Origin: an uncultured Bacillus sp.
GTDB taxonomy: Bacteria; Bacillota; Bacilli; ZCTH02-B2
Reading direction: 5' to 3'
NCBI GenBank assembly: GCA_947085265.1
Contig: CAMTVR010000012.1
Coordinates: 178,180 to 242,179, forward strand
Length of the DNA stretch: 64,000 nt
The notes beneath the pieces were generated by a model. That model saw only the letters and a program-made list of their open reading frames with translations. It was not told the DNA's origin and made no database searches. This document shows, one piece after another, positions 1 through 64,000 of this stretch. How positions within the stretch are numbered: position 1 is the stretch's first letter; every line of letters begins with the position of its first letter. The translations under genes were made by a program, and so were the position numbers.

Positions 1-331
1 GCAGCTTAAATTGGTCAAACAAGAAGGACAAAATAATTATTACGAATTGACTGGAGCTAAACTCGCGATTCAATTGCAAGCCAAAGACAGATGTTGGGTC
101 GAGCTGCGAGCCAATGATGCGAAGGGGCCTAAATTGTTCAGCAAAGAACTTCAACCGGGAGAAACCTTGGAATGGCCCGGTGAAGAAAAAGCGGACTTAC
201 CCTCGACGGTCCGTCTTCGGATCGGCGCGCCAGCTGCGGTTCAGCTGACCATCAACGGTCAAACGATTGAAACCGAGCGTTTGTCCCGGCCGCAAAATTA
301 TATCATCCAGCAAGTGGAAGCTGGCCAATAA
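1..331 (+). CDS. rodZ: C-terminal fragment of cytoskeleton protein RodZ (DUF4115-like domain); 5' end lies outside the window
   Basis: ORF runs to the window edge; position immediately upstream of pgsA-cinA-recA matches B. subtilis ymfM(rodZ) synteny; C-terminal beta-rich domain pattern. Confidence 0.45.
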   Translation, partial: QLKLVKQEGQNNYYELTGAKLAIQLQAKDRCWVELRANDAKGPKLFSKELQPGETLEWPGEEKADLPSTVRLRIGAPAAVQLTINGQTIETERLSRPQNYIIQQVEAGQ

Positions 332-333
332 GC

Positions 334-930
334 TTGTTCATGGAACGTCGGAACGAGGATCCGGCTTTTGGGATTTGGCATGGGAGGCAGGATGGTGTGA
401 ACTTGGCCAATAAAATCACACTGGCGCGCATCTTATTGGTGCCAGTCGTGATGCTTTTTTTGTTGACATTAAATGAGGCGCTGGCTCTATTGATCTTTTT
501 GCTGGCTGCGTTAACGGATGGTTTGGATGGTTATATCGCCAGAAAAAATCGGTTGGTCACCAACATGGGAAAATTTCTCGATCCGCTGGCGGACAAATTG
601 CTGATCTCGGCTGTCTTAATCGCTTTGGTTCAGATGCAGCGATTGGATGCCTGGATGGCCATCATCATCATCAGCAGGGAATTTGCGGTGACAGGTTTGC
701 GCCTCGTGGGAGCTGCGGATGGTCAGGTCATCGCCGCCAGCCGGATGGGCAAGCTTAAAACGGTGTTTCAAACTGTCGCCATTTCTTTGTTGATTGTCAA
801 CAATTTTCCTTTTTCACGACTGGGGATTCCGATGGCGGATATTGCCATCTGGTTGGCCGTGCTCTTGACAGTGGTTTCCGGAGTAGAGTATTTTGTAAAG
901 AATTGGTCCGTCTTGCAGAAAGCCGGATGA
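334..930 (+). CDS. pgsA: CDP-diacylglycerol--glycerol-3-phosphate 3-phosphatidyltransferase
   Basis: CDP-alcohol phosphatidyltransferase motif DGLDGYIAR, multiple TM segments, synteny pgsA-cinA-recA. Confidence 0.9.
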   Translation: MFMERRNEDPAFGIWHGRQDGVNLANKITLARILLVPVVMLFLLTLNEALALLIFLLAALTDGLDGYIARKNRLVTNMGKFLDPLADKLLISAVLIALVQMQRLDAWMAIIIISREFAVTGLRLVGAADGQVIAASRMGKLKTVFQTVAISLLIVNNFPFSRLGIPMADIAIWLAVLLTVVSGVEYFVKNWSVLQKAG

Positions 931-2207
931 GATCAGGCGAAAGGGCGGGATTGGGATTGAAATCGGAGATCGTTGCCGTGGGTACCGAGTTGTTGCTCGG
1001 GCAAATTGCAAACACCAACGCCCAGTATCTCTCACAAAAGCTTTCAGAAATCGGCATTGATGTATATTATCACACGGCTGTCGGGGATAACGCGACACGG
1101 ATCAAAGAGGTGCTTCATCTTGCGCGCCAGCGTTCAGACCTGATCATCTTGACGGGTGGTCTGGGGCCGACAGAGGATGATCTGACGAAAGAGATGGTGG
1201 CCGAACTGCTCGGGCGACCGTTAGTCGTGCACCAGCCTTCCTTGGACAAAATCACCGCTTTCTTTGCCAAACGGGGCCTCGTGATGACGGAAAACAATCG
1301 CAAGCAGGCGAACGTGATTCAAGGAAGTCGAATCTTCGAAAACCATTACGGCCTGGCTCCTGGCATGGCTGTTTCCGATGCGGAAAAGAAGATTTGGTAC
1401 GTGTTGCTTCCTGGGCCGCCAAGAGAAATGAAGCCGATGGTTCAAGATTTCGTCCTCCCTTTTCTCGCCTCTCTTCTCCCCGAACCGCTGGTGATTCATT
1501 CGAAAGTGTTGCACTTTTACGGAATTGGTGAGTCCTTGCTCGAGGATCGGATCAAGGATTTGATTCAGCAACAGAACAACCCGACCATTGCGCCGCTGGC
1601 TGGTGATCGGGAAGTAAATGTTCGCCTGACGGCAAAAGCTGTCTCCAAGGAAAAGGCGGAACAGATGCTCCAGCCGCTTGTCGAAGAATTGTACCGTCGT
1701 TTTCCGAACCATATATATGCTGAGGGGGAGAATCTGCGGCTGGAGCATATTTTGATCGAGGAATTGCGTAAACGCGGCGATACGTTGGCCGTTGCGGAAA
1801 GTTGTACGGGAGGACAGCTAAGCCGGTCGATCACTTCGGTCGCAGGAAGTTCCACTGTTTTTCAAGGCGGCGTGGTCAGCTATTCGCTGGCCACGAAGCG
1901 GGACGTGTTAGGCATTCCCCAAGACTTGCTGGACCAGTACGGCACAGTATCACGCCAGACGGCTGAGGCAATGGCTGAACATGTTCAACGTCTGTGCCGA
2001 ACGACATGCGGTATTGGTATTACAGGTGTTGCGGGGCCTGATGAGCTGGAAGGCCAACCGGTCGGTTTGGTGTGGATCGCTTGGAGATTGGGCGAACGGT
2101 CACACGTGCGGGAATACCAATATGCCGGCGATCGCCAAGAAATTCAAACGCGCGCCGTCAAGACGGCGATGTTTAAGCTCATCCAATTGTTGCGAGAGAA
2201 AGGTTGA
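927..2207 (+). CDS. cinA: competence/damage-inducible protein CinA (MoCF-binding plus CinA C-terminal domain)
   Basis: N-terminus LGLKSEIVAVGTELLLGQIANTNAQYLSQKL is the typical CinA start; ATG at 927 overlaps the pgsA stop as ATGA; lies upstream of recA. Confidence 0.9.
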   Translation: MRSGERAGLGLKSEIVAVGTELLLGQIANTNAQYLSQKLSEIGIDVYYHTAVGDNATRIKEVLHLARQRSDLIILTGGLGPTEDDLTKEMVAELLGRPLVVHQPSLDKITAFFAKRGLVMTENNRKQANVIQGSRIFENHYGLAPGMAVSDAEKKIWYVLLPGPPREMKPMVQDFVLPFLASLLPEPLVIHSKVLHFYGIGESLLEDRIKDLIQQQNNPTIAPLAGDREVNVRLTAKAVSKEKAEQMLQPLVEELYRRFPNHIYAEGENLRLEHILIEELRKRGDTLAVAESCTGGQLSRSITSVAGSSTVFQGGVVSYSLATKRDVLGIPQDLLDQYGTVSRQTAEAMAEHVQRLCRTTCGIGITGVAGPDELEGQPVGLVWIAWRLGERSHVREYQYAGDRQEIQTRAVKTAMFKLIQLLREKG

Positions 2208-2214
2208 AGTCTAC

Positions 2215-3825
2215 GTGAAAAGTTTCTCCGAACTATCGATTCAAGAAGAAATCTTGAAATCCATTTCAGATATGGGGTTTGAGGAGCCATCACCGATTCA
2301 GGAAGCCTGTATCCCCGTGATTCTGGAAGGAAAAGACGTCATCGGACAGGCGCAGACAGGCACGGGGAAAACGGCTGCTTTCGGGATCCCCGTCATTCAA
2401 GGTGTTGATCCGAAAAAACTGGCCGTACAAGCCATTATCCTGACGCCTACACGCGAATTGGCCATTCAGGTTTCTGCCGAATTGCGAAAAATTTCCCGGT
2501 ATAAATCGCTGCGGATTCTCCCGATCTACGGCGGACAATCCATTCGCCATCAGATTCGCGCTCTCCAGCAGGGGGTTCATGTGGTCATTGGTACACCGGG
2601 AAGAGTTTTGGATCACTTGCGTCGCCGTACACTCCATCTCAATCAGGTTGCCTACTTGGTTTTGGATGAGGCAGATGAAATGCTGGATATGGGGTTCATT
2701 GACGAGATTGAACAGATCATCATTGCCACGCCCAAGGAGAGACAAACCTTGCTCTTTTCCGCCACCATGCCGAACGAGATCCGGAGATTGGCAAAACGTT
2801 ATCTCAAGGATCCGGTACCCATTTCGATCAACCGTGGCGATGTCCATGTACCATACATTGAACAGGTGTATTACCGGGTATTGGAATCTCACAAATTGGA
2901 AGTGTTGTGCCGGATTATTGACAGCGAAGAAGTGGAACAGGGCATTGTGTTTTGTCGCACAAAAAAAGGGGTGGACGCGCTGACCGAGGCGCTGCAGGAA
3001 CGCGGGTACCTGGTTGACGGCATTCACGGAGATCTCAGCCAGATGCAACGGGATAAAGTGATGAAGGCATTTCGCGAAGGAGAAATTGAATTACTGGTGG
3101 CGACGGATGTGGCGGCCCGCGGGATTGATGTCAGCAACGTTTCGCACGTGATCAATTATGATATTCCTCAGGATCCCGAAAGTTACGTTCACCGGATCGG
3201 CCGGACAGGGCGTGCGGGACGTTCAGGTGTCGCGATGACGCTTGTCACGCCAAGGGAAATGAAGTTGCTCCACACCATTCAGGAGCAGACCAAAATGAGC
3301 ATTTCGCCCAGAGAGCTGCCCTCTTTGGAGGAGGTGACACGTAAAAAACGCTCGCAGTGGCGGGAGCAGCTGGTGGCTGTCTTAAATGAAGGAGAAGCGC
3401 TCGATCAGTATGATGAGTTGATTGAGGAATTGCAGGCTCATTATCCTCTGAAAGAGATTGCCCGCGCCGCGCTGCACTTACACTATTCCTCTCACCTCGC
3501 CAATCTTCAATGGAACGAATACGATTTTGGCGATACAGGGGCATCTCTTGGCATGGTCCGGCTGTTTATCAACATTGGCCGCAGAGCGGGGTTGAAACCG
3601 CGCATGCTGATCGATTTGATCACCAGCGCGATCGGTGTCACTTCCCAATCTATCGGTCGGATTGACCTGTTTGATGATTTTTCCTTTGTGGAAGTCAAGG
3701 AGCAGGTGGCTCCCTTTGTTCTCGAAGGCTTGAAATATGTAAACTTTTTAGGCGTTCGCATCAATGTGGAGCCGGCCAGGCCGCGCAACAAGGCGAAAAG
3801 GAATGAATGGAACCGTCATTCGTGA
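2215..3825 (+). CDS. DEAD-box ATP-dependent RNA helicase (CshA/DeaD-like) with C-terminal DbpA-type RNA-binding domain
   Basis: Q-motif/PIQ, AQTGTGKT (motif I), DEAD, SAT, HRIGRTGR motifs; GTG start at 2215 just after the cinA stop; the long ORF track start at 1981 overlaps cinA and is rejected. Confidence 0.85.
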   Translation: MKSFSELSIQEEILKSISDMGFEEPSPIQEACIPVILEGKDVIGQAQTGTGKTAAFGIPVIQGVDPKKLAVQAIILTPTRELAIQVSAELRKISRYKSLRILPIYGGQSIRHQIRALQQGVHVVIGTPGRVLDHLRRRTLHLNQVAYLVLDEADEMLDMGFIDEIEQIIIATPKERQTLLFSATMPNEIRRLAKRYLKDPVPISINRGDVHVPYIEQVYYRVLESHKLEVLCRIIDSEEVEQGIVFCRTKKGVDALTEALQERGYLVDGIHGDLSQMQRDKVMKAFREGEIELLVATDVAARGIDVSNVSHVINYDIPQDPESYVHRIGRTGRAGRSGVAMTLVTPREMKLLHTIQEQTKMSISPRELPSLEEVTRKKRSQWREQLVAVLNEGEALDQYDELIEELQAHYPLKEIARAALHLHYSSHLANLQWNEYDFGDTGASLGMVRLFINIGRRAGLKPRMLIDLITSAIGVTSQSIGRIDLFDDFSFVEVKEQVAPFVLEGLKYVNFLGVRINVEPARPRNKAKRNEWNRHS

Positions 3826-3870
3826 TGAGGAGGTCCGATCACAGAGCCGACCATTTTTCGTTCGCTTCAT

Positions 3871-3884
3871 CGAACATATGCTTG
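3871..3884 (+). promoter_or_regulatory. candidate LexA (Cheo/SOS) box CGAACATATGCTTG overlapping the -35 of a putative recA promoter (TTGCTC-17nt-TAAGAT, about 3882-3910)
   Basis: 12/14 match to the Bacillus Cheo consensus CGAACRNRYGTTYC; located about 70 nt upstream of the recA start. Confidence 0.4.
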
Positions 3885-3952
3885 CTCTTCCTGTAAGCGT
3901 CAGGTAAGATAGGTATCAGAAGAGCCTTTTGACAAGCAAGGGGGAGAGGAAT

Positions 3953-5011
3953 GTGGGAGCAGACCGGCAAGCAGCTTTGGAAATGGCCTTAAGGCAAATC
4001 GAAAAACAGTTTGGTAAAGGTTCCGTGATGAAACTGGGAGAAGCGCAAGCCTCGCTCCAGGTAGAAACCATTCCCAGCGGCGCATTGGCTTTGGACATCG
4101 CGTTAGGTGTGGGTGGCTATCCCAAAGGAAGAATTATTGAAATCTATGGACCGGAATCGTCCGGCAAAACGACCGTTGCCCTGCATGCGATCGCAGAAGC
4201 GCAGAAACTGGGCGGCACGGCCGCCTTTATCGACGCGGAACATGCTTTGGATCCGATTTATGCCCAGAATCTCGGTGTGAATATTGACGAACTTCTCTTA
4301 TCGCAGCCGGACACGGGAGAACAAGCTTTGGAAATCGCGGAAGCGCTGGTGCGCAGCGGGGCTGTTGACATCATCGTCATTGATTCAGTGGCGGCGCTGG
4401 TTCCAAAGGCGGAAATTGACGGCGAGATGGGAGACAGTTACGTCGGTTTACAAGCGCGCCTGATGTCTCAAGCGATGCGCAAATTATCGGGTGCGATCAA
4501 CAAGTCCAAGTGTATTGCCATTTTTATCAACCAGATCAGGGAGAAAGTGGGCGTGATGTTTGGCAACCCTGAAACCACGCCGGGCGGACGAGCCCTCAAA
4601 TTTTACAGCAGTATTCGCCTGGAGGTACGCCGGGCCGAGACGATCAAACAAGGAAATGAAATGGTCGGGAACCGTACCAAAATCAAGGTGGTCAAGAACA
4701 AGGTGGCGCCTCCCTTCCGCCAGGCGGAGGTAGACATCATGTATGGTGAGGGAATTTCGCGTGAAGGCAGTATCATCGACATTGCCGCCGAATTGGACAT
4801 TCTCCAGAAAAGCGGAGCATGGTACTCCTATCAGGGCGAGCGTCTAGGTCAAGGAAGGGAAAATGTCAAACTGTACTTGAAAGAACATCCGGAAGTGGCT
4901 GAAGCGATTGAGAAGCAGATTCGTGAAGTTTGCCAGATAACCCCCCTTCGAATTGTGACATCGGCCGATGTTTCCCCAGATGCGGATGACCCATTTCCGG
5001 CTGAACTGTAA
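3953..5011 (+). CDS. recA: recombinase RecA
   Basis: [29 protein letters not shown]-terminus, Walker [10 protein letters not shown]; GTG start at 3953 preceded by GGGGAGAGG RBS. Confidence 0.95.
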
Positions 5012-5037
5012 ATCAACGATCAAAACGGCAACTGAAC

Positions 5038-5667
5038 ATGCCTGGTTTGTACATTACCGCGATTGAGCCGGTACCCTCTGAGCCCCATCGATGCCAGATT
5101 CGAATCGAAGGGGAAGTCGCATTTACCGTTCATCAATCGGTCATCCGGAAACTCGGCCTGACAGCGGGAAGTGTCTGGGATGAACATCTTCATCGACAAC
5201 TTCTCCACGAAGAAGAGTGTATTCAAGCCAAAAAATGCGCTTATCGATATTTGGCGGCCAGTTGGCGTACGAGCGGTGAAGTAAGGCAATACTTGTTACG
5301 ACGAGGGTTTTCCGAAGATGTTGTCCAGCCTGTGCTGGAGCATTGTCGCCAACGAAAATACTTAGATGATCAAGTCTATGCTGAACAGTACATCCATCAC
5401 CGCTTGCAAAGAGGATACGGCCCCTTGCGGATCGCTCAGGAACTGTCCCGTAAAGAGATCGATCCAGCGATATACGAACCGATATTGTCGTGTGTCGATC
5501 AAGATGAGTTGTTTCAGGTTGCAAAGCGTGTAGCGTTGAAAAAAGAAAAGTCGTTGGGAAAACGAATATCATCCCTTGACAAACAGGTCAAAATCGGGCG
5601 TTACCTATATTACAGGGGTTTTTCCCAAAATGTGATCCAAAAAGTGCTCAACCTCCTCTTTTCTTGA
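5038..5667 (+). CDS. recX: recombination regulator RecX
   Basis: three-helix RecX repeats (RQYLLRRGFSEDVVQPVLEHCRQRKYLDDQVYAEQYIHHRL); sits immediately downstream of recA. Confidence 0.85.
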   Translation: MPGLYITAIEPVPSEPHRCQIRIEGEVAFTVHQSVIRKLGLTAGSVWDEHLHRQLLHEEECIQAKKCAYRYLAASWRTSGEVRQYLLRRGFSEDVVQPVLEHCRQRKYLDDQVYAEQYIHHRLQRGYGPLRIAQELSRKEIDPAIYEPILSCVDQDELFQVAKRVALKKEKSLGKRISSLDKQVKIGRYLYYRGFSQNVIQKVLNLLFS

Positions 5668-5684
5668 GCGTCTTTGGCGCATTC

Positions 5685-5713
5685 TTGACATTCCCTGGTA
5701 AAAAGCATAGAAT
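5685..5713 (+). promoter_or_regulatory. sigma-A type promoter TTGACA-17nt-TAGAAT
   Basis: -35 TTGACA at 5685-5690, 17-nt spacer, -10 TAGAAT at 5708-5713. Confidence 0.55.
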
Positions 5714-5788
5714 GAGACTGCAATCTCATGGTGCTGCCTGGTCTTCGCGATTCATACCTGCATGTGATGGGAATGGAAGCAATAAAGT

Positions 5789-5815
5789 GAGACCGTGTAA
5801 TCGGTCTTTTTTTTA
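5789..5815 (+). terminator. intrinsic terminator-like hairpin (AGACCG-TGTAAT-CGGTCT plus T8) in the rny leader
   Basis: perfect 6-bp GC-containing stem followed by a TTTTTTTT run, 18 nt upstream of the rny start. Confidence 0.55.
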
Positions 5816-5832
5816 GAGAGGGGGGACGCACG

Positions 5833-7374
5833 ATGGATCTGCTCACAGTGGCCATCCCAACCCTCGTTGCATTGTTCATAGGCTTGGCAGCAGGGTATTG
5901 GATGCGCAAGTCGATTGCTGAGTCAAAGATCTCCAGTGCGGAAGAAGCCGCCCGACAAATTGTAGAACAAGCAAAAAAAGAAGCCGAAGCGAAACAAAAA
6001 GAGATTGTACTGGAAGCCAAAGATGAGGCTTTTCGTCTTCGTTCTGAAGCTGAAGCTGAAATCCGCGAACGTCGGAATGAGGTGACCAACCTCGAAAGGC
6101 GGATCTTGCAGAAAGAAGAAGTTTTAGAACGGAAAATGGAGTCATTGGAGAACAAGGAACATCATCTGCAAGAGAAAGAACAACATCTGCAATCACTGAT
6201 TGCTGAACAACAAGATATTCTGACCCGACAAAAGCAAGAACTGGAACGCATATCAGGACTGACCGCGGAAGAGGCACGGAACACCATTCTTCAACAAGTG
6301 GAGGAAGAAGTCAAGCATGAAGCGGCACAGCGGATCAAGGAAGCTGAATTAAAGATACGTGAAGAGGCAGATAAAATTGCAAAAGAGATAATTTCTATTG
6401 CAATTCAACGCTGTGCGGCTGATCACGTTGCGGAAACCACCGTATCTGTCGTATCATTGCCCAACGATGAAATGAAAGGGCGGATCATCGGCCGGGAGGG
6501 GAGGAACATTCGAACCCTTGAAACCCTGACCGGGATTGACCTGATTATCGATGACACGCCGGAGGCGGTGATCCTGTCCGGCTTTGATCCGATTCGCCGT
6601 GAAATCGCGCGGGTGGCTTTAGAAAAACTGGTGGCAGACGGCCGCATTCACCCGGCGCGCATTGAAGAAATGGTGGAAAAAGCCCGTAAAGAAGTGGATG
6701 AAAGGATCCGTGAATATGGTGAACAAGCTATGTTTGAGGCGGGTGTTCATGGTTTACACCCCGATCTGATCAAAATCCTCGGTCGCTTAAAGTTCCGAAC
6801 CAGTTATGGTCAGAATGTCTTGCAACATTCTGTAGAAGTGGCGATTCTGGCAGGATTGCTTGCCGCAGAATTAAATGAGGATGTTGCTTTGGCCAGACGG
6901 GCTGGTTTGCTTCACGACATTGGCAAGGCAATTGATCATGAGGTGGAAGGTTCTCATGTTGAGGTGGGTACTGAATTAGCGAAAAAATATAAAGAACATC
7001 CGGTTGTCATTAATGGGATTGGGTATCACCATGGGGAAGTGGAAGCCAATTCAGTCATCTCTGTATTGGTGACTGCTGCGGATGCCATATCGGCAGCAAG
7101 GCCAGGCGCCCGCAGGGAAACCCTGGAAAATTATATCCGACGGCTGGAAAAATTGGAAGCGATATGTGAGTCATTTGAAGGGGTAGAAAAATCTTACGCC
7201 ATTCAAGCGGGAAGGGAAGTCCGCATCATGGTTCACCCGGAAAAGGTAGACGATGCGGAAGCCTACCGGCTAGCTCGGGAAATTACAAAACGGATTGAAA
7301 ATGAGCTAGATTACCCCGGTCACATCAAAGTCACTGTGATTCGTGAAACCAGAGCTGTCGATTATGCGAGATGA
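5833..7374 (+). CDS. rny: ribonuclease Y
   Basis: N-terminal TM helix, coiled-coil, KH domain ([12 protein letters not shown]) and HD domain (HDIGK); synteny after recA. Confidence 0.95.
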
Positions 7375-7403
7375 GAAGTGGCCTGCGCCACTTCCTTTTT
7401 TCT
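7375..7403 (+). terminator. rho-independent terminator after rny
   Basis: GAAGTGGC-CTGC-GCCACTTCC hairpin followed by TTTTTTCTT. Confidence 0.7.
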
Positions 7404-7463
7404 TCGAAGATATCTTTATGAAAGGTGTAAGGTTTATGGCCCTAACGAAGAGGAGGTGTAGCT

Positions 7464-8258
7464 TTGCGGATCTTGTTTATTGGTGATGTTGTTGGCTCCT
7501 CAGGGCGTCGGGCCGTCTCATTCCTTTTGCCAAAATTGAAGGATAAATACCGTCCCGATTTTGTCCTCGTCAATGGGGAAAATGCTGCGGGAGGTCGAGG
7601 GATCACCCTTAAAATTGCAAAGCAGTTGTTTGAATGGGGAGCTGACGGGATTACATTGGGCAACCACGCCTGGGATAATAAAGAGATCTTTGAATTTATT
7701 GATCAGGAGAAGCGGATTGTCAGACCTGCCAATTATCCATCTGGCACACCTGGCCAAGGAATGATGATTCTTCGAAAAGGATCCCATCAACTGGCTGTGA
7801 TCAATCTTCAGGGACAGACCTATCTCCCACCGCTCAAAAATCCTTTTCATACCATCGATGAGATCGTAAAGGAACTGCAGGATCAGGTCAAACACATCTT
7901 CATTGATTTTCACGCAGAGGCTTCTGCGGAAAAAATTGCCTTGGGATGGTACTTAGATGGACGGGTGTCTTGTGTTGTGGGCACTCATACACACGTTCAG
8001 ACCAATGATTGCCGGATTCTCCCTCATGGCACAGCATATCAAACCGACGTCGGCATGACCGGACCCAAGGATGGGGTCATCGGCATGAGAAAGGATATCA
8101 TTATCAAAAAATTTTTGACCCAACTTCCAGTCCGCTTTGAGGTAGATCGAGGGCCATGGCAATTGAATGCGACGTTGGTTGAACTGGACGATCTAACCGG
8201 TGCGGCCCTGCGGATTCAAGCGTTTCACCTCACAGAGGATCAACCATGGATGGGTTAA
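7464..8258 (+). CDS. ymdB: YmdB-family metallophosphoesterase (2',3'-cyclic nucleotide phosphodiesterase)
   Basis: MRILFIGDVVGSSGRRAV N-terminus typical of the TIGR00282 family; synteny rny-ymdB-spoVS. Confidence 0.9.
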   Translation: MRILFIGDVVGSSGRRAVSFLLPKLKDKYRPDFVLVNGENAAGGRGITLKIAKQLFEWGADGITLGNHAWDNKEIFEFIDQEKRIVRPANYPSGTPGQGMMILRKGSHQLAVINLQGQTYLPPLKNPFHTIDEIVKELQDQVKHIFIDFHAEASAEKIALGWYLDGRVSCVVGTHTHVQTNDCRILPHGTAYQTDVGMTGPKDGVIGMRKDIIIKKFLTQLPVRFEVDRGPWQLNATLVELDDLTGAALRIQAFHLTEDQPWMG

Positions 8259-8370
8259 CACATCCATACTAACGTATAAATGATCCGGAATATTTTTCGC
8301 ATCCAGAGAATAAGAAAAGATAGTAAAAGGTGAAGCGAATCTTGAATCTGACGAGGAGGGAAAGCGGCTG

Positions 8371-8631
8371 ATGGAAGTATTAAAGGTTTCAGCAAAATCC
8401 AACCCCAATTCGGTTGCCGGCGCATTGGCGGGCGTTCTGAGAGAACGAGGTTCTGCGGAAATGCAAGCGATTGGTGCGGGTGCTTTAAACCAAGCCGTGA
8501 AAGCGATTGCCATCGCCAGAGGGTTTGTCGCGCCTAGCGGCATTGATCTGATTTGTATTCCGGCATTTACTGACATCATCATCGATGGAGAAGAGCGAAC
8601 AGCGATAAAATTGATTGTGGAACCGAGATAA
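8371..8631 (+). CDS. spoVS: stage V sporulation protein S
   Basis: 86-aa protein MEVLKVSAKSNPNSVAGALAGVLRERG; highly conserved SpoVS. Confidence 0.9.
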   Translation: MEVLKVSAKSNPNSVAGALAGVLRERGSAEMQAIGAGALNQAVKAIAIARGFVAPSGIDLICIPAFTDIIIDGEERTAIKLIVEPR

Positions 8632-8649
8632 GAGGAGCGAGATAGATGT

Positions 8650-8695
8650 CTAAAACCTGTTTGTCAAAAGATAAACAGGTTTTAGTTGTTTTTTA
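8650..8695 (+). terminator. rho-independent terminator after spoVS
   Basis: CTAAAACCTGTTT...AAACAGGTTTTAG 13-bp stem followed by TTGTTTTTT. Confidence 0.75.
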
Positions 8696-8761
8696 GACCT
8701 TCTATGCCTTGCCTAAGAATAACAATAGGGATATGATAGATGATTGGAAGGGGAGAACAGG

Positions 8762-9745
8762 GTGAAAATTGTGGATGCCCACTGTGATGTTTTATGGAAA
8801 GTCTGGGCAAATCCAGCGGTCACATTTCATGATCATCTCAGCAAATCAGAAGGAGGCTTAGCTTCTTCTCGTTTACATGCAAGCGCACCATTATTGAGGC
8901 AGTCAGGGGTTTTCGTGCAATCGTTTGCTGTATACATACCTCCATCCGTCCGTCCTCAGAGTCGATTTTACACTGCGCTTCAAATGATCGACCTGTATCA
9001 ACGGCAGGTTATCCAAGATGGCGGTGAATGGATACCGTTTCGCTCAGCTGCCGATTTAGAATGGGCCAACCAGCATGGCAAGCGGGTCGCGATGCTGACG
9101 CTGGAAGGGGCTGATGCGATTCAGGGTGATCTGCTCTATCTGCGAATCTTGTATCATTTGGGCGTTCGGATTGTCGGGTTGACATGGAATTATCGCAATG
9201 AGGTGGCAGATGGGGTCGCAGAGCCACGTCCGGGAGGATTGTCCGCTTTTGGACGCCAGTTTGTCAAAGAGGCTCGTCGAAATGGCATGTTGCTGGATGT
9301 TTCCCACCTCTCAGAAGCCGGTTTTTGGGATCTGCTTTCCATCCACCATGAACCTGTGATTGCCTCTCATTCGAACGTTTTTGAAATCAGAAATCATCGG
9401 CGAAATCTCCGGAAGGAACAAGTGGAAGCCATTTTTGCGACAGGTGGTTGTATCGGGTTGACGTTTGTCGGAGACTTTGTCAGCGAACAGCAGCCGGCCA
9501 CGCTGGATGATTTTCTCAAGCACTTGGAACGCTGTTGTGAGTGGGGCGGTGTGAGGCAAACTGGCATTGGTTCTGACTTCGACGGCTGTGATCGCTTGCT
9601 GGCAGAACTGGGACATGCGGGTCAACTGAATCAACTGGTGGAAGCGTTGTTGAAACGTTACAAAGAAGATGAGGTAAAGGGATTTATGGGTGAAAATTGG
9701 TTGCGGTTGTATCGTCATTTTTTCCGACCCGCCTCTAGCGGATGA
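8762..9745 (+). CDS. membrane dipeptidase family (M19, renal dipeptidase-like) protein
   Basis: VKIVDAHCDVLWK N-terminal motif and HxD metal ligands; GTG at 8762 follows AAGGGGAG RBS (the ORF track start at 8744 is also possible). Confidence 0.75.
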   Translation: MKIVDAHCDVLWKVWANPAVTFHDHLSKSEGGLASSRLHASAPLLRQSGVFVQSFAVYIPPSVRPQSRFYTALQMIDLYQRQVIQDGGEWIPFRSAADLEWANQHGKRVAMLTLEGADAIQGDLLYLRILYHLGVRIVGLTWNYRNEVADGVAEPRPGGLSAFGRQFVKEARRNGMLLDVSHLSEAGFWDLLSIHHEPVIASHSNVFEIRNHRRNLRKEQVEAIFATGGCIGLTFVGDFVSEQQPATLDDFLKHLERCCEWGGVRQTGIGSDFDGCDRLLAELGHAGQLNQLVEALLKRYKEDEVKGFMGENWLRLYRHFFRPASSG

Positions 9746-9971
9746 CAACGGCAAAGGGCATTTGTTGGCTTGAAAAACCATATCATTTATGGAATAATGG
9801 GCTTAAAAGAGAGATAGATATGACAAGTTGATGAACATTCTTTTACATTTTTTTGACGGAGTCACCATGTTCTTCCCTTCTTGAACATATGGTCGTTGGT
9901 TGGATTTGCAAAAGCGAAAGAGTAATTGATCGGTGTCGGTAGTGGATGAATGTGAAGGGGTGCAAAAAGAG

Positions 9972-11732
9972 ATGATTGATCAACTATCGTGGAAAGTGGG
10001 CGGCCAACAAGGAGAAGGAATCGACAGCACAGGTGAAATATTTGCTTCGGCATTGAACCGACTGGGGTATTACCTATATGGATACCGTCACTTTTCATCA
10101 CGGATCAAGGGAGGGCACACGAATAGCAAAATTCGTGTCAGTACACGCTTGATCCGTTCCATATCGGATGATCTAGACATTCTGGTCGCATTTGATCAGG
10201 AAACCATTGATGTGAACTGCCATGAATTGCGACCAGGTGGGGTAATCATCGCGGATGCCAAGTTTTCACCTGTTCTCCCGGAAAATGTGATATCGGACAT
10301 TCGTCTGTATGCGGTACCTCTGACTGAAATTGCCGAACAGCTCGGGACCTCACTGATGAAAAACATGGTTGCGGTGGGGGCATCATCTGCATTGTTGGGC
10401 TTGGATCCGGGCGTTTTTCAGGAAGTCGTAGAGGGCCTTTTTTTGCGTAAAGGGAAACAAGTGGTTGAAAATAACATGCAGGCCTTGCTTCAGGGCGCTG
10501 CCTTTATCCAGGAACATGCCTCTGATGTGCTCGGGGAGTTTAAGCTCCAACCAGGGGACGGTAAGAGGCGCCTTTTTATGATCGGTAACGATGCGATCTC
10601 ACTTGGTGCCATTGCTGCAGGATGCCGGATCATGGCAGCCTATCCGATCACGCCGGCTTCCGATATTATGGAATATCTGGCGAAAAAGCTGCCCCAATTT
10701 GGTGGTACAGTGATTCAGACGGAAGACGAAATTGCGGCCATGAACCTGGTCATTGGGGCGGCATACGCGGGAGCTCGCGCCATGACGGCTTCGGCTGGTC
10801 CGGGGTTATCGCTGAAGACGGAGGCAATCGGTTTGGCCGGGATGACCGAGACACCTGTCGTCATTGTGGATACCCAACGCGGCGGGCCAAGCACCGGTTT
10901 GCCGACAAAGACGGAGCAGTCGGATATCAACGCGATGATCTATTCCACGCACGGTGAAATTCCGAAAATCGTCATCGCACCGAGTACGGCGGAAGAGGCC
11001 TTTTACGATACGGTTGAGGCGTTCAATTTGGCGGAAGAATATCAATGTCCCGTGATCATTCTGACTGATCTGCAATTGTCTCTTGGCAAACAGACTGTGG
11101 AACCGCTGGATTATAGCAAGGTGGAGATTCGCCGTGGAAAACTGCTTGCAGGTCAAGAATTGCCGGCTATCCAGGGGAACTTTAAGCGCTATGAATTGAC
11201 CAAAGACGGCATCTCCCCGCGGGTGGTTCCCGGGCAGAAATACGGTATTCACCATGTCACAGGGGTGGAACATAGTGAAACCGGTAGTCCGTCCGAAGCC
11301 CCCGAAAACCGTAAGAAAATGATGGAGAAACGGCTTCGCAAGTTGCAAAACCTGCGCTTTCCTTCGCCTCTGTATGTGCATGCCAAACATGAGGAAGCTG
11401 ATATCCTGTTCGTTGGAATCAATTCGACTCGCGGGACGATTCAAGAGGCGCTGGAACGATTAGAAAAAGAAGGATTGAAGGTGAATCACGTCCATGTGCG
11501 GCTGGTTCACCCATTTCCGGCGGAACAAATGAAACCATACGTTGAAAAGGCCAAAATGGTCATGGTCGTTGAAAATAACGCAACAGGTCAATTGGCCAAT
11601 CAAATCAAGCTGCACGTAGGTCATGCCGAGAAGGTGAAGAACATTTTAAAATATGACGGCAATCCGTTCTTGCCCAAAGAGATTGAATCTCAGGCAAAGG
11701 CTCTGTTTACCCTGGAAAAGGAGCTGATTTGA
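9972..11732 (+). CDS. korA: 2-oxoacid:ferredoxin oxidoreductase alpha subunit (KorA)
   Basis: PFOR domain I/III architecture, about 586 aa; ATG at 9972 after GAAGGGGTG RBS; directly followed by the TPP-binding beta subunit. Confidence 0.85.
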   Translation: MIDQLSWKVGGQQGEGIDSTGEIFASALNRLGYYLYGYRHFSSRIKGGHTNSKIRVSTRLIRSISDDLDILVAFDQETIDVNCHELRPGGVIIADAKFSPVLPENVISDIRLYAVPLTEIAEQLGTSLMKNMVAVGASSALLGLDPGVFQEVVEGLFLRKGKQVVENNMQALLQGAAFIQEHASDVLGEFKLQPGDGKRRLFMIGNDAISLGAIAAGCRIMAAYPITPASDIMEYLAKKLPQFGGTVIQTEDEIAAMNLVIGAAYAGARAMTASAGPGLSLKTEAIGLAGMTETPVVIVDTQRGGPSTGLPTKTEQSDINAMIYSTHGEIPKIVIAPSTAEEAFYDTVEAFNLAEEYQCPVIILTDLQLSLGKQTVEPLDYSKVEIRRGKLLAGQELPAIQGNFKRYELTKDGISPRVVPGQKYGIHHVTGVEHSETGSPSEAPENRKKMMEKRLRKLQNLRFPSPLYVHAKHEEADILFVGINSTRGTIQEALERLEKEGLKVNHVHVRLVHPFPAEQMKPYVEKAKMVMVVENNATGQLANQIKLHVGHAEKVKNILKYDGNPFLPKEIESQAKALFTLEKELI

Positions 11733-11733
11733 G

Positions 11734-12594
11734 ATGGCAACGGTGAAAGATTTTCGGAATAACATCAAACCCAACTGGTGTCCCGGCTGCGGCGATTTTT
11801 CGGTTCAAGCTTCCATTCAACGAGCCTGTGCCAACTTGGGTCTGGAACCTGAGCAGGTTGCGATTATCTCTGGAATCGGATGTTCCGGAAGAATTTCGGG
11901 ATATATCAACGCGTATGGTTTTCATGGTGTTCATGGGCGAGCCCTGCCCCTTGCACAAGGAGTCAAACTGGCCAACCGCGAACTGACGGTTATCGCGGCG
12001 GGAGGTGACGGCGATGGGTTTGCCATCGGTTTGAATCACACGATTCATGCGATGCGGAGAAATATTGACATTACCTATATCGTCATGGATAATCAGGTCT
12101 ACGGCCTGACAAAAGGACAAACTTCGCCTCGAAGCCAAACCGGTTTTGTCACCAAAAGCACTCCGCAGGGAGCGGTCGAACAGCCGATTGCGCCGATCGA
12201 GATGGCGCTCGCGGCAGGCGCAAGTTTTGTCGCGCAAGGTTTTTCAAGCAACGTCAAGCAACTGACCAGCTTGATCGAACAAGCGATTCAGCATCGCGGA
12301 TTCTCGTTTGTCAATGTGTTTAGCCCATGTGTCACTTATAACAAGATCAACACCTACGACTGGTTCAGGCAGAATGTCGTCGAGCTAGGCGATGATTATG
12401 AACCGTATGATCGTCAAAAGGCATTACAAATCGTCCATGAGACCAATGGCTTGGTCACCGGTTTGTTGTATGTCAATCGAGACGCCAAGCCTTACGAAGA
12501 TTTACTGCAAGGCTTCACCGATATTCCTTTTGTCAATGCCGACCTGACCGTTGCACCTGATCAATTCCAGGAGCTCTTACAAGAGTTCGTATAA
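11734..12594 (+). CDS. korB: 2-oxoacid:ferredoxin oxidoreductase beta subunit (KorB), TPP-binding
   Basis: NWCPGCGDF and GDG TPP-binding motifs; translationally coupled to korA. Confidence 0.9.
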   Translation: MATVKDFRNNIKPNWCPGCGDFSVQASIQRACANLGLEPEQVAIISGIGCSGRISGYINAYGFHGVHGRALPLAQGVKLANRELTVIAAGGDGDGFAIGLNHTIHAMRRNIDITYIVMDNQVYGLTKGQTSPRSQTGFVTKSTPQGAVEQPIAPIEMALAAGASFVAQGFSSNVKQLTSLIEQAIQHRGFSFVNVFSPCVTYNKINTYDWFRQNVVELGDDYEPYDRQKALQIVHETNGLVTGLLYVNRDAKPYEDLLQGFTDIPFVNADLTVAPDQFQELLQEFV

Positions 12595-12615
12595 ACCGTT
12601 TGCATACGGTCAAAG

Positions 12616-12648
12616 AACAGCCGTTCCCGTGAACGGCTGTTCTTTTTC
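12616..12648 (+). terminator. rho-independent terminator after korB
   Basis: AACAGCCGTTC-CCGT-GAACGGCTGTT perfect 11-bp stem followed by CTTTTTC. Confidence 0.85.
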
Positions 12649-12812
12649 ATTGGTCGACTTTCATTCGCAGATCCAGTATAATGTGTAGTGTTATCTAAAT
12701 GAAAGAAAACCGGAATTCTGCATTGAAAAGGCCTTCAACACATTGGGATTCATCGATCGTTCGTTTTGATAGAACGCAAATAGACGGTTTGAAATAGACG
12801 GTTAAAGAAAGG

Positions 12813-14285
12813 GTGAGTCAGATGGGAATTCTGATAACGCCGGATCAACTCAGAGCAAAAAAGCGGGGAAAAGAAGAGGTCCAGATTCATCGGTTTGAAT
12901 CGATTCCATCAGAGTTGAGGGAACTGGGAAAAGGAAAGAAATACCTGATTCGAACCTATGGGTGCCAGATGAATGTGCATGACAGCGAGACCATCGCCGG
13001 TCTTCTGGAAATGATGGGGTACCAAGAGACAGCGGATGAGTGTGAGGCAGATTTGATTCTCTTTAATACCTGTGCGATTCGTGAAAATGCAGAGGACAAA
13101 GTGTTTGGCGAGCTCGGACGCCTCAAACCGCTCAAGACCACGAACCCAGGACTCATTCTAGGCGTATGCGGTTGTATGGCACAGGAAGAAACGGTTGTCC
13201 AGCGAATTCTGCAAGCCTATCCGCACGTGGATCTGGTGTTCGGCACTCACAATATCCACCGACTTCCCCATCTCCTGAAGGAAGCGCTGTACAGCAAGGA
13301 GATGGTGGTGGAAGTTTGGTCAAAAGAAGGGGATATTGTTGAACATCTGCCAAAGGCTCGCCGGGAGTCGCTAAGGGCGTGGGTGAATATCATGTACGGG
13401 TGTGACAAGTTCTGCACTTACTGCATCGTCCCTTACACACGCGGCAAAGAACGAAGTCGCCTTCCACAAGATGTACTGGATGAGGTGCGCCATCTGGCGC
13501 GTCACGGATATCAAGAGATCACCCTGCTTGGGCAAAATGTCAACGCATATGGCAAAGATTTTACAGATTTCCGGTATGACTTTGCGGACTTGCTGGATGA
13601 GGTGCGCAAAATCGGGATTCCGCGTGTTCGTTTTACGACCAGTCATCCAAAAGATTTTGATGATCGTCTTATCGAAGTGCTGGCCAAAGGCGGTAATCTC
13701 GTGGAGCATGTTCATTTGCCGGTTCAATCTGGCAATACCACTGTCCTGAAGCGGATGGCACGCAAGTATACCCGCGAGGAATATTTGCGGCTGGTTGAAA
13801 AAATCAAGCGAGCAATTCCAGGAGTTGTTCTAACGACGGATATCATCGTCGGTTTCCCCGGCGAAACAGAGGAACAGTTTGCCGATACGCTTTCTCTGGT
13901 CAAAGAGGTGGAGTTTGATTCGGCCTTTACCTTTATCTACTCCCCTCGCCCCGGAACGCCGGCTGCTAAGTACAAAGATGACGTTCCCATGGAAGAGAAG
14001 AAGCAAAGACTGGAACGACTGAACGAGTTGCAAGGCGAGATAAGCCGCCGGAAAAACGAGCAACTGCGCGGACAAGTGGTTGAAGTCCTGGTGGAAGGAG
14101 AAAGCAAGACAGACGCTGATGTTCTCAGCGGACGGACCCGCACCAACAAATTGGTTCACTTTAAAGGTCCTAAAGCGCTCATTGGTCAACTGATTTCAGT
14201 CAAAATCACCCAACCCCAGACTTGGACGCTCAAAGGCGAATGGATCGAAATGCCAAAATATGAAGTGGTGGAGGCAGTACAGTGA
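12813..14285 (+). CDS. miaB: tRNA-2-methylthio-N6-dimethylallyladenosine synthase MiaB (radical SAM)
   Basis: MTTase N-domain [11 protein letters not shown], radical SAM CxxxCxxC (CDKFCTYC), TRAM domain; a TATAAT -10 lies at 12677-12682 upstream. Confidence 0.9.
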
Positions 14286-14761
14286 TGAATAAAACGGAAG
14301 AGACGCAATTGTCCACCGGCTCCAAAAACGATGGCGCACCATCGGTTTCGCTGCAAGAGATTATGGAAAAAGCCCGCCAATTGGCCGATCTGATTGTACA
14401 GTCGGAAGAGGTGGACTTCTACCGGCGGGCTGAACAACAAATTAAACGAAGCCAAAAAGTGCAGTCGTTGATTGCCCAGATCAAGCGAAAACAAAAAGAA
14501 CTCGTTCATGCCAAACATTTGAACAAGGAACAGCTGGCTGCCCAACTGGAAGAAGAATTGGAAAGGTTGCAGGATGAGCTGGATGAAATTCCAATTGTGG
14601 CTGAATTTAAAGAATCTCAACTGGAAATCAACGATCTCCTCCAGATGGTAACCAATGTGATTGCCAATACGATTTCCGAAAAAATCATTCTTTCTACGGG
14701 AGGCAACCTATTAACTGGGGAGACTGGTTTGATCTCTCTTGAAGGCGAAGAAAAAGAATAG
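14282..14761 (+). CDS. ricA: YmcA/RicA family regulatory protein (YlbF/YmcA superfamily)
   Basis: size and position (miaB-ymcA-cotE) match B. subtilis; helical Q/E/K-rich YmcA-like sequence. Confidence 0.75.
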
Positions 14762-14845
14762 ATGTCGCCAACAAGTTGTGGCAGGATGATTCACCCATGA
14801 CAGATGCCCTGCATACAATTGTACTGAAGAATTGTATGGAGGAGG

Positions 14846-15424
14846 TTGAATATGTCAACTGCCACCCAACGGTACCAATGTCGAGAGATCTTCGCCAAGG
14901 CGGTTTGTGGCAAAGGTCGGAAGTTTTCTCAGTCCACGCATACGGTAACTCCCTCGACCCCACCGGTTCACATTCTTGGCGCTTGGGTGATCAATCACAA
15001 GTATAAAGCGATAAAATCCGGAGATTTTGTGGAAATTGTCGGCACCTATGATCTAAACGTATGGTATGCTTGTGAGAAAAATACCAAGACGGAAGTGGCC
15101 AACGAGACGGTTTCCTATGTGGATCACGTTCCCCTTTCTTTTTTAGATGGCAACATGAAGGACAGCGATGTGCAGGTGCTGGTGACGCCCACATTGGAAC
15201 CCAACTGCATTGATGCGTATCTTTCGCCAAATGGCACCCATTTTGTCATCGAAGTGGAACGGGAGTTTTTAGTGGAGATCATTGGCGAGACGAAACTGTC
15301 GGTTCTGGTCTGCTCCAGTGATGAAGATTGGGTTGATAAAGATTTTGACTTAGATTTTATGGATGATGAACTTCCAAATGATCTTTCCGATGAAGACGAT
15401 GAAGCAGATGATTTGCTTTTGTAA
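14846..15424 (+). CDS. cotE: spore coat morphogenetic protein CotE
   Basis: strong similarity to B. subtilis CotE (ILGxWxINHKY, EIxGxYDxNVWY, ISPNG...EREFL) with acidic C-terminal tail; synteny upstream of mutS. Confidence 0.85.
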   Translation: MNMSTATQRYQCREIFAKAVCGKGRKFSQSTHTVTPSTPPVHILGAWVINHKYKAIKSGDFVEIVGTYDLNVWYACEKNTKTEVANETVSYVDHVPLSFLDGNMKDSDVQVLVTPTLEPNCIDAYLSPNGTHFVIEVEREFLVEIIGETKLSVLVCSSDEDWVDKDFDLDFMDDELPNDLSDEDDEADDLLL

Positions 15425-15454
15425 TCAAAAATGAATGATTGAATGCCTTTCATG

Positions 15455-15488
15455 GAGCCCCTCTCCAAATCGAAGGGACTCTTTTTTC
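15455..15488 (+). terminator. probable terminator after cotE
   Basis: imperfect GAGCCCC...GGGACTC stem followed by TTTTTT. Confidence 0.45.
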
Positions 15489-15604
15489 ACGGGGCATTCT
15501 TTTTTTACATACTTTAGAATGTAGCCATTCACCATTAACCCTGGTTCAGAAGCATTCCCTTTAGCTTCTAGCTCCACCAGGAGAAGCCGAAGCATCACTC
15601 TCCT

Positions 15605-17026
15605 GTGGCAGCTGCAAAAGGGGGGAAGGAGTTGCAAGGATTTCTGCTTCATCGAAATCGAAAAGATCTTGCAAAAAAAGCCCGTGAAGAAGGGTTAATG
15701 GAAGGAGGTACCATACCATCTCACATTCAACCTGATGTTTTGATTTTATGGGATCAGCACATGATGTCAGACCATTCTAATCATTCTAACATTATTGTGC
15801 TCAATCGGCAGCAAGCCGTTCAGCAAGCGATGGATGCCAACGTGCGAACAAGCATTTTACAACTAAGTGGGATATCGTGCGTTACATCTGAAAAACCCAT
15901 CCGTTTTCCGCGGAGGTATTACATCGTTTTATTTCAGCACCAAGTCATGGGAGTGTATTTGTTCCAAAAAGCAACCGTATGGCAGATGGATGAAAAAAAA
16001 TCCCGATTACAAAGAGGGACGTTCCTTCCGCAGAAAAAGTATTCACTGGAGGTGAAACGAGCCATCCGTTTGGCCATCGGCGCTCTCTACGCAATGGGTT
16101 TAGATTTTGGGGGGATCTTGATCGGTGTTCGAACATCCCATTCGATGAAGATCATCGATATTGATCCGACACCTCATTGCACACCTGCCGTTTTAGGACA
16201 TTATGCACGAACCTTTGTCCGGTATTGTCGGACCATCATGGAGCCAGATGAAATGACCCTCGGCACCGACATCGAATTCTTATTGAGTAGCCGATCCGGA
16301 AAGCCGGTTCCGGCCTCTCGATTTATGTCTTATCGAGGAAGGGTGGGATATGATGCATACCGTGATCCCCAGAATCGGTCCGTGCACCCGATTGCAGAGC
16401 TTCGCCCTTTACCAAGTAAACATCCTCTGCAACTCTATCGAAACTTGTATGCAACCATGAAACAGGCCAATAAAATGATTGGCTCATCCAACTTGTCCTG
16501 GTTGGCAGGGAATGAACCCATCGCAAATCTTCCGATTGGTGGACATTTGCATTTTGGCAATGTACCTTTTCATTTTTTGTTGCTTCGTGTTTTGGATGAA
16601 TATTTGGCTTTACCGTTTCGCATTTTAGAAGATCCACGAGGCATCTCGCGACGGCCCAAATATGGAAAGTTAGGGGATGTACGGACCAAACGGCATGGGT
16701 TTGAATACCGAACATTGTCCAGCTTTATTTATTCTCCCAAAATCACGCTCGCCACATTTGTCCTGGCAAAGTTCCTCGTTCATCACCATTTAAAACTTCC
16801 CATTGGGACGTTGTTGAATCCGGATGTATTGCATTCTTATTACCGTGGAAATGGAGCTGAGCTCTACTCACTTGCTGAAGCCAAAATGTCATTGATTGAA
16901 TCGCTTCCGCAATATGAAAATGTCAAGGAGCATGTCAATCCATTATTTCAAAAAATACGTGAAGGAACTCCTTGGGATGAAAAGAAAGATATTCGCCCTG
17001 CCTGGAGGCTGACCTTGCCTTACTGA
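15605..17026 (+). CDS. hypothetical protein (function unknown; C-terminal half faintly resembles GS-like/COOH-NH2 amidoligase domains); start codon uncertain
   Basis: long ORF with good coding texture between cotE and mutS; no motif I can name confidently; no clean RBS at the candidate starts 15605 (GTG), 15632 (TTG) or 15698 (ATG). Confidence 0.45.
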   Translation: MAAAKGGKELQGFLLHRNRKDLAKKAREEGLMEGGTIPSHIQPDVLILWDQHMMSDHSNHSNIIVLNRQQAVQQAMDANVRTSILQLSGISCVTSEKPIRFPRRYYIVLFQHQVMGVYLFQKATVWQMDEKKSRLQRGTFLPQKKYSLEVKRAIRLAIGALYAMGLDFGGILIGVRTSHSMKIIDIDPTPHCTPAVLGHYARTFVRYCRTIMEPDEMTLGTDIEFLLSSRSGKPVPASRFMSYRGRVGYDAYRDPQNRSVHPIAELRPLPSKHPLQLYRNLYATMKQANKMIGSSNLSWLAGNEPIANLPIGGHLHFGNVPFHFLLLRVLDEYLALPFRILEDPRGISRRPKYGKLGDVRTKRHGFEYRTLSSFIYSPKITLATFVLAKFLVHHHLKLPIGTLLNPDVLHSYYRGNGAELYSLAEAKMSLIESLPQYENVKEHVNPLFQKIREGTPWDEKKDIRPAWRLTLPY

Positions 17027-17074
17027 TACTTATGTTATAATACTGGCAAAACACCAGCAGCGAGGCGGAGAAAC

Positions 17075-19744
17075 ATGGGCTCTGTAGCAAATAAACCAAC
17101 GGGCAAACTGACGCCTATGATGGAACAATATTTTTCGATCAAGGAAGCGCATCCCGATGCCTTCTTGTTTTTTCGTCTGGGCGATTTTTATGAACTTTTC
17201 TTTGATGATGCCGTTCAGGCGTCCGAGATGCTCGGTTTAACGCTGACCAGTCGTGGAATGATAGGGGACCAACCCATCCCGATGTGCGGGGTACCATACC
17301 ATGCAGCGGATACATATATCGAACAACTGATTGCGCTTGGATATAAAGTGGCGATCTGTGAGCAGGTGGAGGATCCGAAGACGGCCAAGGGTGTCGTGCG
17401 ACGAGAAGTCGTTCAAATCATCACGCCGGGAACATGGCTTGGAAATGAAGAAAAAGGAAATAGCTACATCTGCTCGATTTTTTTGCAGGATGAATTCTTT
17501 TACCTGGCTTCTGGTGATCTCAGCACAGGGGAACTGGAACTTGTTCGCCATCCAATGTCCCTGGAAGGAGTGTTAGATGAGTGTGCGAGATACCAGCCGC
17601 GTGAGATTCTCCTGGCGGATACACTCACACACCCGTTGAGGCATTCTTTTGAGCGGCGGTTTAAGGGGATCATCACGACCGTTACACCACCTGATAAAGA
17701 GAAAAGCAGTCAATTACTCGCAACCTGGCTCGTTGATCCGCCCGTTTTACATCTTGCGGCGCAGCAGACGATCGGCCAGTTGCTTCATTATTGGCAAGAG
17801 ACGCAAAAGCGGGTCCTCCGGCATTTTCATCTTTCACTGGTCGAGGCAACGCAGTATCTGTTGATGGATGGATTTACGGTTCGCAATCTGGAGCTGTTTG
17901 AGCGGTTATCCGGAGACAAAAAGGCGACCTTGCTCGATCATTTGGACCGAACAGCGACCACCATGGGAGCTAGGCGGTTAAGGCAGTGGCTGGCCAAACC
18001 ATTGGTGGATCGGAGCCAAATTGAACAAAGGCTGGAGGCAGTGGAAGCGCTGGTGGAAGATCCGATGCGGCGCGAAGAGATCCGACAAATCCTGCGGCAA
18101 GTATACGATCTGGAACGAATCGCCACCCGCGTTGCCATGGGCATCGCCTCGCCAAAAGATTTGCTCTCGCTGAAACAATCGTTGGAGCAAGTGCCTGATT
18201 TGCGCACCCATTGCCTTTCCTCATCTTCCTCGTCACTCCAGCAATTAGGCGCGGTCATGGACCTTTGTTTGCCAGTTCGCGAATTGATTGAACGGGCCAT
18301 TGCTCCAGATGCACCTGTACAATTTCAGGAGGGTCGCGTGATACGGGATGGGTACGATCCGCAATTGGATGAGCTCAGACAGATCGCACGAGAGGGTAAG
18401 AAATGGATTGCGGAACTGGAAGCTCACGAACGCGAGGCCACCGGGATTAAATCCTTAAAGATCGGGTTTAATCAAGTGTTTGGCTATTACATCGAGGTCA
18501 CGAAGGCCAATTTTGCGCTGGTGCCTTTGGATCGTTATCAGCGGAAGCAGACATTGGCCAATGCAGAGCGTTACGTGACCGAAGAGCTGAAGGAACGGGA
18601 ACGGCTAATCCTGGAAGCGGAAGAAAAGCTGGCGGCTTTGGAATATCAACGATTTGTTGAGGTACGAGAACAAGTGGCGGCTTCTACACACCGCATTCAA
18701 TCGCTGGCGCGGAACTTGGCAATTTTGGATCTTTATGCCACATTTGCGGAAATCAGCGTACAGGAGCGGTATGTTCGCCCAGTTTTTTCCACAAACCAGC
18801 GCATGAACATTGTTGAAGGGCGACATCCCGTCGTTGAAAAGATGATCTCGGACCAATCTTTTATCGCGAACGATACCAGGATGGATCACCAATGCCGGAT
18901 CTTGCTTTTGACGGGTCCCAACATGGCGGGAAAGAGCACCTATATGCGCCAAGTGGCGTTGATTGCCATTTTGGCGCAAATCGGCTGTTTTGTGCCAGCC
19001 ACCAGCGCTGAGTTGCCTTTATTTGACCGCATCTTTACACGGATTGGCGCATCGGATGATCTGGCCAGCGGGCAAAGCACCTTCATGGTGGAAATGAATG
19101 AAATAAGACTGACCACGACTCAAGCCACGAAAAACAGCCTGGTGATCATTGATGAGCTGGGCAGGGGAACCTCCACCGAAGACGGGATGGCGATCGCTTG
19201 CGCAGTGATTGAGTATTTGCATGATCAGATCGGGTGTTTATCGTTAGTCTCTACCCATTATCACGAGTTGGCCGAGTTGGAATCGACGCTTCAGGGACTG
19301 AAAAATGTCAGCATGGCTGTGGAAGAGACGGAAAATGATGTCCTCTTCTTGCGCCGTTTGATAGAAGGACCCGCGAGCAAAAGTTACGGAATTTATTGTG
19401 CGAAGTTGGCGGGTCTTCCAGCATCCATTATCGAGCGCGCTGAACAACTCCTCGCGCATTATGCCTCGAACGAAATAAAAAACCGGATGGGAGAGACGAA
19501 ATCCGCGCAATCGATGGGAGAACCAGAATTTGCAACCGTTCGCGAAGAGGTGGCTGCCACATCAAAAGCATTTGAGGAGGCCGGAACACAGCAATTGAGT
19601 TTGTTTGGCGAAGCGGATGATCGAGATGGAAAACCGATTCAGGAAATCTTGGACAAATTGAAAAAGTTGGATCTGGACCGGACCACGCCACTTCAGGCGT
19701 TGCAAATTTTGTACCAATTAAAGCGGAAAGGAGGGTGGTTGTAA
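17075..19744 (+). CDS. mutS: DNA mismatch repair protein MutS
   Basis: TPMMEQY N-terminus, Walker A GPNMAGKST, full-length MutS architecture. Confidence 0.95.
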   Translation: MGSVANKPTGKLTPMMEQYFSIKEAHPDAFLFFRLGDFYELFFDDAVQASEMLGLTLTSRGMIGDQPIPMCGVPYHAADTYIEQLIALGYKVAICEQVEDPKTAKGVVRREVVQIITPGTWLGNEEKGNSYICSIFLQDEFFYLASGDLSTGELELVRHPMSLEGVLDECARYQPREILLADTLTHPLRHSFERRFKGIITTVTPPDKEKSSQLLATWLVDPPVLHLAAQQTIGQLLHYWQETQKRVLRHFHLSLVEATQYLLMDGFTVRNLELFERLSGDKKATLLDHLDRTATTMGARRLRQWLAKPLVDRSQIEQRLEAVEALVEDPMRREEIRQILRQVYDLERIATRVAMGIASPKDLLSLKQSLEQVPDLRTHCLSSSSSSLQQLGAVMDLCLPVRELIERAIAPDAPVQFQEGRVIRDGYDPQLDELRQIAREGKKWIAELEAHEREATGIKSLKIGFNQVFGYYIEVTKANFALVPLDRYQRKQTLANAERYVTEELKERERLILEAEEKLAALEYQRFVEVREQVAASTHRIQSLARNLAILDLYATFAEISVQERYVRPVFSTNQRMNIVEGRHPVVEKMISDQSFIANDTRMDHQCRILLLTGPNMAGKSTYMRQVALIAILAQIGCFVPATSAELPLFDRIFTRIGASDDLASGQSTFMVEMNEIRLTTTQATKNSLVIIDELGRGTSTEDGMAIACAVIEYLHDQIGCLSLVSTHYHELAELESTLQGLKNVSMAVEETENDVLFLRRLIEGPASKSYGIYCAKLAGLPASIIERAEQLLAHYASNEIKNRMGETKSAQSMGEPEFATVREEVAATSKAFEEAGTQQLSLFGEADDRDGKPIQEILDKLKKLDLDRTTPLQALQILYQLKRKGGWL

Positions 19745-19746
19745 TC

Positions 19747-21729
19747 ATGCCCCGCATACAGGTTCTGGCAGAACATGTGGCCAATCAGATTGCGGCAGGC
19801 GAGGTAATTGAACGGCCTGCTTCTGTCGTCAAAGAATTGGTGGAGAATTCGATCGATGCCGGCAGCACCCAGATTGAGGTACGCGCGGAGGAGGCGGGTC
19901 TCAGCCAGATCGAGGTCAGGGATAATGGTTCAGGCATCGAACCGGAAGAATGCCTGCTGGCTTTTGAACGACACGCGACGAGCAAGATTCGAACGGCCAA
20001 GGACTTATACCGTATCGGTTCGCTCGGTTTCCGAGGGGAAGCCCTGGCCAGCATTGCCGCCGTTTCCAAGGTCCGATTGGTCACCGCCACCTCGACAGAA
20101 AGAGCAGGCGTCCAACTTTTCCTGGAAGGGGGAGAGGTGAGGGAACATCAACCGACAGCTGCACCAAAAGGAACCTGGATTCAGGTCAACGGTCTGTTTT
20201 ATAATACACCGGCACGTCTGAAATACCTCAAATCAAAGCAAACAGAACTAGCCCATATTCATGATGTGTTGGCGCGCCTTGCCCTGGGTCACCCCCATAT
20301 CGCTTTTCGTTTTTATCATCAGGGCCGGTTGGTCTTTTCAACCGATGGTGATGGGAAGTTATTGCACGTCATTCACGCTTTATATGGTTTAACCACCGCG
20401 CGTTCCATGATTCCGTACAAGGAAGAAACGCCCGATTTTGAATTGGTTGGGTATCTCAGCAAGCCGCAAATCCATCGTGCCAACCGTTCCCACATCTATT
20501 GGATTGTTAACGGGCGGGCGATTAAGAATGCCAACCTGACGCATGCGCTTCTTGACGCCTATCACACGTTGCTGTTGCAGCGCCGCTACCCGATTGCCGT
20601 TGTTCACTTGCGCATGGATCCGCAGTTGGTGGATGTCAATGTGCATCCTGCAAAACTGGAGGTGCGGTTCAGCAAAGAGCAGGAATTGATGAAATGCCTG
20701 AAGGAAAGCGTCAGCAAGCAACTGCGCCAGCAATCGTTGATTTCGCCTAATCCTGCCAATGCCCGTCCCGTTGGTGGACCTGGTAGCCATCAAGCGAAGT
20801 CGAGGCAGCGTCCAAAGCACGTCAATCAACAGGTACAGATCGATTTTATGCGCCCGATCGAAAAAACGGTTCTCCCGACATACCAGACAGACGAACAGCC
20901 CGCTCACGTACCTGAAAGCCCGAGCGTCGAAGAAACACGCATAAAAGATCCGGCGCCGGAGACAGCGAAACCAGAAATGATACGGGAAACAAAGCCATTA
21001 CATCTGGATGCCGGCTCACGATTGGATAGCGGACGAACCGCGCCTGTTTGCGCGGCGATATATGAGGAAGAAGAGACCGTGTCCGTTTCATCTTCTCCCG
21101 AGCAAGCGCCGGAAAACACCGCTCTCCTCCCTATGATGTACCCATTAGGCCAGTTGCACGGCACCTATATCTTGGCCCAGAATGAATTCGGGCTCTACAT
21201 GGTGGACCAGCATGCTGCCCAGGAACGCATTTTTTACGAACGTTTTTCTGAATTGGCCAGACAGTTCCAGGTGCAACGGCAGCCGTTGCTGATTCCGTTG
21301 ACCATCCACCTGCACCCAAAGGAAGCCAGTCTTTTAAACGAATTATTAACGTTGCGAAAAGAGGAGATACTGAACCTAGGAATGGAAATCGAACCTTTTG
21401 GACAACATACGTTCTTGGTTCGTTCCTATCCGAGTTGGATTCCCCCGGATGAGGAGGATTTTTGGATACAGGAAATACTCCATCGATTATTGAACGCAGG
21501 TGGCGATCCCATGAAGATTGCCATGAACGATATCCTGGATGAAGTCATCATGGGGCTGGCATGCAAAGCCGCCATTAAAGCCAATCGGCATCTTCGCCTC
21601 GAAGAGATGCAGCGCTTGTTGGATGACTTGAGACAGGCGCGCCAGCCATACACCTGTCCACACGGACGTCCGGTTGTCATTCACTTTTCACAAAATCAGA
21701 TCAAAAGAATGTTCAAACGAATCATCTAA
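19747..21729 (+). CDS. mutL: DNA mismatch repair protein MutL
   Basis: GHKL ATPase N-terminus IQVLAEHVANQIAAGEVIERPASVVKELVENSIDAG; starts 3 nt after the mutS stop. Confidence 0.95.
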   Translation: MPRIQVLAEHVANQIAAGEVIERPASVVKELVENSIDAGSTQIEVRAEEAGLSQIEVRDNGSGIEPEECLLAFERHATSKIRTAKDLYRIGSLGFRGEALASIAAVSKVRLVTATSTERAGVQLFLEGGEVREHQPTAAPKGTWIQVNGLFYNTPARLKYLKSKQTELAHIHDVLARLALGHPHIAFRFYHQGRLVFSTDGDGKLLHVIHALYGLTTARSMIPYKEETPDFELVGYLSKPQIHRANRSHIYWIVNGRAIKNANLTHALLDAYHTLLLQRRYPIAVVHLRMDPQLVDVNVHPAKLEVRFSKEQELMKCLKESVSKQLRQQSLISPNPANARPVGGPGSHQAKSRQRPKHVNQQVQIDFMRPIEKTVLPTYQTDEQPAHVPESPSVEETRIKDPAPETAKPEMIRETKPLHLDAGSRLDSGRTAPVCAAIYEEEETVSVSSSPEQAPENTALLPMMYPLGQLHGTYILAQNEFGLYMVDQHAAQERIFYERFSELARQFQVQRQPLLIPLTIHLHPKEASLLNELLTLRKEEILNLGMEIEPFGQHTFLVRSYPSWIPPDEEDFWIQEILHRLLNAGGDPMKIAMNDILDEVIMGLACKAAIKANRHLRLEEMQRLLDDLRQARQPYTCPHGRPVVIHFSQNQIKRMFKRII

Positions 21730-21804
21730 ACCAATCATCCAGTTGATGAACATTGCGTATTTGGGCATGACACCGTGTTGGCAAGAGAAAGAGGGATGTA
21801 GGGG

Positions 21805-22758
21805 ATGAAAAAGCCGCTGCTGGTCATTGTGGGACCAACGGCTGTCGGAAAAACAGATCTGAGCGTCGCAATCGCCAGAGTGTTGGACATGGAAGTGATC
21901 TCCGCTGATTCGATGCAGGTATACAAAGGAATGGACATTGGTACGGCCAAGGTGCCGCTTGAGATACGTCAACAAATCCCGCATCACCTGATCGACATCT
22001 GCCAGCCCGATGAGCCTTATTCGGCGGCTGAATTCCAACGGGACGCCTTAAAAGCGATTGAACAGATCCACCAAAGGAAACGGGTTCCGCTGATGGTCGG
22101 CGGTACAGGGCTGTACGTACGTTCCGTGACACACGGTTATCTTTTTTCAGATGCCCCAAAGGATCAGCAGATCCGGGACAAATGGCAAGCGTTTAGCCAA
22201 GAATATGGAAGTCAACGCCTTTATGAACAATTAATGAAAAACGATCCGGAAACAGCTCACAAACTTCATCCGAATGATCAAAAGCGAATCATTCGCGCCT
22301 TGGAGGTACAAGAACTGACAGGGCTTCCGTTCAGTCAGTGGCAGAAGCAACAAAAGGAGCAAGAACCGTGGTTTGATGTGATGACAGTTGGGTTATGGAT
22401 GGAACGAAAGTTGCTGTATGAACGAATTCACCGGCGGGTGGATCGCATGCTTCAAGAAGGTTTGGTGGAAGAGGTAAGAGGACTGTTGGCGAAAGGTTAT
22501 GATGAATCCTTGCCATCTATGCAAGGTTTAGGGTATAAAGAAATTATCGCTTACCTCAAAGGTCAATGGAGTCTCGAAGAAGCGGTCTATGAGTTAAAAA
22601 AAAGGACTCGCCATTTTGCCAAGAGACAGTTCACCTGGTTTCAGAGACAACATGAAGTTCATTGGCTGAAGATAGGAGAGGGAGGATGGGAAGAGAAGTT
22701 CCCTGAAATTCAACAGTTGATTGCAGGAAAATTCTATCCGTTTGACGAATATACATGA
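21805..22758 (+). CDS. miaA: tRNA dimethylallyltransferase MiaA
   Basis: P-loop GPTAVGKT near the N-terminus, IPT family; synteny mutL-miaA-hfq. Confidence 0.9.
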   Translation: MKKPLLVIVGPTAVGKTDLSVAIARVLDMEVISADSMQVYKGMDIGTAKVPLEIRQQIPHHLIDICQPDEPYSAAEFQRDALKAIEQIHQRKRVPLMVGGTGLYVRSVTHGYLFSDAPKDQQIRDKWQAFSQEYGSQRLYEQLMKNDPETAHKLHPNDQKRIIRALEVQELTGLPFSQWQKQQKEQEPWFDVMTVGLWMERKLLYERIHRRVDRMLQEGLVEEVRGLLAKGYDESLPSMQGLGYKEIIAYLKGQWSLEEAVYELKKRTRHFAKRQFTWFQRQHEVHWLKIGEGGWEEKFPEIQQLIAGKFYPFDEYT

Positions 22759-22831
22759 AGCAATGTATAGTCCATATAAATTCATTGATATAAATAGAAA
22801 TAAATTGTAAAAACTATAGGAGGAACTATTC

Positions 22832-23095
22832 ATGAAACAGGTTATAAACGTTCAGGACACTTTTTTGAATCAGGTTCGAAAAGAAAATATCCCGGTAACG
22901 GTTTATTTGACCAACGGATATCAATTGAAAGGCTATGTTCGTTCTTTTGATAATTTTACGGTTGTCATCGAATCAGATGGCAAGCAACAGATGATTTATA
23001 AACATGCCATTTCCACATTTCATCCAGCAAGAGCCGTGAATCTTTATCAGTCCCCGGAAGCAAAAGGAACCGAAGAATCACCGCCATCCAATTAA
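22832..23095 (+). CDS. hfq: RNA chaperone Hfq
   Basis: Sm motifs ([38 protein letters not shown]...YKHAISTF); GGAGG RBS. Confidence 0.9.
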
Positions 23096-23189
23096 GCAAC
23101 ACGGAAGCTTGCTTCGTCCGGTTGTATCCGTGCTTGCATTCTTGAGTCATCATGGATGCTGTTTGAAAAGGGAAGGGGTGGAAGGGCTG

Positions 23190-24140
23190 ATGAAAACAGG
23201 TGCATCATTGCCATCTACCCACCGCATCCAGATCAAATTGACTTCTGCAAAGCAGAAACCCGTCACCGCAGGGCAAACGAAATCTGTTTTCGAACGTCCA
23301 ATGAACAGAGTGGAGCAACCCGAACACCTTCGCCATTTTTATCGTGCCTCTAGACACTTGGAGCAGTTAATCGGACTGGAAAAAGTCAAACAAATGGTCT
23401 ATGAGATCTATGCATTTTATTGGATCAATCAACAACGGGAACAATGGGGCATGAAACGGGAACCGCATGTTCTACATATGGTTTTTCATGGGAATCCAGG
23501 CACGGGTAAAACCACGGTGGCTCGGTTGTTTGGACGGATGTTCCAGGAATTGGGCATTTTACAAAAAGGCCACTTGGTGGAGGTAGAACGAGCTGATCTG
23601 GTGGGCGAGTATGTGGGTCATACCGCACAAAAAACGCGTGAACAGGTAAAGAAAGCTCTGGGGGGCATTCTGTTTATTGACGAAGCTTATTCATTGGCTC
23701 GTGGGGGAGAGAAGGATTTCGGCAAAGAGGCCATTGACACCTTGGTTAAGGCCATGGAGGATTATAAAAACGAGTTCATTTTGATCCTGGCTGGGTATAC
23801 TCAAGAGATGAAGCATTTTCTTGAGACCAACCCGGGCTTGCCGTCCCGTTTTCCGATTCAAGTGGAATTTAGCGATTATACAGTCACACAACTGTTGGAT
23901 ATTGCCGATGTTATGTATGCGGAGCGTGAATACCAGCTATCGGCGGCAGCGCGCTTCAAACTTCAAGCGATTCTGGAAGAGGCCGTGAATAAGTCTCACG
24001 AATTGCCGAGCAATGCCCGTTATGTCCGGAACTTGGTGGAAAAATCGATTCGTAATCAGGCCATGCGTCTGATGCACCAGTCCGTATGGACGAAAGAGAA
24101 ACTCATGTTGATTTTACCGGAAGATTTACAGTTTGATTAG
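23190..24140 (+). CDS. spoVK: stage V sporulation protein K (AAA+ ATPase)
   Basis: Walker A GNPGTGKTT, Walker B ILFIDEAY; ATG at 23190 after AAGGGAAGGGGTGGAAGGG; synteny with ynbB. Confidence 0.85.
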   Translation: MKTGASLPSTHRIQIKLTSAKQKPVTAGQTKSVFERPMNRVEQPEHLRHFYRASRHLEQLIGLEKVKQMVYEIYAFYWINQQREQWGMKREPHVLHMVFHGNPGTGKTTVARLFGRMFQELGILQKGHLVEVERADLVGEYVGHTAQKTREQVKKALGGILFIDEAYSLARGGEKDFGKEAIDTLVKAMEDYKNEFILILAGYTQEMKHFLETNPGLPSRFPIQVEFSDYTVTQLLDIADVMYAEREYQLSAAARFKLQAILEEAVNKSHELPSNARYVRNLVEKSIRNQAMRLMHQSVWTKEKLMLILPEDLQFD

Positions 24141-24239
24141 GAGTTCCAAAACTTGATGAAGTATCGACGCATCGAATTGGATTTCAAACAAAAAGTTGGA
24201 ATAAAAAAAGTTGGAATAAAATAGGGAGAAATTGCGCCG

Positions 24240-25499
24240 ATGTATCAGCATTTTACACACGTTGAACGATTGCGACGGATCTCCGAAACAGTTGAACAAG
24301 AATTATCGGGACGCTTTCGGGAAGTCGCGAGGCTGGTAGAAGAGAATCAAGCCAAAGTGTTGCACGCTTTTCAGGCTTCCCGAGTAAGTGATGCTCATTT
24401 CGCCGGGTCAACCGGATACGGATATGACGACCATGGACGAGATGTGATTGATCAGGTTTACGCAAAGGTGTTTGGCGCAGAGGACGCATTGGTGCGTCCT
24501 CACTTTGTTTCCGGTACACATGCGATTGTAACAGCGCTGTTTGGGATACTGCGTCCTGGGGACGAATTGCTTTACGCCACTGGAATGCCATATGATTCGT
24601 TGCAAGAGGCTTTGGGGTTAAGGGGCGAATGTAGAGGCAATCTGCGCGAGTATGGGATTACTTGCCGCGTTGTTCCGCTCTTGGATGACGGTCGCCCTGA
24701 TTACGCGACCATTGAACGGGCCATCACGCCAGCGACTAAGCTGGTCGCGATCCAGCGTTCTCGCGGCTATGATTGGCGACCCACATTTTCCGTGAAAGAG
24801 ATCGCTCAACTGAATCGGTTTGTGAAGTCCATCCGTCCCGAGCTGCTCACGTTCGTCGATAACTGCTACGGTGAATTTACAGAGATGATGGAGCCTACAG
24901 AAGTTGGCATCGATCTGATGGCTGGATCATTGATTAAGAATCCCGGTGGTGGATTGGCACCTGCAGGCGGATACATCGCTGGACGCCGGGAACTGGTTGC
25001 GATGGCCGCATCCCGTTTGACCGCACCTGGACTTGGAAAAGAGCTGGGTGCCACATTGGGGACCAACCGGTTGATCTTACAAGGATTCTTTCTGGCTCCT
25101 CACATCGTAGGAGAAGCGCTCAAAGGGGCCGTTTTCACCGCTGCCTTACTTGAGCATTACGGTTTTGAAACATCACCGCGTTGGAATGAACCACGTTCCG
25201 ATATCATCCAGGCCATCCGGTTTTCCCGAGAGGCAGAACTGATCACGTTCTGTCAGTCGATTCAAGCGGCTTCTCCGATCGATTCATTCGTCCGTCCCGT
25301 TCCGAGTCCGATGCCGGGTTACGAGGATCGAGTGATCATGGCCGCTGGCACATTTGTCCAGGGTGCAAGCATCGAACTGTCAGCTGATGCGCCACTTCGT
25401 GAGCCATACATCGGATATCTGCAAGGCGGCTTGACTTACGAACATGTCAAGTATGCCATGCTCTCCTTTCTTGACCGGATCCTGACCGAACAAGGGTGA
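24240..25499 (+). CDS. ynbB: YnbB-family PLP-dependent protein (aluminium-resistance / Cys-Met metabolism lyase-like)
   Basis: sequence typical of the YnbB/aluminium-resistance family; B. subtilis synteny spoVK-(hflX)-ynbB. Confidence 0.75.
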   Translation: MYQHFTHVERLRRISETVEQELSGRFREVARLVEENQAKVLHAFQASRVSDAHFAGSTGYGYDDHGRDVIDQVYAKVFGAEDALVRPHFVSGTHAIVTALFGILRPGDELLYATGMPYDSLQEALGLRGECRGNLREYGITCRVVPLLDDGRPDYATIERAITPATKLVAIQRSRGYDWRPTFSVKEIAQLNRFVKSIRPELLTFVDNCYGEFTEMMEPTEVGIDLMAGSLIKNPGGGLAPAGGYIAGRRELVAMAASRLTAPGLGKELGATLGTNRLILQGFFLAPHIVGEALKGAVFTAALLEHYGFETSPRWNEPRSDIIQAIRFSREAELITFCQSIQAASPIDSFVRPVPSPMPGYEDRVIMAAGTFVQGASIELSADAPLREPYIGYLQGGLTYEHVKYAMLSFLDRILTEQG

Positions 25500-25530
25500 A
25501 CAACATTCAACAAACATCACTTTGACAAAC

Positions 25531-26160
25531 TTATTCTTGATACTGCCTGAACAGTCCTATCACTTTACCCAAAATGGTGACATGAGGGAGGCGTATCGGT
25601 TCCATTGCGGGATTTTCCGGTTGCAGGCGAATGTGATCGTGCTCCTTGTAAAATCGTTTGACGGTGGCCTCATGTTCTTCCGTCATGGCCACCACGATCT
25701 CACCGTTGTTGGCCGTATGTTGTTGTCGGACAATCACATAATCCCGATCCTGGATTCCAGCATTGATCATGCTATCTCCACGTACGAGCAGCATAAATAC
25801 AGTTGACTCGTTGGGCGCCATGAATTTGGGAACAGGAAAATAGGTTTCGACATTTTCAATTGCGGTAATGGGCAAGCCTGCGGTCACTTTACCGACAATT
25901 GGAATATGTACCACTTCCGGCTGAGAATCGGCATGACTCATCTCGCGATCGAGGATTTCGATGGCACGAGGTTTGGATGGGTCGCGACGGATATATCCCT
26001 TTTTCTCCAGTTTCGCCAAGTGTCCGTGAACGGTAGAGCTGGATGCCAGGCCGACCGCATCACCGATTTCCCGCACGGAAGGAGGGTATCCTTTTTCACG
26101 GACTTCCTTGACGATAAACTCTAATATGGCTTGTTGACGTTTGGATAGAGGTTCCATCAA
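25531..26160 (-). CDS. lexA: SOS transcriptional repressor LexA
   Basis: winged-helix N-terminus ([10 protein letters not shown]...[14 protein letters not shown]), S24 peptidase domain with Ala-Gly cleavage site and Ser/Lys dyad. Confidence 0.9.
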
Positions 26161-26192
26161 ACCAAAGCCCCACCTTTCTCTCTCTTAATTTA

Positions 26193-26247
26193 AGACCACG
26201 TGTTCGACCTCATTATACCATAATCACGTGTTTCAAACATCCGTTCG
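26193..26247 (+). promoter_or_regulatory. two candidate Cheo/SOS boxes upstream of lexA (AGACCACGTGTTCG at 26193-26206; CAAACATCCGTTCG at 26234-26247)
   Basis: each is a GAAC-N4-GTTC palindrome with one core mismatch; located in the lexA promoter region, as expected for autoregulation. Confidence 0.4.
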
Positions 26248-26411
26248 AAGAAGGAATAGAACCACATTTTAATTTTCAATGAACGTCGAACGTCCTAAGC
26301 CCAACCGCCCATAGTCCCTCCGATAGTCCTCTGAGCTTTCGCTTTTAACGTCCGATAATGTATATTATGTTAACTAATAGCTTGCTGAACTGTATCTCCA
26401 TATAACCGCCA

Positions 26412-27512
26412 TTACCATCGCTTGTATTTTTTCATAAACGAACGATCGATGGCATGTTTCAGCCGCCAGCACCAGCTGCCGTGAAACGACAGGCCCCGGT
26501 AGAGCAAAAACGCCTCACCATCACCGGTAGACAAGATGGACAAATAATGGGATTGCGGCGTATACGGTTTTAACGATGCTCCCGATAAATACCGTCCCAA
26601 GTTGGCCCAAAGCACGGGCGCTTCCCGTACGGCATAAACACCAGCTTTGTGCAGTGAAGGATACGGTTGTATGGAAATGCAATCGCCCGCCCCGAACACA
26701 TTCTCATGGGTCACAGACTGGAGGTGGTGGTTTACCAACAGATAGCCTTGGTGATCCGTTTTGAAGCCGCTTGCCCGGAATAATGGCGGTGCCGCCGGCC
26801 CAGCCAACCATATGAGTTGATCGTATGCCACCGTTTTACCCGACTGAAGTTCCAGATGATCTTTGTAAACAGAGATGACGCGATCCTGTTGAATCAGGTG
26901 AATTCCTTTCTTTTGCACAATCTCCGTTATTATGTGCCGGGTTACCTGGCTGCTTGCATTTTCCAATAGTGGGCCTTTGCTGATCAATGTCACAGGTTGA
27001 TTGAAGCCCAGCCTTTTTCGATGCGCCTGAAGACTGAAACTGATTTCAACGCCTGAAGATCCTCCGCCAGTGACGACGAGACGTTCCTTGGACTTAGAAA
27101 GGAAGTCTTCCTTTAGTTTTGCGATCAGATAGTTGGGCTTGATGAAAGTGGCATGTTCCTGTACACCTGGGACGTCAGTGTTGGCTATTTTCGAGCCGAT
27201 ATCAAAGGAAATCACGTCGTAATGCATTCGTTCGCCCATTGACGTGACGAGCTTTTGTTCTCCGGGATCCACTCTGACAACTGAAGCTTCCACAAAGCGG
27301 ATGTTCGCTGCAGCGCATAAACGGGCTAAATCGATCCGGATGTCATCTATGTTGTATCGCCCTTCCACGTAACCCGAAAACATGCCTGAATAATACTGAT
27401 AACGGTCCGGCGAGATGAATGCAATCTGTGTATTCGCCCATTTGTTCTTCCGCAGTTGTTTAAGAATATAAACATGTGCGTGACCGCCGCCAACAAGAAC
27501 TACTTTTCTCAT
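26412..27512 (-). CDS. FAD/NAD(P)-binding pyridine nucleotide-disulfide oxidoreductase family protein (NDH-2-like)
   Basis: N-terminal Rossmann GGGHAH, second nucleotide-binding GGGSSG, C-terminal GAGDC motif. Confidence 0.65.
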   Translation of the reverse strand: MRKVVLVGGGHAHVYILKQLRKNKWANTQIAFISPDRYQYYSGMFSGYVEGRYNIDDIRIDLARLCAAANIRFVEASVVRVDPGEQKLVTSMGERMHYDVISFDIGSKIANTDVPGVQEHATFIKPNYLIAKLKEDFLSKSKERLVVTGGGSSGVEISFSLQAHRKRLGFNQPVTLISKGPLLENASSQVTRHIITEIVQKKGIHLIQQDRVISVYKDHLELQSGKTVAYDQLIWLAGPAAPPLFRASGFKTDHQGYLLVNHHLQSVTHENVFGAGDCISIQPYPSLHKAGVYAVREAPVLWANLGRYLSGASLKPYTPQSHYLSILSTGDGEAFLLYRGLSFHGSWCWRLKHAIDRSFMKKYKRW

Positions 27513-27701
27513 TCCAGCACCTCATCGCGGAACCATCATATCATCCGTCATGTCTTATCATTTACGACTCTATTTTAGCGTAAAAAAAGACATTTTCAAA
27601 TAAGTTTACATAAGATTTATTATGTTACATTAAGAATTGGCATATTTATACGAAATCATCTTAATGAAAAATAAATTTAAATTTAAAAATTAATTATCAC
27701 T

Positions 27702-27737
27702 AAAAAAACAGGGGCCCTGGATGTTCGGCTCCCCTTC
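27702..27737 (-). terminator. rho-independent terminator ending the minus-strand sugar-nucleotide operon
   Basis: on the minus strand, an AGGGGAGCC...GGCCCCT hairpin followed by TTTTTTT. Confidence 0.6.
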
Positions 27738-27764
27738 TTTAAGAACGGCCTCTGTGTACGTCAC

Positions 27765-28619
27765 TTATCCATGCCCATAACCGTAACCCGGGTGTGTGCG
27801 GATCCACTCGCGCAATTCTGCGAGTGCTTCCTGATACGGCGTGACGGCGTAGGTGAAATCGGAGCGGGTGTTGACCAAGCTCTTGTCGGCGGTGATCCTG
27901 TCGCAGGGGCGTATCGTGATGTCTTCACGGCCAAACGCCTCCTTGAGCCAAAGCAGCAGCTGATACTTGGATATTTTCCCAGGCGTGGCCAGATGCACCA
28001 ATCCGGCAATCACCGGTTTTCGCAGCACCCAGTCGATCGCCTTGGCTAATTCCAGCGTGGTCACGCCGTTCCAGAATGCCCTGCGGTAGCCCTGCACTAC
28101 CCCTTTCTGATTCATGAACCAGTGGAACAAGCCGATGCCGTCCTTGAGTTCAGGACCGATGATTGAGGTGCGTATGGTGAGGTGGCCGCCATACGTCACC
28201 TCTCCCAAGCTTTTGGTCTTCGCGTAAGCGGTCATGCCGTCGGTGACATCTTCTTCCGTGTATTCTCCCCGCTTGCCGGAAAAGACGCAGTCCGTGCTGA
28301 TGTGGATCAGCCGAAAACCCATTTTTTCGCCAAGACGGGCCACCTGGTGGGGAAACAAGCTGTTGACGCAAATTGCGTCGAAGAGACGGCGGGAAGCCTC
28401 TTCGTTGAGAAGGCCTGTCGCATTGATCACGACATCGGGACGGACGAGGCGGATCGCCTGGGCCACTGCCGCTTGATCGGTGACGTCCAAACTGATTGCA
28501 TGAGGATCATCTGATTTTTCCCGCACGGTATGCCACACGTCATGCCGGCCGCATTCCGACAGGTGCGCCCGAATGACGTGCCCGGCCATGCCGTTGCCGC
28601 CAAACACCAGGACCCTCAA
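27765..28619 (-). CDS. RmlD-type SDR reductase; FnlB/Cap5F-like candidate (UDP-2-acetamido-2,6-dideoxy-L-hexose pathway reductase)
   Basis: RmlD substrate-binding-domain family; TTG start at 28619 overlaps the upstream stop as TTGA with GAGAGGGGGA RBS; the 60 upstream codons of the ORF track overlap the previous gene and are rejected. Confidence 0.7.
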   Translation of the reverse strand: MRVLVFGGNGMAGHVIRAHLSECGRHDVWHTVREKSDDPHAISLDVTDQAAVAQAIRLVRPDVVINATGLLNEEASRRLFDAICVNSLFPHQVARLGEKMGFRLIHISTDCVFSGKRGEYTEEDVTDGMTAYAKTKSLGEVTYGGHLTIRTSIIGPELKDGIGLFHWFMNQKGVVQGYRRAFWNGVTTLELAKAIDWVLRKPVIAGLVHLATPGKISKYQLLLWLKEAFGREDITIRPCDRITADKSLVNTRSDFTYAVTPYQEALAELREWIRTHPGYGYGHG

Positions 28620-30691
28620 TCGAGAAATCCCCCTCTCTTCAGCATGTGTGCGATTTGCTCGTGTGTCATCAAAGATGACTGGGAGGTATACTCGCGAAAT
28701 GGCACAGGCTGTAGGGACCCGTATTGCCGGACAAGCGCCGGAGACGGATGTTCGGGCAGGACGATAAAGTACTGCTCCCCATAGCAATACGTGCGCGTCG
28801 TTTCGTAGCGGGAAACGAGCACCTCGTGCAGCTTCTCACCGGGACGGATGCCAATTACCTGGATGGGCACCGGTGCGATGGCCAGGTGTTCCCGCATGAC
28901 GATGGCCAGATCATGGATGTTGCATGCGTTCATTTTCATCACAAACGTCTCTCCCCCGATCGACACTTCGGCGGCCTTCAGCAGCAGTTCGATCGCTTCG
29001 GGCAGGGTGAGGAAAAAACGGGTCATGTCTTTGGAGGTGAGCGGAATCGGATTGCCTGCCAGGATCTGTTCGCGAAAAAGCGGGACGACACTGCCGTTGG
29101 TGCCCAGCACGTTTCCTCCCCGGACGCAGACGAAACGTGTCTTTTCACTAAGATTGTTGGCGCGGATCACCAGCCGTTCGCCCAGCCCCTTGGTCATGCC
29201 GTAAACGTTGACCGGTTCGACCGCTTTGTCGGTGGATACGTCGATCACCTTGTGAACCCCTTGGGCGATGCTGGCCCGGATGACGTTTTCGGTTCCCATG
29301 ACGTTGGTCTTGAGCGCCTCTGCCGGCTGATTCTCGCAGATCGGAACATGTTTCAACGCGGCCAAGTGAAAGACGTAATCCACGCCCGCGCACGCATCCC
29401 AAACGGCCTGGCAATCCCGTACATCCCCGATACGGAACTTGAGCGAGGGATGGTTGTCAAAAACCCGCTGCATCTGGACCTGGGCGTATTCGTTGCGGGA
29501 AAAGATGCGGATTTCTTTCGGGCGTTTCGCCAAAAGCCTGCGGGTCAGTTCCCGTCCCCATGAGCCGGTCCCGCCGGTTACCAGAATGGTTCGTCCTTCA
29601 AACATGGCGGAGCCCCCCCCCAATATGAAACGGACCACTTTCATCGATACGTTGGGGTCCTTGTACCCTTCGGGGCACTCCCAAGAACGGGAGGTGCCGA
29701 TCATCAGGCGAACACAGGCGGCGATTCGTTCCGGTTCCAGACCGGATACCGTATTGCTGCCGCATAATACCGTTTCGGGCCGCTCCGTCGATTGCCGGAT
29801 GGTGACCGCCGGGACGCCAAGGAGACAGCTCTCCTCTTGCACGGTGCCGCTGTCCGTCACGACGCAGCGGGCCTTTTTTTGCAGTTGGACAAAATCAAAA
29901 AATCCGAACGGCTCACACCACTTGATCAGCGGATGGGACGGATCGAGGGAGAACTGTCGGAAACGGGAACGGGTGCGCGGATGGACACTGCAGACAATCG
30001 GCAGCCCCGTCTGTTCAGCGACCAGCTTCAGGCCAGTGAGGATGTTGCGCAGCCTCCGTTCATTGTCGACGTTTTCGGCGCGGTGTGCCGTCACCAGGAT
30101 GTACTGGTTTGCGGCGAGACCGAGTCGCTCCACGATGTCGCTTCGCTCGATCCGTCCCCGATAGTGCTCCAGAACTTCATAGATGGGGTTGCCGCACACC
30201 CAGACGCGCTGCGGATCGATCCCTTCCCGCAGGAGATTTTCCCGCGCGACGGGTGTATACGGCAGGTTGTAGGAGGAGATGGCATCGATGATCTTGCGGT
30301 TGATTTCCTCCGGCACGGTCATATCGTAGCAGCGGTTTCCCGCTTCCATATGGTACACCGGCATTCCCAAACGCTCGGCCAGCACGGCGCAAAGCGCGCT
30401 GTTGGTGTCGCCGAGCACCAGGATGCGGTCGGGGCGTTCTGCGAGCATCAGCTGTTCCACTTGAGCGAATATCGTACCAACCTGTCTTCCAAATGAATGG
30501 GCATTTATTTGCAGTTTGTGGTCGGGTTGGCGAATGCCCAATTCCTCAAAAAAGATTTCGTTCAACAAGCGTTCGTAATTTTGTCCTGTATGAACCAACA
30601 CGTGGCGTGAGGCGAGGAGGTCAAGACGGGGTATGATCCGGCTCAGGCGGATCAATTCGGGACGTGTTCCGAGGATTGTCATCACTTTCAC
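28616..30691 (-). CDS. bifunctional fusion: N-terminal UDP-N-acetylglucosamine 2-epimerase (WecB/FnlC-like) fused to C-terminal UDP-GlcNAc 4,6-dehydratase (Polysacc_synt_2; Cap5E/FnlA/PseB-like)
   Basis: N-terminal domain MTILGTRPE...HMEAGNR...PEEINR is WecB-like; C-terminal domain LVTGGTGSWG...YGMTKGLGE...GTNGSVVP closely resembles Cap5E/FnlA; the two domains share a continuous reading frame; start GTG 30691 or ATG 30682 downstream of AAAGGAGG. Confidence 0.8.
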   Translation of the reverse strand: MKVMTILGTRPELIRLSRIIPRLDLLASRHVLVHTGQNYERLLNEIFFEELGIRQPDHKLQINAHSFGRQVGTIFAQVEQLMLAERPDRILVLGDTNSALCAVLAERLGMPVYHMEAGNRCYDMTVPEEINRKIIDAISSYNLPYTPVARENLLREGIDPQRVWVCGNPIYEVLEHYRGRIERSDIVERLGLAANQYILVTAHRAENVDNERRLRNILTGLKLVAEQTGLPIVCSVHPRTRSRFRQFSLDPSHPLIKWCEPFGFFDFVQLQKKARCVVTDSGTVQEESCLLGVPAVTIRQSTERPETVLCGSNTVSGLEPERIAACVRLMIGTSRSWECPEGYKDPNVSMKVVRFILGGGSAMFEGRTILVTGGTGSWGRELTRRLLAKRPKEIRIFSRNEYAQVQMQRVFDNHPSLKFRIGDVRDCQAVWDACAGVDYVFHLAALKHVPICENQPAEALKTNVMGTENVIRASIAQGVHKVIDVSTDKAVEPVNVYGMTKGLGERLVIRANNLSEKTRFVCVRGGNVLGTNGSVVPLFREQILAGNPIPLTSKDMTRFFLTLPEAIELLLKAAEVSIGGETFVMKMNACNIHDLAIVMREHLAIAPVPIQVIGIRPGEKLHEVLVSRYETTRTYCYGEQYFIVLPEHPSPALVRQYGSLQPVPFREYTSQSSLMTHEQIAHMLKRGGFLD

Positions 30692-30744
30692 ATCCAATGA
30701 GCCTCCTTTCCTCACTTTCCTTCCTCCAAAGTTCAAGACTGAGC

Positions 30745-31458
30745 TCATTCCGCTTCTTTCGGGAGCAAGAGGTGTTTCCACTTGGGAAATTCCTCATTGG
30801 CCCTCGTGAAATCCGCCGGCTGGCCGATGTCCATCCAGAACGCATCATTTTCATAATGCCGAACCGTCTCTCCTTTTTCCAAAAGCGCTTGGATCAGATC
30901 TGGGATGTCGAAAAACTGCCGTTCCGGGATGTACTCAAGAATGAGTGGATCCATCATGTAGATCCCCATACTGACATGGGCATTGCGCAGCGGTTTCTCG
31001 ATGAATCGGATGACACGTTCTCCCTCCGTCTCCAGCACACCAAGGTTGATGGGCACGTGTTTTTGTTGCGATGCGACGGTCATGATGCTGCGTCCGGACG
31101 TGTGAAACTCCCAGAACGCACGAAACGACAATGTGGTCAGTATATCGCAGTTGATGAGCAAAAACGGCTCGGACAAGTGGGTGAGCGTCTTAAGCGGTCC
31201 TGCCGTCCCGCGGGGTTCCGTTTCCACCTGATAGGCAATCGAGACGCTCCACGCACTCCCGTCGCCAAAATAGCTCTGGATCAAGGAAGCCCGATAACCG
31301 CATGCCATTGTGATGTTGGTGAAACCGTGGTATTGGAGCTGTTTCACGATGATTTCCAGAATCGGCTGATCTCCTACCGGCAAAAGTCCTTTGGGCAGCA
31401 CCTTGGTGTACGGCATCATGCGTACGCCTCTGCCCCCGGTCATGATGACAGCATCCAC
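30745..31458 (-). CDS. sugar-1-phosphate nucleotidyltransferase (NTP_transferase; short RmlA/RfbF/HddC-like)
   Basis: MTGGRGVRMMPYTKVLPKGLLPV nucleotidyltransferase signature; GTG start 15 nt after the upstream stop with GAGAGGGGGAA RBS. Confidence 0.8.
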   Translation of the reverse strand: MDAVIMTGGRGVRMMPYTKVLPKGLLPVGDQPILEIIVKQLQYHGFTNITMACGYRASLIQSYFGDGSAWSVSIAYQVETEPRGTAGPLKTLTHLSEPFLLINCDILTTLSFRAFWEFHTSGRSIMTVASQQKHVPINLGVLETEGERVIRFIEKPLRNAHVSMGIYMMDPLILEYIPERQFFDIPDLIQALLEKGETVRHYENDAFWMDIGQPADFTRANEEFPKWKHLLLPKEAE

Positions 31459-31473
31459 GGTTGATTCCCCCTC

Positions 31474-32466
31474 TCACACGATGTACTCGGTCGGACGCTG
31501 ATATAAGTGCTTGTGGCGCATCATCCAGTCAATCGTCCGCTGCAGGCCTTCTTCCAGAGTCACAGATGGCTTCCATCCCAAGACGACTGCTGCCTTGCTG
31601 CTGTCAGAAAACAGCCGATCCACTTCGCTTTTTTTCGGCCGTAGCCGGTTTTGATCCACCCGCACCGGCAAATCCCGGCCCATTCGCTCGAGAATCATGC
31701 GGGCCAAATCCCGCACCGAGATTTCAAACCCGGAACCGACGTTGAACAAATCGCCGACCGCTTTGTCCTCTTCGGCCGCGTATAGAAACGCCCGCACGGT
31801 ATCTTCCACAAAAGTGTAATCTCGTGTTGGCGACAAGTTTCCCAATACTATTTCCGAGCGGTGAAGGGCCTGGTTGATAATCGTCGGAATGACCGCCCGC
31901 ATGGACTGATGCGGACCGTAAACGTTGAACGGGCGAATGGTTACCACTGGCGTGTTGTACGAACAGTGGAAGCTCTCTACAAGCTTGTCGGCCGCTATTT
32001 TGCTTGCCGAATACGGAGACTGTCCCTGAAGCGGATGGGTTTCGTCCATTGGCACGTAACGTGCAGTGCCGTACACCTCGCTCGTCGACGTGTGTACCAT
32101 GCGGGGAATGCCCAGATCCCGGACCGCCTGGAGCACGTGCAAGGTGCCGAGCACATTGGTCTCGACGACTTCTGTGGGGTTACGGTAAGAATACGGGATG
32201 GCGATCAGCGCGCCAAGGTGAAACACCGCATCGACACCCTTCACAGCCTGATAAACCGCTTGAGGGTCCCGCAAATCTCCCTTGACAACCTCAATTTCCT
32301 TGAGTTGATCGGCCGGCAGATGCTCGAGAAACCCGAGCGTATTGAGCGAATGGTAGCGCACAAACGCGCGGACGGTCGCGCCAGACATGACGAGCAGCTG
32401 AGTCAGGTGGCTGCCGATAAAACCAGATGACCCCGTCACCAGCACTGTTTTTCTTCTGATGTCCAT
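31474..32466 (-). CDS. NAD-dependent epimerase/dehydratase family protein (extended SDR, RmlB-like sugar 4,6-dehydratase or 4-epimerase)
   Basis: TGSSGFIGSHL Rossmann motif, TSTSEVYG, YSASK catalytic Tyr/Lys; start ATG 32466; the ORF track N-terminal extension is rejected. Confidence 0.75.
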   Translation of the reverse strand: MDIRRKTVLVTGSSGFIGSHLTQLLVMSGATVRAFVRYHSLNTLGFLEHLPADQLKEIEVVKGDLRDPQAVYQAVKGVDAVFHLGALIAIPYSYRNPTEVVETNVLGTLHVLQAVRDLGIPRMVHTSTSEVYGTARYVPMDETHPLQGQSPYSASKIAADKLVESFHCSYNTPVVTIRPFNVYGPHQSMRAVIPTIINQALHRSEIVLGNLSPTRDYTFVEDTVRAFLYAAEEDKAVGDLFNVGSGFEISVRDLARMILERMGRDLPVRVDQNRLRPKKSEVDRLFSDSSKAAVVLGWKPSVTLEEGLQRTIDWMMRHKHLYQRPTEYIV

Positions 32467-32512
32467 CTTCTTTCCCAACCCTTCTGATGCAGTTGTTCTT
32501 GATGCCTGTGTA

Positions 32513-34494
<1,982 letters not shown>

Positions 34495-35859
34495 TTACCC
34501 TTTTTGTATTCCATTCCGGATCTCTTCCCAGGACAAAGCGAGATGAACCGTATCTTCTTCCGACTGGTTTCCGAATTGCACTTCGATGATGTCCAGATCT
34601 TTGGAAGCTATGACGGCGTGCCTGGCTCCGGCCGGAAGTTCCCATACAGCGCCCGGACAAATGGAGAAAATCCGTCCGTTCAAGACCAATTCCCCCTCTC
34701 CGGCCGCCACGATCCACACCTTGCGGCAATGCGTGTGATACCGATAGCTGAGATGCTTACCCGCGCGGAGATGGATTTTCCGGGTCAATGCTTCATGATT
34801 CTGATCATCCAATACGCGAGACCAGCCCCAGCCCCGTTCCTCATACTTCACGCGTTTGGCAATCGCTGGTGCGGCATTTTTCACGAGGTTGCTCTTGGCT
34901 TTGTCCGCGACCAGGATTCCGTCCGGGCTCGCAGCAACCACCACATCCGAAACGCCAATCGTGACCACAGGAATTTCCAATTCGTTCAGAATGTGCACAT
35001 TCTTGCAGTCCACGCATTTTGCAAACGCTTCGTCTGTTCCGTCCATCTCCTGCGTGATTTCATTCCAGGTGCCCAAATCTTTCCAAAAACCAGAATAAGG
35101 AATCACCACCGCCTGACTGGCGTTTTCAACAATTTCATAATCAAAACTGATTTTTGGCAAATTCCCATATTCCTGCAGCATTTTTTCATAGTCCGTGGGC
35201 CACCCTCTTTTGGCCAATTCTTGGATCACATCACCCAACCGGAAGGCAAAAATGCCGCTGTTCCACAAGGCACATTGCGTGAAAAGCTGGTGCATCTCCC
35301 GCTCCTGCGGTTTTTCCTTAAAATACTGCACTTTTTGGTAGGCGATTTCAGAAGCCAGGTCCGTCTGTTCCCCGGAGGGAACAATGTAGCCGTATTGGGA
35401 TGACGGGTAGGACGGCGCTATGCCAATCAGGGCAAGTGCCGCGCCCGAGTGATGAATCACTTCCTCCAATTGTTTCATCTTCACAAAAAACGCATCGTCC
35501 GCATGAAAATCGACAGGCATCACTGTGATTACATCCGAACAATCGACACGCTGTTTTGAATAAAAATACGTTGCCGCCAATGCGATTGCCGGGAATGTAT
35601 CCCGTGGTTCAGGCTCAATGATCAGTGGCACTTCAGTTCCCAACTGATCGTGCACGAGATCGACATGCGTTTGCGACGTTGCAATGTACGCATCACTGGA
35701 CGGCAGATGTTCCTCCAGTTTTCTCCAGGTCCGTTGAACCATGGACTCTTTTTCGCCTTTTGGATGATGGAATATTTTTAAAAACGGTTTGGAACGCAGA
35801 TGATGGGAGAATGGCCACAACCTTTTTCCTGATCCCCCCGCAAGGAGCACCAATTTCAT
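34495..35859 (-). CDS. manC: mannose-1-phosphate guanylyltransferase / mannose-6-phosphate isomerase (type II PMI-GMP, ManC/XanB)
   Basis: LAGGSGKRLWP nucleotidyltransferase N-terminus plus C-terminal cupin (PMI) domain; ATG 35859 with GAGGTG RBS. Confidence 0.85.
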   Translation of the reverse strand: MKLVLLAGGSGKRLWPFSHHLRSKPFLKIFHHPKGEKESMVQRTWRKLEEHLPSSDAYIATSQTHVDLVHDQLGTEVPLIIEPEPRDTFPAIALAATYFYSKQRVDCSDVITVMPVDFHADDAFFVKMKQLEEVIHHSGAALALIGIAPSYPSSQYGYIVPSGEQTDLASEIAYQKVQYFKEKPQEREMHQLFTQCALWNSGIFAFRLGDVIQELAKRGWPTDYEKMLQEYGNLPKISFDYEIVENASQAVVIPYSGFWKDLGTWNEITQEMDGTDEAFAKCVDCKNVHILNELEIPVVTIGVSDVVVAASPDGILVADKAKSNLVKNAAPAIAKRVKYEERGWGWSRVLDDQNHEALTRKIHLRAGKHLSYRYHTHCRKVWIVAAGEGELVLNGRIFSICPGAVWELPAGARHAVIASKDLDIIEVQFGNQSEEDTVHLALSWEEIRNGIQKG

Positions 35860-36075
35860 TGTCCGCACCTCTATCCCCTTCGCTTTTACGACCATCATAT
35901 GTACAGGTGTGAAAAGGTGATCTATCCCACCCCGCAAAAATGGTCGTCTTTCCCGAGATCTCGTGCGGCATGTGCAACCGTCCAATCCAAACAAGCGGCA
36001 GGATCATATGGTAAAAGTGTTCACGCGCCAAGTTGATATGGCAAGAACGTCAAAAAACCTGGGAAGGGGATGAAC

Positions 36076-36921
36076 ATGGGCGGTTTATGGACAGACGAGG
36101 AGATCCTTGAAGCCATCCATCAGCGCAGATGGTATCACAAAATACCCATTCGTCCCGGCATCACAACCCCCGGCAATGATTACGACAGATTGTGGGACAT
36201 TATCCGTGCCGCCAGGAAACATATTGACTACACAGGAAAAAGAGTGCTCGACATCGCCAGTTTTGATGGCTTGTGGGCGTTTGAAGCCGAGCGGCTGGGG
36301 GCGAGCTTTGTCGTTGCCACGGATTGCTATCAGCCGGCTTTTGCGAATTTCGCGTTATGCAAGGAGATCCTAAAAAGCAATGTCGTTCCACTATACAACG
36401 TCTCCCCGTATTCCTTGTGGGACGGACTGAAAGTGATTCTGATGGATGACGAATCGACACCGCTTCCTTATCCGCAGCAAGTTCGCCACAACTTGTTCGA
36501 TATTGTTCAGCACCTCGGCCTGTTATATCACGTGCGGGATCCTCTGATGACTTTGTCTCAATCACGGAGCGTCATCAAGACAGGAGGGTTCTTGCTTCTG
36601 GAAACAGCGGCCATTTTGAACCCTGGAGAATCATTGATGGTGTACAACGGTCCGCCGGAGAACAAAAAACGCATTTACCTGGATGTGACCACGTGGTGGA
36701 TCCCGACCATCCAGTGTGTGATGGAAATGCTGAAAACCACACTGTTTGAGCCAATGCCGGAAACCATTCACATTCTTGAAGATCAGCCAATCAGCGGGTA
36801 TCCGCTCGGACGTATGGCCGTCGTTGCAAAAGCCGTTCCCGGGCATGCGATTGCCCAAGATACCTACAAAGAGCTGTTGCGCACCTTCCGCAATCCCGGC
36901 CTGGTCCCGGAATACCTGTAA
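36076..36921 (+). CDS. DUF1698/CmoB-like class I methyltransferase-fold protein
   Basis: block similarity to CmoB (WYH.I.....TPG; GKRVLD...; ...LYH...PL; LLETxxI), but the glycine-rich SAM loop is degenerate (DIASFDG instead of GxGxG); ATG at 36070 or 36076 after GGGAAGGGG. Confidence 0.55.
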   Translation: MGGLWTDEEILEAIHQRRWYHKIPIRPGITTPGNDYDRLWDIIRAARKHIDYTGKRVLDIASFDGLWAFEAERLGASFVVATDCYQPAFANFALCKEILKSNVVPLYNVSPYSLWDGLKVILMDDESTPLPYPQQVRHNLFDIVQHLGLLYHVRDPLMTLSQSRSVIKTGGFLLLETAAILNPGESLMVYNGPPENKKRIYLDVTTWWIPTIQCVMEMLKTTLFEPMPETIHILEDQPISGYPLGRMAVVAKAVPGHAIAQDTYKELLRTFRNPGLVPEYL

Positions 36922-36976
36922 CGACCAACCATCATGCGGCAAACGCCGGGCGGGAATGAAGCGACCGCACTGATTT

Positions 36977-38188
36977 TTGGCAAGCGAGGTGTGGCCTTTG
37001 TCTGCTCCTTTGGTTAGCGTCATTACCACATCGTATCACCGCGCCCGGTTTATCCGGGAGACGATCGAAAGCGTTTTGCAGCAGGATTATCCTTTCATTG
37101 AACACATCGTGGTGGACGGAGGATCGACGGACGGCACGGTGGAGATCCTGCAACAATACAGCCAACGCGGCGACCGTTTTCGTTTCGTCTCCGAACCGGA
37201 CCGTGGGCAGTCGCACGCGGTGAACAAGGGACTGGCCATGGCGCGGGGCGAGATCATCGGGTGGCTGAATTCGGACGACACTTATGTGCCGGGAGCCGTA
37301 AAAAAAGCGGTGCAGGCGTTTCAGCGCCATCCGGACTGGGCGATGATCCACGGCAGGGCATTTTTCATCGATGAGAACGGTCATGGACAAGGGCCAGTCG
37401 GTTATACCGCCCCCATCGACTTCGACAAATTGTTCCACGGATGTTTTGTCTCCCATCCGACAGTTTTTATCAGGAAAAGCGTGTTCCAACAAATCGGGGG
37501 AGCGGATGAAACCCTCAAATTTTGCTTGGATTACGATGTGTGGATTCGGATCGCCAGGAACCACGTCATCGGGTTTATCGACGATTTTCTCGCCAATTAC
37601 AGAGTTCATCGCGGCTCACAGACAAACCGCGAATGGAAAACAGTCGGCATTCCCGAGATCTTGAAAATCATCGCAAGGCATTACGGCACGGTTTCAAAAA
37701 CCTGGATGTCGATCTATTTAAGTGAAATGGAGGATAGAAACGTTTTTCAGATTTTGCGTCGCTTTCAAGCTGCCTCGTTGTTCGGCAATCCGCCGAAAAT
37801 CACAAGGATGAACAGGCACGAAGATTTCAGTGTTCCTCCCTTGTTCCGGATCACATTGGCATCGGATCCTGGATTCCCGATGAAAATGCTGCTTGTCAAA
37901 GGCAGGATGCTGGCTTCACGAATGTATGATGCGCACAAGTTCACGTGCACCGTACTGGTAAATGGACAAACGGTCAGGAATTACGACATCACAACATCCC
38001 CGTTCGTTTTTGAAATCCCGCTTCCCCCGGATCGCGCGGTCAATCAAGTGGACATTCTTTCCTCAAAGTTCTCCATGGCGGACCACTCCGACGCGAGAAA
38101 GCGGAGCTTTGTTGCGGAGGAGGTGATCCCCCTCTCCCGCACCGAAGCCGAGATTTATCGCACGCATCTTAAACCTCTCCTGGTTTAA
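36977..38188 (+). CDS. family 2 glycosyltransferase (GT-A fold) with a roughly 180-aa C-terminal domain of unknown function; paralog A
   Basis: SVITTSY...DGGSTDGT...NSDD motifs; highly similar to the next gene. Confidence 0.8.
   Translation: MASEVWPLSAPLVSVITTSYHRARFIRETIESVLQQDYPFIEHIVVDGGSTDGTVEILQQYSQRGDRFRFVSEPDRGQSHAVNKGLAMARGEIIGWLNSDDTYVPGAVKKAVQAFQRHPDWAMIHGRAFFIDENGHGQGPVGYTAPIDFDKLFHGCFVSHPTVFIRKSVFQQIGGADETLKFCLDYDVWIRIARNHVIGFIDDFLANYRVHRGSQTNREWKTVGIPEILKIIARHYGTVSKTWMSIYLSEMEDRNVFQILRRFQAASLFGNPPKITRMNRHEDFSVPPLFRITLASDPGFPMKMLLVKGRMLASRMYDAHKFTCTVLVNGQTVRNYDITTSPFVFEIPLPPDRAVNQVDILSSKFSMADHSDARKRSFVAEEVIPLSRTEAEIYRTHLKPLLV
37045..37297 (+). repeat. direct repeat copy 1 (5' region of GT2 paralog A); near-identical to 38351-38603
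   Basis: long stretches of identical DNA (for example gcgttttgcagcaggattatcctttcattgaacacatcgtgg...ggaggatcgacggacggcacggtgga) shared between the two tandem genes. Confidence 0.8.
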
Positions 38189-38299
38189 TGCGGTGAACAC
38201 GCGTTTTTCGGGAAGCGACGAATGGGAACGCGCGCGCCAGCCGGCGCCATTGGAGGTGCCCGCTTAACCCACTAAACTGAAAGCGATGGAGTGATCGAG

Positions 38300-39616
38300 A
38301 TGGCCCATCTTCCGCTGGTGAGCATCATCACGCCCAGCTACAACCGAAGCCGTTTTATCCGGGAGACGGTCGTGAGCGTTTTGCAGCAGGATTATCCTTT
38401 TATTGAACACATCGTGGTCGACGGAGGATCGACGGACGGCACGGTGGAAATTCTGCAACAATACAGCCAACACGGCGACAGGTTTCGCTATGTCTCGGAA
38501 CCGGACCGCGGCCAGTCGCACGCGATCAACAAGGGGCTGGCCATGTCTCGGGGCGAGATCATCGGGTGGCTGAATTCGGACGATACGTATCTGCCAGGCG
38601 CCATCCGCAAGGCCGTGCGCGCGCTGCTGCAGCATCCCCACTGGGCGATGGTGCATGGCTTGGCTTACGTGACGGACGAGCGGAGCCAGCGGCGGTCCGC
38701 TTATTCGGTGGAACCGGTGGATTACCAGAAATTGTTTCATGGTTGCCGCATCTGCCAGCCCACCGCCTTTATTCGCAAGGATGTCTTTCAACAGCTGGGG
38801 GGAGTGGATGAGTCACTGCACTTTTGCATGGATTATGATCTCTGGATCCGGATCGCCAAACGGCACACCATCGGGTTTCTCGATGAATATTTGGCCACTG
38901 CCAGAGTCCACCCGTCAGCCAAAAGCGTGACGCATTGGAAATCCATCGGCCTTCCCGAGATCCTGCAGACCATTTCCAAGCATTACGGAACCGTCTCCAA
39001 TGATTGGCTGCAATTGTTCCTGTCGCAACACGCGGATAAAGACATTTTCTGGTTGTTAAACCGCTTCAAGGATTATTCAGTTTTTGGAATTCCGCCAAAA
39101 ATCAGCAACATAAACCGATATGCCGATTTCTGGGTTCCCGCCCGATTGGTCATGACCGTGGAGGCGGATCCGGGGTTTCCCTTGCACGCCTTGCTGCTCA
39201 AGGGGAGGGTTCCCCTGTCCGCCTTCCCGTCCGCCCACAGGAACAAATATCGGCTCACTGTTCTTTTAAACCGTAAAATCACCGGCACCTTTTTCATTGA
39301 CCAGGAATCCTTCACTCTGGAAGTCCCTCTTCATACTTCCCAGTCATCCAACCACATTGAAATGATGTCATCCCACTTCATCCCTTCCGGGCATCCCCTG
39401 AACCCTCATCAGACGCCGCTCAGCTTTCTCGCCGACGACGTCATTCCTCTTTCCCGCAAGGAAGCGGAATTTTACCGCGTCTATCAGCGCTCTCCATACC
39501 TGGCTGCAGCTTGGATCTGGCAAAACAGGCAGCCTGTTCCTTGCCCGCCATCGCTTCAAGAAAATCCCTTTCGGAGCGGAACTGGAAGCACCCACGACGG
39601 GGAGGACACTGGATGA
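38300..39616 (+). CDS. family 2 glycosyltransferase with divergent C-terminal extension; paralog B
   Basis: N-terminal roughly 100 aa about 90% identical to paralog A, then diverging; ATG 38300 after GGAGTG RBS. Confidence 0.8.
   Translation: MAHLPLVSIITPSYNRSRFIRETVVSVLQQDYPFIEHIVVDGGSTDGTVEILQQYSQHGDRFRYVSEPDRGQSHAINKGLAMSRGEIIGWLNSDDTYLPGAIRKAVRALLQHPHWAMVHGLAYVTDERSQRRSAYSVEPVDYQKLFHGCRICQPTAFIRKDVFQQLGGVDESLHFCMDYDLWIRIAKRHTIGFLDEYLATARVHPSAKSVTHWKSIGLPEILQTISKHYGTVSNDWLQLFLSQHADKDIFWLLNRFKDYSVFGIPPKISNINRYADFWVPARLVMTVEADPGFPLHALLLKGRVPLSAFPSAHRNKYRLTVLLNRKITGTFFIDQESFTLEVPLHTSQSSNHIEMMSSHFIPSGHPLNPHQTPLSFLADDVIPLSRKEAEFYRVYQRSPYLAAAWIWQNRQPVPCPPSLQENPFRSGTGSTHDGEDTG
38351..38603 (+). 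repeat. direct repeat copy 2 (5' region of GT2 paralog B)
   Basis: see copy 1. Confidence 0.8.
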
Positions 39617-40629
39617 AAATTGTCATTCCAATGGGCTACCTGCACCTGGGCGGCGGGTGCAAAGTGCTGGTTGAGACCGCAAATGCGCTGGCCGCGCGCG
39701 GGCACGAGGTGGAACTGTGCCCGTTGCGGGTGCTGACGCAGATGTACCCTGTTCGCTGCAAACTGACCCCCATTCCCGTGCTGTCGAGGGAGTACATCCC
39801 TTACGGGGACATTGTTTTGCCCAACTTTTACACCACGTTTCGCCCCGCTTATTCCGCCTGGCCCGCCCAGACCGTGCGGCTCAGTCTGGGGTTTGAACCG
39901 TACTGGGTGCCCGACCCGAAGGAGGCGCTGTGGACGTACCGGCAAGGCGTGCCGATCCTCTCCATCTCCCGCTGGCTGGATGAGCAGATCCGCAAGCATG
40001 CGGGGCAACGCAGCACAGTGGTCAATCCGGGTGTCGATCTGACCGTATTCCACCCCGGTCCGAAATTGAAGACGTTCCGAACAGATAAACCAAAAGTCAT
40101 CATGTACATCGCCCGCGATCCCGGCGCGGGGTATCAATTGAAAGGGTTTCACGATTTCGTCGCCAGTCTGCAAATATTGAAAAACTGGTACCCTGATTCC
40201 TTTGTCGTGAACCTCGTGTGCCCCGAAAAGAAACTCGGCGTGCCGGGCATTCCGCATCAGGTTTATTCGCCGGCAAGCGACGCGGAAATGGCGCAACTGT
40301 ATCGGGAGGCCGATATGTTTGTCTCGTCGTCCTGGTTTGAAGGGTACTCCCTTCCCCCGCTGGAAGCAATGGCCTGCGGAACACCGGTGGCGACCACCAA
40401 TTCCGGCGGCGTGCTGGACTACTGCACCCATCTGCAAAACGGCTACATCGTGCCGCCGCGCAACCCGGTATTGCTCGCCGAGGGGATGCACGCCGTGCTC
40501 ACCAATGGTACCCTGTACAACAAGCTGGTGATCGGGGGGCTGCAGACAGCGAAGCGGTTTTCCAAAGACCGTTTTGAACGAGAAATTGTCACTGCCCTGG
40601 AAGCCATTTTTGAGGCGCGAATGCGCTGA
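39613..40629 (+). CDS. family 4 glycosyltransferase (GT-B, Glycos_transf_1)
   Basis: EGYSLPPLEAMACGTPV (EX7E motif); ATG 39613 overlaps the previous stop as ATGA. Confidence 0.8.
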   Translation: MKIVIPMGYLHLGGGCKVLVETANALAARGHEVELCPLRVLTQMYPVRCKLTPIPVLSREYIPYGDIVLPNFYTTFRPAYSAWPAQTVRLSLGFEPYWVPDPKEALWTYRQGVPILSISRWLDEQIRKHAGQRSTVVNPGVDLTVFHPGPKLKTFRTDKPKVIMYIARDPGAGYQLKGFHDFVASLQILKNWYPDSFVVNLVCPEKKLGVPGIPHQVYSPASDAEMAQLYREADMFVSSSWFEGYSLPPLEAMACGTPVATTNSGGVLDYCTHLQNGYIVPPRNPVLLAEGMHAVLTNGTLYNKLVIGGLQTAKRFSKDRFEREIVTALEAIFEARMR

Positions 40630-40686
40630 TTCCACAGGATCGGGAAATCCTTGAGAACTGCGCTCATGGGAGGGAGGGATTTTTCT

Positions 40687-41388
40687 GTGCGCATTGCACC
40701 GAAGGTTTCGGTGGTCATCCCGTTTTACAACTGCGCGTACGTGAATCAAGCCATTGAAAGCGCCCTGAACCAGAGTTACCCCCACATTGAGGTGATTGTC
40801 GTCAACGACGGTTCGACTCGGCACGTCGAGAAAATTACGCCGTACGTTCACCGGATAAGGTACATCGAAAAGGCCAACGGAGGCACGGCCAGCGCCCTGA
40901 ACGCAGGAATCCGCAACGCTTCCGGAACGTATTTCGCCTGGCTGAGTTCGGACGATTTTTACGACAGGCACAAAATTGCCAGCCAGATAGCGTTCATGCA
41001 ATCCGCCAGTGCCTTCGCCAGCCACACCGCTTTCTACTTCATAGACGCACACAATCGTATACGCCGCCCCACTCCCTACACCGTTTTTGGAAACCGGATC
41101 GATTTTTTTGAACAAATGAAACATGGTTGCCTGATCAACGGTTCCACCGTCATGCTCAGCATGGACGTGTTCGACCACGCAGGACTGTTCGACGAATCGC
41201 TCCGCTATGCGCATGATTACGAATTCTGGCTGCGCGTTCTGATGAGATACGACTTCCTTTACATGCCGCAACCTCTACTCTACTACCGCGTCCACAGTGA
41301 GATGGGATCAGGCAAATTCGCGCCGCAGCTGGCTAGAGAAACGCTGCTCGTCCGGCAAAAATACCAAAACATGGTTATTCATCCGTAA
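40687..41388 (+). CDS. family 2 glycosyltransferase
   Basis: VSVVIPFYNCAYVNQAIESALNQSYPHIEVIVVNDGS...LSSDD; GTG 40687 after GGGAGGGAGGG RBS (the ORF track start at 40651 is also possible). Confidence 0.75.
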   Translation: MRIAPKVSVVIPFYNCAYVNQAIESALNQSYPHIEVIVVNDGSTRHVEKITPYVHRIRYIEKANGGTASALNAGIRNASGTYFAWLSSDDFYDRHKIASQIAFMQSASAFASHTAFYFIDAHNRIRRPTPYTVFGNRIDFFEQMKHGCLINGSTVMLSMDVFDHAGLFDESLRYAHDYEFWLRVLMRYDFLYMPQPLLYYRVHSEMGSGKFAPQLARETLLVRQKYQNMVIHP

Positions 41389-41411
41389 GGCGCCTACAGG
41401 CGTCACTATCA

Positions 41412-41759
41412 TTACTCCAAGTATAGCTTTGTCTCCACGACGGCCGCCGCGCCGGCCGCGGCCAGCACGACCAGGATGGGAAAAGCGGCCGGCACCAAGA
41501 AGTACAAGGCAACGATCGCTGTGGAAGACCAGATGCCGACACACCAGTGACAGCTGAGGAGTATCCCTAGCCAGCGGCGAAAGCCTGAACCCTTCAGGTG
41601 GATGTGCCGTACCACCTGGCCGGAAGGGTCGGCTTCATAGGAAACGCTGAAAAACGGTTCACGCAAAAACGACATGATGTCGTCATAAACAATCAAATGT
41701 GTCAAACGAAAGCTGGCCAATACGATAATCACGAGATGGAGCCACGTCATCTCAAACAT
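41412..41759 (-). CDS. DUF1360-family small membrane protein
   Basis: about 115 aa, two to three TM helices, HLIVYDDI motif typical of Bacillus DUF1360 proteins; ATG 41759 with GAGGAAG RBS. Confidence 0.5.
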   Translation of the reverse strand: MFEMTWLHLVIIVLASFRLTHLIVYDDIMSFLREPFFSVSYEADPSGQVVRHIHLKGSGFRRWLGILLSCHWCVGIWSSTAIVALYFLVPAAFPILVVLAAAGAAAVVETKLYLE

Positions 41760-41862
41760 CAGTTCCACTTCCTCGTTAAGATTTGTTCCTGATTCACGCG
41801 CGATGCAAAAGCCGGACATGCCTGAAAAATTCACAGGCCTGTGCGCGCCGTTTTTTGTTTCG

Positions 41863-43140
41863 TCAGCACGACACCGCGATCCGATTGTTGGAGGAAAATT
41901 GCACCTGCTGTTCGCGGAAAAAGATGAATCCTTCGATCGTCACGCTGTTGCCGGATTCCGGTGTCATCACGGTCATCTGGAAGTTTTGGAAAGGATGGAC
42001 TTCCTTTGGCGCGATACGCACCGGCTGAACCGGAGCGATCCAGTACTCCCCCCGCTCCTTTGCCTTCTCAAACCAGTCTTCCTCCAGAAATCTCCAGCCC
42101 CTTACACCCATAGGACTTTGCACGCCGAGCGTCTCCACCATGTTGGCCGGCAAAATCTGCCCGCCCAGTTTGACGCTGCCAGGGGGATCGGCGCGCAAGC
42201 AAACGACCGGGTTGATCAATGCTTCCGTTCCTGTATTTTTGACATATAGGTTTCCGAAGATCAAAAACGGCTTACCCTCGATGTCGGAGCGGAGCACGGT
42301 GTAATCAAAAAACACCTCGGCAGCCAACTCTCCCTGTTCCGGCAGCCGGCTTGCTGCTTCGTCGATCGGCTCGCCGACCGGCTTCTCCCAGGCACTGGGC
42401 AACCTCCGTGTTTCCCTCTCCCCCTTCTCGAGCATCGGGGGTGTTGCCGCCAACATCCGCAAAACAGCGGGAGTCAGACAGGAGAGTGGCGAGATTTGCT
42501 GTTCTGTCAGCAAGTAGCGAAGGATGCCGGACGCGAAAAAGAAGGCTATCCGCTCTGCCCACTCCTTCCAGGCCGTTTGCGCCATGCTGGTCGGAAGCTG
42601 GCAGCAAACCTCGACAAATGCGTGGAACGGCTGGCACCCGCGCCGCCATTCGGTTGCGCACGGTATCCCCGCGCTCTTCCATTCTGTCTCCAGACAGTGC
42701 ACCAATGCTTGGTTGCACCGGCTTTCATGCTGAATGATAGTCATTCGGGGCGGAAGCCCGATGTCTGCCTTTTCGATGGTAAATTGTACGCATACATCCT
42801 TCTGTTCCGGCCAGTCCAACCGGTTCGGCGACAGAGCGACGCTCACCCCAGCGGCGGTGAGAAATCGTTCCGTCAGTGCCAAAATGTCCCGTTCATGTGG
42901 ATGGAAATCGGTTGCGGCGGGAACCTGTCGGTGCCTATCCTCCAGCACACACATTTTCCCTTTGAGCCCCGGCGCGAGAACAATCCTGTTTTCTTTTGGC
43001 TCCCACTGAAAGTGAAACCCGCTTTCTTGACAAAACAGACGAAAGGCAGGCAGTGATGTGAAAGGGATCGTCCCACACGTTTGACCAGCGTAAAAAACCG
43101 CAACATCATCCATCCCAAATCCCCCTTCTTTATCGGTCAT
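41863..43140 (-). CDS. hypothetical protein (425 aa, Cys-containing central region, no recognisable domain)
   Basis: long ORF with GAGGGAGGGG RBS 7 nt before the ATG at 43140; co-directional with the DUF1360 gene. Confidence 0.55.
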   Translation of the reverse strand: MTDKEGGFGMDDVAVFYAGQTCGTIPFTSLPAFRLFCQESGFHFQWEPKENRIVLAPGLKGKMCVLEDRHRQVPAATDFHPHERDILALTERFLTAAGVSVALSPNRLDWPEQKDVCVQFTIEKADIGLPPRMTIIQHESRCNQALVHCLETEWKSAGIPCATEWRRGCQPFHAFVEVCCQLPTSMAQTAWKEWAERIAFFFASGILRYLLTEQQISPLSCLTPAVLRMLAATPPMLEKGERETRRLPSAWEKPVGEPIDEAASRLPEQGELAAEVFFDYTVLRSDIEGKPFLIFGNLYVKNTGTEALINPVVCLRADPPGSVKLGGQILPANMVETLGVQSPMGVRGWRFLEEDWFEKAKERGEYWIAPVQPVRIAPKEVHPFQNFQMTVMTPESGNSVTIEGFIFFREQQVQFSSNNRIAVSC

Positions 43141-43250
43141 TCCGCATCCCCTCCCTCTTCCCCTCTTGCTTCATAGGCTGCTACGTGTTCATTGTATGTA
43201 CGCCCATCAGAAAGAGTGCCGGTCGGTGCGAATGCCCGCGGCAAACGGGT

Positions 43251-43277
43251 ACCTGCGCTCGGTTTTGGCATAGGATG
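43251..43277 (+). promoter_or_regulatory. possible mother-cell sigma-K-like promoter (AC-16nt-CATAGGATG) upstream of the ppGalNAc-T-like gene
   Basis: matches AC-N16/17-CATANNNTA except for the final base; by sequence only. Confidence 0.25.
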
Positions 43278-43299
43278 TCAGGAAGGAAGGAGTGAGCCA

Positions 43300-44181
43300 A
43301 TGTCTGACGGACACATGCCTTTTGTTTCCTTAATCATTCCGGCCAAAAACGAAGGGAATAACGTGCGTGCGACCGTTGAATCGGCATTACGCGTAAAAAC
43401 CCACCACCCTTTTGAGATCATCATCGTGGATGATGGTTCTACAGACGGATGCTGCGCGTTTTTGGCATCCGGAGAAAACGAACAGATCAAATTAATCACG
43501 ACTCAGGGAATTGGGGCTGCCCCTGCCAGAAACCTGGGTGCTGAGCATTCACTGGGAGAATACCTCATCTTTTGCGACGCCCACTTGTTCTTCCAGGACT
43601 ATTGGATGGATCAGTTGCTGGGACTGATCCGGACGGGACAAGCGAACGCCGTGTCCCCCGGCATCGCTTCGACAAACCGGCCGAATCTCGTCGGGTACGG
43701 CCAGACACTGAACCGCATGTTGGGCGTACAGTGGAACCGGCAAATATCCGTTCCCGCACCTACGGCGATTCTGCCGGGCGGATGTTTGGCCATGACGAGA
43801 GACGTCTTCTTCGATGTGGGCGGATTTGATCGGGGATTTCAGGTTTGGGGGTTTGAAGATGTGGAGATCTCGCTCAAGCTGTGGCTATTTGGCTACCAGT
43901 GCTACGTGCAGCCGGCAGTCAAGGTGTTCCATCTGTTTCGCGAATCTCACCCGTACCGCGTGACATTCGACCACGTATACTACAACATGCTTCGGATGGC
44001 CTACAGCCATTTTAACGAATCTCGGATCGCCTCTTGCCGCAGCTTGATTCACCACGCAGATCCAGCCCGGATCGAGGAAGCTGTATTGGCTGGTGGCGTG
44101 CTGGAACAGCGGAAACGCTACTTCGCGCGCCGGAAGTACGACGACGAATGGTTCATGCGCCGGTTCGGAATCCCGTTCTGA
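43300..44181 (+). CDS. GT-A glycosyltransferase resembling the catalytic domain of polypeptide N-acetylgalactosaminyltransferases (GT27-like / GT2; no lectin domain)
   Basis: block-wise match to the ppGalNAc-T catalytic domain: EIIIVDDGS, FCDAH (DxH), Gal/GalNAc-T motif WGFEDVEISLKLWLFGYQ (compare WGGENLEISFRVWQCGG), and HLFR (compare HVFR). Confidence 0.7.
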   Translation: MSDGHMPFVSLIIPAKNEGNNVRATVESALRVKTHHPFEIIIVDDGSTDGCCAFLASGENEQIKLITTQGIGAAPARNLGAEHSLGEYLIFCDAHLFFQDYWMDQLLGLIRTGQANAVSPGIASTNRPNLVGYGQTLNRMLGVQWNRQISVPAPTAILPGGCLAMTRDVFFDVGGFDRGFQVWGFEDVEISLKLWLFGYQCYVQPAVKVFHLFRESHPYRVTFDHVYYNMLRMAYSHFNESRIASCRSLIHHADPARIEEAVLAGGVLEQRKRYFARRKYDDEWFMRRFGIPF

Positions 44182-44311
44182 GAACACTGCGGATGGGAAA
44201 ATATACCTGGAATATTCACCTAAAAAATAGGCGTTTGTTTACAAGCAAAATGCCCTCCTCAACATAGTATGTATTGCGTAAAACACCACCTAGGAAAGGG
44301 AGGGTTCATAA

Positions 44312-45571
44312 TTGGTAAGGCAAATCAGACCCATCAAGGGTTTTCAAGTTCCGACGCCGACGCCGACCGCACCCGCGCCGATTCCGAACAATCTGCAAGA
44401 AGAATGCATCCGCGTTCAAAAGGTGTACGACTGGGTCGTGACCGCGAACCGGGATCAAAACAAAGTTCAAATTCCTAGCGACTGTCTGGCTCTTGTCAAC
44501 GAAGCCATCCAGGCCGGGCAAAATATCACTGTTCAATGTGTGGAGCCGGTCATCCCTTCACCATTCCCGATCATTCCGAAACCGCAGCCGACGCAGGGAC
44601 TCGACTTCTCCTGCCGGATCATCAGCATTCGCCGGGAAAACATCGTTATCGGGGGCAACGTCGTCCGGGTCGGCATTGTCCGCTTTCTCTTCAGTGCTAC
44701 GCTGCTGATCCGTGTTTTTGCCGACGGCACGCTGTTATGCGAATTTCCAGCCACTGTCCAGTTCGACGATGAAATCGTGCTCTGCCTGCCAGAACCGCTC
44801 GACGAAGACAACATCCTCTGCCGGATTACCGCGGTTGAGTGCACGCCGCTGGAGCCCATCCTTGGCGGCCAAATTCTGATTGACGTGGTCATTTGCAAAG
44901 AAATCCAGGTGGAAGCGGAAGTGAAGCTGGAGGTATTGGCAAAATTTTGCCAGCCTCGCCCAGCCGACATACCCGTACCGACACCCACGCCGCCAGCATT
45001 CCACTGCCCACCAGTCATCTTCCCGGCACAATGCCCAGAGATCTTCCCGCGTCAAAACTGCGACTGCCAGGCAACTGCCAACGTCATTCTCACCAATTCG
45101 ACCGTGCTGTTTGACGGCGTAGCGGAAGTCGGCACGGAACAATTAATAGCCGAGATCTGCCCGAACTGCAATCCGGGAGACAGTACCTTCTCTTATACCT
45201 TTGTCGACACGATCTCACCCACACCGACACCCACGCCTACCGACGAAGTCCCTGGCGATTTCAGCTTCGTCTTCACACCGGTACAAATCAGTACACCTGT
45301 TTGCTCAGCGATCCCTGGCGGCGGCCTGCAGGCCGTGGTCACCGGTACAGGAACCCGCACATTCACCGCAACCGGCACACAGGATACCCTTGCCTACGAG
45401 CTAACGCTGCGTGAACTGCCCGGCCTCACGGACGAATACCGCCTCATCCTGCGCAACGCGCTGGGTGCCATCGTCTTCGACACCGGGTTCAAGACAGTTC
45501 CGGACGCCAACCTCATCGTCCAAGACTGCATCACCTTCCCGGATGTCATTCCGGCGCCATCTGTGCCCTAA
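44312..45571 (+). CDS. cysteine-rich three-module protein with Thr-Pro linkers (TPTPT), no signal peptide; candidate glycoprotein substrate / spore-surface structural protein
   Basis: TTG start 7 nt after GGAAAGGGAGGG RBS; three TP-rich linkers (VPTPTPTAPAPIP, IPVPTPTPP, ISPTPTPTPTDE) separate Cys-rich modules; own terminator downstream. Confidence 0.65.
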   Translation: MVRQIRPIKGFQVPTPTPTAPAPIPNNLQEECIRVQKVYDWVVTANRDQNKVQIPSDCLALVNEAIQAGQNITVQCVEPVIPSPFPIIPKPQPTQGLDFSCRIISIRRENIVIGGNVVRVGIVRFLFSATLLIRVFADGTLLCEFPATVQFDDEIVLCLPEPLDEDNILCRITAVECTPLEPILGGQILIDVVICKEIQVEAEVKLEVLAKFCQPRPADIPVPTPTPPAFHCPPVIFPAQCPEIFPRQNCDCQATANVILTNSTVLFDGVAEVGTEQLIAEICPNCNPGDSTFSYTFVDTISPTPTPTPTDEVPGDFSFVFTPVQISTPVCSAIPGGGLQAVVTGTGTRTFTATGTQDTLAYELTLRELPGLTDEYRLILRNALGAIVFDTGFKTVPDANLIVQDCITFPDVIPAPSVP

Positions 45572-45594
45572 TCCAAATCACGCGCACAAACATG

Positions 45595-45630
45595 CGGGAG
45601 AACAACAGATTCTCCCGTATTTTCATTTCT
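45595..45630 (+). terminator. rho-independent terminator after the Cys-rich protein gene
   Basis: CGGGAGA-loop-TCTCCCG stem followed by TATTTTCATTTCT. Confidence 0.7.
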
Positions 45631-45741
45631 GTGTACCAAGAAACAAGAAAAGAGAAGGTTTACCCGTTGTCTTTATGCACATTTTCCTCCCTGTTACATA
45701 TGTCTATAGGGAAAAGCACACGGAATGGAGGAAAATATGCG

Positions 45742-47499
45742 ATGTCACTAAAAAAGAAACCCTCCGGAAAATTGAACCTGATTAAAGAACAGATGACCAT
45801 GCTAAAACGGCAAAGGGCTTACTATCAAACAAAAGCGACGCAATACAGCGAGGAACTCAATGATCTGAAAGAAAGATTGAGAGAAAGTATCCAACGCGAT
45901 CATGAAACCAGCAAACACATGGAGCAGTTAAACGCCGCGCTCATGCGATACCAAGACAAAGAAAAAGAATGGAACGGTGTTGTTGAACAACTATACAACA
46001 AAATCAACGACTTTGAAAAAAGGGAGGCCGATTACCTGTACTTGCTTGAACAAAAAGAAAAATCCATTGCCCATTATCAAAAGAAGCTGGGCACATGGGA
46101 AAAAAGGTTTGAAGAATTAAATGAAAAACTCAAAAAGTTTTCAGAATCGCCACATACGCCAGATTACCAACAGTTGCTGGCGCAAAAAGACGAATCGCTC
46201 GCCCATTATCAGGCGCTTGAAGCAGAATGGAACCAAGCATTGGAAAAACTGAACCAGAAGATTGAGAAGCAAAGGCAAAAGGAGGAAGAATACCGCCAAC
46301 AACTTGCCCAGCTCCACCAACAACTTGCCAATTACGAGGAAAAAGAAGCGGAAAACAGCCGACTCTTGGAACAAACGGAGTTGGCGTACCGAAAACTTCT
46401 TGACCAAAAAGACGAAGAACTACGTCAGCTGACCGAACAAAAAAAAGACCTGATCCGGCACCTTGAAGCTCAACTATCTGAATCGCGGCAACAGCTTGCC
46501 CAGCTCAACCAGCGCCTCGCGGCCTGCCAGGAAAAAGAAACCGAATATAGCCACCTTTTGGGGCAAACAGAGGCGAGATACAGAAAGCTGATTGAGCAAA
46601 AGGAAGCAGAATTTCTCCAGCAATTGCAGCAAAAAAACGAACAGCATCGGCAATTGATTGATCAAAAGGACCATCTGATTCAACGCTTGGAAGCCCTTCA
46701 AGCCGAATCGGAACAGCGCCTCGCCGACCTCCACCAACAACTTGCCAATTACCAGGAAAAAGAATCTGAAACGCTTAAATGGCTAGGTGAAACGGGTGAA
46801 AAACACAGGCAGCTGCTCACAAAAAAAGAGACGGAATTTAGGAAACTGATCGAACAGAAGGACAAGGAATACCGTCAGATCCTGGAACAAAAGGAAACAG
46901 AATACCTCCAGTTCCTGGAGGAAAAAGGGAAGGAATATCGGCAACTTTTGGAGCAAAGGGACGAGGAATATCGCAAGCTGCTGAAAGAAAAGGACAGGAT
47001 GATTGCCCGTTTTGAAGCGCGAGAAGAAGAACTTGAGCAACTTCTGCGGCAAAAAGAGCAGACGATTGCCCGCTATCAAGCCATGGCACTGGAATGGAAA
47101 CAGAATCTGCGTTCTCCCATTCACGAGGAAGAACACTTGGAACAGCTGAAAGAGAACCAAGAGAGCTTATCCGAATACCGGAAACTGCTGCAACAAAAAG
47201 ACGAAGTGATTGCACAGTACGAAGAAAAGGAGCTGGAATGGAAACAGGCGATGGAACAACTGCAACAGCGAATCAGGGAACTGGAAGAGAAAGAGGAGAA
47301 ATACAAGAAGGCGATCAGTGATTATCAGGAAAAGGAGGCAAAATACAAAAAAGCTTTGGAGCAAAACAGCTTTGTGGAACCAAAGGAAGTTACCGTTTCC
47401 ACACTGCTCAACGGCGCTGTCTATGGCAGCCATGCAACGTTTCTCAAGCCGCATCACACCTCTCAGTCCGCACCGTTTAATCCGTTTAAAAACATGTAG
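45742..47499 (+). CDS. long coiled-coil repeat protein (Q/E/K-rich; roughly 11-aa repeats of type K-E/D-x-E-Y-R-x-L-L-E-Q)
   Basis: ATG 45742 10 nt after GGAGGAAAA; about 586 aa with heptad-like periodicity; repetitive at both DNA and protein level. Confidence 0.65.
   Translation: MSLKKKPSGKLNLIKEQMTMLKRQRAYYQTKATQYSEELNDLKERLRESIQRDHETSKHMEQLNAALMRYQDKEKEWNGVVEQLYNKINDFEKREADYLYLLEQKEKSIAHYQKKLGTWEKRFEELNEKLKKFSESPHTPDYQQLLAQKDESLAHYQALEAEWNQALEKLNQKIEKQRQKEEEYRQQLAQLHQQLANYEEKEAENSRLLEQTELAYRKLLDQKDEELRQLTEQKKDLIRHLEAQLSESRQQLAQLNQRLAACQEKETEYSHLLGQTEARYRKLIEQKEAEFLQQLQQKNEQHRQLIDQKDHLIQRLEALQAESEQRLADLHQQLANYQEKESETLKWLGETGEKHRQLLTKKETEFRKLIEQKDKEYRQILEQKETEYLQFLEEKGKEYRQLLEQRDEEYRKLLKEKDRMIARFEAREEELEQLLRQKEQTIARYQAMALEWKQNLRSPIHEEEHLEQLKENQESLSEYRKLLQQKDEVIAQYEEKELEWKQAMEQLQQRIRELEEKEEKYKKAISDYQEKEAKYKKALEQNSFVEPKEVTVSTLLNGAVYGSHATFLKPHHTSQSAPFNPFKNM
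46100..47330 (+). repeat. internal tandem repeat region of the coiled-coil gene
   Basis: recurring DNA units (for example caacaacttgccaattac[cg]aggaaaaagaa at about 46321 and about 46738; repeated gaacaaaagga... units); produces the many spurious antisense ORFs listed in the ORF track. Confidence 0.7.
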
Positions 47500-47779
47500 A
47501 AGATGATGGATTGCAACTGCACCGTGACGAGAATCTCTCCTTCCTTCTTTTATCATTGGTACAAACGCCGTTACCTCCTGAGCGGGGTTCGAATAAACAT
47601 ATTATGACATTGCCAGAAAGGAAGGGATCAAATGACCCACGATCAGCTTCGCGCGTTATACAGGCAACGGCAAATGAGACCCGTCCGATCGGAATATTAC
47701 CCGAAAGGAATGTCGACCAGCCTGAATTCAGGGAAACAAACCGGGAGTTCTGTCCGTATGGTCAAACCACTCTCCCAAA

Positions 47780-48226
47780 ATGCTGCCGGCTGCTGCGGAC
47801 GACGCTCTTTACATTAACGCAACGGGAGGCGTTTTTCCGGTAGCCCAACGTGTCTGGGATGAAATGGTGAGGCATTGCCTGGAACAACTGCCAAATGAGG
47901 CATGTGGGCTCCTTTCAGGAAAGCGCGGTAGAGCAGAAACGATCTGGAAGATGGATAACATGGAGCACAGTCCTGTTTCATTTTCAATGGACGAGGGACA
48001 AATCCGAAGCGTATTTCATGGATTGGACAAAATGGGTGAAGAGCTGGTTGGGATTTATCACTCCCATCCGACTGCGCCCGCCTATCCTTCCCCGCATGAC
48101 ATGGAACACGCAACTTACCCGGAGGCGGCGTACTTGATCGTTTCCCTTGCCAACCTTCAACCATGGGTCGGGTGCTTCCGCATCCGCGGGAAGCAAGCTA
48201 TCCCTTTGCCCATTTTCATTTTTTGA
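47780..48226 (+). CDS. Mov34/MPN/PAD-1 (JAMM) family metalloprotease-like protein
   Basis: EACGLL...YHSHP....SPHD JAMM motif (E-x(n)-HxH-x(7)-S-xxD); start uncertain (ATG 47780 or 47864). Confidence 0.7.
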   Translation: MLPAAADDALYINATGGVFPVAQRVWDEMVRHCLEQLPNEACGLLSGKRGRAETIWKMDNMEHSPVSFSMDEGQIRSVFHGLDKMGEELVGIYHSHPTAPAYPSPHDMEHATYPEAAYLIVSLANLQPWVGCFRIRGKQAIPLPIFIF

Positions 48227-48244
48227 AGGAATCACAAAGAAAGG

Positions 48245-48290
48245 TGGCCCCTGCTTTTCACAGTTTTGACGCAAAAGGGGCCAACTTTTT
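48245..48290. terminator. bidirectional terminator between the JAMM gene (+) and the MFS gene (-)
   Basis: GGCCCCT...AGGGGCC stem followed by TTTTTCTC on the plus strand; overlaps the MFS stop codon. Confidence 0.5.
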
Positions 48291-49445
48291 CTCGTGTGTA
48301 ACAAACGCAAACAGCAACATGACTGACAGCAACGTAATACAGGCTGTGACAAGAAATGGCAGGTGAATATTGGCCGAATACAGCATTGTTGCCAAAAGCG
48401 GCCCGATAATTCTTCCCAGATTGTCCATTGACGTAACCAAACCAGTCGCCACCCCATGTCCTGCGGTGGATTTTTTTGTGACCAATGAAGTGATCAGAGG
48501 ACGAATGAGCGTATTGCCAGCTCCAAAAATCACCACAAATAATGTCGCGGTCCAAAAGTTAGAGGAAAAGAGAATTAATACCATCCCCAGCGACGACACG
48601 AGAAGTCCAATCCCAACCACACGAAGCTCGTGTCCTGGTTTCACTCGCCGCACCACTCCTCCTTGGATCAGGGCGCCGACGATGCCGCTAATGAGCAGGA
48701 TCAGCCCAATTTGGGTTGGCGTAGCCTGGATCTTTACCATTTGATAATACTGTAGCGTCGCTTCCAGGCCGGCAAGTCCATAGGAACCGATAAAAGAAAT
48801 CGCGTAAAGATACTTCAGCGATCCAGTAAATGCTTTCCAACGGGATGTTTTTTGGGTTGCATGTTTTTTCTGTCGGGCTGTCAAGGGCAACGACTCATCG
48901 AGATAAAAAAACGCAAACAAGGTTAACAGCAGAGCAAGCGCCGACGATACAAAAAATGGAAAAGCCAGACCAAAATGGCTGAGAAACCCACCGACGGCAG
49001 GGCCGATGATGAACCCAAGTCCAATGGACATTCCAGCCAGACCCATTCCTTTGTTGCGTTCTTCCTCACTGGTAATATCAGCGATATACGCCATTGCTAC
49101 CGATGTGGCAGCGCCGGAAAAACAGCCCCCTAAGATGCGGGAGATGTACATTAACCAAAGTTTGTCTGTGGCCATGCCGAAGAGAAAGAAACTGATCGCG
49201 TATCCGACAAGTCCTATCATGATCAAGGGACGCCTTCCATATCGATCCGATAATCCTCCCCAAACCGGAGACAGGATAAAAGAAAAAAAGGCATAAATGG
49301 ATAAGAGCCATCCCAAGTGATAAGGCGCAGCCCCCGTCTCTTGAACCAACACAGGCATCACCGGAATAATCAGGCCAAATCCGATAAAAATCGTGATCAA
49401 CAGCAGCATCACGATACCGATTCGTTTGTCCAATGTACTAGCCAA
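48258..49445 (-). CDS. MFS transporter (multidrug-efflux/TetA-like, 12 TM)
   Basis: GGLSDRYGRRPLIMIG MFS signature motif A; hydrophobic periodicity. Confidence 0.85.
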   Translation of the reverse strand: MASTLDKRIGIVMLLLITIFIGFGLIIPVMPVLVQETGAAPYHLGWLLSIYAFFSFILSPVWGGLSDRYGRRPLIMIGLVGYAISFFLFGMATDKLWLMYISRILGGCFSGAATSVAMAYIADITSEEERNKGMGLAGMSIGLGFIIGPAVGGFLSHFGLAFPFFVSSALALLLTLFAFFYLDESLPLTARQKKHATQKTSRWKAFTGSLKYLYAISFIGSYGLAGLEATLQYYQMVKIQATPTQIGLILLISGIVGALIQGGVVRRVKPGHELRVVGIGLLVSSLGMVLILFSSNFWTATLFVVIFGAGNTLIRPLITSLVTKKSTAGHGVATGLVTSMDNLGRIIGPLLATMLYSANIHLPFLVTACITLLSVMLLFAFVTHEKKLAPFASKL

Positions 49446-49636
49446 TTCGCGCAGCCCCCTGCCTAATGTATAATAGAGACCTGTCTTGACTTAGCCGATG
49501 CGGGATGTGTGGATACAACCCTATTTTAGCTGAAAGTGACGTGAGATTCAAAAGAGTTAACATAAGATATGTTATGTATCTATTATATCACAAAAATTCA
49601 TGTTATTATCATAATTAAATCAAGGGAGCTAAATCA

Positions 49637-49669
49637 AGGAAGCCAGACGTTCGGCTTCCTTTTGCTGTT
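49637..49669. terminator. hairpin downstream of tkt (AGGAAGCC-AGACGTTC-GGCTTCCT), likely the tkt terminator
   Basis: perfect 8-bp stem; T-rich on the plus side, weaker on the minus side. Confidence 0.45.
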
Positions 49670-49705
49670 CTCCGTTACTGTTCTCAGAGAATGTTTACAA
49701 AGAAG

Positions 49706-51724
49706 TTATGCAGAAGGATTCAGCAATTGTTTCATTTTGTGTACCACGTGTTCAACGGTAAAACCAAACTCCTGCATCACTCGCTCACCTGGCGCAGAGG
49801 CACCAAACGTGTCGATGCCAAGGATGGCCCCTTTTTCCCCGACATATCTTTCCCAACCCAACGGGCGGGCCATTTCAATCGCCAAACGGGCTGTGATGGA
49901 AGGAGGCAATACCGATTCTTTGTAGCTTTGATCCTGCCGTTCAAAAAGCTCCCAACTAGGCATGCTGACCACACGTACGGGGTAACCCTCCGACAACAGC
50001 TGCTGTTGAGCGCGCAGTGCCAGGGAAACTTCAGAACCCGTGGCGAGAAGGATGCCCAGCGGGGATTCCTTAGGTTCGCTGAGAATATACGCCCCTTTTT
50101 CAAAGTAATCGGGCGCCATTTCTTTCGTCCCTTCCAGAATGGGGAGATTCTGCCTGGTGAGAATCATGGCAACGGGACCATCCGCCTTTTGAACAGCAAA
50201 ACGGTAGGCGGCGGCTGTTTCGTTCGCATCGGCCGGACGAAGCACATACAGTCCAGGAATGGCGCGAAGCGACGGCAGATGTTCGATCGGTTCATGCGTC
50301 GGACCATCCTCCCCGACAGCGATGCTATCATGGGTGAACACATAAACGACAGGCAATTTCATGATCGCTGCCAGACGGATCGCCGGGCGCAAATAGTCGG
50401 AGAAGACGAGAAAAGTACCCCCATAGACCCGCACGCCCCCGTGCAGCAGCATCCCATTGAGCGCCGCCCCCATGGCATGTTCACGAACGCCAAACCAGAT
50501 GTTCCGCCCGGTATAGTCCAGCGCGCGAAACGTTTCTTCTCCTTTCAAGAGCGTTTTGTTGGATGAAGCCAAATCGGCCGAGCCACCAATCAAGGTTGGC
50601 AGCCGACGCGAAATGGCATTGAGAATTTCCCCAGAGGCAGAACGGGTGGCGATGTCTTTATCCGATGAAGCATATGTGGGGATTTCTTCATCCCATCCGG
50701 CAGGCAGTTCGCCATTCATCGCCTGTTTTAATTGCGCCGCCAATTGTGGGTATTTTTCCTCATAGTCACGCATTTTTTCCAACCAGGCGGACTCCTCTTG
50801 TTCTCCCCTGCTTTTTACTTCAGCAAAGAGTTCCCTTACGGATTCGGGAACATAAAATGGCTCTTTCCCCGGCCATCCATAGGTTTCTTTGACCTTTTTC
50901 ACCTCGTCTGGTCCAAGAGGCGCCCCATGAACGTCTGATTTGCCTGCCTTGTTGGGACTGCCATAACCAATGATGGTTCGAATTTCAATCAGCGTGGGCC
51001 GATCCTGTTCCTGTTTGGCTTGAACAATCGCATCATGAATCGCTTGGATATCATTTCCGTCTTCCACCTTTATATAATGCCAACCGTATGCTTCGAAGCG
51101 TTTAGCCACATCTTCCGAAAACGTTAAGTTCGTTTCACCATCCAGTGAAATCTGGTTGGAATCATACAACACGATTAAGCGTCCCAATTTCAAATGTCCT
51201 GCTAAGGATGCGGCCTCACTAGAAATTCCTTCCATAAGGTCACCATCCCCACAGAGAACATATGTATAGTGGTCGATGATGGGGTGGCCAGGACGATTGT
51301 ATGTAGCGGCCAGGTGACGTTCAGCCATCGCCATGCCAACGGCCATGCCAATCCCTTGGCCAAGCGGACCTGTTGTGGCCTCAACACCGGGTGTGTGGCC
51401 GTATTCCGGGTGGCCTGGGGTCAAACTGTTCCACTGGCGAAACTGCTTGATGTCTGACAAGTGAACAGGATATCCGCACAGATGGAGCAGGCTATACAAC
51501 AACATGGAGCCATGTCCGGCCGACAGCACAAAACGATCTCGATTAAACCAGGACGGATTAGCCGGATTATGCTTCATCAACTTTGTCCAGAGAACATAAG
51601 CCATCGGCGCGGCTCCCATTGTGATCCCTGGATGTCCGGAGTTGGCTTGCTCAATCGCGTCAATCGAAAGGGTTCGAATGGTGTTGATCGCTAATTGTTC
51701 CAGCGATGAATCGACAGTCGTCAT
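49706..51724 (-). CDS. tkt: transketolase
   Basis: TPP-binding GHPG/GDG motifs, full length about 672 aa; ATG 51724 with AGGAGG RBS. Confidence 0.95.
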
Positions 51725-51857
51725 GAACCAGATGCCTCCTGTACAGATACTCAATTCGATTTAATGATAACTGAACCACGTCGAAAACAAAAGAGACACC
51801 GTTTTGGCGTCTCTATTAGCGCTTTTCTTTTCATGTTTTGGCCTTTTGAACACCACT

Positions 51858-52283
51858 TTATTGAAAAAATTTGACCTGAGCAGAACCCGCTGTGACCACG
51901 TCACCGTTTTGGTTTACGGCCGCGATGTCAAATGTGGCCACTTTGCCCTCTTCACCATCGCTCACAGCGGTGACTTTGCCACGGCAAGTAAGGACATCCC
52001 CTGGCTTTACCATGCGTTGAAAGCGCACCTTCATCTGCTTGATATCAGCGTTGGCTCCCACCAACGCACGAACATACTGTCCCAAGAATCCCATGCTCAA
52101 CATCCCGTGGGCAATGACACCATCCAAGCCGGCCGACTGGGCAAAGCTGTCGACGGTATGCAACGGGTTAAAGTCTCCAGATGCTCCTGCGTATTTCACT
52201 AATTGAACGCGGTCGATTGGAGGCTTCTCCAGCGCCTCCAATTCCATTCCTTCCTGCAGCTCCGCAAACGTCAACACTTTCAT
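51858..52283 (-). CDS. MaoC-like (R)-specific enoyl-CoA hydratase / dehydratase hot-dog protein
   Basis: hot-dog fold signature DFNPLHTVDSFAQSAGLDGVIAHGML. Confidence 0.8.
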   Translation of the reverse strand: MKVLTFAELQEGMELEALEKPPIDRVQLVKYAGASGDFNPLHTVDSFAQSAGLDGVIAHGMLSMGFLGQYVRALVGANADIKQMKVRFQRMVKPGDVLTCRGKVTAVSDGEEGKVATFDIAAVNQNGDVVTAGSAQVKFFQ

Positions 52284-52299
52284 CTTGGCGGCCTCCCCG

Positions 52300-52749
52300 T
52301 TAAATATCTTGTCTGTACACGATGGTTGAACGGCCTGTCACAACAGGCTGGTTATCGATATCTCTGGCAACGGTTTCAACAATGATGAACGTCATACGGC
52401 CTGAGCTGCCCTGCCGATCAAAAACATTCGTAATCTCACTTTGGATCCAATATTTGTCTCCCGGTCTCATCGGTCTGTGGAAGATGTATTCCTGCTCCCC
52501 GTGCAACACCCGCCGCATTTCAAAGCCAGGCACATCTTTTAAAGGGCTTGGCGCGTTCATGGTCAACGTGGTTGCAAATGTCGGCGGCGCGATAATTCCT
52601 CGATATGGCGTAGATGCCGCATACGCTTCATCGACGTAAATCGGGCAATCATCTCCAACCGCCTCCGCAAATCGGCGGATATGTCCTTTTTCCACTTCAA
52701 TCGTATATACCTCTGTCTTTCTGCCGATGAGACTCTTGTCGATCGTCAT
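52300..52749 (-). CDS. MaoC N-terminal-type hot-dog (FAS1-like dehydratase) protein, partner of the adjacent MaoC
   Basis: hot-dog fold without catalytic motif; adjacent and co-directional with the MaoC gene. Confidence 0.7.
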   Translation of the reverse strand: MTIDKSLIGRKTEVYTIEVEKGHIRRFAEAVGDDCPIYVDEAYAASTPYRGIIAPPTFATTLTMNAPSPLKDVPGFEMRRVLHGEQEYIFHRPMRPGDKYWIQSEITNVFDRQGSSGRMTFIIVETVARDIDNQPVVTGRSTIVYRQDI

Positions 52750-52781
52750 GGTTGCACCACCTCTCTGTCCTTAATATTCGA

Positions 52782-53543
52782 TTAGATCGTAGGCCTTCCG
52801 GCGACATAAAGTATTTGCCCGGTGACATATTCTGCCTCTCGCGATGCTAAAAATGCGGCCACATTGGCAATGTCTTCCGGCGTGCCAGCTCGTTTGATGG
52901 GATTGCGTTTGACAAATTCTTCGATCATGGTTTCAAAAGAAATGCCCATTCTTTCCGCGGTAGCACGGGTCATTTCTGTTTGGATAAACCCAGGGGCAAT
53001 GGCATTTACCGTGATGCCGTAAGGTCCCAATTCAATGGCCATCGTCCGGGTCATGCCTTGAATACCTGCTTTGGCCGCCGAATAGTTCACCTGCCCTCTG
53101 TTACCCAGGGCGGATGTTGAGGAAAGGTTGATGATTCGGCCATACTTTTGCGGGACCATATACTTCTGCGCCTCTCTCGAGCACAAAAAGGTTCCCTTTA
53201 AGTGAATGTCAATCACCGTATTCCAGTCGTCTTCAGTCATCTTGTACAGGAGGTTGTCGCGAATCACGCCGGCATTATTGACGAGAATGTCCAGCTTGCC
53301 AAACTGGTCCGCCACTTTTTTGATGCTTTCTACCACCTGTTCGGCATTGGCAACGTCACATGCCAATGCCAAACCTTCCCCGCCAGCGGCACGGATCTCC
53401 TGCACCACCGTTGCGGCACCATCCAAATTCAGATCAAACACTCCGACACGCGCTCCTTCGGAAGCCAACTTACGGGCAATGGCGGCACCGATGCCGCGTG
53501 CCGCGCCGGTGACGATGGCCACCTGTCCATCAAATTTTCCCAT
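52782..53543 (-). CDS. fabG: 3-oxoacyl-[ACP]/acetoacetyl-CoA reductase (FabG/PhaB-like SDR)
   Basis: TGAARGIG cofactor motif, NNAG, S...YxxxK catalytic triad. Confidence 0.8.
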   Translation of the reverse strand: MGKFDGQVAIVTGAARGIGAAIARKLASEGARVGVFDLNLDGAATVVQEIRAAGGEGLALACDVANAEQVVESIKKVADQFGKLDILVNNAGVIRDNLLYKMTEDDWNTVIDIHLKGTFLCSREAQKYMVPQKYGRIINLSSTSALGNRGQVNYSAAKAGIQGMTRTMAIELGPYGITVNAIAPGFIQTEMTRATAERMGISFETMIEEFVKRNPIKRAGTPEDIANVAAFLASREAEYVTGQILYVAGRPTI

Positions 53544-53657
53544 GCATTTCCTCTCCATTCTTTTTCCATGAACCTTGTTGTTTGAAACACTTTTTTATCG
53601 TTGCCAATTTTAGTTATATCACAATTCAAAGATTTGAGCAAGAATTTTATCCTCTGG

Positions 53658-54152
53658 TTATGAGCGAGTGAAAGGGAAACAATGTTCGCGCAACAGTTTG
53701 TTTAAAAACCCTTGGCATCCAGCTTCAACCAATTCGTAGACTTCCGAAAATCGCCCATTGTAATACGGATCAGGAACTTCAGAGGACCCTTTTTCAGGTG
53801 CAAAATCCATCAACAACCGAATATCGGCGCGATGTTCCCCTGATTGATCAGCCAATGCCTTGATTTCGTTTAAATTGACGCGATCCATGACAAGAATGTA
53901 ATCGAATGCGTTCAAGTCCTCTTCTCTGATTTGGCGAGCGACGAGTCCGGTTCCATCGATCTGCTTTTCTTCCAGGATTTTTCGCGTTCCCTCATGGGGT
54001 GGCTCCCCGACATGCCAGCCTCCAAGTCCGGCAGAATCGATCTCAAAATACTCCGTCAATCCTTTTTCCCGCACGAGATGTCGAAATACCGCTTCCGCCA
54101 TCGGGGATCGACAGATATTGCCTAAGCAAACGAACAATACGCGAAGCTTCAC
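53658..54152 (-). CDS. low-molecular-weight protein tyrosine/arginine phosphatase
   Basis: P-loop VLFVCLGNICRSPMAE (CX5R) plus DPYY motif; GTG 54152 after GAGGTG RBS. Confidence 0.8.
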   Translation of the reverse strand: MKLRVLFVCLGNICRSPMAEAVFRHLVREKGLTEYFEIDSAGLGGWHVGEPPHEGTRKILEEKQIDGTGLVARQIREEDLNAFDYILVMDRVNLNEIKALADQSGEHRADIRLLMDFAPEKGSSEVPDPYYNGRFSEVYELVEAGCQGFLNKLLREHCFPFTRS

Positions 54153-54204
54153 CAAACTTACACCTCTTTTGTGAATGAAATCATGCTCAAGTAGTTTGAA
54201 ACAG

Positions 54205-55005
54205 CTAAGTCCGTCTGAGAATTTGCGGCCAAGGCCTTCCTTCCCGCCATTCGACATGGACAGGTATCCTGTATGCTTTGGTCAGGTTGTGATCACTGAG
54301 GACCGCTTCCTTTTTTCCTAAAGCATGGATGGTACCGTCTGCCATGAGCAGGACGAAATGAAAGACGGGCAAAATTTCTTCAATGTGATGGGTGACGTAA
54401 AGCAGTGTCGGACCTCCTTCCTGCTTGGCCAACTGGGAAATCGTTTGTAAAAGGTGTTCACGAGCAAACAAATCCAGCCCGTTACAAGGTTCATCGAGGA
54501 TCAGCAATTGAGGCTCGGCCATCAGTGCCCGTGCGATGATCACCTTCTGTTTTTCACCTTGTGAAAGCCGGCCAAAGCGGTGACCGGACAACTGTTGACA
54601 TCCTAACCAACCTAAGATTTGTTCGGCTTTTTCGATTTCATTTTCTCCCCACTTTTCGTAGAGACCAAATGTGGCAAATTTCCCGCTGATGACAATGTCT
54701 CGAACCGTTTCACCGGGATTCAAACGCTCTTCCAAGACGGAACTGACCCAGCCAATGGCTTTTCTCACTTCACGCAGATCGCATTCTCCGTACCGGTTGC
54801 CAAGAACGGTGAGATTCCCTTTTGACGGCCAGAGATATCCAGCCACCATCTGCAGTAATGTGGTTTTTCCTGAACCGTTGAGGCCCAAGATCGCCCAGTG
54901 TTCCCCTGTGTTGACCTGCCAATTGATGTTCTTCAGGATATGTTGATCTCCTCGCCACCAATCCAACTGTTCCACGCGAACTGCTGCTTGAGATGCGTTG
55001 TCCAT
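54205..55005 (-). CDS. ABC transporter ATP-binding protein (YlmA-like orphan ATPase)
   Basis: Walker A GLNGSGKTT, ABC signature LSQGEKQK, Walker B LLILDEP. Confidence 0.8.
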   Translation of the reverse strand: MDNASQAAVRVEQLDWWRGDQHILKNINWQVNTGEHWAILGLNGSGKTTLLQMVAGYLWPSKGNLTVLGNRYGECDLREVRKAIGWVSSVLEERLNPGETVRDIVISGKFATFGLYEKWGENEIEKAEQILGWLGCQQLSGHRFGRLSQGEKQKVIIARALMAEPQLLILDEPCNGLDLFAREHLLQTISQLAKQEGGPTLLYVTHHIEEILPVFHFVLLMADGTIHALGKKEAVLSDHNLTKAYRIPVHVEWREGRPWPQILRRT

Positions 55006-55054
55006 CGTTGTTTCCTCCGTGTTTTTGTAGCTCTATTAATTCGGCAAATAACCA

Positions 55055-55504
55055 TCATTTCAAAATTCTCAATGTAACTGCGTTGAGCACCCAGCTGAAC
55101 AAACTCATCAAGAGTGCGCCCCAAAAGGCACCTGCCAATCCATCGATCTGAAAGCTGGGCAACATCCAAGCTGTCATTGCAAAAGTCAGTGCGTTAATGA
55201 CCAATAAAAACAAGCCAAAGGTAAGAAATGTCAATGGCAGTGTAAGCAGAACGAGAAGCGGGCGGACAAGTGCATTGACCACCCCCAAAATCAAGGCTGC
55301 CAATACGGCGGTACCGATTCCCTGAATATGGACACTTGGCAGAAGAGATGCGACGAGAAACAGCGCCAACCCGTTCAGCAGAATCTGAATGACCCATCGC
55401 AAGCGCTTCACCTCCTGATACAAGGTCGTTTCAATCATTCTTCTTTCGTGCGGTTTGTATTCTTGATTCATTTTGGAAGATTCACAGAGTGCGATTGACT
55501 TCAT
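55055..55504 (-). CDS. DUF360 / phage-holin-like four-TM membrane protein
   Basis: four hydrophobic helices with LPxxxxDG repeats typical of the YvlD/DUF360 family. Confidence 0.55.
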   Translation of the reverse strand: MKSIALCESSKMNQEYKPHERRMIETTLYQEVKRLRWVIQILLNGLALFLVASLLPSVHIQGIGTAVLAALILGVVNALVRPLLVLLTLPLTFLTFGLFLLVINALTFAMTAWMLPSFQIDGLAGAFWGALLMSLFSWVLNAVTLRILK

Positions 55505-55581
55505 TTGCCATCGTAGGTCATACTAATCTTATGGTTGCCGATTTTTTTGTGTATCTCAGCAAATGGATGGAGGGATGAGGA

Positions 55582-56646
55582 TTGGCTATCCAATTCCGCG
55601 TCGAAGAAGAATGGATGCAGTTTTACGATCCAACCGACGGATGGAAGCCGTTTTCGCGCAAAACAGAGGTCCGTTACTGCCCCCTGACAGGAGACACATC
55701 GCGCATCCTGGAATACCCGATGGGACGGCTCAATCCTCCTGATTATCGCCCAATCGCTGATAAAACCAAAGACCTGGGCTGTCCTTTTTGCCCGGAAAAT
55801 CTCTTACAAGTGACCCCCAAGTATCCGGAGGCCATCCATGAGGAAGGTCGTTTTAAGCGTGGAGAAGCCGTCGTTTTTCCGAACCTCTTTCCCTATGGAA
55901 AACATAGCGGCGTTGCTATCTTTTCAGGACAGCATTACGTTCCTCTGAATGAGTTTACGGAAGAGATGCTAACGAACGGTTTTCTCGTGGCGTTAGATTG
56001 CTTGAAAGCGATCCATCGAGTCGATCCGACGTCCATATATATGTCCATCAATTGGAATTATATGCCGATGGCAGGAGCCAGCATCATTCATCCTCATCTG
56101 CAGGTGGTGGCCACGCCTCATCCGAGTAATTATCAACGGAAAACGTTGCAAGCGGCCAGGGATTTTGTGGAAAGATATGGAACTAGCTATTACACTTTGC
56201 TGATTCAGGAAGAACGAAAGCATGACCAGCGATGGATTTGCGAAAATGAATCATTGGCCTGGGTCCATGCATTCGCTCCACAGGGTCAGATGGATTTTTT
56301 AGGCATCTTCAAGGGCGGAGAAACCCTCGCTCAGCTGACAGAAGAAAAAATTCGCGAAATGGCCAAAGACCTTTTGGTGATTTTTCGTTACCTCAAAGCA
56401 AATCACTTTGTGAGTTTTAACCTTGGGCTTTTTGTGCCGGCGGTTCCCTCTCCTGGGTACCACGCACATGTACGGATCATCCCTCGAACCACATTGGGAA
56501 TGATCGGAACAAGTGAGATCAATTATTTCAAAGTGCTTCACAATGAATCGCTTTCGCTGAAAAAGCCCGAAGATACAGCACTGGAACTCAAAAAACGCTT
56601 TGAAAAAGAAAGAAATTGCTTCAACAACCCTGTAGATCATCGATGA
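55582..56646 (+). CDS. galactose-1-phosphate uridylyltransferase-like HIT-superfamily protein (GalT branch)
   Basis: Zn-ligand CPFC and histidine-triad-like HPHLQV; TTG start 8 nt after GGAGGG. Confidence 0.7.
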   Translation: MAIQFRVEEEWMQFYDPTDGWKPFSRKTEVRYCPLTGDTSRILEYPMGRLNPPDYRPIADKTKDLGCPFCPENLLQVTPKYPEAIHEEGRFKRGEAVVFPNLFPYGKHSGVAIFSGQHYVPLNEFTEEMLTNGFLVALDCLKAIHRVDPTSIYMSINWNYMPMAGASIIHPHLQVVATPHPSNYQRKTLQAARDFVERYGTSYYTLLIQEERKHDQRWICENESLAWVHAFAPQGQMDFLGIFKGGETLAQLTEEKIREMAKDLLVIFRYLKANHFVSFNLGLFVPAVPSPGYHAHVRIIPRTTLGMIGTSEINYFKVLHNESLSLKKPEDTALELKKRFEKERNCFNNPVDHR

Positions 56647-56720
56647 TTTACAGGGTTCGACAACATTGTCGAGCAATTAAGAATCGTGCGCTTGCCTGGG
56701 AAATAGGAGAGGGAAAAGGA

Positions 56721-57431
56721 TTACCCGGAGTGCTCTTCCTCTTCCAGCCAATTGTAAAACGTAAAATCAGGTGGAGCCCCCTTCAGCCGCCGTTCACGAA
56801 AGCGCATCGCGTGCGCTTGCGCCTCCTGGGGGGTATGGATGTTGTTCCGCTGCCACTCAAAAAGGATCCGATCAATGTATCGGAAATTGAGTTTTCCGCT
56901 CAGGACAGCCTCTTTCAAGGCGGCTTTGACCAGCTCTTCCGAACATCCGTCACGATCCAGCCAGTTGTTGATCATTTCGCACTCCATCGGGGATAGAGGA
57001 CGCCCAAACTCTTCTTCAAAGACGGTGAAAATGGACTTCCTGCTCACCTCACGCGATGGAGCCGCTACCTGCTGGCCAGCCTGGTATGCCCGCCATTTTT
57101 CAAACAAGGGTTCCAGCCTGTAGGATTCAGTCGTCATCCCACTGGCCGGTTCCTGATACTGAGAAATTTTAAGAAGGCCCTTTTGCATCAAGCGCTGAAT
57201 GCGCTGCACAACCTCATGCCGATCACAGGAGAGGCAACTGGCCAGTTCATCAAAGGTGGGAAAGGTGTTCCTTTCAATTTGTCGGAATGCCAGCAGTTGG
57301 ATGATCAACATCATCTCCTCGTCCTGAATTCCCAAGCGCTTGTAATCTCTCAACAAGGAAGCCGGCAAGCTAACGATGGGGTTTTCCCATGTCTTGATAT
57401 AAAAATGATTCTCATCATGGCGCTTGTTCAT
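56721..57431 (-). CDS. dnaD: DNA replication protein DnaD
   Basis: DDBH1/DDBH2 architecture with YxxxIxxxW motif (FRYIDRILFEWQ); B. subtilis synteny aspB-(asnS)-dnaD. Confidence 0.85.
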   Translation of the reverse strand: MNKRHDENHFYIKTWENPIVSLPASLLRDYKRLGIQDEEMMLIIQLLAFRQIERNTFPTFDELASCLSCDRHEVVQRIQRLMQKGLLKISQYQEPASGMTTESYRLEPLFEKWRAYQAGQQVAAPSREVSRKSIFTVFEEEFGRPLSPMECEMINNWLDRDGCSEELVKAALKEAVLSGKLNFRYIDRILFEWQRNNIHTPQEAQAHAMRFRERRLKGAPPDFTFYNWLEEEEHSG

Positions 57432-57452
57432 CTCTCTTGCACCTCAAGCGTA

Positions 57453-58634
57453 TTATCCCTGGACGAAACGTGCAATCCGCTCCATTCCTTTTTCGATCTG
57501 CTGCAGGCTGGTTGCGTATGATAACCGAATATGATTCTTGGTTCCAAAGCCAGAACCAGGTACCACGGCCACCTTCTCCTTTTCCAGCAGCGCTTTGGCC
57601 CATTCGTCGGCACTTTGAAAGGATCCGTGCGGCGTCTGGTAAGCGGATTGTATATTGATATACACATAAAAGGCTCCTTGTGGCGTGCAGGCGGCGAGAC
57701 CCGGGATCCGGTCAATCCATTCCAGCATTTTCCGACGCCGCTCTGTAAAGTGACGTTTCATCTCTTCCAACGGCTCCTGGGTCCCGGTAATCGCTGCAAG
57801 CGCCGCGTATTGTGCGATGGATGTGGGATTGGAGGTGCTGTGACTGGACAGTCTTTCCATTGCCTTGATGATCTCTTTTGGGCCTGCTGCATAACCGATC
57901 CGCCATCCCGTCATGGCATAAGGCTTGGAGACTCCGTTGACGACAATCGTATTGGCCTTCAGCTCCGGACTGAGTGAGGCGATACTGATGTGAACAGCAT
58001 TGTCATAGATCAGCTTTTCATAGATTTCATCAGAAATGATCACGAGCCCCTTGCGCAAACAAACGTTTCCCAGAGCCTCCAGCTCCTGCTTGCTGTAGAT
58101 CATTCCTGTGGGGTTGCTGGGTGAGTTGAGCAAGAAGATTTTCGTCTTCGGGGTAATCGCCGCTTCCAGTTGGTCCGGCGTGATTTTAAATTGATTGTCC
58201 TCTCTTCCCTCGATAAAAACGGGGATTGCGCCTGCCAGTTTGACCTGTTCGGGATAACTGACCCAATACGGGACAGGGATGATCACCTCATCGCCAGGTT
58301 CACATAATACCTGAAACAGGTTGTACAAAGCATGTTTCGCTCCCGCCGTGACCACCACTTCATCAGCGGTGTACCTCAACTGGTTATCCTGTTGAAGCTT
58401 GTCCGCAATGGCCTGTTTCAACTCAAGAATCCCGCCAGCCGGCGTGTATTTGGTATAGCCTTTTTGCATCGCCTCGATGGCGGCTTGGATAATGTGCTGG
58501 GGTGTGTTAAAGTCTGGTTCTCCGGCACCGAAACCGACAACATCCAGACCTTGTGCCCTCATTTCTTTCGCTTTGGCCGTGATGGCCAATGTCGGTGAAG
58601 GCAAAATTTGTCGCACACGTTCAGATAGGTTCAT
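57453..58634 (-). CDS. aspB: aspartate aminotransferase (class I aminotransferase)
   Basis: PLP-lysine motif region (SKPYAMTGWRIGY) and GAGEPDFNTP N-terminus; ATG 58634. Confidence 0.9.
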   Translation of the reverse strand: MNLSERVRQILPSPTLAITAKAKEMRAQGLDVVGFGAGEPDFNTPQHIIQAAIEAMQKGYTKYTPAGGILELKQAIADKLQQDNQLRYTADEVVVTAGAKHALYNLFQVLCEPGDEVIIPVPYWVSYPEQVKLAGAIPVFIEGREDNQFKITPDQLEAAITPKTKIFLLNSPSNPTGMIYSKQELEALGNVCLRKGLVIISDEIYEKLIYDNAVHISIASLSPELKANTIVVNGVSKPYAMTGWRIGYAAGPKEIIKAMERLSSHSTSNPTSIAQYAALAAITGTQEPLEEMKRHFTERRRKMLEWIDRIPGLAACTPQGAFYVYINIQSAYQTPHGSFQSADEWAKALLEKEKVAVVPGSGFGTKNHIRLSYATSLQQIEKGMERIARFVQG

Positions 58635-58689
58635 CTTTGTCCCCCATTTCACGAATTCAACAATCATCCTCTATTTTACCTGTTCTCTA

Positions 58690-58728
58690 GAGAAAGGAAA
58701 AGCCAGACCGTTTAAACGGCCTGGTCTG
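58690..58728 (-). terminator. terminator of the ftsH-like gene (hairpin spans its stop codon)
   Basis: on the minus strand, CCAGGCCG-TTTAAA-CGGTCTGG (1 mismatch) followed by CTTTTCCTTTCTC. Confidence 0.55.
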
Positions 58729-60205
58729 CGAGAAACGTTTCGAACAATTTGCGGAATGCGGTTCCGCTTAATACTTCCTCGTCCAAGAGAATCTTCAGCG
58801 CCTGCTCAAAGAGCGGGCGATGTTCCCTTAACAGGTTTACGGTTTGCTCAAAGAGCTGGTTGAGAATTTCGTTGCATTCTTTGTACAGCATCTCTTTGGG
58901 CAGCAGGTTGACATCCACGATTCCGAGTGAGCTTAAGCCCGTCTCCACCATCGTCTTGACGATGCGAATGGCTTGCTCATAGTCATTTTTCGCCCCGGTG
59001 CTGCGGTTTCCGTACATCAGATGTTCCGCGGCGGCGCCGGCCAAGCAAATCATGATTTGCTGCTCCAGGTATGGGCGTGTGTAGAGATAGCGATCTTCCC
59101 CGGGGGACTGGCGTACATATCCCAGCGCGCCGCCGCGCGGACTCAGCGCCACCTGCGACACGGATCCGGGCCGCAGGATTTCCGAGATAGCAGCATGTCC
59201 CAGTTCGTGTACCGCAACCCGTTTGCGTTCTTCCTGCGTGGACTCTTTGTCGGTCTGTTCACCCAACATGACTTTATCAATGGCTTGTGCCATGTGTTTG
59301 GGTTGGATCGTTTCTGAACGTTCCCGCATCGCGTAAATGGCCGCTTCGTTAATGAGACTCTCTAACTGGGCCCCTGAAAAGCCGAATGTTTCAGAAGCAA
59401 TTTTCTCCAAATCAATCTGATCAGACAAGGGTTTGTTGCGACTATGCAGTTTTAAGATTTGTAAACGGGCCTTTTTTTCAGGCAGATCCACCTCGATTTG
59501 CCGATCAAAGCGTCCAGGCCGCAACAAAGCTTCATCCAACATGTCTTTACGGTTCGTCGCGGCAATCAGCAAGATGCGCGGATGATCGGATGTGCCGATC
59601 CCGTCCATTTCCGTCAACAACTGATTCAATGTCTGGTCATATTCGCGAGACTGGACGCCATCTCTTTTACCTGCCAAGACATCGATTTCGTCGATAAAAA
59701 TGATGGCACTTTCTTTATTTTGCTTTGCCGCCTGGGAACGAGCCTCTTTGAACAGCTCGCGCACCCGCTGAGCGCCCACACCGACATACATTTCGACAAA
59801 TTCGCTCCCTGATGCGGCCAGGAAAACCGAGTCGGTGTAATTGGCCGCGGCTTTTGCCAGAAGGGTTTTTCCGGTTCCTGGCGGTCCGCTGAGCAGAATC
59901 CCTTTGATCGGACGAATGCCATATAACTCCACTTTATCGTGATGCTTGAGAAAATCCAGCGCTTCGATCATTTCTCGCTTGACTCGCTCATGACCGCCAA
60001 TATCATCAAAAGCGACTGCCGTATTCTTGACGAGGTATTTTCCCCTCTCTTTCAAGCCAAGATTGAGCTCTCCTCTGGCCTGTAAAAAAAAGATGACGGC
60101 CCCAATGAGGATTGCCAGCAAGACGAGCGGCATGACGTTGACCCCCATGGCGCCGAGAAAAATCAGGAGGGCGGGTATAATACCAAGTGCCAATTCTTTA
60201 ACCAC
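58712..60205 (-). CDS. short FtsH-family ATP-dependent zinc metalloprotease paralog (single N-terminal TM, AAA+ plus M41 peptidase, no large extracytoplasmic domain)
   Basis: Walker A GPPGTGKT, Walker B IIFIDEID, second region of homology, HEXXH (HELGHA); GTG start after GGAGG. Confidence 0.85.
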   Translation of the reverse strand: MVKELALGIIPALLIFLGAMGVNVMPLVLLAILIGAVIFFLQARGELNLGLKERGKYLVKNTAVAFDDIGGHERVKREMIEALDFLKHHDKVELYGIRPIKGILLSGPPGTGKTLLAKAAANYTDSVFLAASGSEFVEMYVGVGAQRVRELFKEARSQAAKQNKESAIIFIDEIDVLAGKRDGVQSREYDQTLNQLLTEMDGIGTSDHPRILLIAATNRKDMLDEALLRPGRFDRQIEVDLPEKKARLQILKLHSRNKPLSDQIDLEKIASETFGFSGAQLESLINEAAIYAMRERSETIQPKHMAQAIDKVMLGEQTDKESTQEERKRVAVHELGHAAISEILRPGSVSQVALSPRGGALGYVRQSPGEDRYLYTRPYLEQQIMICLAGAAAEHLMYGNRSTGAKNDYEQAIRIVKTMVETGLSSLGIVDVNLLPKEMLYKECNEILNQLFEQTVNLLREHRPLFEQALKILLDEEVLSGTAFRKLFETFLADQAV

Positions 60206-60725
60206 GTATATCCTCCTCTCCCGCTCTGCGTGGATATACTTTGTACAGCTGATATTCCCCTTTATGAAATTGAAAATAGACGTATTCTGAATTGATATCT
60301 ACGATCGCCTGATCCAGCTGTAGCTGTTCTTTCATCGATTCAGCAATCTCGGGCAACTTCCGGTATTCGTGCCGACTCAGCGCTTCCTCGACCAGAAACT
60401 GTGTTGTATGCCATGCCTCCTGCATGGCCTGGCTTGGATGACTTCGGAACTGGATCGTCAATTGCCGATTTTCGGCCAACGGCGCGAGAATGGCCAAAGC
60501 TGTCTCATGAACCGTCTTCAGTTCGGCATCATCTGTCAGTGATATTTCGACACGCACCCGCTCGCGCGAAGGTTCAATGCGGACTTCGCGTACTCCCGCG
60601 ATCGCCGTGAGTTTTGTTTCGACTGGCTTTTCAACAAACCAGTTCATATAAATAAACCAAACCGCAAAGAGCAGCGCCAACGTCGAAACAAATGACGCAA
60701 GGACAAGGCTTAGCCGCAGTTTCAC
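60198..60725 (-). CDS. hypothetical membrane-anchored protein (N-terminal TM helix), translationally coupled to the ftsH-like gene
   Basis: ORF overlaps the ftsH-like start by 8 nt; no recognisable domain. Confidence 0.45.
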   Translation of the reverse strand: MKLRLSLVLASFVSTLALLFAVWFIYMNWFVEKPVETKLTAIAGVREVRIEPSRERVRVEISLTDDAELKTVHETALAILAPLAENRQLTIQFRSHPSQAMQEAWHTTQFLVEEALSRHEYRKLPEIAESMKEQLQLDQAIVDINSEYVYFQFHKGEYQLYKVYPRRAGEEDIRG

Positions 60726-60829
60726 GCATCTTCCATTCCTTTGTCATTGTTTGTCCCGTTAACTTTGATTCTGGCAAGACTGGTATTAGTATACCATGTC
60801 CACAAAGGGAATGAAAGCGACAAAACCTG

Positions 60830-61306
60830 CTAACGAAGCCGCAGCTCGCGAATCACCCTTCCGTCTGTCATTTGCATATAGAGATACACATATCCTCGCG
60901 AGAGCCCCGTCTCTTTTAGCAAAACCACCCAGACGGGACGCTGTTTGAAAAGCCCTGGAGTCATGCGAACCAAGCGCGTCTGGGGATAAAGCTGCCGCGC
61001 TTTTTCCACCGCATTTTCCGATGAAATTAAGCCATTCGTAGGGATTTCGTATTTTTCCTCCTCGTTATACCAGATCCATTTCTCGATCCCCTGCGCGTCA
61101 ATTCCTTTGGCGATATGGTAATTCTTCTCGCTCGCAAAAAATGCCACTTCCGAAACGGTTTCCAACCACTGCTGCCGGGTGACATCCTGGATGATCTGAT
61201 CCTGTTTTTTGCGTACTTGATCGTACCCTGTGTAAAGAACCGTCAGGCTAATCCCGACCAATAAGCAAAGTGCGGCCGCAGACAGGATCAGGATTTTCTT
61301 GATCAT
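60830..61306 (-). CDS. YpmB/TseB-like PepSY-type membrane-anchored protein
   Basis: size about 158 aa, N-terminal TM, position near aspB as in B. subtilis ypmB-aspB. Confidence 0.45.
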   Translation of the reverse strand: MIKKILILSAAALCLLVGISLTVLYTGYDQVRKKQDQIIQDVTRQQWLETVSEVAFFASEKNYHIAKGIDAQGIEKWIWYNEEEKYEIPTNGLISSENAVEKARQLYPQTRLVRMTPGLFKQRPVWVVLLKETGLSRGYVYLYMQMTDGRVIRELRLR

Positions 61307-61433
61307 GCTTCCTTCTCACCTTTCGTCTTTCGGAAAAGAACAAAGAGAGCTGGTTTGATTTCATCATTCTGTTACTCATACGGCATCGAGAAACCCGCAT
61401 AATAAAACTGTACTCAGGAGTAGGAGGTGTCGA

Positions 61434-61604
61434 TTGAAAAACTCACGCCACACACCCCATTGTTCGGCAATGACCCACGCCACCAACCCTGAGACAAATC
61501 ACCCTGACGAAACAATCATCGAGGCGGACATGCATTCTGAGCTTCGGGCGTTGCGCTACCGTCAAAGCCTGTTTGCGTTGCTCAAGCAGTTGGGAGCTGA
61601 ATAG
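61434..61604 (+). CDS. candidate small protein (56 aa from TTG; 44 aa from the internal ATG at 61470)
   Basis: not in the ORF track (below its length cut-off); preceded by GGAGGTG and followed by a hairpin plus T-run. Confidence 0.3.
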   Translation: MKNSRHTPHCSAMTHATNPETNHPDETIIEADMHSELRALRYRQSLFALLKQLGAE

Positions 61605-61630
61605 AAACTTCCCCCTCTACCCTCTCCGGT

Positions 61631-61656
61631 GCCTGCCATGTGCAGGCCTGTTTTTG
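61631..61656 (+). terminator. rho-independent terminator (GCCTGC-CATGT-GCAGGC followed by CTGTTTTTG)
   Basis: perfect 6-bp GC stem plus T-run, 27 nt after the small ORF stop. Confidence 0.55.
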
Positions 61657-61677
61657 TGAATATGTTTTGCGAGATGT

Positions 61678-62976
61678 TCACCATCCCCGTACGATGTTCC
61701 CCACTTCATAAAGAATTCGCTCCTCATCTAAGGTAAGTATCTGCCGCTCCTTCATGAGTGGCTTTCCTTGAACATAAACATCGCTGACATCTTCTGCTCG
61801 TGCGCTGTACACCAAATGAGAGACGGGATCAAACAGTGGATGCATGTGCGGTTCTGATATCGTCATGACAATGAAATCAGCCTCTTTTCCCTCTTCCAAT
61901 GTCCCGATATGCTGTTCAAGTCCAAGACTTTTTGCTCCATCTCTCGTTGCCATGGCCAGGGCCATGTCGGCAGGGACCGCCAGCGGATCCAAGGTATTGC
62001 CTTTATGGATCAGACTGGCCAGCCTCATTTCCTCGAAGAGATCTAAATTGTTGTTGCTAGCCGCGCTATCAGTGCCCAGAGAGACGGTAATGCCCCGTTT
62101 GAACATTTCCGGAACGGGAGCAATTCCACTGGCGAGCTTAAGGTTGCTGCCCGGATTGTGCGAGACCGACACCTGATATTCGGCCAGAATGTCCAAGTCT
62201 TCCTCTGAAACATGCACAACATGCGCTGCCAGTGTCGGCCGCTCAAAAAAGCCCAGTTCAGACAACAGCATCACTGGGGACTTGCCGTACTCAGCCCAAC
62301 AATCCTGAACTTCTTTTTTGGTTTCCGACAGGTGGGTATGAATCGGCAGGGAAAGCTCACCCGATATCCCGATGATCTGTTCAATCACCGAAAGCGGACA
62401 GGTGTAAATGGCATGTGGGCTGACCATCGTCGTGATCCGTCCGCCCGCAGCGCCATGGAAATCTCTCGCAAATTGTTCCATCTCCTTGATTTTCCCTTTG
62501 ACCTCGTTCGGATCACCGTAGCCAATCACGCCTCGGGCCAGACTTGCCCGAATGCCAGATTCTTCGACGACACGCGCCACCTGATCCATGTGATCGTACA
62601 TGTCTGCAAAACAGGTGGTTCCGCTTTTGATCATTTCAAGAATCGACAAGGCACTGCCCCAATACACTTCCCGGTTGGTAAATTGAGCCTCTTTCGGCCA
62701 CATTTTTTTTTCCAGCCACTGTTGCAACGGGAGATCGTCGGCATACCCTCGAAGCAGGGACATGGCAGCATGGGTGTGGGTGTTGATGAGTCCCGGGAGG
62801 ATGATTTTGCCTCGCATGTCATGAACCTCGCCGAACAGCTCTTTTTCATCCATTGAATATGGACTTCCGACGTAGTGAATTTTCCCATTTTCAATGATCA
62901 ACCAGCCATTTTCAATTGTCTTGCCGGTGCCTGTCACGATGGTAGCGCCCGAAAAAAGCTGTTTCATTCCGCTCAT
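61678..62976 (-). CDS. mtaD: amidohydrolase-superfamily deaminase (5-methylthioadenosine/S-adenosylhomocysteine deaminase MtaD-like)
   Basis: metal-binding HTHTHAAMS (HxH), HTHLSE, GTDSAASNNNLD motifs. Confidence 0.75.
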   Translation of the reverse strand: MSGMKQLFSGATIVTGTGKTIENGWLIIENGKIHYVGSPYSMDEKELFGEVHDMRGKIILPGLINTHTHAAMSLLRGYADDLPLQQWLEKKMWPKEAQFTNREVYWGSALSILEMIKSGTTCFADMYDHMDQVARVVEESGIRASLARGVIGYGDPNEVKGKIKEMEQFARDFHGAAGGRITTMVSPHAIYTCPLSVIEQIIGISGELSLPIHTHLSETKKEVQDCWAEYGKSPVMLLSELGFFERPTLAAHVVHVSEEDLDILAEYQVSVSHNPGSNLKLASGIAPVPEMFKRGITVSLGTDSAASNNNLDLFEEMRLASLIHKGNTLDPLAVPADMALAMATRDGAKSLGLEQHIGTLEEGKEADFIVMTISEPHMHPLFDPVSHLVYSARAEDVSDVYVQGKPLMKERQILTLDEERILYEVGNIVRGW

Positions 62977-63029
62977 CCGTTTCTCTCAAAAGAAGTTACA
63001 TCCATTTAAACAGATGCTTGCGGCAGGCG

Positions 63030-63983
63030 TCAAGAATGGACCTTGAGCATTTCCAGGATCGGGTCAATGGATTGGGTTGCTTTCCTGGTCAAAGGTAGAA
63101 ATAGGTCTCCCTCTTTTTCCAACCGCGCATGGATATTTTGGAGGTGAAATTGTTCTGGCTTGATGCCAGATTCCAATTCCGACCATTTCAGCGGAACGGA
63201 AACGGGAGCGCCCGGCCTGGCCCGTGGCGAATAGGCGCAGATCAACGACTTCCCCCGCCACATCTGCAAGTAGTCAAAATACACCTTTCTCCCTCTTTTT
63301 TTGACCAATCGCTCCAAGGTAAACAGATGAGGATATTTGGACTGAAAATAGGCTGCAAAAAAGTGATTCACCTGTCTTGCCTGTTCATATGCGCAAGGTT
63401 TGACCGGTACAAAAAGTTGCAAACCGGTCGCGCCGGAAGTTTTCACGTAACTTTCAAGGGCCAGCGACTGAAGTTCATCTCGAATGATCAGGGCTGCCTC
63501 TGCCACTCGGGAAAAATCGCATTGATTCGGATCGAGATCGAAAACCAACGCATGAAGCAGTTCTTCATGATACGAGGAAAAAGAAACGTGAAATTCCAGA
63601 CATGCCTGGTTGGCCAACCAAATCAGGGTTTCGGGACGGTTGAGCAGGATATAAGTGGTATTTTTCCGTTTGACCCGTTCTATCCAATCAGGAGCATAAG
63701 AGGGAATATTTTTTTGGTAAAATGATTCTCTTTCAATCCCTTCGGGAAAGCGAATGGTGGTCAAAAGGCGATTGCTGGCATGGCGGATCAAAAATGGAGC
63801 TATTCTGGTCAGATGCAGAATGTAGTCCCATTTCGTCAAGCCGATATCCGGCCAGAGAACTTTGTCCGGGTGGGTAATCCGCATCACCCGTTCGTTGATC
63901 TCCACCCATTTGGAAGTTGCGTCCGTGATCATGTCGTGTTTCACCCGCTCTATAGGGATAAATACAGAAGAACGAAAACGCAC
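63030..63983 (-). CDS. NHEJ DNA polymerase/primase domain protein (LigD polymerase domain, stand-alone)
   Basis: LigD PolDom signature (RITHPDKVLWP...; FDLDP; KTSGATGLQLFVP); about 300 aa without ligase or nuclease domains; may start at an internal ATG (about 63932). Confidence 0.75.
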   Translation of the reverse strand: MRFRSSVFIPIERVKHDMITDATSKWVEINERVMRITHPDKVLWPDIGLTKWDYILHLTRIAPFLIRHASNRLLTTIRFPEGIERESFYQKNIPSYAPDWIERVKRKNTTYILLNRPETLIWLANQACLEFHVSFSSYHEELLHALVFDLDPNQCDFSRVAEAALIIRDELQSLALESYVKTSGATGLQLFVPVKPCAYEQARQVNHFFAAYFQSKYPHLFTLERLVKKRGRKVYFDYLQMWRGKSLICAYSPRARPGAPVSVPLKWSELESGIKPEQFHLQNIHARLEKEGDLFLPLTRKATQSIDPILEMLKVHS

Positions 63984-64000
63984 AAGATATGGCTAGGTGA

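Follow-up and report, generated by a model that had tools for sequence, protein, structure and literature searches.

The order of genes around cotE raises a question in the genome of an uncultured Bacillus sp.: what is encoded by the large open reading frame that lies between cotE and mutS, and does its position beside a spore coat gene say anything about its role? An initial annotation of the window (the whole 64,000-nucleotide stretch of DNA analyzed here) noted that the two genes are directly adjacent in B. subtilis and regarded the intervening gene, termed X below, as an insertion that could not be assigned to a family, had no clear ribosome binding site and faintly resembled amidoligases in its C-terminal half. 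The amidoligase half and the cotE context have stood up to the analysis presented here; the view of X as unassignable, inserted and lacking a ribosome binding site has not. Upstream, cotE (14846 to 15424, + strand) encodes a 192-aa outer spore coat morphogenetic protein that matches Pfam PF10628 (E = 8.5e-66). CotE is the central organizer of the outer spore coat. The downstream gene, mutS (17075 to 19744, + strand), carries five MutS Pfam domains and is judged to lie outside the functional unit.

Reading frame and start codon

The X open reading frame spans 473 codons without interruption (15605 to 17026, + strand; GTG start, TGA stop), and its translation contains both of the strings singled out in the initial annotation, GHLHFGNVPF and RHGFEYR. 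A full-model match to Pfam PF14395, 94 homologues in the protein database and genomic matches numbering at least 584 at the species level establish that it is a real gene and not a chance reading frame. With regard to a possible pseudogene, which the initial annotation had raised, frame disruption of X was seen in none of 80 related loci.

The start codon was assigned to TTG at 15632, which, with the TGA stop at 17024 to 17026, yields a two-domain amidoligase coding sequence (15632 to 17026, + strand) of 464 aa. This choice rests on alignment with the family, on a confident AF2 model and on a G-rich Shine-Dalgarno sequence. The family N-terminus, M-x-x-[FY]-[LVI]-[LIM]-[HY], aligns at this codon (MQGFLLH), and the AF2 model of the 464-aa protein (pLDDT 93.5, pTM 0.94) places the first strand at residues 3-6. 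A Shine-Dalgarno-like purine run, AAAGGGGGGAAGGAG (15617 to 15631, + strand), abuts the TTG on its 5' side, whereas it had been thought that no candidate start possessed an adequate ribosome binding site. DNA flanking GGAGTTGCAAGG is conserved in the closest genomic relative (L001), and the orthologue in locus L004 has an equivalent G-rich run 5' of its ATG at 5864. Two other starts appear less likely. The database version of the protein (P0001; 442 aa, 100% identical) begins at ATG 15698, a position that cuts off conserved and confidently modelled residues, among them those of the initial strand and helix of the N-terminal domain. The DNA upstream of GTG 15605 has no purine-rich stretch, and the nine extra codons that this start would add are unconserved.

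Domains of the X protein

A Pfam search, which the initial annotation had proposed as a check, matched the window protein to PF14395 (phiEco32-like COOH-NH2 ligase type 2) with 277.9 bits and E = 8.4e-83, the curated gathering threshold for this family being 25 bits. The match extends over residues 219-469 of the 473-aa ORF and over model positions 1-254 of 254. The resemblance to amidoligases was therefore correctly perceived, but it is far from faint, and a gene in which no motif could be named belongs to PF14395. The same domain was found in all 94 of the database homologues. Relatives are labelled "putative amidoligase domain-containing protein" by NCBI and UniProt, and no NCBIfam model matched the window protein. 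The window gene is thus an intact, ordinary member of a known, widespread and uncharacterized family. These amidoligase families were reportedly defined by Iyer et al. in 2009, in work that may already discuss the cotE/YheCD context.

Sequence searches of the PDB that used the single protein, an N-terminal domain profile or a whole-family profile returned nothing significant, RimK appearing only at E values of 0.1-0.4, so a comparison of folds was needed. The C-terminal PF14395 domain (16259 to 17011, + strand) has the catalytic fold of glutamine synthetase and the GCS2 ligases, and it is predicted to be catalytically active. Eighteen residues, including D213, E215, E256, R258, H305, H307, R340, E358 and R360, are invariant in 83 of 83 homologues (window protein included) that are approximately 30% identical overall. 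The absence of a sequence-level link to a solved structure means that these residues were mapped to the GS/GCS2 catalytic positions by motif pattern and not by residue-level superposition. Mean pairwise identity in the C-terminal domain is 42%, with 47 of 258 columns at least 90% conserved; for the N-terminal domain the corresponding values are 21% and 3 of 206.

The N-terminal domain (residues 1-206; 15632 to 16249, + strand) went unrecognized in the initial annotation. It has an ATP-grasp fold, of a degenerate RimK/LysX-like kind, and is predicted to be non-catalytic. No Pfam match was obtained in the N-terminal half of the window protein or of 27 family members, and no ATP-grasp model fired. 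An alignment (A4) was made of five X N-terminal domains with seven stand-alone RimK-like ATP-grasps from a profile search. The seven stand-alone proteins retain the GVD/AAD and EVN motifs, whereas the five X domains do not; in the latter the Asp of GVD is replaced, and about 50 central residues are missing relative to the stand-alone proteins. From our reading of the sequences, we take the missing segment to contain the Gly-rich loop and hinge. The window protein has GGIL and D-I-D at the GVD and ExN positions, respectively, and the ExN positions vary across the 83 homologues: residue 176 is D in 21, R in 12 and S in 10, and residue 178 is D in 16, T in 14, S in 14 and R in 13, with other residues in the remainder. 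In hhalign comparisons with YheC/YheD, LGLDfG...Vl.V.P.P of the N-terminal domain pairs with ELGiD...l.EvNskP in a local match to the last strands (84% probability), and the PF14398 (YheC/YheD) HMM does not match the window protein. The domain is a degenerate descendant of a small RimK-like ATP-grasp ligase from which the central segment and the metal-ligand motifs have been lost. These losses suggest that it is most likely a non-catalytic module for substrate binding or docking. The analysis corrects the start codon of X and gives a fold to the half of the protein that lacked annotation.

This domain arrangement differs from those of known ligases. The phage proteins that share PF14395 are stand-alone, about 268 aa in length and 25-29% identical to the window protein, which adds the ATP-grasp-derived domain at its N-terminus. 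In the one phage locus examined, from Escherichia phage KBNP1711 (L081), the PF14395 gene is accompanied by an Amidoligase_2 gene and a GlmS-like amidotransferase; X does not share this phage-type context, as it has the ATP-grasp-like fusion and is placed between cotE and mutS. YbdK/GCS2 and Glu-Cys ligases have the glutamine synthetase fold, but they show no detectable sequence similarity to the window protein and have no fused ATP-grasp domain. PafA and Dop (Pup ligase and depupylase) are actinobacterial, are tied to Pup and the proteasome, and have accessory domains unlike that of the window protein. RimK and LysX/ArgX are ATP-grasp ligases that act on acidic protein C-termini; by comparison, the window N-terminal domain, at about 206 aa, has neither the central segment nor the D/E-x-N ligands and is missed by the RimK Pfam model, and for these reasons it is not expected to catalyze ligation. 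[quoted passage not shown] YheD is a protein of the basement layer of the coat (PMC7725329).

Gene neighborhood and transcription signals

Among the 80 related loci, cotE lies upstream of X on the same strand in 79 and mutS lies downstream in 74. Conservation of the cotE-X-mutS order, suggested earlier as a point to be checked, was found in Paenibacillaceae, Brevibacillaceae, Thermoactinomycetaceae, Aneurinibacillus, Ammoniphilus, Tepidibacillus and Anaerobacillus; cotE likewise lies upstream of X, on the same strand, in Anaerobacillus, Paenibacillus urinalis and Thermaerobacter. When loci were sampled from the CotE side, X was present in 2 of 3. A relative in a Syntrophomonadaceae MAG (L086) has no cotE within 1.6 kb upstream or 6 kb downstream of X; an unannotated ORF upstream of X in this MAG was checked as a candidate divergent CotE and is not CotE. 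Seven Alicyclobacillaceae-like loci have the order cotE, YheC/D ligases, X, with more YheC/D genes downstream in six of the seven. Direct adjacency to mutS has been lost in these loci, either with miaB in between or with no mutS in the flank, and cotE is still near X. In Thermaerobacter, two YheC/D genes are followed by cotE, which lies between two PF14395 paralogues in a locus without mutS. Linkage to cotE therefore holds where mutS is absent or is not the next gene, and the neighborhood is informative, as the initial annotation had supposed. The conserved order miaB-ymcA-cotE-X-mutS-mutL could in part be inherited synteny rather than a reflection of function. A tblastn search (E<1e-4) detected no YheC/D genes in the 64-kb window, its sole yield being an M19 dipeptidase homologue (8747-9709).

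Since the cotE-X-mutS order is spread across so many lineages, the Bacillus-type adjacency of cotE and mutS looks like the result of gene loss, and, contrary to what had been proposed, X was probably not inserted in the window genome. The cotE-mutS spacer of Bacillus alkalicellulosilyticus gave no tblastn trace of a decayed X copy, even at E 10.

RNA folding of positions 15420-15640, together with reading of the sequence, predicts nested terminator-like hairpins 3' of cotE (15441 to 15506, + strand). The inner stem (15454-15482) is followed by a T-run (15483-15487), and the outer stem, in which 15441-15449 pairs with 15491-15499, is followed by seven Ts (15500-15506). A simple terminator scan did not list this hairpin; a comparable hairpin and T-run occur 3' of cotE in L001 and L004. 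A putative sigma-K-like promoter (15489 to 15516, + strand) is suggested by a consensus match consisting of AC (15489-15490), 17 nt and CATACTTTA (15508-15516). The pattern AC-N16-18-CATAnnnTA was found on the + strand of 19 of 69 cotE-X spacers, compared to 0.7 expected from shuffled sequences and 1 on the - strand, the 19 loci being mostly related Thermoactinomycetaceae and hence not independent. It is missing from the Paenibacillus spacers and from L001, and no sigma-E-type -10 sequence (CATA[CT]AnT) was found on the coding strand of the 69 spacers. Downstream of X, an extended -10 element, TGTTATAAT (17033 to 17041, + strand), is located 34 nt 5' of the mutS ATG and is likely a promoter belonging to mutS itself. 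In 44 of 79 loci, among them that of Bacillus alkalicellulosilyticus (L082), which has no X, a sequence matching TGnTA[TAC]AAT occurs in the 120 nt that precede mutS. The hairpin, the sigma-K-like motif and the extended -10 of mutS together suggest that X may be transcribed as a separate unit.

Proposed function and alternatives

We propose that X is probably a mother-cell, coat-associated carboxylate-amine ligase that acts on coat material and represents a two-domain, cotE-linked subfamily of PF14395 found across the Bacillota. Gene context and promoter-like motifs are the grounds for suggesting a sporulation role. The catalyst would be the C-terminal domain with its glutamine synthetase/GCS2 fold, where, by analogy, ATP and Mg2+ would turn a carboxylate into an acyl-phosphate and attack by an amine would then give an amide or isopeptide bond. 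The role of the N-terminal domain would most likely be that of a non-catalytic module that binds or docks the substrate. The enzyme would most likely be produced by the mother cell while the coat is being assembled, and it would act alone or, where YheC/D-type ligases occur, along with them. The analysis shows that the gene is intact, that it belongs to the family, that both folds are present, that the polar residues of the C-terminal domain are conserved, that the N-terminal domain is degenerate and that synteny with cotE is conserved; we infer the acyl-phosphate chemistry, an expression specific to sporulation and, most of all, which substrate is used. The searchable literature yielded neither experiments on any PF14395 member nor a paper linking the family to sporulation, and chemistry and substrate consequently rest on analogy.

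Acidic segments of coat proteins, such as the C-terminal tail of CotE, would be the favored candidate substrates. The X family is basic (median pI 9.5), the window protein carrying a net charge of +22, and CotE of the window has a pI of 4.3 and a net charge of -17 in its last 40 aa. The acidic tail of CotE is possibly a substrate. Co-variation of the tail with X was considered as support and rejected: CotE tails are essentially alike in genomes with and without X (L082 ends ...EEFEDLDPNFLMGDLEE and L083 ends ...EEFEDLDPNFLTGELEE), so no co-variation points to CotE. In a more specific form of the proposal, which we put forward tentatively and consider rather unlikely as a whole, X would be an ATP-dependent coat protein ligase whose dead RimK/LysX-like domain grips the acidic tail of CotE, or of a comparable coat protein, while the glutamine synthetase-fold domain tails or cross-links its carboxylates. 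Amino acids might be added to the tail carboxylates, in the manner of RimK or TTL, or the carboxylates might be joined to lysines of a partner protein through PafA-type isopeptide bonds. To our knowledge, enzymatic cross-linking of the coat is known only via transglutaminase and oxidative enzymes, and we know of no ATP-dependent ligase shown to act on coat proteins. Nothing on spore-coat glutamylation was found in the searchable literature.

Other explanations of X differ in what they make of its fold and of its neighbors. X may instead be a synthetase of small molecules or free peptides, similar to YbdK or Glu-Cys ligases or to builders of peptide polymers; its product would be a gamma-glutamyl compound, a dipeptide or a polymer, and the adjacency to cotE would reflect timing or shared ancestry only. 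We regard this as unlikely. It is improbable that both domains are active and carry out two successive ATP-dependent ligations, since a catalytic N-terminal ATP-grasp is difficult to reconcile with the many different residues at ExN positions 176 and 178 among the 83 homologues, with the replaced GVD Asp and the deletion of about 50 central residues in the alignment of five X domains with seven stand-alone proteins, with the failure of ATP-grasp Pfam models in 27 of 27 members, or with the conservation of only 3 of 206 columns at the 90% level.

Phage amidoligases have been proposed to act in thymidine hypermodification. X might similarly work with mutS and mutL in DNA repair or base modification, the adjacency to mutS being the meaningful link. 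X and mutS are separated by 48 nt that contain no terminator, mutS is downstream in 74 of the 80 loci and the X protein is basic, all of which would fit. However, the rearranged loci of the Alicyclobacillaceae-like group (seven) and Thermaerobacter keep cotE near X and lose the direct adjacency to mutS, the extended -10 of mutS lies between the two genes and is present also where X is absent, and the phage relatives are only 25-29% identical and have no N-terminal domain; this reading is very improbable. Finally, X could be the decaying or non-functional remains of a gene, whether as a pseudogene or as a domesticated phage gene that plays no role; the family has no known experimental function, and Bacillus-type genomes do without it. 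The uninterrupted 473-codon frame, the full Pfam model match, the 18 invariant residues in 83 homologues of about 30% overall identity, the very confident structure prediction and the lack of any observed frame disruption in the 80 related loci refute this for practical purposes.

The family is present in at least 584 species-level genomes and lies beside cotE in nearly all sampled cases, and some lineages add the equally unexplained YheC/YheD. If X makes a small molecule, it would be an ordinary uncharacterized amidoligase. If instead coat material is modified, as we favor, X would provide a biochemical context for YheC/D and an example of a protein-modifying enzyme with the glutamine synthetase fold beyond the Pup system, and it would account for some of the differences between the B. 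subtilis model and the coats found in Paenibacillus, Brevibacillus, Thermoactinomyces and Alicyclobacillus. Should the ATP-dependent coat protein ligase prove to be true, spore formers other than Bacillus would possess an energy-driven form of coat maturation, distinct from transglutaminase (Tgl) and oxidative cross-linking.

The amidoligase gene between cotE and mutS

The ORF recorded in the initial annotation is present exactly as described, running from GTG to TGA at 15605-17026 on the + strand (473 codons) and containing both of the strings quoted for it, GHLHFGNVPF and RHGFEYR. Its resemblance to amidoligases had been called faint. The resemblance itself stands, but the Pfam match, to PF14395 ("phage phiEco32-like COOH-NH2 ligase type 2"), reaches 277.9 bits (E=8.4e-83) over the full model (1-254/254) and is therefore a strong family match; judged by this full-model match, the reading frame has not arisen by chance. 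PF14395 was found in 94 of 94 homologs from the protein database, while NCBIfam has no model for the protein and sequence searches detected no solved structure. The nearest named relative is a hypothetical protein of a "Bacillus thermozeamaize" MAG, from the same cluster (at least 90%) as P0002, a database homolog that is 75% identical to the window protein. The nearest genomic locus belongs to the compost-type Bacillota MAG ZC4RG07 (64%). Both point to a thermophilic Bacillota lineage, uncultured or poorly described, as the source of the window.

The flanking genes are cotE (14846-15424; PF10628, E=8.5e-66) and mutS (17075-19744; five MutS domains in Pfam). Beyond these, Pfam matches place miaB and a YlbF/YmcA-family gene on the cotE side, and mutL and miaA on the mutS side. 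Overlaps of 4 nt between miaB and the ymcA-like gene (14282-14285) and of 10 nt between mutS and mutL (19735-19744, if mutL starts at the listed GTG) suggest translational coupling of each pair.

The database version of the protein, 100% identical, is annotated as 442 aa from ATG 15698. In alignments, however, a family N-terminus, M-x-x-[FY]-[LVI]-[LIM]-[HY], is conserved in close (63-75% identity) as well as distant (about 30-38%) relatives, and its counterpart in the window is MQGFLLH, beginning at TTG 15632. The purine run AAAGGGGGGAAGGAG (15617-15631) directly precedes this TTG, contrary to the earlier statement that no candidate start has an adequate RBS. DNA around GGAGTTGCAAGG is kept in L001, the closest genomic relative, where the nine codons from GTG 15605 to TTG 15632 are unconserved, and the Melghirimyces ortholog has the same layout, a G-rich run followed by an ATG start. 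An AlphaFold2 model built from TTG 15632 places the first beta-strand at residues 3-6, with a mean pLDDT of 93 over the first ten residues. On these grounds we place the start at TTG 15632, giving a protein of 464 aa; the database annotation probably lacks the first 22 codons.

A conserved ligase core and a degenerate ATP-grasp domain

The C-terminal half resembles the YbdK carboxylate-amine ligase (1tt4; score 16.5, 224 residues aligned), the Pup ligase PafA (14.8), Dop (14.5), Glu-Cys ligases (13-14.5) and glutamine synthetases (10-11.5). Among 83 aligned homologs that are only about 30% identical overall, all 83 share G211, D213, E215, E256, R258, P259, G293, G303, H305, H307, R340, G345, G348, F357, E358, Y359, R360 and T361 (numbered from TTG 15632). 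The D-x-E, E-x-R, H-x-H, R-R and E-x-R elements are presumably the metal-, ATP- and phosphate-binding strands expected of GS/GCS2 proteins, an assignment made by motif pattern rather than by residue-level superposition. By these residues, the catalytic domain looks active.

A profile of the N-terminal domain (residues 1-206), searched against 1.84 billion representative proteins at E<=0.001, gave 2,923 matches, the top-ranked being mostly fusions of about 450-500 aa. A second class of matches consists of stand-alone proteins of 235-270 aa that Pfam assigns to RimK-like or R2K-type ATP-grasps. Seven of these (profile matches P0319, P0320, P0323, P0329, P0334, P0335 and P0341) were aligned with five N-domains of the amidoligase family, and RWG, LN..A(V/I) and ALGLDFG are common to all twelve. 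Only the stand-alone proteins have a central segment of ~50 residues, in which we place the Gly-rich loop and hinge, together with the Asp of GVD (or AAD) and EVN (GLDFGGVD...EVN); they look like active ancestors or relatives of the N-domain. In the amidoligase family the central segment is deleted, GG(I/V)x stands in place of GVD and, in the window protein, D-I-D in place of EVN. Across 83 sequences, position 176 of the ExN motif is D in 21, R in 12, S in 10 and G in 8, and position 178 is D in 16, T in 14, S in 14 and R in 13, with other residues in the remainder. Comparison with YheC/D ATP-grasps by hhalign (84% probability) gave the same register. The N-domain is by far the faster-evolving of the two domains: pairwise identity averages 21%, against 42% for the catalytic domain, and columns conserved at 90% or more number 3 of 206 against 47 of 258. 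From the deleted segment, the degenerate GVD and ExN motifs and this rapid evolution we conclude that the N-domain is an ATP-grasp-derived pseudo-enzyme domain that looks dead, most plausibly serving to bind a substrate or partner.

Linkage to cotE and transcription signals

Scanning a single genome for each species turned up relatives of the gene at 584 or more loci, and neighborhoods were compared for the best 80, from Paenibacillus, Brevibacillus, Aneurinibacillus, Ammoniphilus, Tepidibacillus, many Thermoactinomycetaceae, Alicyclobacillus and uncultured Bacillota. The order cotE-amidoligase-mutS, singled out at the outset as worth checking, is largely conserved: cotE lies 5' on the same strand in 79 of these 80, the exception having only 265 nt of upstream sequence, and mutS lies 3' in 74. 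Six loci from Thermoactinomycetaceae and Paenibacillus (L012, L019, L055, L056, L064 and L074) carry about 1-2.7 kb of extra DNA between the amidoligase gene and mutS. At L037 (Aneurinibacillus aneurinilyticus) the cotE match (1256-1510) is truncated after some 85 residues, and 4.5 kb separate it from the amidoligase gene (6001), suggesting an insertion or an assembly problem in cotE. L045 (DASQNU010000222.1), labelled Candidatus Bathyarchaeia, is a 3-kb contig with the amidoligase gene, then mutS, and upstream sequence resembling that of Brevibacillus; most likely the contig is bacterial and was mis-binned.

Rearranged loci separate the two neighbors. Seven Alicyclobacillaceae-like loci, L079 (1468-8810), L060, L061, L065, L066, L069 and L072, have the order M19 dipeptidase (missing only from L069, thus present in 6/7), cotE, YheC/D-type ATP-grasp genes, amidoligase, followed in 6/7 by one or two additional YheC/D genes; mutS is never the next gene, miaB intervening in four and no mutS occurring in the flank of three. 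YheC and YheD are coat-associated ATP-grasp proteins of B. subtilis whose activity is uncharacterised (PMC7725329; bioRxiv 10.1101/2022.02.25.481979). A Thermaerobacter MAG (L085, 1457-7419 of VSCQ01000007.1) has PF14395 paralogs of 446 and 472 aa on both sides of cotE, preceded by two YheC/D genes, and mutS is absent from the locus. An M99/AstE-AspA-type peptidase gene lies just upstream there on the opposite strand. The window itself encodes an M19 membrane-dipeptidase homolog (8747-9709) about 5 kb 5' of cotE, with 36% identity to the cotE-adjoining M19 protein of Alicyclobacillus herbarius. Because rearranged loci keep cotE near the gene and lose the adjacency of mutS, its conserved partner is cotE, not mutS. 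The available flanking sequence of a relative in a Syntrophomonadaceae MAG contains no cotE.

Three loci sampled from the cotE side gave cotE-amidoligase-mutS in Anaerobacillus and Paenibacillus urinalis and cotE-mutS in Bacillus alkalicellulosilyticus, with no trace of the amidoligase gene at the last. The gene had initially been described as inserted between cotE and mutS; its broad distribution suggests loss from Bacillus-type genomes, B. subtilis included, rather than gain in this genome.

The sequence behind cotE (15441-15506) contains a nested terminator-like hairpin with T-runs; it is absent from the output of a simple terminator scan. Placed downstream of the hairpin is a sigma-K-like motif, AC-17 nt-CATACTTTA (15489-15516, from AC to the end of CATACTTTA), which fits the sigma-K consensus AC-16/17-CATAnnnTA. 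On the coding strand this pattern occurs in 19 of 69 cotE-amidoligase spacers against 0.7 expected from shuffles (opposite strand, 1), the positive loci being mostly Thermoactinomycetaceae and hence not independent; Paenibacillus spacers and L001 lack it. In Melghirimyces, terminator, motif, RBS and ATG all follow one another in this order. An extended -10, TGTTATAAT (17033-17041), lies between the amidoligase stop and mutS, 34 nt 5' of the mutS ATG, and elements of this type precede mutS at 44 of 79 loci, including the locus without the amidoligase. Given the hairpin, the sigma-K-like motif and the extended -10 of mutS, the gene looks like its own transcription unit, and its expression is plausibly predicted to be late and mother-cell-specific. 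On the reverse strand, 25 of the 69 spacers carry CATA[CT]AnT where shuffles predict 1.6; most of them are from Paenibacillus (e.g. L009, L016-L022), and this is probably a conserved element common to closely related genomes.

Candidate functions

The gene is intact, it combines a conserved GS-fold ligase core with a degenerate ATP-grasp partner domain, and it is lastingly linked to cotE and, in some lineages only, to YheC/D ligases. We lean towards an ATP-dependent carboxylate-amine ligase that is produced in the mother cell and associates with the coat. The charges are consistent with this: family members are strongly basic (median pI 9.5; net +22 for the window protein) and CotE is acidic (pI 4.3; net -17 over the last 40 residues). 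In a more specific version, the dead RimK/LysX-like domain would grip the acidic tail of CotE, and the GS-fold domain would extend this tail with further residues or cross-link it; we hold this specific version to be unlikely, and the CotE tails, essentially identical with and without the amidoligase, count against it. As the main rival, though a rather doubtful one, the enzyme might make a small molecule or a free peptide, which YbdK and the Glu-Cys ligases, the closest folds, and the metabolite-like clusters in which phage relatives sit would favor. A role related to mutS, whose adjacency the rearranged loci lose, is poorly supported and very improbable, and a pseudogene, set against an intact reading frame, is poorly supported and the least probable of all.

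The protein is a regular PF14395 member, and public databases already name it "putative amidoligase domain-containing protein". The searchable literature yielded neither experimental work on any PF14395 member nor a link between the family and sporulation. Iyer et al. 2009 reportedly defined these amidoligase families and linked YheC/D-type ATP-grasps to spore-wall modification; they may already mention this neighborhood, which we therefore do not claim as new. As far as checked, current annotation is extended in three ways: by the fold and pseudo-enzyme status of the N-domain, by the revised start codon, and by the linkage to cotE, put in numbers and set apart from mutS by the rearranged loci. 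The gene is an ordinary family member, yet it offers a clearly delimited lead, cheap to test, into an unexplored chemistry of spore-coat assembly.

Follow-up and report, generated by a model that had tools for sequence, protein, structure and literature searches.

A putative spore-surface locus between lexA and tkt that joins conserved structural genes to an exchangeable glycan cassette

Gene content and composition of the lexA–tkt interval

The 64-kb stretch of DNA analysed here (the window) carries, between lexA/ndh and tkt, a block whose genes encode the enzymes of three nucleotide-sugar routes together with one methyltransferase and five glycosyltransferases, all of the latter soluble. The sugar-nucleotide genes form a leftward operon, with manC as its first gene and the reductase gene as its last:

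27765..28607, minus strand: RmlD-like NAD(P)-dependent sugar reductase (PF04321, 84 bits)
28616..30691, minus strand: fusion of a WecB-type UDP-GlcNAc 2-epimerase and a PseB/FnlA/CapD-type UDP-GlcNAc 4,6-dehydratase (PF02350, 310 bits; PF02719, 324 bits)
30745..31458, minus strand: sugar-1-phosphate nucleotidylyltransferase (PF00483, 131 bits; 84% identity in relatives L025/L030)
31474..32466, minus strand: LegB-like NDP-sugar 4,6-dehydratase (TIGR04180, 431.8 bits against a cut-off of 475; PF16363)
32513..33487, minus strand: GDP-mannose 4,6-dehydratase, gmd (TIGR01472, 419.3 bits against a cut-off of 415)
33523..34479, minus strand: GDP-L-fucose synthase-like protein, fcl (best match NF047922, 312 bits, cut-off 500)
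34495..35859, minus strand: mannose-1-phosphate guanylyltransferase, manC (TIGR01479, 187 bits; PF00483, PF01050)

The products of manC, gmd and fcl would together provide GDP-L-fucose, and the nucleotidylyltransferase with the LegB-like dehydratase may yield a third NDP-4-keto-6-deoxy sugar. The remaining route would lead from UDP-GlcNAc to a 2-acetamido-2,6-dideoxy-L-hexose via the PseB/FnlA-like dehydratase, the RmlD-like reductase and the WecB-like 2-epimerase. The reductase, which has a GTG start at 28607 and is 87% identical to a 280-aa gene of L025/L026, is probably the 4-reductase of this 6-deoxy-HexNAc route; it scores 86 bits against the rmlD model TIGR01214, under the cut-off, and gave no match to the WbjC-type model NF047837, which makes it RmlD/WbvR-like rather than FnlB-like, as the initial annotation had named it. 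That annotation had also described an FnlC/FnlA fusion, and both domain types are indeed found in the open reading frame (TIGR00236 wecB, 260 bits against a cut-off of 210; PseB, 308 against 408; FnlA, 270 against 730), while the fused state hinges on a run of nine G residues at 29613-29621; the frame is continuous in the window because of this G9 run, where L025/L026 have G6A and two overlapping genes. A true FnlA/FnlB/FnlC pathway to UDP-L-FucNAc was rejected at the equivalog level, FnlA being far under its cut-off and PseB scoring higher, and we take a WbvB/WbvR/WbvD-like scheme for L-RhaNAc/L-QuiNAc to be an equally good fit for the dehydratase, reductase and epimerase set. The scores of fcl, manC, PseB/FnlA, RmlD and LegB all fall below the equivalog cut-offs, and the sugar products named here are therefore guesses. 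The nucleotide sugars of the locus could also supply vegetative glycans.

To the right of manC lie the methyltransferase (MT), the glycosyltransferases and a set of structural genes:

36070..36921, plus strand: SAM-dependent methyltransferase (MT) of the Methyltransf_9/CmoB fold (PF08003, 41.8 bits)
36977..38188, plus strand: GT2a, GT2 glycosyltransferase with a C-terminal extension of ~200 aa (PF00535, 116 bits)
38291..39616, plus strand: GT2b, GT2 glycosyltransferase with a C-terminal extension (PF00535, 118 bits)
39613..40629, plus strand: GT4 glycosyltransferase (PF00534, 71 bits)
40651..41388, plus strand: GT2c, GT2 glycosyltransferase (PF00535, 99.5 bits; 65% identity in L030)
41412..41834, minus strand: DUF1360 small membrane protein (PF07098, 110 bits; three hydrophobic segments)
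41863..43140, minus strand: unk425, conserved 425-aa core protein with an N-terminal Amidase_3-fold domain and a C-terminal beta-sandwich
43300..44181, plus strand: GT27-like (polypeptide GalNAc-transferase-like) soluble glycosyltransferase (PF00535; PF02709, 31.9 bits)
44312..45571, plus strand: BMQ_0737-family morphogenetic spore coat/outer-layer protein (NF052457)
45592..45620, plus strand: intrinsic terminator 3' of the coat gene, an 11-bp stem with a T run after it
45742..47499, plus strand: 585-aa coiled-coil protein with internal repeats (repeat families D2-D5; 55% identity in L030)
47632..47817, plus strand: 61-aa conserved peptide with the C-terminus ..GCCGRRSLH, directly 5' of the JAB gene
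47864..48226, plus strand: Prok-JAB (JAMM) metalloprotease (PF14464, 83.7 bits)

Pfam and NCBIfam matches thus bear out the three sugar-nucleotide routes, the methyltransferase and the set of three GT2, one GT4 and one ppGalNAc-T-like enzyme that had been proposed, and the Cys-rich protein with TP linkers, the coiled-coil protein and the DUF1360 protein were all found. The MT, whose orthologues in Brevibacillus are 59-65% identical and occupy the same position, is presumed to be a sugar O-methyltransferase. GT2a and GT2b are tandem paralogues (84% nucleotide identity across 300 nt), GT2b being 46-50% identical to the lone GT2 found after MT elsewhere in Brevibacillus. Neither transmembrane segments nor signal peptides were predicted in any of the glycosyltransferases, in MT or in the structural proteins.

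The block, whose junctions are lexA-ndh and MFS-tkt, differs in composition from its surroundings, as had been claimed: mean GC3 is 0.654 for 16 block genes versus 0.530 for 36 flank genes (Mann-Whitney p=4.6e-8). The step in GC3 spans 27765-45571 and stops at 45.6 kb rather than at 49.7 kb, where the block had originally been drawn to end, and the coiled-coil (0.51), JAB (0.55) and MFS (0.52) genes have flank-like values; in B. brevis-type genomes GC3 is 0.62-0.76 throughout. The ndh-like gene beside the block is of sporadic occurrence, and its top matches include no other named Brevibacillus. The reported absence of integrases and transposases holds for domain matches within the 64-kb window, which also contains no tRNA or Rfam match, and no att-like direct repeats were found at the block borders. 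The two boundary gaps do resemble each other, and this similarity corresponds to a promoter/operator that the ndh and MFS genes have in common and that is kept in relatives.

The lack of export and polymerisation genes noted for the block was confirmed and extends to the entire window, in which no Wzx, Wzy, Wzz, priming (initiating phosphoglycosyl-) transferase, polysaccharide ABC exporter or O-antigen-ligase-like gene was found. The only polytopic membrane ORFs in the 64 kb encode PgsA (PF01066), the DUF1360 protein, an MFS protein of the Tet/drug-efflux type and a holin-like protein, and the sole ABC ATPase (54205-55005) is of the ModF/ECF/heme type and has no ABC-2 permease. With all of the defining membrane genes missing from the 64 kb, assignment to the Wzx/Wzy- or ABC-dependent surface polysaccharide loci was rejected; the combination present, nucleotide-sugar enzymes and soluble glycosyltransferases without lipid-carrier or export machinery, is that of an sps/cge-type cluster.

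The coat protein, its partners and the GT27-like enzyme

The protein encoded at 44312..45571 belongs to the BMQ_0737 family, matching NF052457 with 103.7 bits (cut-off 71, E 1.4e-29), where its residues 32-246 cover positions 2-198 of the 199 in the profile. It contains 18 Cys and (TP)n linkers near residues 13, 220 and 302, and each of the named sources among its 171 homologues is a spore-forming member of the Bacillales. The AF2 model is all-beta (pLDDT 80.6), and no close solved fold was found for it. The terminator that follows the gene is the strongest terminator-like site of the region. BMQ_0737 of B. megaterium QM B1551 is found in the outermost spore layers, where antiserum binds it on intact spores; this location, and the need for the protein in layer integrity, are known for the B. 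megaterium protein only (PMC4656864), which is itself not among the best 120 matches of the window coat protein. For the window protein, such a location gains indirect support from the conserved CATA-box promoters and from its lack of a signal peptide. Two papers mentioning BMQ_0737 yielded no genomic link of the family to glycosyltransferases, DUF1360, an amidase-fold protein or JAB.

Several genes accompany this coat family across genera. The DUF1360 gene neighbours BMQ_0737 homologues in Brevibacillus, B. xiapuensis, Peribacillus and Numidum, and the JAB gene, the final gene of the core module, lies beside them in all four genera. JAB has an intact HSH..S..D motif and scores 70 bits against the desampylase model NF041370, under the cut-off. 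The Amidase_3-fold domain of unk425 is probably inactive. The coiled-coil protein has a B. brevis orthologue that keeps the N- and C-termini (..NPFK), and the 61-aa peptide, for which no Pfam match was found, has counterparts in small ORFs ending in CCG(R/Q)R at the same position in L030, L002, L003, L027 and L029.

Directly upstream of the coat gene, and syntenic with it in Brevibacillus and B. xiapuensis, is the gene for the GT27-like enzyme. In the PDB this enzyme matches human GalNAc-T2, T10 and T1 best (E 2.5e-21), and a 215-residue alignment with GalNAc-T2 covers the GT-A catalytic domain, within which the DxH, WGGENxExS and HxFR motifs line up (CDAH/LDSH, WGFEDVEIS..W/WGGENLEIS..W and FHLFR/GHVFR; in longer segments, VWGFEDVEISLKLW/VWGGENLEISFRVW and VFHLFRESHPY/VGHVFRKQHPY). 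The GT-A domain has the DxH motif for Mn binding, the Gal/GalNAc-T motif and also the third His, whose roles we assign by reference to GalNAc-T2. The match stops at chain residue 298 of the 501-residue construct, and the bacterial protein is 294 aa long compared to ~570 aa for the eukaryotic enzymes (CAZy GT27 polypeptide GalNAc-transferases); neither a ricin-type lectin domain at the C-terminus nor an N-terminal (type-II) membrane anchor or stem was found in it, and it is therefore termed ‘GT27-like’ and not a full GT27 member. A homologue in B. firmus GB1 has been listed as a GT27 candidate by CAZy-based annotation (PMC3178493). The GT27-like enzyme is the likeliest initiating protein O-glycosyltransferase of the locus.

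Promoters, relatives and cassette exchange

Conserved promoter elements precede the divergent operons and the coat gene:

35893..36013, both strands: divergent manC/MT promoter region with conserved -10 boxes
35893-35901, minus strand: manC -10 box CATATGATG
36005-36013, plus strand: MT -10 box CATATGGTA
43217-43191, minus strand: unk425 promoter AC-N17-CATACAAT, in the divergent region 43191..43276
43251-43276, plus strand: GT27-like promoter AC-N16-CATAGGAT, upstream of the GT27-like gene
44263..44271, plus strand: coat-gene -10 box CATAGTATG, in a block CA(C/A)CATAGTATGTA kept in 11/11 loci

CATA-type -10 boxes are present at all five promoters and are conserved across 11 loci, that is the window and 10 Brevibacillus. 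Those of manC and MT stand at the same place in 10-11 of the 11 within surroundings that have diverged, and at the unk425 promoter the CATACAAT box is kept in 11/11, as is the AC at N17. The same AC-N17-CATACAAT arrangement is shared by a site (14793-14819) upstream of cotE (PF10628, 221 bits), and the relaxed pattern AC-N16/17-CATAnnnT has just 12 occurrences in 128 kb, both strands counted, the cotE site among them. No sigma-70-like promoter scoring >=10/12 was found ahead of the operons. The CATA boxes may be sigma-E/sigma-K-like, an assignment for which we presume that the B. subtilis consensus sequences apply. Against it count the imperfect -35 elements: the promoters of the coat gene, MT and manC lack the -35 ‘AC’, and that of the coat gene contains a TTGACA-like hexamer whose spacing is wrong.

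The core order, manC, then MT-GT2, DUF1360-unk425 and GT27-like-coat-coiled coil-JAB, recurs in 15 Brevibacillus species genomes, in which the syntenic manC is 52-53% identical. The DUF1360 gene, an unk425 homologue, BMQ_0737, the small peptide and JAB also occur together in B. xiapuensis and Numidum, as they do in Peribacillus for the members compared there (all except the small peptide), and in these three the glycosyltransferases and methyltransferases between the module genes differ. In B. brevis the orthologous cluster lies ~5 kb from BclA_C, GT2-TPR and CotH genes.

The closest relatives (L025, L026 and L030) share the lexA-ndh and MFS-tkt junctions and the GC3 step. Window positions 32454-39592, comprising gmd, fcl, manC, MT, GT2a and GT2b, have no nucleotide match in the closest of them, L030, which holds a different middle cassette of ~7 kb in their place. 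Identity to L030 is otherwise mosaic: 97% for the coat gene, 64-65% for GT4 and GT2c (64-67% for GT4) and 81-97% for the flanks, with tkt at 92%. The suggestion of an inserted, possibly strain-specific island is thereby largely refuted on the criterion that was set with it, as the block was found at the same site in relatives, its core is genus-wide and only the middle cassette differs. The raised GC3 and mosaic identity are consistent with recombination that swaps a cassette between conserved flanks and not with an inserted mobile island; the GC3 step, being common to the closest relative, is therefore old and may have causes besides exchange.

Interpretation and comparison with known systems

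We consider it probable that positions 27.7-48.2 kb of the window form a sporulation locus through which a Brevibacillus-like spore-former both makes its outermost spore layer and glycosylates it, and in which a conserved core is combined with a swappable cassette. Gene families, synteny, composition, the lack of export genes and the conserved promoter boxes are read from the sequence; when the locus is expressed, which sugars it makes, and which protein accepts them in what linkage are what we infer for it. The DUF1360 protein, unk425, the BMQ_0737-family protein, the coiled-coil protein, the CCG-tailed peptide and the JAB metalloprotease would constitute an old structural core, and the glycan cassette a second part of the locus that varies between lineages. 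The five soluble glycosyltransferases and the methyltransferase would work in the cytoplasm of the mother cell, building a glycan directly on proteins of the spore surface and O-methylating it, with the GT27-like enzyme likeliest to start the protein O-glycosylation. As the spore is built within the mother cell, a lipid carrier, flippase, polymerase and exporter would be unnecessary. Cytoplasmic mother-cell glycosylation of the spore surface had been the initial annotation's own reading, and it gains support from the NF052457 match, the soluble glycosyltransferases, the CATA boxes and the BclA_C/CotH neighbourhood in B. brevis.

The sugar genes might instead make a free spore polysaccharide, mucous or crust-like and not protein-linked, for which the structural proteins serve only as an unglycosylated scaffold. 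The spore polysaccharide layers of B. subtilis depend on sps/cge-type genes (PMC7439481, PMC11708026), and five glycosyltransferases with three sugar routes suggest a sizeable glycan; moreover, the presence of TP runs is not correlated with that of the GT27-like gene, B. xiapuensis having the glycosyltransferase without a TP run and Peribacillus a TP run beside a different glycosyltransferase. Such a product is nonetheless unlikely: every GT2 is soluble, with no polymerase-like or processive membrane synthase among the genes, the catalytic motifs of the GT27-like enzyme are those of protein-directed enzymes, and its gene is in close linkage with the coat gene in two genera; in systems studied to date, spore glycans are reportedly attached covalently to coat or crust proteins (PMC11708026). 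A vegetative envelope glycan (S-layer glycan, secondary cell-wall polymer or exopolysaccharide), with its priming, flippase, ABC and ligase genes elsewhere, would account for manC-gmd-fcl, the FnlA/WecB-like enzymes and the GT2/GT4 families, all typical of O-antigen, S-layer-glycan and capsule loci. Brevibacillus species have S-layers, and the search for export genes spanned 64 kb only. Against this, those 64 kb are devoid of the export, priming and ligase genes listed above, the glycosyltransferases have no membrane anchor, no strong sigma-70-type promoter was found, and the genes are interleaved with the spore coat family and its partners across genera and have divergent CATA-box promoters in common, all of which leaves a vegetative role highly unlikely.

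A recent, strain- or species-specific horizontal acquisition in the lexA-tkt interval is the least probable of the readings weighed here. It would draw on the GC3 contrast, with the block at 0.65 in the range of B. brevis-type genomes and the flanks at 0.53, and on the sporadic ndh-like gene; yet the closest relative shares the locus, its junctions and its GC3 step, the core order is genus-wide, and the block genes have diverged from that relative about as much as the flank genes. The mobile-island class was likewise rejected, there being no integrase or recombinase, tRNA or att repeat, and the likeness of the borders being that of the ndh/MFS promoter/operator.

For the favoured reading, a sporulation locus with an exchangeable cassette, other known systems provide comparisons. 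Wzx/Wzy- or ABC-dependent O-antigen, capsule and S-layer-glycan loci share with the window their sugar-nucleotide and GT2/GT4 families, as well as a variable cassette within conserved flanks, atypical composition and mosaic identity, whereas their priming transferase, flippase, polymerase or ABC exporter and ligase are missing from its 64 kb. In Clostridioides difficile, SgtA O-glycosylates the spore protein BclA3, placing the first sugar on Thr residues without a lipid carrier (PMC7157674). As in the window, the glycosyltransferase gene is directly 5' of the gene for the spore-surface protein; the acceptor is a collagen-like GPT-repeat protein and not a BMQ_0737-family member, and sgtA-bclA3 has no linked sugar-nucleotide genes, the likeness being one of gene layout.

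A further comparison is with B. subtilis, where the sps genes for spore glycans depend on sigma-K and work in the mother cell, and where spsA-L, spsM, cgeAB/cgeCDE and yfnHGFED include no flippase or exporter and the surface properties of the outermost spore layer are set by the glycans it carries (PMC7439481). A GT27-like enzyme, a JAB protease and a CCG peptide are not described among the crust genes, and the locus analysed here has neither an aminotransferase nor a NeuB-type synthase. The sugars differ, being legionaminic acid and rhamnose in B. subtilis compared to the fucose-type and 6-deoxy-HexNAc-type routes predicted here, as do the structural proteins, CgeA and CotVWXYZ in the one and the BMQ_0737 family in the other. 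Both possess a PseB/CapE-type UDP-GlcNAc 4,6-dehydratase, SpsM in B. subtilis and the fusion ORF in the window, and what B. subtilis distributes over several scattered loci is found here as a single locus interleaved with structural genes.

Gene content and export functions of the block

ORF calling together with profile searches (Pfam, NCBIfam) bore out the gene inventory of the initial annotation, save that the reductase described there as FnlB-like is RmlD-like by profile search. The genes, in order within each set, are as follows.

Gene content of the block and its right border
Leftward operon, ~35.86 kb to 27.77 kb:
1, manC
2, fcl-like GDP-fucose synthase
3, gmd (419 bits, passing the cut-off of 415)
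4, LegB-like NDP-sugar 4,6-dehydratase (432 bits, below the cut-off of 475)
5, sugar-1-phosphate nucleotidyltransferase
6, WecB-type 2-epimerase (260 bits, cut-off 210) and PseB/FnlA-type UDP-GlcNAc 4,6-dehydratase in a single ORF
7, RmlD-like reductase
Rightward operon, divergent from the manC operon: Methyltransf_9-fold methyltransferase (MT), GT2a, GT2b, GT4, GT2c
Two leftward genes after the rightward operon: DUF1360 membrane protein; 425-aa protein without family match (41863-43140)
Second rightward set: GT2 + Glyco_transf_7C enzyme, here termed GT27-like (43300-44181); Cys-rich (TP)n coat protein (44312-45571); 585-aa coiled-coil protein; 61-aa ORF (47632-47817); Prok-JAB metalloprotease (JAB)
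45592-45620: strong terminator between the coat gene and the coiled-coil gene
Right of JAB: Tet-type MFS gene, then tkt

The sixth leftward gene, previously called an FnlC/FnlA fusion, is one ORF in the window, but this depends on a G9 homopolymer (C9 on the plus strand) at 29613-29621, which brings the WecB-like and PseB-like frames together; close relatives have G6A at this position and carry the two as overlapping genes. The G9 run may reflect a genuine fusion, a site liable to slippage or a mistake in assembly. GT2a and GT2b are paralogues, each with a C-terminal extension; this tandem pair (36977-39616) is 84% identical over its first 300 nt, and most other Brevibacillus have a single GT2 copy following the MT gene. 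MAGs of cyanobacteria, of the archaeon Nitrosotalea and of Desulfobulbaceae encode relatives of MT that are 48-53% identical (L019-L022), in two cases with SDR or GT2 genes nearby; MT looks like a sugar-modifying enzyme of wide distribution.

The absence of export functions, noted earlier, holds across the whole 64 kb. When all ORFs of >=60 aa in the six frames were scanned for hydropathy, only four real polytopic membrane proteins emerged, namely PgsA (PF01066), the DUF1360 protein, a holin-like protein and the MFS protein, which best matches efflux pumps for tetracycline and other drugs. The five glycosyltransferases, MT and the structural proteins have no TM segment or signal-peptide-like N-terminus. 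The sole ABC ATPase in the window (54.2-55.0 kb) is of the ModF/ECF/heme type and is accompanied by no ABC-2 permease. Together with a LMW phosphotyrosine phosphatase (the pair spanning 53.6-55.0 kb) it was considered as a part of export or regulation and rejected, because of this ModF/ECF type without a permease, because tkt-maoC-fabG intervene, and because the pair is conserved whatever the cassette.

Age of the locus and its variable part

The block had been described as a GC3-rich, inserted and possibly strain-specific island. The compositional step is real, with a mean GC3 of 0.654 for the 16 genes of 27765-45571 versus 0.530 for 36 flank genes (Mann-Whitney p=4.6e-8), but its extent was overstated: the coiled-coil (0.51), JAB (0.55) and MFS (0.52) genes are flank-like, and the block therefore ends ~4 kb earlier than had been proposed. 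Insertion itself is not borne out. In the closest relatives, all metagenome-derived (L030, the closest, is 92% identical to the window for tkt and 97% for the coat protein; L025 and L026 are from the same two samples), both the left junction, mutL-miaA-hfq-AAA-ynbB-lexA-ndh, and the right junction, JAB-MFS-tkt-maoC-fabG, are the same, and the GC3 step is again present (0.64-0.76 versus 0.52-0.62). Scans of the window for tRNAs and Rfam families came up empty, as did the profile searches for integrase and transposase domains. A one-genome-per-species scan with MT as the query gave 14 Brevibacillus species loci, to which B. brevis was added by exact look-up, and by tBLASTn all 15 have the common order manC / MT-GT2 / DUF1360, 425-aa / GT27-like, coat, coiled coil, JAB. 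From these shared junctions, the shared GC3 step and the genus-wide core order, it follows that the locus is old and fixed in place.

What does vary is confined. The window matches its relatives at the nucleotide level throughout, except at 32454-39592 (gmd, fcl, manC, MT, GT2a, GT2b), in place of which the relative carries an extra SDR, a 146-aa ORF, a GT4 and a GT2; DNA identity falls to 68-71% in the GT4 and GT2c genes beside this segment, as against 81-86% elsewhere. Judged by these alignments, the part that varies is a cassette, a pattern also seen in loci for O-antigen or capsule.

The B. brevis cluster shows no compositional difference from its own flanks. In B. brevis-type loci the 10-kb range covered reaches the right flank, which carries ETF genes, unlike that of the window. 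In B. brevis CP134050.1, GT2-TPR, BclA_C/C1q-like and CotH genes lie ~5 kb off the orthologous cluster (18037-21203 of that locus, L003), which suggests a larger spore-surface region in this species.

Two AT-rich gaps border the block, and att-type repeats within them were considered and rejected: the likeness consists of a ~22-bp palindrome, TTACATAAnATATCTTATGTAA, at c. 27604-27628 and 49556-49579, just upstream of sigma-A-like -35/-10 hexamers, and it is kept in relatives. The palindrome belongs to the ndh-like oxidoreductase and MFS efflux genes, the two that border the block, and is kept in L026 and L030 and missing from another homologous locus, L002. Since it is conserved in relatives, it looks like a shared operator of a putative regulator of these two genes. 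No other named Brevibacillus is among the best homologues of the ndh-like gene.

Outer-layer proteins, the GT27-like enzyme and promoters

The Cys-rich protein matches NCBIfam NF052457, 'BMQ_0737 family morphogenetic spore coat protein', at 103.7 bits (cut-off 71). In B. megaterium QM B1551, BMQ_0737 is located among the outermost coat and exosporium proteins and is itself recognised by antiserum on intact spores (PMC4656864). All homologues bearing names are from spore-forming Bacillales, the nearest being Brevibacillus; the AlphaFold model is all-beta (pLDDT 80.6) and has no close relative among solved structures. In eight other Brevibacillus proteins (P0007, P0008, P0032, P0036, P0044, P0084, P0085, P0260) the leading 35-53% of the BMQ_0737-type sequence (~92% of it in P0007/P0008) is joined to unlike C-terminal domains, namely HYR, YncE-type beta-propeller, Kelch, choice-of-anchor A and SBBP repeats. 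The region they share seems to be an anchor by which variable domains would be displayed on the spore.

Beyond Brevibacillus, DUF1360, JAB and a protein homologous to the 425-aa one (31-33% identity) again accompany a BMQ_0737 homologue in B. xiapuensis, Peribacillus frigoritolerans and Numidum massiliense. The glycosyltransferases at this module differ: B. xiapuensis has a GT27-like enzyme (53% identical), Peribacillus a GT-D-like one, and Numidum five Glyco_tranf_2_5 genes with a methyltransferase. The 61-aa ORF terminates in ..GCCGRRSLH, and in Brevibacillus, B. xiapuensis and Numidum a small ORF whose C-terminus carries CCG(R/Q)R stands just upstream of Prok-JAB; the proximity to a JAMM protease gene may point to processing at the C-terminus. 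For DUF1360, no literature match linking it to spores was found.

The GT27-like enzyme, encoded directly upstream of the coat gene, aligns with human polypeptide GalNAc-T2 over 215 residues (E 2.5e-21), with the DxH, Gal/GalNAc-T and HxFR motifs in register; unlike the human enzyme it has neither membrane anchor nor lectin domain. The (TP)n linkers were considered as its acceptor mark, a role unsupported by co-occurrence. As a soluble bacterial relative of mucin-type GalNAc-transferases, it is a candidate tool for protein O-glycosylation.

Strict regular expressions for sigma-K, sigma-E, sigma-G and sigma-F gave almost no matches, and only a relaxed mother-cell pattern and cross-species footprints were informative. 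Over 128 kb (both strands) there are 12 occurrences of the relaxed pattern, AC-N16/17-CATAnnnT, four of them correctly oriented just upstream of a gene: cotE (assigned by PF10628, 221 bits), the gene after cotE, the 425-aa protein gene and the GT27-like gene. Intergenic alignment of 11 loci (the window and 10 Brevibacillus) shows -10 boxes conserved amid diverged sequence at five promoters.

Conserved -10 boxes upstream of block genes
425-aa protein gene: CATACAAT, with AC at N17
GT27-like gene: GCATACCATGG
Coat gene: CACATAGTATGTAAC
MT: CATATnGTA
manC: CATATGATG

No sigma-70-type site scoring >=10/12 lies upstream of the block operons. The CATA-type boxes match the sigma-E/sigma-K consensus of B. 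subtilis; the -35 elements are imperfect, and the assignment of the block operons to sigma-E/sigma-K-type promoters is thus only suggestive. The gene directly after cotE (15489-17026), encoding a 473-aa COOH-NH2 ligase/ATP-grasp-like protein (PF14395, 278 bits), has a full sigma-K-type consensus, AC-N17-CATACTTTA, upstream and may be another coat-related gene.

Proposed mother-cell glycosylation and known spore systems

Considering these results together, the feature is an outer-layer module centred on a BMQ_0737-family protein, with a GT27-like enzyme and a glycan cassette that can be swapped; no description of it was found in the literature searched. The simplest model fitting all the evidence makes the block a sporulation locus serving the outermost spore layer, in which nucleotide sugars would be produced in the mother cell and soluble transferases would add them straight onto surface proteins, so that no export machinery would be required. 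The sugar identities, the acceptor protein and the linkage are those that we infer.

A more far-reaching reading, which we consider improbable as a whole, is that this undescribed module is shared by many Bacillales and comprises the BMQ_0737-family protein, an inactive amidase-fold partner, the DUF1360 membrane protein, the CCG-tailed peptide and the JAMM protease. On this reading, a bacterial homologue of the animal mucin-type polypeptide GalNAc-transferases, acting in the cytoplasm of the mother cell, would initiate O-glycosylation of the outer-layer protein. Either the small peptide or the coat protein would be processed by the JAMM protease so that it could be attached covalently, and recombination would swap the attached glycan cassette, giving O-antigen-like spore 'serotypes'.

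Spore-surface glycans govern adhesion, hydrophobicity, dispersal, and host and phage recognition, and are understood in only a few models, viz. B. subtilis, the B. cereus group and C. difficile. The locus ties the little-studied BMQ_0737 family to defined partners and to a glycan cassette whose make-up changes even from one close relative to the next, offering a comparative system for export-free spore glycosylation, the identity of the acceptor protein and the origin of surface diversity.

The initial proposal of export-free glycosylation tied to the spore surface is supported by the coat family, the absence of export genes, synteny, promoters and known analogues. The sps genes of B. subtilis work in the mother cell under the control of sigma-K (PMC7439481), the same principle of mother-cell glycosylation of the spore surface, and in C. 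difficile SgtA O-glycosylates Thr of BclA3, with sgtA directly upstream of bclA3 (PMC7157674), just as the GT27-like gene precedes the coat gene here. As these two systems have established the principle, they lend support to the functional proposal, and what the present locus adds is breadth and new parts, not a new concept.

Follow-up and report, generated by a model that had tools for sequence, protein, structure and literature searches.

The reading frame of 691 codons in which a UDP-HexNAc 2-epimerase runs on into a UDP-GlcNAc 4,6-dehydratase is, as comparison with related loci suggests, very probably a pair of ordinary genes joined by a recent homopolymer slip or miscount, and not an evolved bifunctional enzyme. 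The features that bear on this are listed below by position in the window, the whole 64-kb stretch of DNA that was analysed.

31474–32466, reverse strand: LegB-like NDP-sugar 4,6-dehydratase, first of a conserved five-gene block (TIGR04180, 432 bits, below the cut-off of 475)
30745–31458, reverse strand: sugar-1-phosphate nucleotidyltransferase, upstream gene of the conserved operon (PF00483 at 8e-38)
28616–30691, reverse strand: continuous frame of epimerase and dehydratase, 691 codons, as in this assembly
29622–30691, reverse strand: CapG/WbvD-like non-hydrolysing UDP-HexNAc 2-epimerase part (PF02350 at 1.8e-92)
29613–29621, reverse strand (C9 on the forward strand): G9 homopolymer joining the two domains; its precursor is the Shine-Dalgarno sequence of the dehydratase
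29603–29605, reverse strand: internal ATG, 7 nt past the G run, the dehydratase start codon in all relatives
29598–29600, reverse strand: latent TGA within ATGTTTGA, which ends the epimerase in the ancestral frame (from three-frame translations of the window and its relatives)
28616–29605, reverse strand: short-form Polysacc_synt_2 UDP-GlcNAc 4,6-dehydratase part, 329 aa, YxxxK type (PF02719 at 8.7e-97)
27765–28619, reverse strand: RmlD-fold 4-reductase, 284 aa (PF04321, RmlD_sub_bind, at 1.3e-24)

As assembled, the open reading frame at 28616–30781 on the reverse strand is uninterrupted, both in the list of open reading frames and in the sequence of the window. Pfam places two complete domains on the 691-aa frame, Epimerase_2 at the N-terminus and Polysacc_synt_2 at the C-terminus, with a gap of about 12 residues, so the single continuous frame with the epimerase first, as given in the preliminary description, was read correctly. 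The start at GTG 30691 (MKVMTILGTRPE) was inferred from the conserved M-K-V-M-T-I-L-G N-termini of the relatives and from an upstream GGAGG. The linker between the domains is GGGSAMFEGR (~10 residues), and the junction peptide of the frame is FILGGGSAMFEGR. The domain boundary is the G9 run itself, a point that the preliminary description overlooked, and this is the sole G/C homopolymer of at least 8 nt in the whole 64 kb. With G7 or G10, the latent TGA would terminate the epimerase and leave two genes again; with G10 the epimerase C-terminus would read FILGGGLRHV before the stop, i.e. the ancestral end plus one Gly. At G8, G9 or G10 alike, the epimerase body remains complete and the dehydratase retains an open reading frame with its own start. 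An Rfam scan of the 64-kb window returned no match.

The comparison set consisted of eight related loci from five lineages, with amino-acid identities of 91% (L083/L084), 75% (L085/L086), 75% (L087/L003), 65% (L004, Alicyclobacillus fodiniaquatilis) and 62% (L088). All eight have the order epimerase, dehydratase, reductase, and in each of them the epimerase and dehydratase are encoded separately, in different frames. The epimerases of these relatives end in LGGL(R/H/T)(H/Y)V, with a TGA two codons into the dehydratase (ATGTTTGA), and their dehydratases begin with MFEG or MFEQ; in L003, L004 and L083–L088, MFEGR...GGTGSWG starts at the position of the window's internal ATG. The tract is G7, GGGAGGG, AGGAGGG or GGGAGGC in the relatives, and the site is the ribosome-binding site of the dehydratase. 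In the 91% relative (L083/L084), which is probably another species, the flanks are the same as in the window (TTTCATATTG, then G7, then CTCCGCCATGTTTGAAGG), and two additional G are the sole difference. Alignment A2 likewise shows a 2-nt insertion in the window against all six aligned relatives, and it is these two nucleotides that create the fusion. The fusion had been described as an architecture; that does not survive the comparison, since all eight related loci carry two overlapping genes and the window departs from them solely by its two added G. Separate genes in related genomes with identical DNA had been named beforehand as the observation that would expose a frameshift artefact. Separate genes are indeed what the relatives carry, but their DNA is closely related and not identical.

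In 140 of the fetched loci the two genes share a strand; the dehydratase comes first in 131 of these and the epimerase in seven. All seven belong to this clade, and none is fused. The locus is a clade-specific rearrangement of the known UDP-6-deoxy-L-HexNAc pathway operon.

In this clade the epimerase comes first, its TGA falls two codons into the dehydratase, and the dehydratase ribosome-binding site GGGAGGG sits within the last epimerase codons, which we take as the ancestral layout. An A-to-G change in the window's nearest relatives would have turned GGGAGGG into an uninterrupted G7, and in the window G7 would have become G9, the two added bases bringing both genes into one frame. The epimerase frame would then run on into the dehydratase to give the 691-aa polypeptide, and the extra G may stem from replication slippage or from an assembly miscount. 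If G9 is real, both domains are intact, and translation of the dehydratase can probably still begin separately at the internal ATG that follows the G-rich ribosome-binding site; we would then expect a mild effect, with the epimerase tethered but no function lost. It would also illustrate a route by which gene fusions may be born, from an internal ribosome-binding site through a slippery run to slippage that cancels the frame offset, and its evolutionary interest would be modest. A more general caution is that, where stop and start codons overlap, a homopolymer that differs in length can yield an apparent "novel fusion". Here the tell-tale signs are that the G9 coincides with the domain boundary and that relatives have the same flanks but no fusion.

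The length of the tract was read from this assembly, and we lean slightly towards G9 being genuinely in the DNA. A pure assembly or sequencing artefact, with a true tract of G10 (or G7 or G8), two separate genes and no 691-aa open reading frame, is a serious competitor that in our judgement falls a little short of an even chance. G/C homopolymers of at least 9 nt are error-prone on every sequencing platform, and the junction is the window's one G9 run. Every relative is unfused, and one more G recovers the ancestral frame and stop. The exact fused protein, sought as start variants of 688, 691 and 693 aa, is absent from a 15-billion-protein collection that does include the products of neighbouring genes on its NCBI contig; this would fit an artefact, and the depositor's annotation may treat the frame as disrupted. 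A junction-centred 140-aa protein search found no identical fragment, and in the independent Logan assembly no gene call spans the junction. Against an artefact, homopolymers of A8, T8 and T9 at other sites in the window are in frame within intact open reading frames with full-length Pfam matches (e.g. MiaA and an amidohydrolase), and the map of open reading frames for the full window has no split genes. The independent Logan assembly of ERR3478717 supplies 4.1 kb of sequence flanking the gene (contigs L001 and L002) that matches the window at 100% identity; these contigs end at 29098 and 30655, short of the G tract. Finally, error alone would have to miscall two bases to get from the relatives' G7 to G9, which favours a real tract.

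We think it unlikely that the run is a hypermutable contingency tract, in which G8, G9 and G10 would vary in the population between separate and fused enzymes and so modulate a surface glycan. Uninterrupted G runs of at least 8 nt are classic slippage sites in the surface-glycan genes of Campylobacter, Neisseria and Haemophilus. The window resembles the poly-G contingency loci of these genera in having G9 within the coding sequence of a glycan operon, in a glycan island, with a length that varies between close relatives (G7 or G9 between identical flanks). It differs from them in that no frame is truncated or OFF, the 64 kb hold no second such tract, and the host is a Bacillota spore-former. 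A homopolymer of at least 8 nt is present in a coding region for a surface structure, but ON/OFF frame switching is not: with a separate ATG and ribosome-binding site retained for the dehydratase, both catalytic domains are translatable in all three frames, and no obvious ON/OFF effect arises. There is likewise only a slim chance that G9 is both real and unstable, so that slippage in the former dehydratase ribosome-binding site would let the strain make either a tethered epimerase-dehydratase of 77 kDa or, at G10 or G7, two free enzymes. Were this so, it would amount to a fusion/fission switch by which a Bacillota organism might tune its spore or cell-surface glycan pathway, in flux or in complex formation, and to the origin of a bifunctional enzyme from translationally coupled overlapping genes, caught in the act.

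A genuine selected epimerase-dehydratase, serving for example substrate channelling or complex assembly, appears very improbable, and comparison with the relatives has already largely refuted it. In its favour, neither domain is damaged, and the two enzymes do occur fused elsewhere, in the opposite order in several proteins and in the same order in one unrelated case. However, all eight orthologous loci carry the genes unfused, and the linker is simply the former ribosome-binding site with its spacer. The window's flanks equal those of the 91% relative, which has no fusion, and neither the latent stop nor the internal start has been altered. Homologous fusions were sought in databases, as the preliminary description had suggested: the top 150 matches from 1.84 billion representative proteins include no homologous same-order case, and the best match in a full-length homology search with the fused protein reached just 53% identity. 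The opposite-order fusions are P0001–P0004 (704–731 aa) and a 718-aa open reading frame in L009 (a Vicinamibacterales MAG), which, like the window's frame, combine both domains in a polypeptide of about 700–730 aa and have epimerase halves 40–53% identical to the window's. They differ in their domain order, which is that of the pathway, in lineage, and in their MxxxK-type dehydratase halves, and are not events orthologous to the window's. The same-order case, P0196 (742 aa), was rejected as a related fusion: it joins a WecB-type epimerase to a long-form CapD-like dehydratase, and its linker of ~60 aa and 32% identity mark an unrelated event. Locus L096 gave one tblastn HSP over residues 1–582 and was considered as a same-order fusion, but it has separate genes that share a frame. 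Triads of reductase, dehydratase and epimerase also occur in other fetched loci, L096 among them. Programmed ribosomal frameshifting or transcriptional slippage as a designed mechanism found no support, and G runs are poor slippery sites.

In our preferred interpretation the locus is a normal, translationally coupled three-gene module of a CapG/WbvD-like 2-epimerase, a short Polysacc_synt_2 4,6-dehydratase and an RmlD-fold 4-reductase. Judged purely by family membership, this module would turn UDP-GlcNAc into a UDP-2-acetamido-2,6-dideoxy-L-hexose, with the sugar probably destined for a spore or cell-surface glycan. The three activities named in the preliminary description are all represented, by matches to Epimerase_2, Polysacc_synt_2 and RmlD_sub_bind. 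The 26–49 kb cluster holds no DegT-type gene, as had also been stated, and with these families present the 2-acetamido-2,6-dideoxy-L-hexose product put forward there is plausible. Just one aminotransferase occurs in the entire window, of class I/II, at 57453–58667, ~27 kb off.

The epimerase match to PF02350 spans model positions 11–346 of 347, and the full set of family-invariant residues is present. It scores 257.4 bits against the wecB model TIGR00236, over the cut-off of 210.15 and thus within the family, and 60.5 bits against the model of the hydrolysing NeuC, far under the cut-off of 235.9. Its closest solved structure is CapG (7ya2, 345 bits, 6e-102), followed by 4hwg (298 bits), with E. 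coli WecB (1f6d) at 115 bits. By these scores, the enzyme is nearer to the CapG type than to WecB or MnaA proper.

The dehydratase is a full-length short-form SDR, matching PF02719 with 324 bits over model positions 1–289 of 293. Its motifs TGGTGSWG (GxxGxxG), STDKA and YGMTK (YxxxK) are present, and VYGMTK and RGGNVLGTNGS are kept across the clade, which indicates that the domain is not decaying. The label 'Cap5E/FnlA-type' given to it earlier does not fit: it scores 273 bits against the FnlA model TIGR04130, whose cut-off is 730, and the catalytic Tyr is retained (VYGMTK), as in FlaA1/PseB-type enzymes, where FnlA and CapE read AMGISK. Its highest NCBIfam score, 311 bits, is to the PseB model TIGR03589, again under the cut-off (407.75). 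To our knowledge, the subfamily with YxxxK and RGGNV that lies outside both the FnlA and PseB models is so far uncharacterised. Among solved structures the best matches are FnlA (4j2o, 246 bits) and CapE (3vvb, 235 bits), then Pen (235 bits) and FlaA1 (231 bits). CapE-type enzymes have Met in place of the catalytic Tyr (MxxxK) (PMC3699295), and the window protein is not of the FnlA/CapE type.

Three known systems invite comparison. WbvB, WbvR and WbvD of Vibrio cholerae O37 form the UDP-L-RhaNAc / UDP-L-QuiNAc pathway, with orthologues in Rickettsia pso and Proteus (PMC6765297). The window shares with them the three enzyme types, a small (~285 aa) RmlD-fold reductase not of the CapF type and the lack of an aminotransferase, and its epimerase's second-best solved relative (4hwg) scores far over WecB proper. 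The likeness is drawn at the level of enzyme families; the order is epimerase, dehydratase, reductase in the window but dehydratase, reductase, epimerase in Wbv; the window dehydratase also differs from WbvB in its YxxxK motif and its low score against the FnlA/WbvB-type model. A WbvB/R/D-like pathway from UDP-GlcNAc to a 2-acetamido-2,6-dideoxy-L-hexose nevertheless seems a reasonable assignment. The UDP-L-FucNAc systems Cap5E/CapF/CapG of S. aureus, FnlA/B/C and WbjB/C/D are similar in that CapG is the epimerase's top solved match; they differ in the Met of CapE and in CapF/FnlB, whose cupin domain the RmlD-fold reductase of the window lacks. PseB, the inverting UDP-GlcNAc 4,6-dehydratase of the pseudaminic acid pathway, and FlaA1 resemble the window dehydratase in YxxxK motif and length, whereas the window has no PseC-type aminotransferase, PseH, PseI or PseF.

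The reductase TTG start overlaps the dehydratase TGA stop by 4 nt (TTGA), in agreement with the overlap reported earlier, and an ATGA or TTGA overlap between these genes is kept in five relatives. The reductase belongs to RmlD_sub_bind at the level of fold (87 bits, cut-off 27) and falls short of the rmlD equivalog TIGR01214 (87 bits, cut-off 224); both it and the dehydratase are under all NCBIfam equivalog cut-offs. An identical 284-aa product is called on Logan contig L001, and a 330-aa gene is called on L002 at the position of the LegB-like gene. The nucleotidyltransferase gene is syntenic in L083–L088, L003 and L004, and every relative has a homologue of the LegB-like gene ~2.7 kb upstream of its epimerase gene.

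The continuous epimerase-dehydratase frame of the preliminary description is present in the window, where the ORF list has the minus strand open from 30781 to 28616. Comparison with relatives places the start at a GTG at 30691 (reading MKVMTILGTRPE and preceded by AAAGGAGG), which gives a product of 691 aa. Two Pfam domains are complete in this frame: Epimerase_2 (1.8e-92, model positions 11-346 of 347) and, about twelve residues later, Polysacc_synt_2 (8.7e-97, positions 1-289 of 293). The described overlap of the reductase start with the fusion's stop is also there, with a TTG start overlapping the TGA of the dehydratase frame in CGATTGAGG. The genes concerned are:

30745-32466, minus strand: nucleotidyltransferase and LegB-like 4,6-dehydratase
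28616-30691, minus strand: fused epimerase-dehydratase frame
27765-28619, minus strand: reductase, RmlD substrate-binding fold (Pfam)

Between the two domains, the sequence is TTC ATA TTG GGG GGG GGC TCC GCC ATG TTT GAA. Its nine-G run (29613-29621) is the only G/C homopolymer of at least eight nucleotides in the 64 kb, and is followed directly by a 7-nt spacer and an ATG that coincides with the start of stand-alone dehydratases (MFEGRTILVTGGTGSWG). In either of the other frames, the epimerase would meet a stop soon after the run; with one G more or two fewer, its C-terminus would be ...ILGG(G)LRHV*, closed by the TGA in ATGTTTGA.

In a species-representative genome set and in metagenome contigs, scans gave 160 loci, eight of which belong to the window's own clade.

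Clade loci and their amino-acid identity to the window
L083, L084: JGI metagenomes, 91 per cent (about 87-90 per cent nucleotide identity)
L085/L086 and L087/L003: compost Bacillota MAG, 75 per cent
L004: Alicyclobacillus fodiniaquatilis, 65 per cent
L088: 62 per cent

All eight have the unusual order epimerase, dehydratase, reductase, and in all eight the epimerase and dehydratase are in different reading frames. The relatives' epimerases end in ...LGGLRHV*, ...LGGLHHV*, ...LGGLTYV* or ...LGGLHYV*, stopping at the TGA in ATGTTTGA, and their dehydratases start at the junction ATG. At the site of the G run, the more distant relatives carry GGGAGGG, AGGAGGG or GGGAGGC, a Shine-Dalgarno sequence that precedes that ATG by about 8 nt. 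The 91 per cent relative has an uninterrupted G7 with the same flanks as the window (TTTCATATTG...CTCCGCCATGTTTGAAGG), and the only difference at the junction in the alignment is 2 nt inserted in the window. (In L084, the dehydratase frame is broken at about 7044-7048 by a 5-nt deletion, TACGT, relative to the window. The deletion lies exactly at the end of contig L083, which is otherwise 100 per cent identical, and is probably an assembly problem or a strain variant in those metagenomes.)

The history of the G run can therefore be read directly from the tracts. A ribosome-binding site within the final codons of the upstream gene lost its interrupting A, leaving a slippery G7, and the two further Gs in the window cancel the +1 frame offset between the genes. 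On this comparison, the fused frame results from two additional Gs in the run at the junction of the overlapping genes and does not represent a new enzyme architecture; none of the five related lineages has it. The window still has the internal ATG, the G-rich ribosome-binding site and the latent TGA intact; the event is young, whether the nine Gs are real or an artefact.

Homologous fusions, which the preliminary description had suggested looking for, did not emerge in the same order among the proteins and loci compared. An exhaustive HMMER search covered 1.84 billion representative proteins, and almost all of the best 150 matches were single-domain proteins. The only two-domain protein of the same order among these 150, P0196, joins a WecB-type epimerase to a long-form CapD-like dehydratase through a linker of about sixty residues (32 per cent identity) and is an unrelated fusion event. 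Both genes share a strand in 140 loci. The dehydratase comes first in 131 of these, mostly with the reductase between; the seven epimerase-first loci all belong to the window's clade, and none is fused. L096, a candidate same-order fusion, proved to be separate genes that share a frame. Fusions of the same pair in the opposite, pathway order do exist (proteins P0001-P0004, 704-731 aa, and a 718-aa ORF at 9995-12151 in L009) and recur in Acidobacteriota-type MAGs and metagenomes. Because the P0003 linker resembles frameshifted sequence, some of these may be artefacts too. In P0308 (613 aa), a dehydratase is joined to an RmlD-like reductase. In P0186 (796 aa, from the representative library), an intein carrying a LAGLIDADG homing-endonuclease domain splits a homologue of the epimerase.

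We lean slightly towards a real nine-G run, an artefact being only somewhat less probable. For an artefact, G/C homopolymers of this length are error-prone, and a single extra G would bring back the ancestral arrangement. For a real run, an error alone, starting from G7, would have to amount to +2; A8, T8 and T9 tracts at other places in the window lie in intact ORFs with full-length domain matches (for example MiaA and an amidohydrolase); and no split genes were seen in the window. Independent contigs from the Logan assembly of ERR3478717 also speak for a real run, as they match the window at 100 per cent over 4.1 kb to either side (29098-27058 and 32772-30655). We found no called gene spanning the junction in that assembly, which favours an artefact. 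So does a 15-billion-protein collection, in which we found neither the fused protein nor any separate half of 28616-30691, whereas six proteins from flanking genes of that genome are present (among them the reductase, nucleotidyltransferase, GMD and LexA), several from one 550,694-bp NCBI contig. This absence may reflect a deposited annotation in which the gene counts as disrupted or as a pseudogene.

The WecB-type label given to the epimerase holds in that its score against the non-hydrolysing wecB model, 257 bits, exceeds the cut-off of 210, but CapG (345 bits) is a much nearer match than WecB (115 bits). The Cap5E/FnlA-type label of the dehydratase has to be dropped: it scores 273 against a cut-off of 730, and its catalytic Tyr (VYGMTK) is of the FlaA1 type, Met being the residue at this position in CapE and FnlA (PMC3699295). 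It also falls below the PseB cut-off (311 against 408), and these misses, together with a clade-conserved RGGNVLGTNGS motif, mark it as a subfamily that is uncharacterised. The reductase can be placed no closer than the RmlD fold (87 bits against a cut-off of 224).

Judging from these families, the dehydratase would convert UDP-GlcNAc to UDP-4-keto-6-deoxy-L-HexNAc, the RmlD-fold enzyme would reduce C4, and the CapG/WbvD-like epimerase would invert C2 to yield a UDP-2-acetamido-2,6-dideoxy-L-hexose, much as the WbvB/WbvR/WbvD route leads to UDP-L-QuiNAc (PMC6765297). The sub-cut-off scores of dehydratase and reductase make the exact sugar uncertain; the small RmlD-type reductase, in place of a CapF-type one, makes L-RhaNAc/L-QuiNAc our best guess. 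The cluster indeed lacks a DegT-type aminotransferase, as described, and the window's sole aminotransferase is class I/II (57453-58667). With nine Gs, ribosomes on the epimerase would continue into the dehydratase to make a 77-kDa two-domain protein, and the dehydratase could probably still be started separately from its own ATG. Since family-invariant residues are kept in both domains, both probably retain activity. Enzymes of the dehydratase family form hexamers (PMC3699295), whose assembly a tethered epimerase could disturb.

The clade keeps a five-gene block of LegB-like dehydratase, nucleotidyltransferase, epimerase, dehydratase and reductase, the last three connected by overlapping stop and start codons. 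The first two lie upstream of the epimerase in all eight relatives (LegB-like enzyme, 432 bits, just below the cut-off of 475), a pattern suggestive of a second NDP-6-deoxy-sugar branch in the operon, or of another nucleotide-activated substrate for it.

The module sits inside a glycan island of about 22 kb between lexA and tkt (GC 0.54-0.58, against 0.45-0.51 in most surrounding sequence), which also holds GDP-mannose, GDP-fucose and ManC genes, a methyltransferase gene, three GT2 glycosyltransferases and several ORFs without a Pfam match. No Wzx/Wzy-type export genes were seen among the island's Pfam hits.

25531-26160: lexA
about 26400-49450: glycan island
39556-41271, 41863-43140 and 44312-45571: three large ORFs without a Pfam match
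41412-41834: DUF1360 protein (Pfam)
45592-47499, plus strand: 635-aa ORF
47780-48226, plus strand: prokaryotic JAB/MPN domain protein, far edge of the island
49706-51754: tkt

The 635-aa ORF, at the island's edge in a region of strong AT skew (0.33), has no Pfam match. Its product is Q/E/K-rich and apparently coiled-coil, with degenerate internal repeats (e.g. YRKLLEQKDEE); it could serve at the spore surface or as a structural protein. Together with the relatives, the genes surrounding the island (recA, rny, miaB, mutS/L, miaA, spoVK-like, lexA) indicate a spore-forming Bacillota organism near Alicyclobacillus. A protein with a phiEco32-like COOH-NH2 ligase type 2 domain (15605-17026, plus strand) lies just upstream of 889-aa and 664-aa ORFs, which by size and synteny we take to be putative mutS and mutL.

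Follow-up and report, generated by a model that had tools for sequence, protein, structure and literature searches.

A widespread relative of CmoB at the head of a glycosyltransferase operon: a candidate sugar O-methyltransferase of a putative spore-surface glycan locus

Introduction

What is the role of a methyltransferase-like protein that heads a glycosyltransferase operon, and whose cofactor-binding loop has lost two of the three glycines expected of its fold? This question is raised by a 281-residue coding sequence, here called X, in a stretch of DNA from an uncultured Bacillus sp. (the window, 64 kb in all). A preliminary description of X, made from the sequence alone, recognised a CmoB/DUF1698-like methyltransferase fold with a "degenerate" SAM-binding loop. 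It left two functions in play: a sugar or glycoprotein O-methyltransferase using a non-canonical cofactor such as carboxy-SAM, and an inactive scaffold. Here, we use profile searches, structure prediction, conservation analysis and comparison of gene neighbourhoods to weigh these readings. X is a so far uncharacterised, widespread relative of CmoB and an ordinary kind of enzyme, which on the evidence of its sequence and neighbours is probably a SAM-dependent sugar O-methyltransferase acting on a spore-surface glycan.

Results

The X reading frame was listed as 36070..36921 on the plus strand (283 aa), with an alternative in-frame ATG at 36070. The ATG at 36076 is the better start, because the purine-rich ribosome-binding site GGGAAGGGG lies 6 nt before it and because the resulting length equals that of an identical database protein (P0001, 281 aa). 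This agrees with the start given in the preliminary description. A sigma-70 promoter scan of the region 5' of X gave nothing above chance on the plus strand, and an Rfam scan of the 64-kb window found no RNA element. A sigma-K-like -10 element (CATA-N3-TA, at about 36005-36013) was considered and set aside, as it has no properly spaced -35.

The position of X at the head of a glycosyltransferase operon and its divergence from manC, both described earlier, are borne out by the arrangement of the locus (Table 1). Four soluble glycosyltransferases of families GT2, GT2, GT4 and GT2 lie directly downstream. On the manC side are gmd and an fcl-like gene of the GDP-fucose route, with FnlA/B/C-like genes for UDP-6-deoxy-HexNAc further upstream. 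Beyond the glycosyltransferases, the locus continues to a gene for an acidic, Pro/Thr-rich protein that scores 103.7 bits against NCBIfam NF052457 (BMQ_0737 family morphogenetic spore coat protein; cutoff 71), and this in turn is followed by a gene for a 635-aa coiled-coil protein. BMQ_0737 of B. megaterium is placed in the outermost spore layers by a statement in PMC4656864 that cites Manetsberger 2014, and the coat protein encoded here is a candidate glycosylation target. No membrane-spanning hydrophobic segment was detected in X, the glycosyltransferases or the family-less reading frames, and the coat protein has a single weak hydrophobic stretch. The X locus contains no flippase, polymerase or ABC transporter genes.

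Table 1. Genes and sequence features of the X locus, in window coordinates
Feature	Position	Strand	Remarks
gmd	32513-33526	-	GDP-fucose route
fcl-like GDP-sugar epimerase/reductase	33523-34479	-	GDP-fucose route
manC, mannose-1-phosphate guanylyltransferase	34495..35994	-	Divergent from X; likely true start ATG 35859
Purine-rich ribosome-binding site GGGAAGGGG	36061..36069	+	6 nt ahead of ATG 36076
X, 281-aa DUF1698/CmoB-like class I methyltransferase CDS	36076..36921	+	ORF list and profile searches
W19-Y20-H21-K22 motif of X	36130..36141	+	Homologous to CmoB P-W89-R90-K91
Motif I variant VLDIASFDG (aa 57-65)	36244..36270	+	A61 = CmoB G130, F63 = G132, G65 = G134
D83, acidic residue closing strand 2	36322..36324	+	= CmoB D152, ribose hydroxyl ligand; invariant
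FDIVQHLGLLYH (aa 141-152)	36496..36531	+	= CmoB F190-D191...M196-G197-V-L-Y200-H201
R246, last strand	36811..36813	+	GRMAVVAKA versus CmoB KR315AVLIARK
GT2	36977-38188	+	First soluble glycosyltransferase downstream of X
GT2	38291-39616	+	Soluble glycosyltransferase
GT4	about 39613-40629	+	Soluble glycosyltransferase
GT2	40651-41388	+	Soluble glycosyltransferase; end of the set of four downstream of X
DUF1360 protein	41412..41834	-	Syntenic in all Brevibacillus loci
424-aa protein, no family match	41863..43140	-	Syntenic in Brevibacillus loci
GT2 with Glyco_transf_7C region	43192..44181	+	Family match
BMQ_0737-family morphogenetic (outer) spore coat protein, 419 aa	44312..45571	+	Acidic, Pro/Thr-rich

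X is a class I methyltransferase, and DUF1698/CmoB proteins are its nearest relatives both by family and by structure. Against Pfam PF08003 (DUF1698/Methyltransf_9) it scores 41.8 bits over profile positions 108-260 of 315 (gathering threshold 23.8), and precomputed PF08003 matches are listed for nearly all of its homologues. CmoB chains are the top PDB sequence matches for X alone and for the X family profile. Alignment of this profile with E. coli CmoB in hhalign gives 97% probability, covering only core residues 109-270, while tblastn of X with the same protein gives E 1e-6 over residues 120-267. An AlphaFold2 model of X based on 26 homologues is confident (pLDDT 91.5, pTM 0.91) and has the seven-stranded Rossmann-like fold of class I SAM-dependent methyltransferases. 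In fold comparison the nearest solved structure is CmoB, the nearest non-CmoB fold is a sugar O-methyltransferase, and the further neighbours include many small-molecule methyltransferases. Profile searches and structure prediction thus both uphold the fold and family originally proposed for X.

The X family is large. Homologue searches gave 444 matches and, at E<=1e-3, 2805 cluster representatives, with members in Bacillota, Cyanobacteria, Nitrospirota, Verrucomicrobiota, Desulfobacterota, Proteobacteria and Nitrosotalea archaea; this broad range argues for purifying selection on a working enzyme. The subfamily is recognisable by the signature WYHK...TPG...VLD-h-[A/G]-S-[F/W/Y]-D-G-MWAFEAE...LGLLYH-RDP...R...RNPG. 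A literature search on DUF1698/PF08003 proteins and on mo5U34-type relatives in glycan loci found no characterised member of it.

Given this kinship, X might simply be a true CmoB orthologue, that is, a tRNA/RNA-modifying mo5U/cmo5U34 synthase. Its top family matches are indeed CmoB models (NCBIfam TIGR00452 and NF011650, E 4e-16 and 2e-14), and the JGI names of its relatives read "tRNA (mo5U34)-methyltransferase". However, the corresponding scores of 58.8 and 53.4 bits fall far short of the equivalog cutoffs of 275 and 209 bits, and only profile positions from about 108 to 269 are matched. The N-terminal domain of CmoB contributes a dimer helix-turn-helix and a basic tRNA platform (PMC4482062). 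Motif I is preceded by about 55 residues in X and by about 125 in CmoB; the alignments of X begin at CmoB residue about 85-120, and this CmoB-specific region of about 85-100 residues is missing save for a short conserved P-W-Y-H-K stretch. Because of these low scores and the loss of the tRNA-binding region, we regard X, as far as sequence comparison tells, as a protein other than CmoB. Identity to the CmoB references (PDB 4QNU/4QNX, 4P7C and 7CT8; PF08003, TIGR00452) is about 20%. Where CmoB has G-C-G-x-G in motif I X has A-S-F-D-G, CmoB K91 is matched by His21 (or, with a shift, K22), and, unlike CmoB, X has an insertion at aa about 110-139 and lies in a glycan locus lacking cmoA. Furthermore, B. 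subtilis has neither cmoA nor cmoB, and in bacilli mo5U is the product of TrmR, an unrelated enzyme (PMC6158493). Every locus that we read has a glycan biosynthesis context. Overall, CmoB orthology is extremely improbable.

The cofactor-binding loop of X deserves closer attention. The codons GTG CTC GAC ATC GCC AGT TTT GAT GGC confirm the motif I reading VLDIASFDG. Of the class I consensus hh(D/E)hGxGxG, X keeps the Asp and the final Gly only, two of the three glycines being substituted (A61 and F63). Without these two glycines, SAM affinity is not to be assumed for X.

The conservation of motif I was followed in three sets, consisting of 121 close homologues, 120 members of a sister clade and 109 representatives of 50%-identity clusters. 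Across 26 aligned homologues (45-68% identity), found in Brevibacillus, cyanobacteria, Desulfonatronum and Verrucomicrobia as well as in the archaeon Nitrosotalea, the stretch VLD[IL][AG]SFDGMWAFEAE hardly varies. Some 80-odd genomic relatives with identities down to 27% always show VLD-h-[G/A]-[A/S/T/C]-[W/F/M/Y]-[D/N]-G. Among the 121 close homologues, position 61 is Ala in 96 and Gly in 25, and position 63 is mostly Phe (F96/W10/Y7/M4/L2/V1); position 64 is D113/E8 and position 65 is Gly throughout. The loop is invariably G-A-W-D-G in the sister clade (n=120), and among the 109 cluster representatives position 63 is mostly W/M/F/R and Gly in none. Because a bulky residue in place of the second motif I glycine is kept across the close, sister and representative sets, the alignments indicate that it is ancestral to the whole clade and under selection. 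They mark the VLDIASFDG-type loop as a conserved family hallmark rather than decay, and the term "degenerate" has to be given up for a variant that is near-invariant in all three sets.

A loop of the same kind, G/A-x-aromatic-x-G, is found in catechol O-methyltransferase (COMT), where rat and human sequences read E64-L-G66-A-Y68-C-G70 (sequence and numbering checked on PDB chains). COMT Tyr68 is an active-site residue, and its replacement by alanine raises the methyl-transfer barrier (PMC5001633); the aromatic residue of this loop thus promotes methyl transfer in COMT. COMT differs from X in being Mg2+-dependent and in belonging to another class I subfamily (Methyltransf_3), and the likeness is an analogy at one loop with no specific homology.

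To place the remaining cofactor contacts, the CmoB structure serves as the reference. In CmoB, the carbonyls of G130 and M196 contact the cofactor amino group, G197 the cofactor backbone, D152 the ribose, E182 the adenine N6 and K110 the alpha-carboxylate, while K91, Y200 and R315 bind the extra carboxylate of carboxy-SAM (PMC4482062). By alignment G130 maps to A61, D152 to D83, M196/G197 to L147/G148 and Y200/H201 to Y151/H152 of X. The equivalence of R315 and R246 rests on their position in the final strand together with the full-length fold match, and that of K91 on pairwise tblastn alignments between E. coli CmoB and distant members of the family. D83, G148, Y151, H152 and R246 are present in 121/121 of the close set and in 94-100% of the two distant sets (for R246, 118/120 in the sister clade and 103/109 among cluster representatives). 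W19, H21, D59, G65, F141-D142 and E176 show the same near-complete conservation across the three sets; W19 and H21 are near-invariant superfamily-wide, and K22 is variable. D83 also takes the place, at the close of strand 2, of the acidic residue with which class I methyltransferases bind the ribose hydroxyls.

This pattern bears directly on whether X is active. An inactive scaffold had been considered earlier. A catalytically dead methyltransferase fold might organise the glycosyltransferases, and both the replaced glycines A61 and F63 and the first place of X in the operon would suit such a role. Nevertheless, H21, D83, D142, G148, Y151, H152, E176 and R246 are invariant over bacteria and archaea, the loop variant is itself conserved and resembles that of the active COMT, and the neighbouring glycosyltransferases vary between phyla, leaving no constant partner to scaffold. 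Because the CmoB residues that touch the common part of the cofactor are invariant here and the loop variant is conserved, an inactive X appears unlikely, and the dead scaffold in particular very improbable.

The same residues raise the possibility of a different cofactor. If X were a carboxy-SAM-dependent carboxymethyltransferase, it would place an O-carboxymethyl group on a glycan sugar, with Y151, R246 and K22 (or H21) forming the anion site. Such a reading can draw on the kinship with CmoB as nearest solved structure, on the match of two of the three CmoB carboxylate ligands (Y200 and R315) with the invariant Y151 and R246, and on the lysine K22 beside the K91-equivalent position in 110/121 close homologues. 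However, position 22 is elsewhere T/S/E/R/N, and the sister clade and the representatives in which this position varies keep Y151 and R246 just as constant; the invariance of these two residues superfamily-wide therefore makes them look like general active-site residues instead of a carboxy-SAM signature. The pair would also suit an anionic substrate or cofactor.

The decisive residue of CmoB is K91, which alone decides between carboxy-SAM and SAM: the K91A protein is a SAM-dependent methyltransferase, and the Y200A and R315A proteins keep activity. K91 stands opposite His21 in most pairwise alignments and opposite K22 in one. In E. coli cmoA and cmoB are adjacent, yet tblastn with E. coli CmoA (E<=0.01) found no homologue in the 64-kb window and none around 86 family members, for which loci of about 16 kb, or about 8 kb to each side, were covered. 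Moreover, even E. coli cells contain about 400 times less carboxy-SAM than SAM, and B. subtilis, as noted, lacks both genes. Of the carboxy-SAM idea in the preliminary description, the part that stands is the retention of the Y200 and R315 equivalents; the alignment of K91 with His21 in most comparisons and the lack of a nearby cmoA go against it. Carboxy-SAM use by X is thus weakly supported by the alignments, and the carboxymethyltransferase reading improbable. A broader version, in which the whole WYH/aromatic-loop clade would have remodelled the CmoB anion pocket (Tyr and Arg with His/Lys) and SAM loop for a modified cofactor, for example carboxy-SAM, is if anything slightly more doubtful. 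If it were true, a carboxymethyl or other non-methyl group on surface glycans would represent chemistry not yet described.

Gene context in other genomes points to glycans. The order manC / X / GT2 / DUF1360 / 424-aa protein / GT2 / BMQ_0737-like is kept in about 16 Brevibacillus genomes and in one metagenome contig, their X proteins being 59-68% identical to that of the window. By synteny and by this identity, the source organism is related to Brevibacillus. Across taxa the family is encoded within glycan biosynthesis loci, and neighbourhoods in six phyla are of this type. In Desulfonatronum, the X homologue is surrounded by NeuB, radical-SAM enzymes, FkbM-GT4 fusions and GT2s, and in Nitrosotalea by many NDP-sugar epimerases/dehydratases, a TylCIII-type C-methyltransferase and CmcI-type methyltransferases. 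In Desulfobulbaceae it lies directly 5' of Wzm, Wzt (with a Wzt_C carbohydrate-binding domain), a sulfotransferase-GT2 and two GT4s. Among the 96 ORFs counted within +/-2 genes of X in 25 loci, on crude ORF calling, the commonest families were GT2 (7/96), GT4 (7/96), other methyltransferases (5-7 per family, including FkbM and Methyltransf_24/11), sulfotransferases and NDP-sugar enzymes, and no partner was constant. The sugar O-methyltransferase role suggested in the preliminary description fits this context in many phyla.

A mycobacterial protein offers a suggestive precedent, set beside X here by published descriptions. In M. bovis BCG, the top homologue of CmoB was reported to be BCG_2975c (blastp E 2e-5, 51% coverage; PMC5114619), and its likeness to CmoB is also discussed in PMC6158493. 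It is the orthologue of Rv2954c, which genetics, MS and NMR have shown to be an O-methyltransferase acting at position 3 of the terminal PGL-tb fucose (PMC3594219). Rv2954c is a short (241 aa) stand-alone methyltransferase whose similarity to CmoB is of the same order as that of X, and genes for making the fucose donor belong to its locus, much as manC, gmd and fcl lie beside X. In contrast to X, its motif I is described as near canonical, from residue 45, and its acceptor is a glycolipid.

These comparisons also bear on the possibility that X is a SAM-dependent methyltransferase with a non-glycan acceptor, such as a small metabolite, a lipid or a side chain of a spore-coat protein. The locus does encode a coat protein, and the small-molecule methyltransferases among the fold neighbours would be in keeping with this possibility. 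Set against this, non-sporulating phyla keep the gene among NDP-sugar enzymes, glycosyltransferases and O-antigen-type ABC transporters, the nearest non-CmoB fold acts on sugars, and the reported CmoB-like mycobacterial relative methylates fucose (PMC5114619, PMC3594219). We therefore consider a non-glycan acceptor unlikely, while giving it more weight than the other alternatives.

Two further systems help to delimit the family. The N-terminal domain of EvdMO1, an everninomicin sugar O-methyltransferase (PDB 5T38/5T39, with SAH and D-fucose), is 18% identical to X; it belongs to a natural-product pathway and, as far as tested, shares neither the WYH motif nor the C-terminal Arg strand with X. 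The sister DUF1698 clade (motifs WYH[T/S]IDLG...VLDIGAWDG; >7,600 database proteins, widely mislabelled as tRNA (mo5U34)-methyltransferase), taken together with TIGR04290, is uncharacterised like the X subfamily. At 27-35% identity it shares with X W19, H21, D59, G65, D83, FD, G148, Y151, H152, E176, the WW motif and R246. It differs in its fixed G-A-W-D-G motif I and in T/S at position 22, and lacks the C95/C214 pair, N108, N191 and the C-terminal RNPG motif of the X subfamily.

Discussion

Taken together, the data favour X as an active cytoplasmic SAM-dependent methyltransferase that retains the CmoB Rossmann core and C-terminal strand, with a short remnant of the N-terminal motif, and has no tRNA platform. 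We infer from the CmoB alignment that SAM would be bound in CmoB fashion, with the methionine moiety held by the backbone of A61 and L147/G148, the ribose by D83 and the adenine by N108 or a residue close to it. F63 may pack behind the sulfonium in the manner of COMT Tyr68, and H21, Y151, H152 and R246 are predicted from the same alignment to line the acceptor side. One of the histidines would be the likely general base, deprotonating a sugar hydroxyl for in-line SN2 methyl transfer.

The acceptor at this locus is most likely a sugar of a glycan, plausibly a 6-deoxyhexose such as fucose. The soluble glycosyltransferases co-transcribed with X would assemble this glycan in the cytoplasm of the mother cell, either on an outer spore-coat protein or on a polysaccharide. 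Other possible acceptors are a nucleotide-sugar, a glycan linked to lipid or protein, and a molecule other than a sugar. Most simply, the locus may be read as the machinery with which the mother cell, in its cytoplasm, glycosylates the spore surface, X being the methyltransferase of this system.

The analysis has consequences for annotation. Because clade proteins lie in glycan loci and are without the tRNA-binding part, the label "tRNA (mo5U34)-methyltransferase" carried by thousands of them is very probably wrong. Once hhD-h-[G/A]-x-aromatic-D-G is recognised as a SAM loop that is both conserved and COMT-like, such proteins need not be written off as dead. In kind, X is unsurprising, being one more sugar methyltransferase family awaiting its substrate. 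Its locus represents a candidate for a compact system, free of export genes, that would glycosylate and methylate the outermost layer of the spore, the layer that governs the surface properties of the spore.

Genomic setting of X

The genes flanking the region belong to a Bacillales-type chromosomal backbone, into which an island of glycan and spore-coat genes is inserted. Within this island, X, the 281-aa DUF1698/CmoB-like methyltransferase, heads what was described as a glycosyltransferase operon. This stretch has the appearance of a locus for glycosylating the outer layer of the spore, and its gene order recurs in about 16 Brevibacillus genomes. The locus encodes five soluble glycosyltransferases, a DUF1360 protein, a 424-aa protein without a family match, a 635-aa coiled-coil protein rich in E, K and Q, and a BMQ_0737-family spore coat protein that is a possible target of O-glycosylation; no flippase, polymerase or ABC transporter gene was found in it. 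A 720-aa fusion protein joins a UDP-GlcNAc 2-epimerase (Epimerase_2) to a CapD/FnlA-type 4,6-dehydratase (Polysacc_synt_2). Together with the adjoining RmlD-like reductase it appears to make up a pathway to a UDP-6-deoxy-L-HexNAc, with FnlC and FnlA fused and FnlB alongside.

Upstream of X, the CATA-N3-TA element resembles a sigma-K -10 element; no -35 'AC' was seen at the proper spacing from it, and no sigma-70-type promoter was found upstream of X on the plus strand. No Rfam RNA family scored across the whole 64 kb window.

Features of the X region and of X-family loci (L-number coordinates are local to each ~16 kb locus; P-numbers are database relatives of X)
Feature	Position	Strand	Remarks
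Flanking genes	window 21805-26160 and 49706-51754		miaA, SpoVK-like AAA+ protein, methionine gamma-lyase, lexA, tkt
UDP-GlcNAc 2-epimerase/4,6-dehydratase fusion and RmlD-like reductase	window 27765-30781	-	
CATATGGTA (CATA-N3-TA)	window 36003-36013		~60 nt upstream of X
X residue C95	window 36358-36360		
X residue C214	window 36715-36717		
Apparent spore outer-layer glycosylation locus	window 36977-47499	both	
BMQ_0737-family spore coat protein	window 44312-45571		acidic, PTPTPT-rich
X homologue with partial match	L056:8001-8600		uncultured Brevibacillus
X-family paralogue pair	L005:8001-8903 and 12503-13219		
X-family paralogue pair	L030:5305-6147 and 8001-8843		
X-family paralogue pairs	L077, L082		adjacent copies
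X relatives with fused regions			P0242, P0245, P0246, P0253, P0307-P0339; L035, L047, L063, L067, L069, L082

Variation within the X family

Two cysteines, nearly invariant in the close subfamily of X, are specific to it as a pair, with C95 kept in 117 and C214 in 119 of its 121 members; both positions are alanine in the sister clade of DUF1698 proteins.

The L056 homologue aligns to residues 1-185 of X only, and the GT2 gene that follows it begins about 450 bp earlier than in other genomes, the locus being otherwise syntenic. This homologue may represent an internal deletion or a pseudogene.

Several genomes carry two paralogous X-family copies no more than a few kb apart. Such pairs would fit several methylation positions on one glycan, by analogy with the phenolic glycolipid system of M. 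tuberculosis (PGL-tb) and its three fucose methyltransferases. Some relatives are extended by fused N- or C-terminal regions to a length of 380-1200 aa. They probably represent multidomain enzymes that modify glycans, and their domain partners might point to the acceptor.
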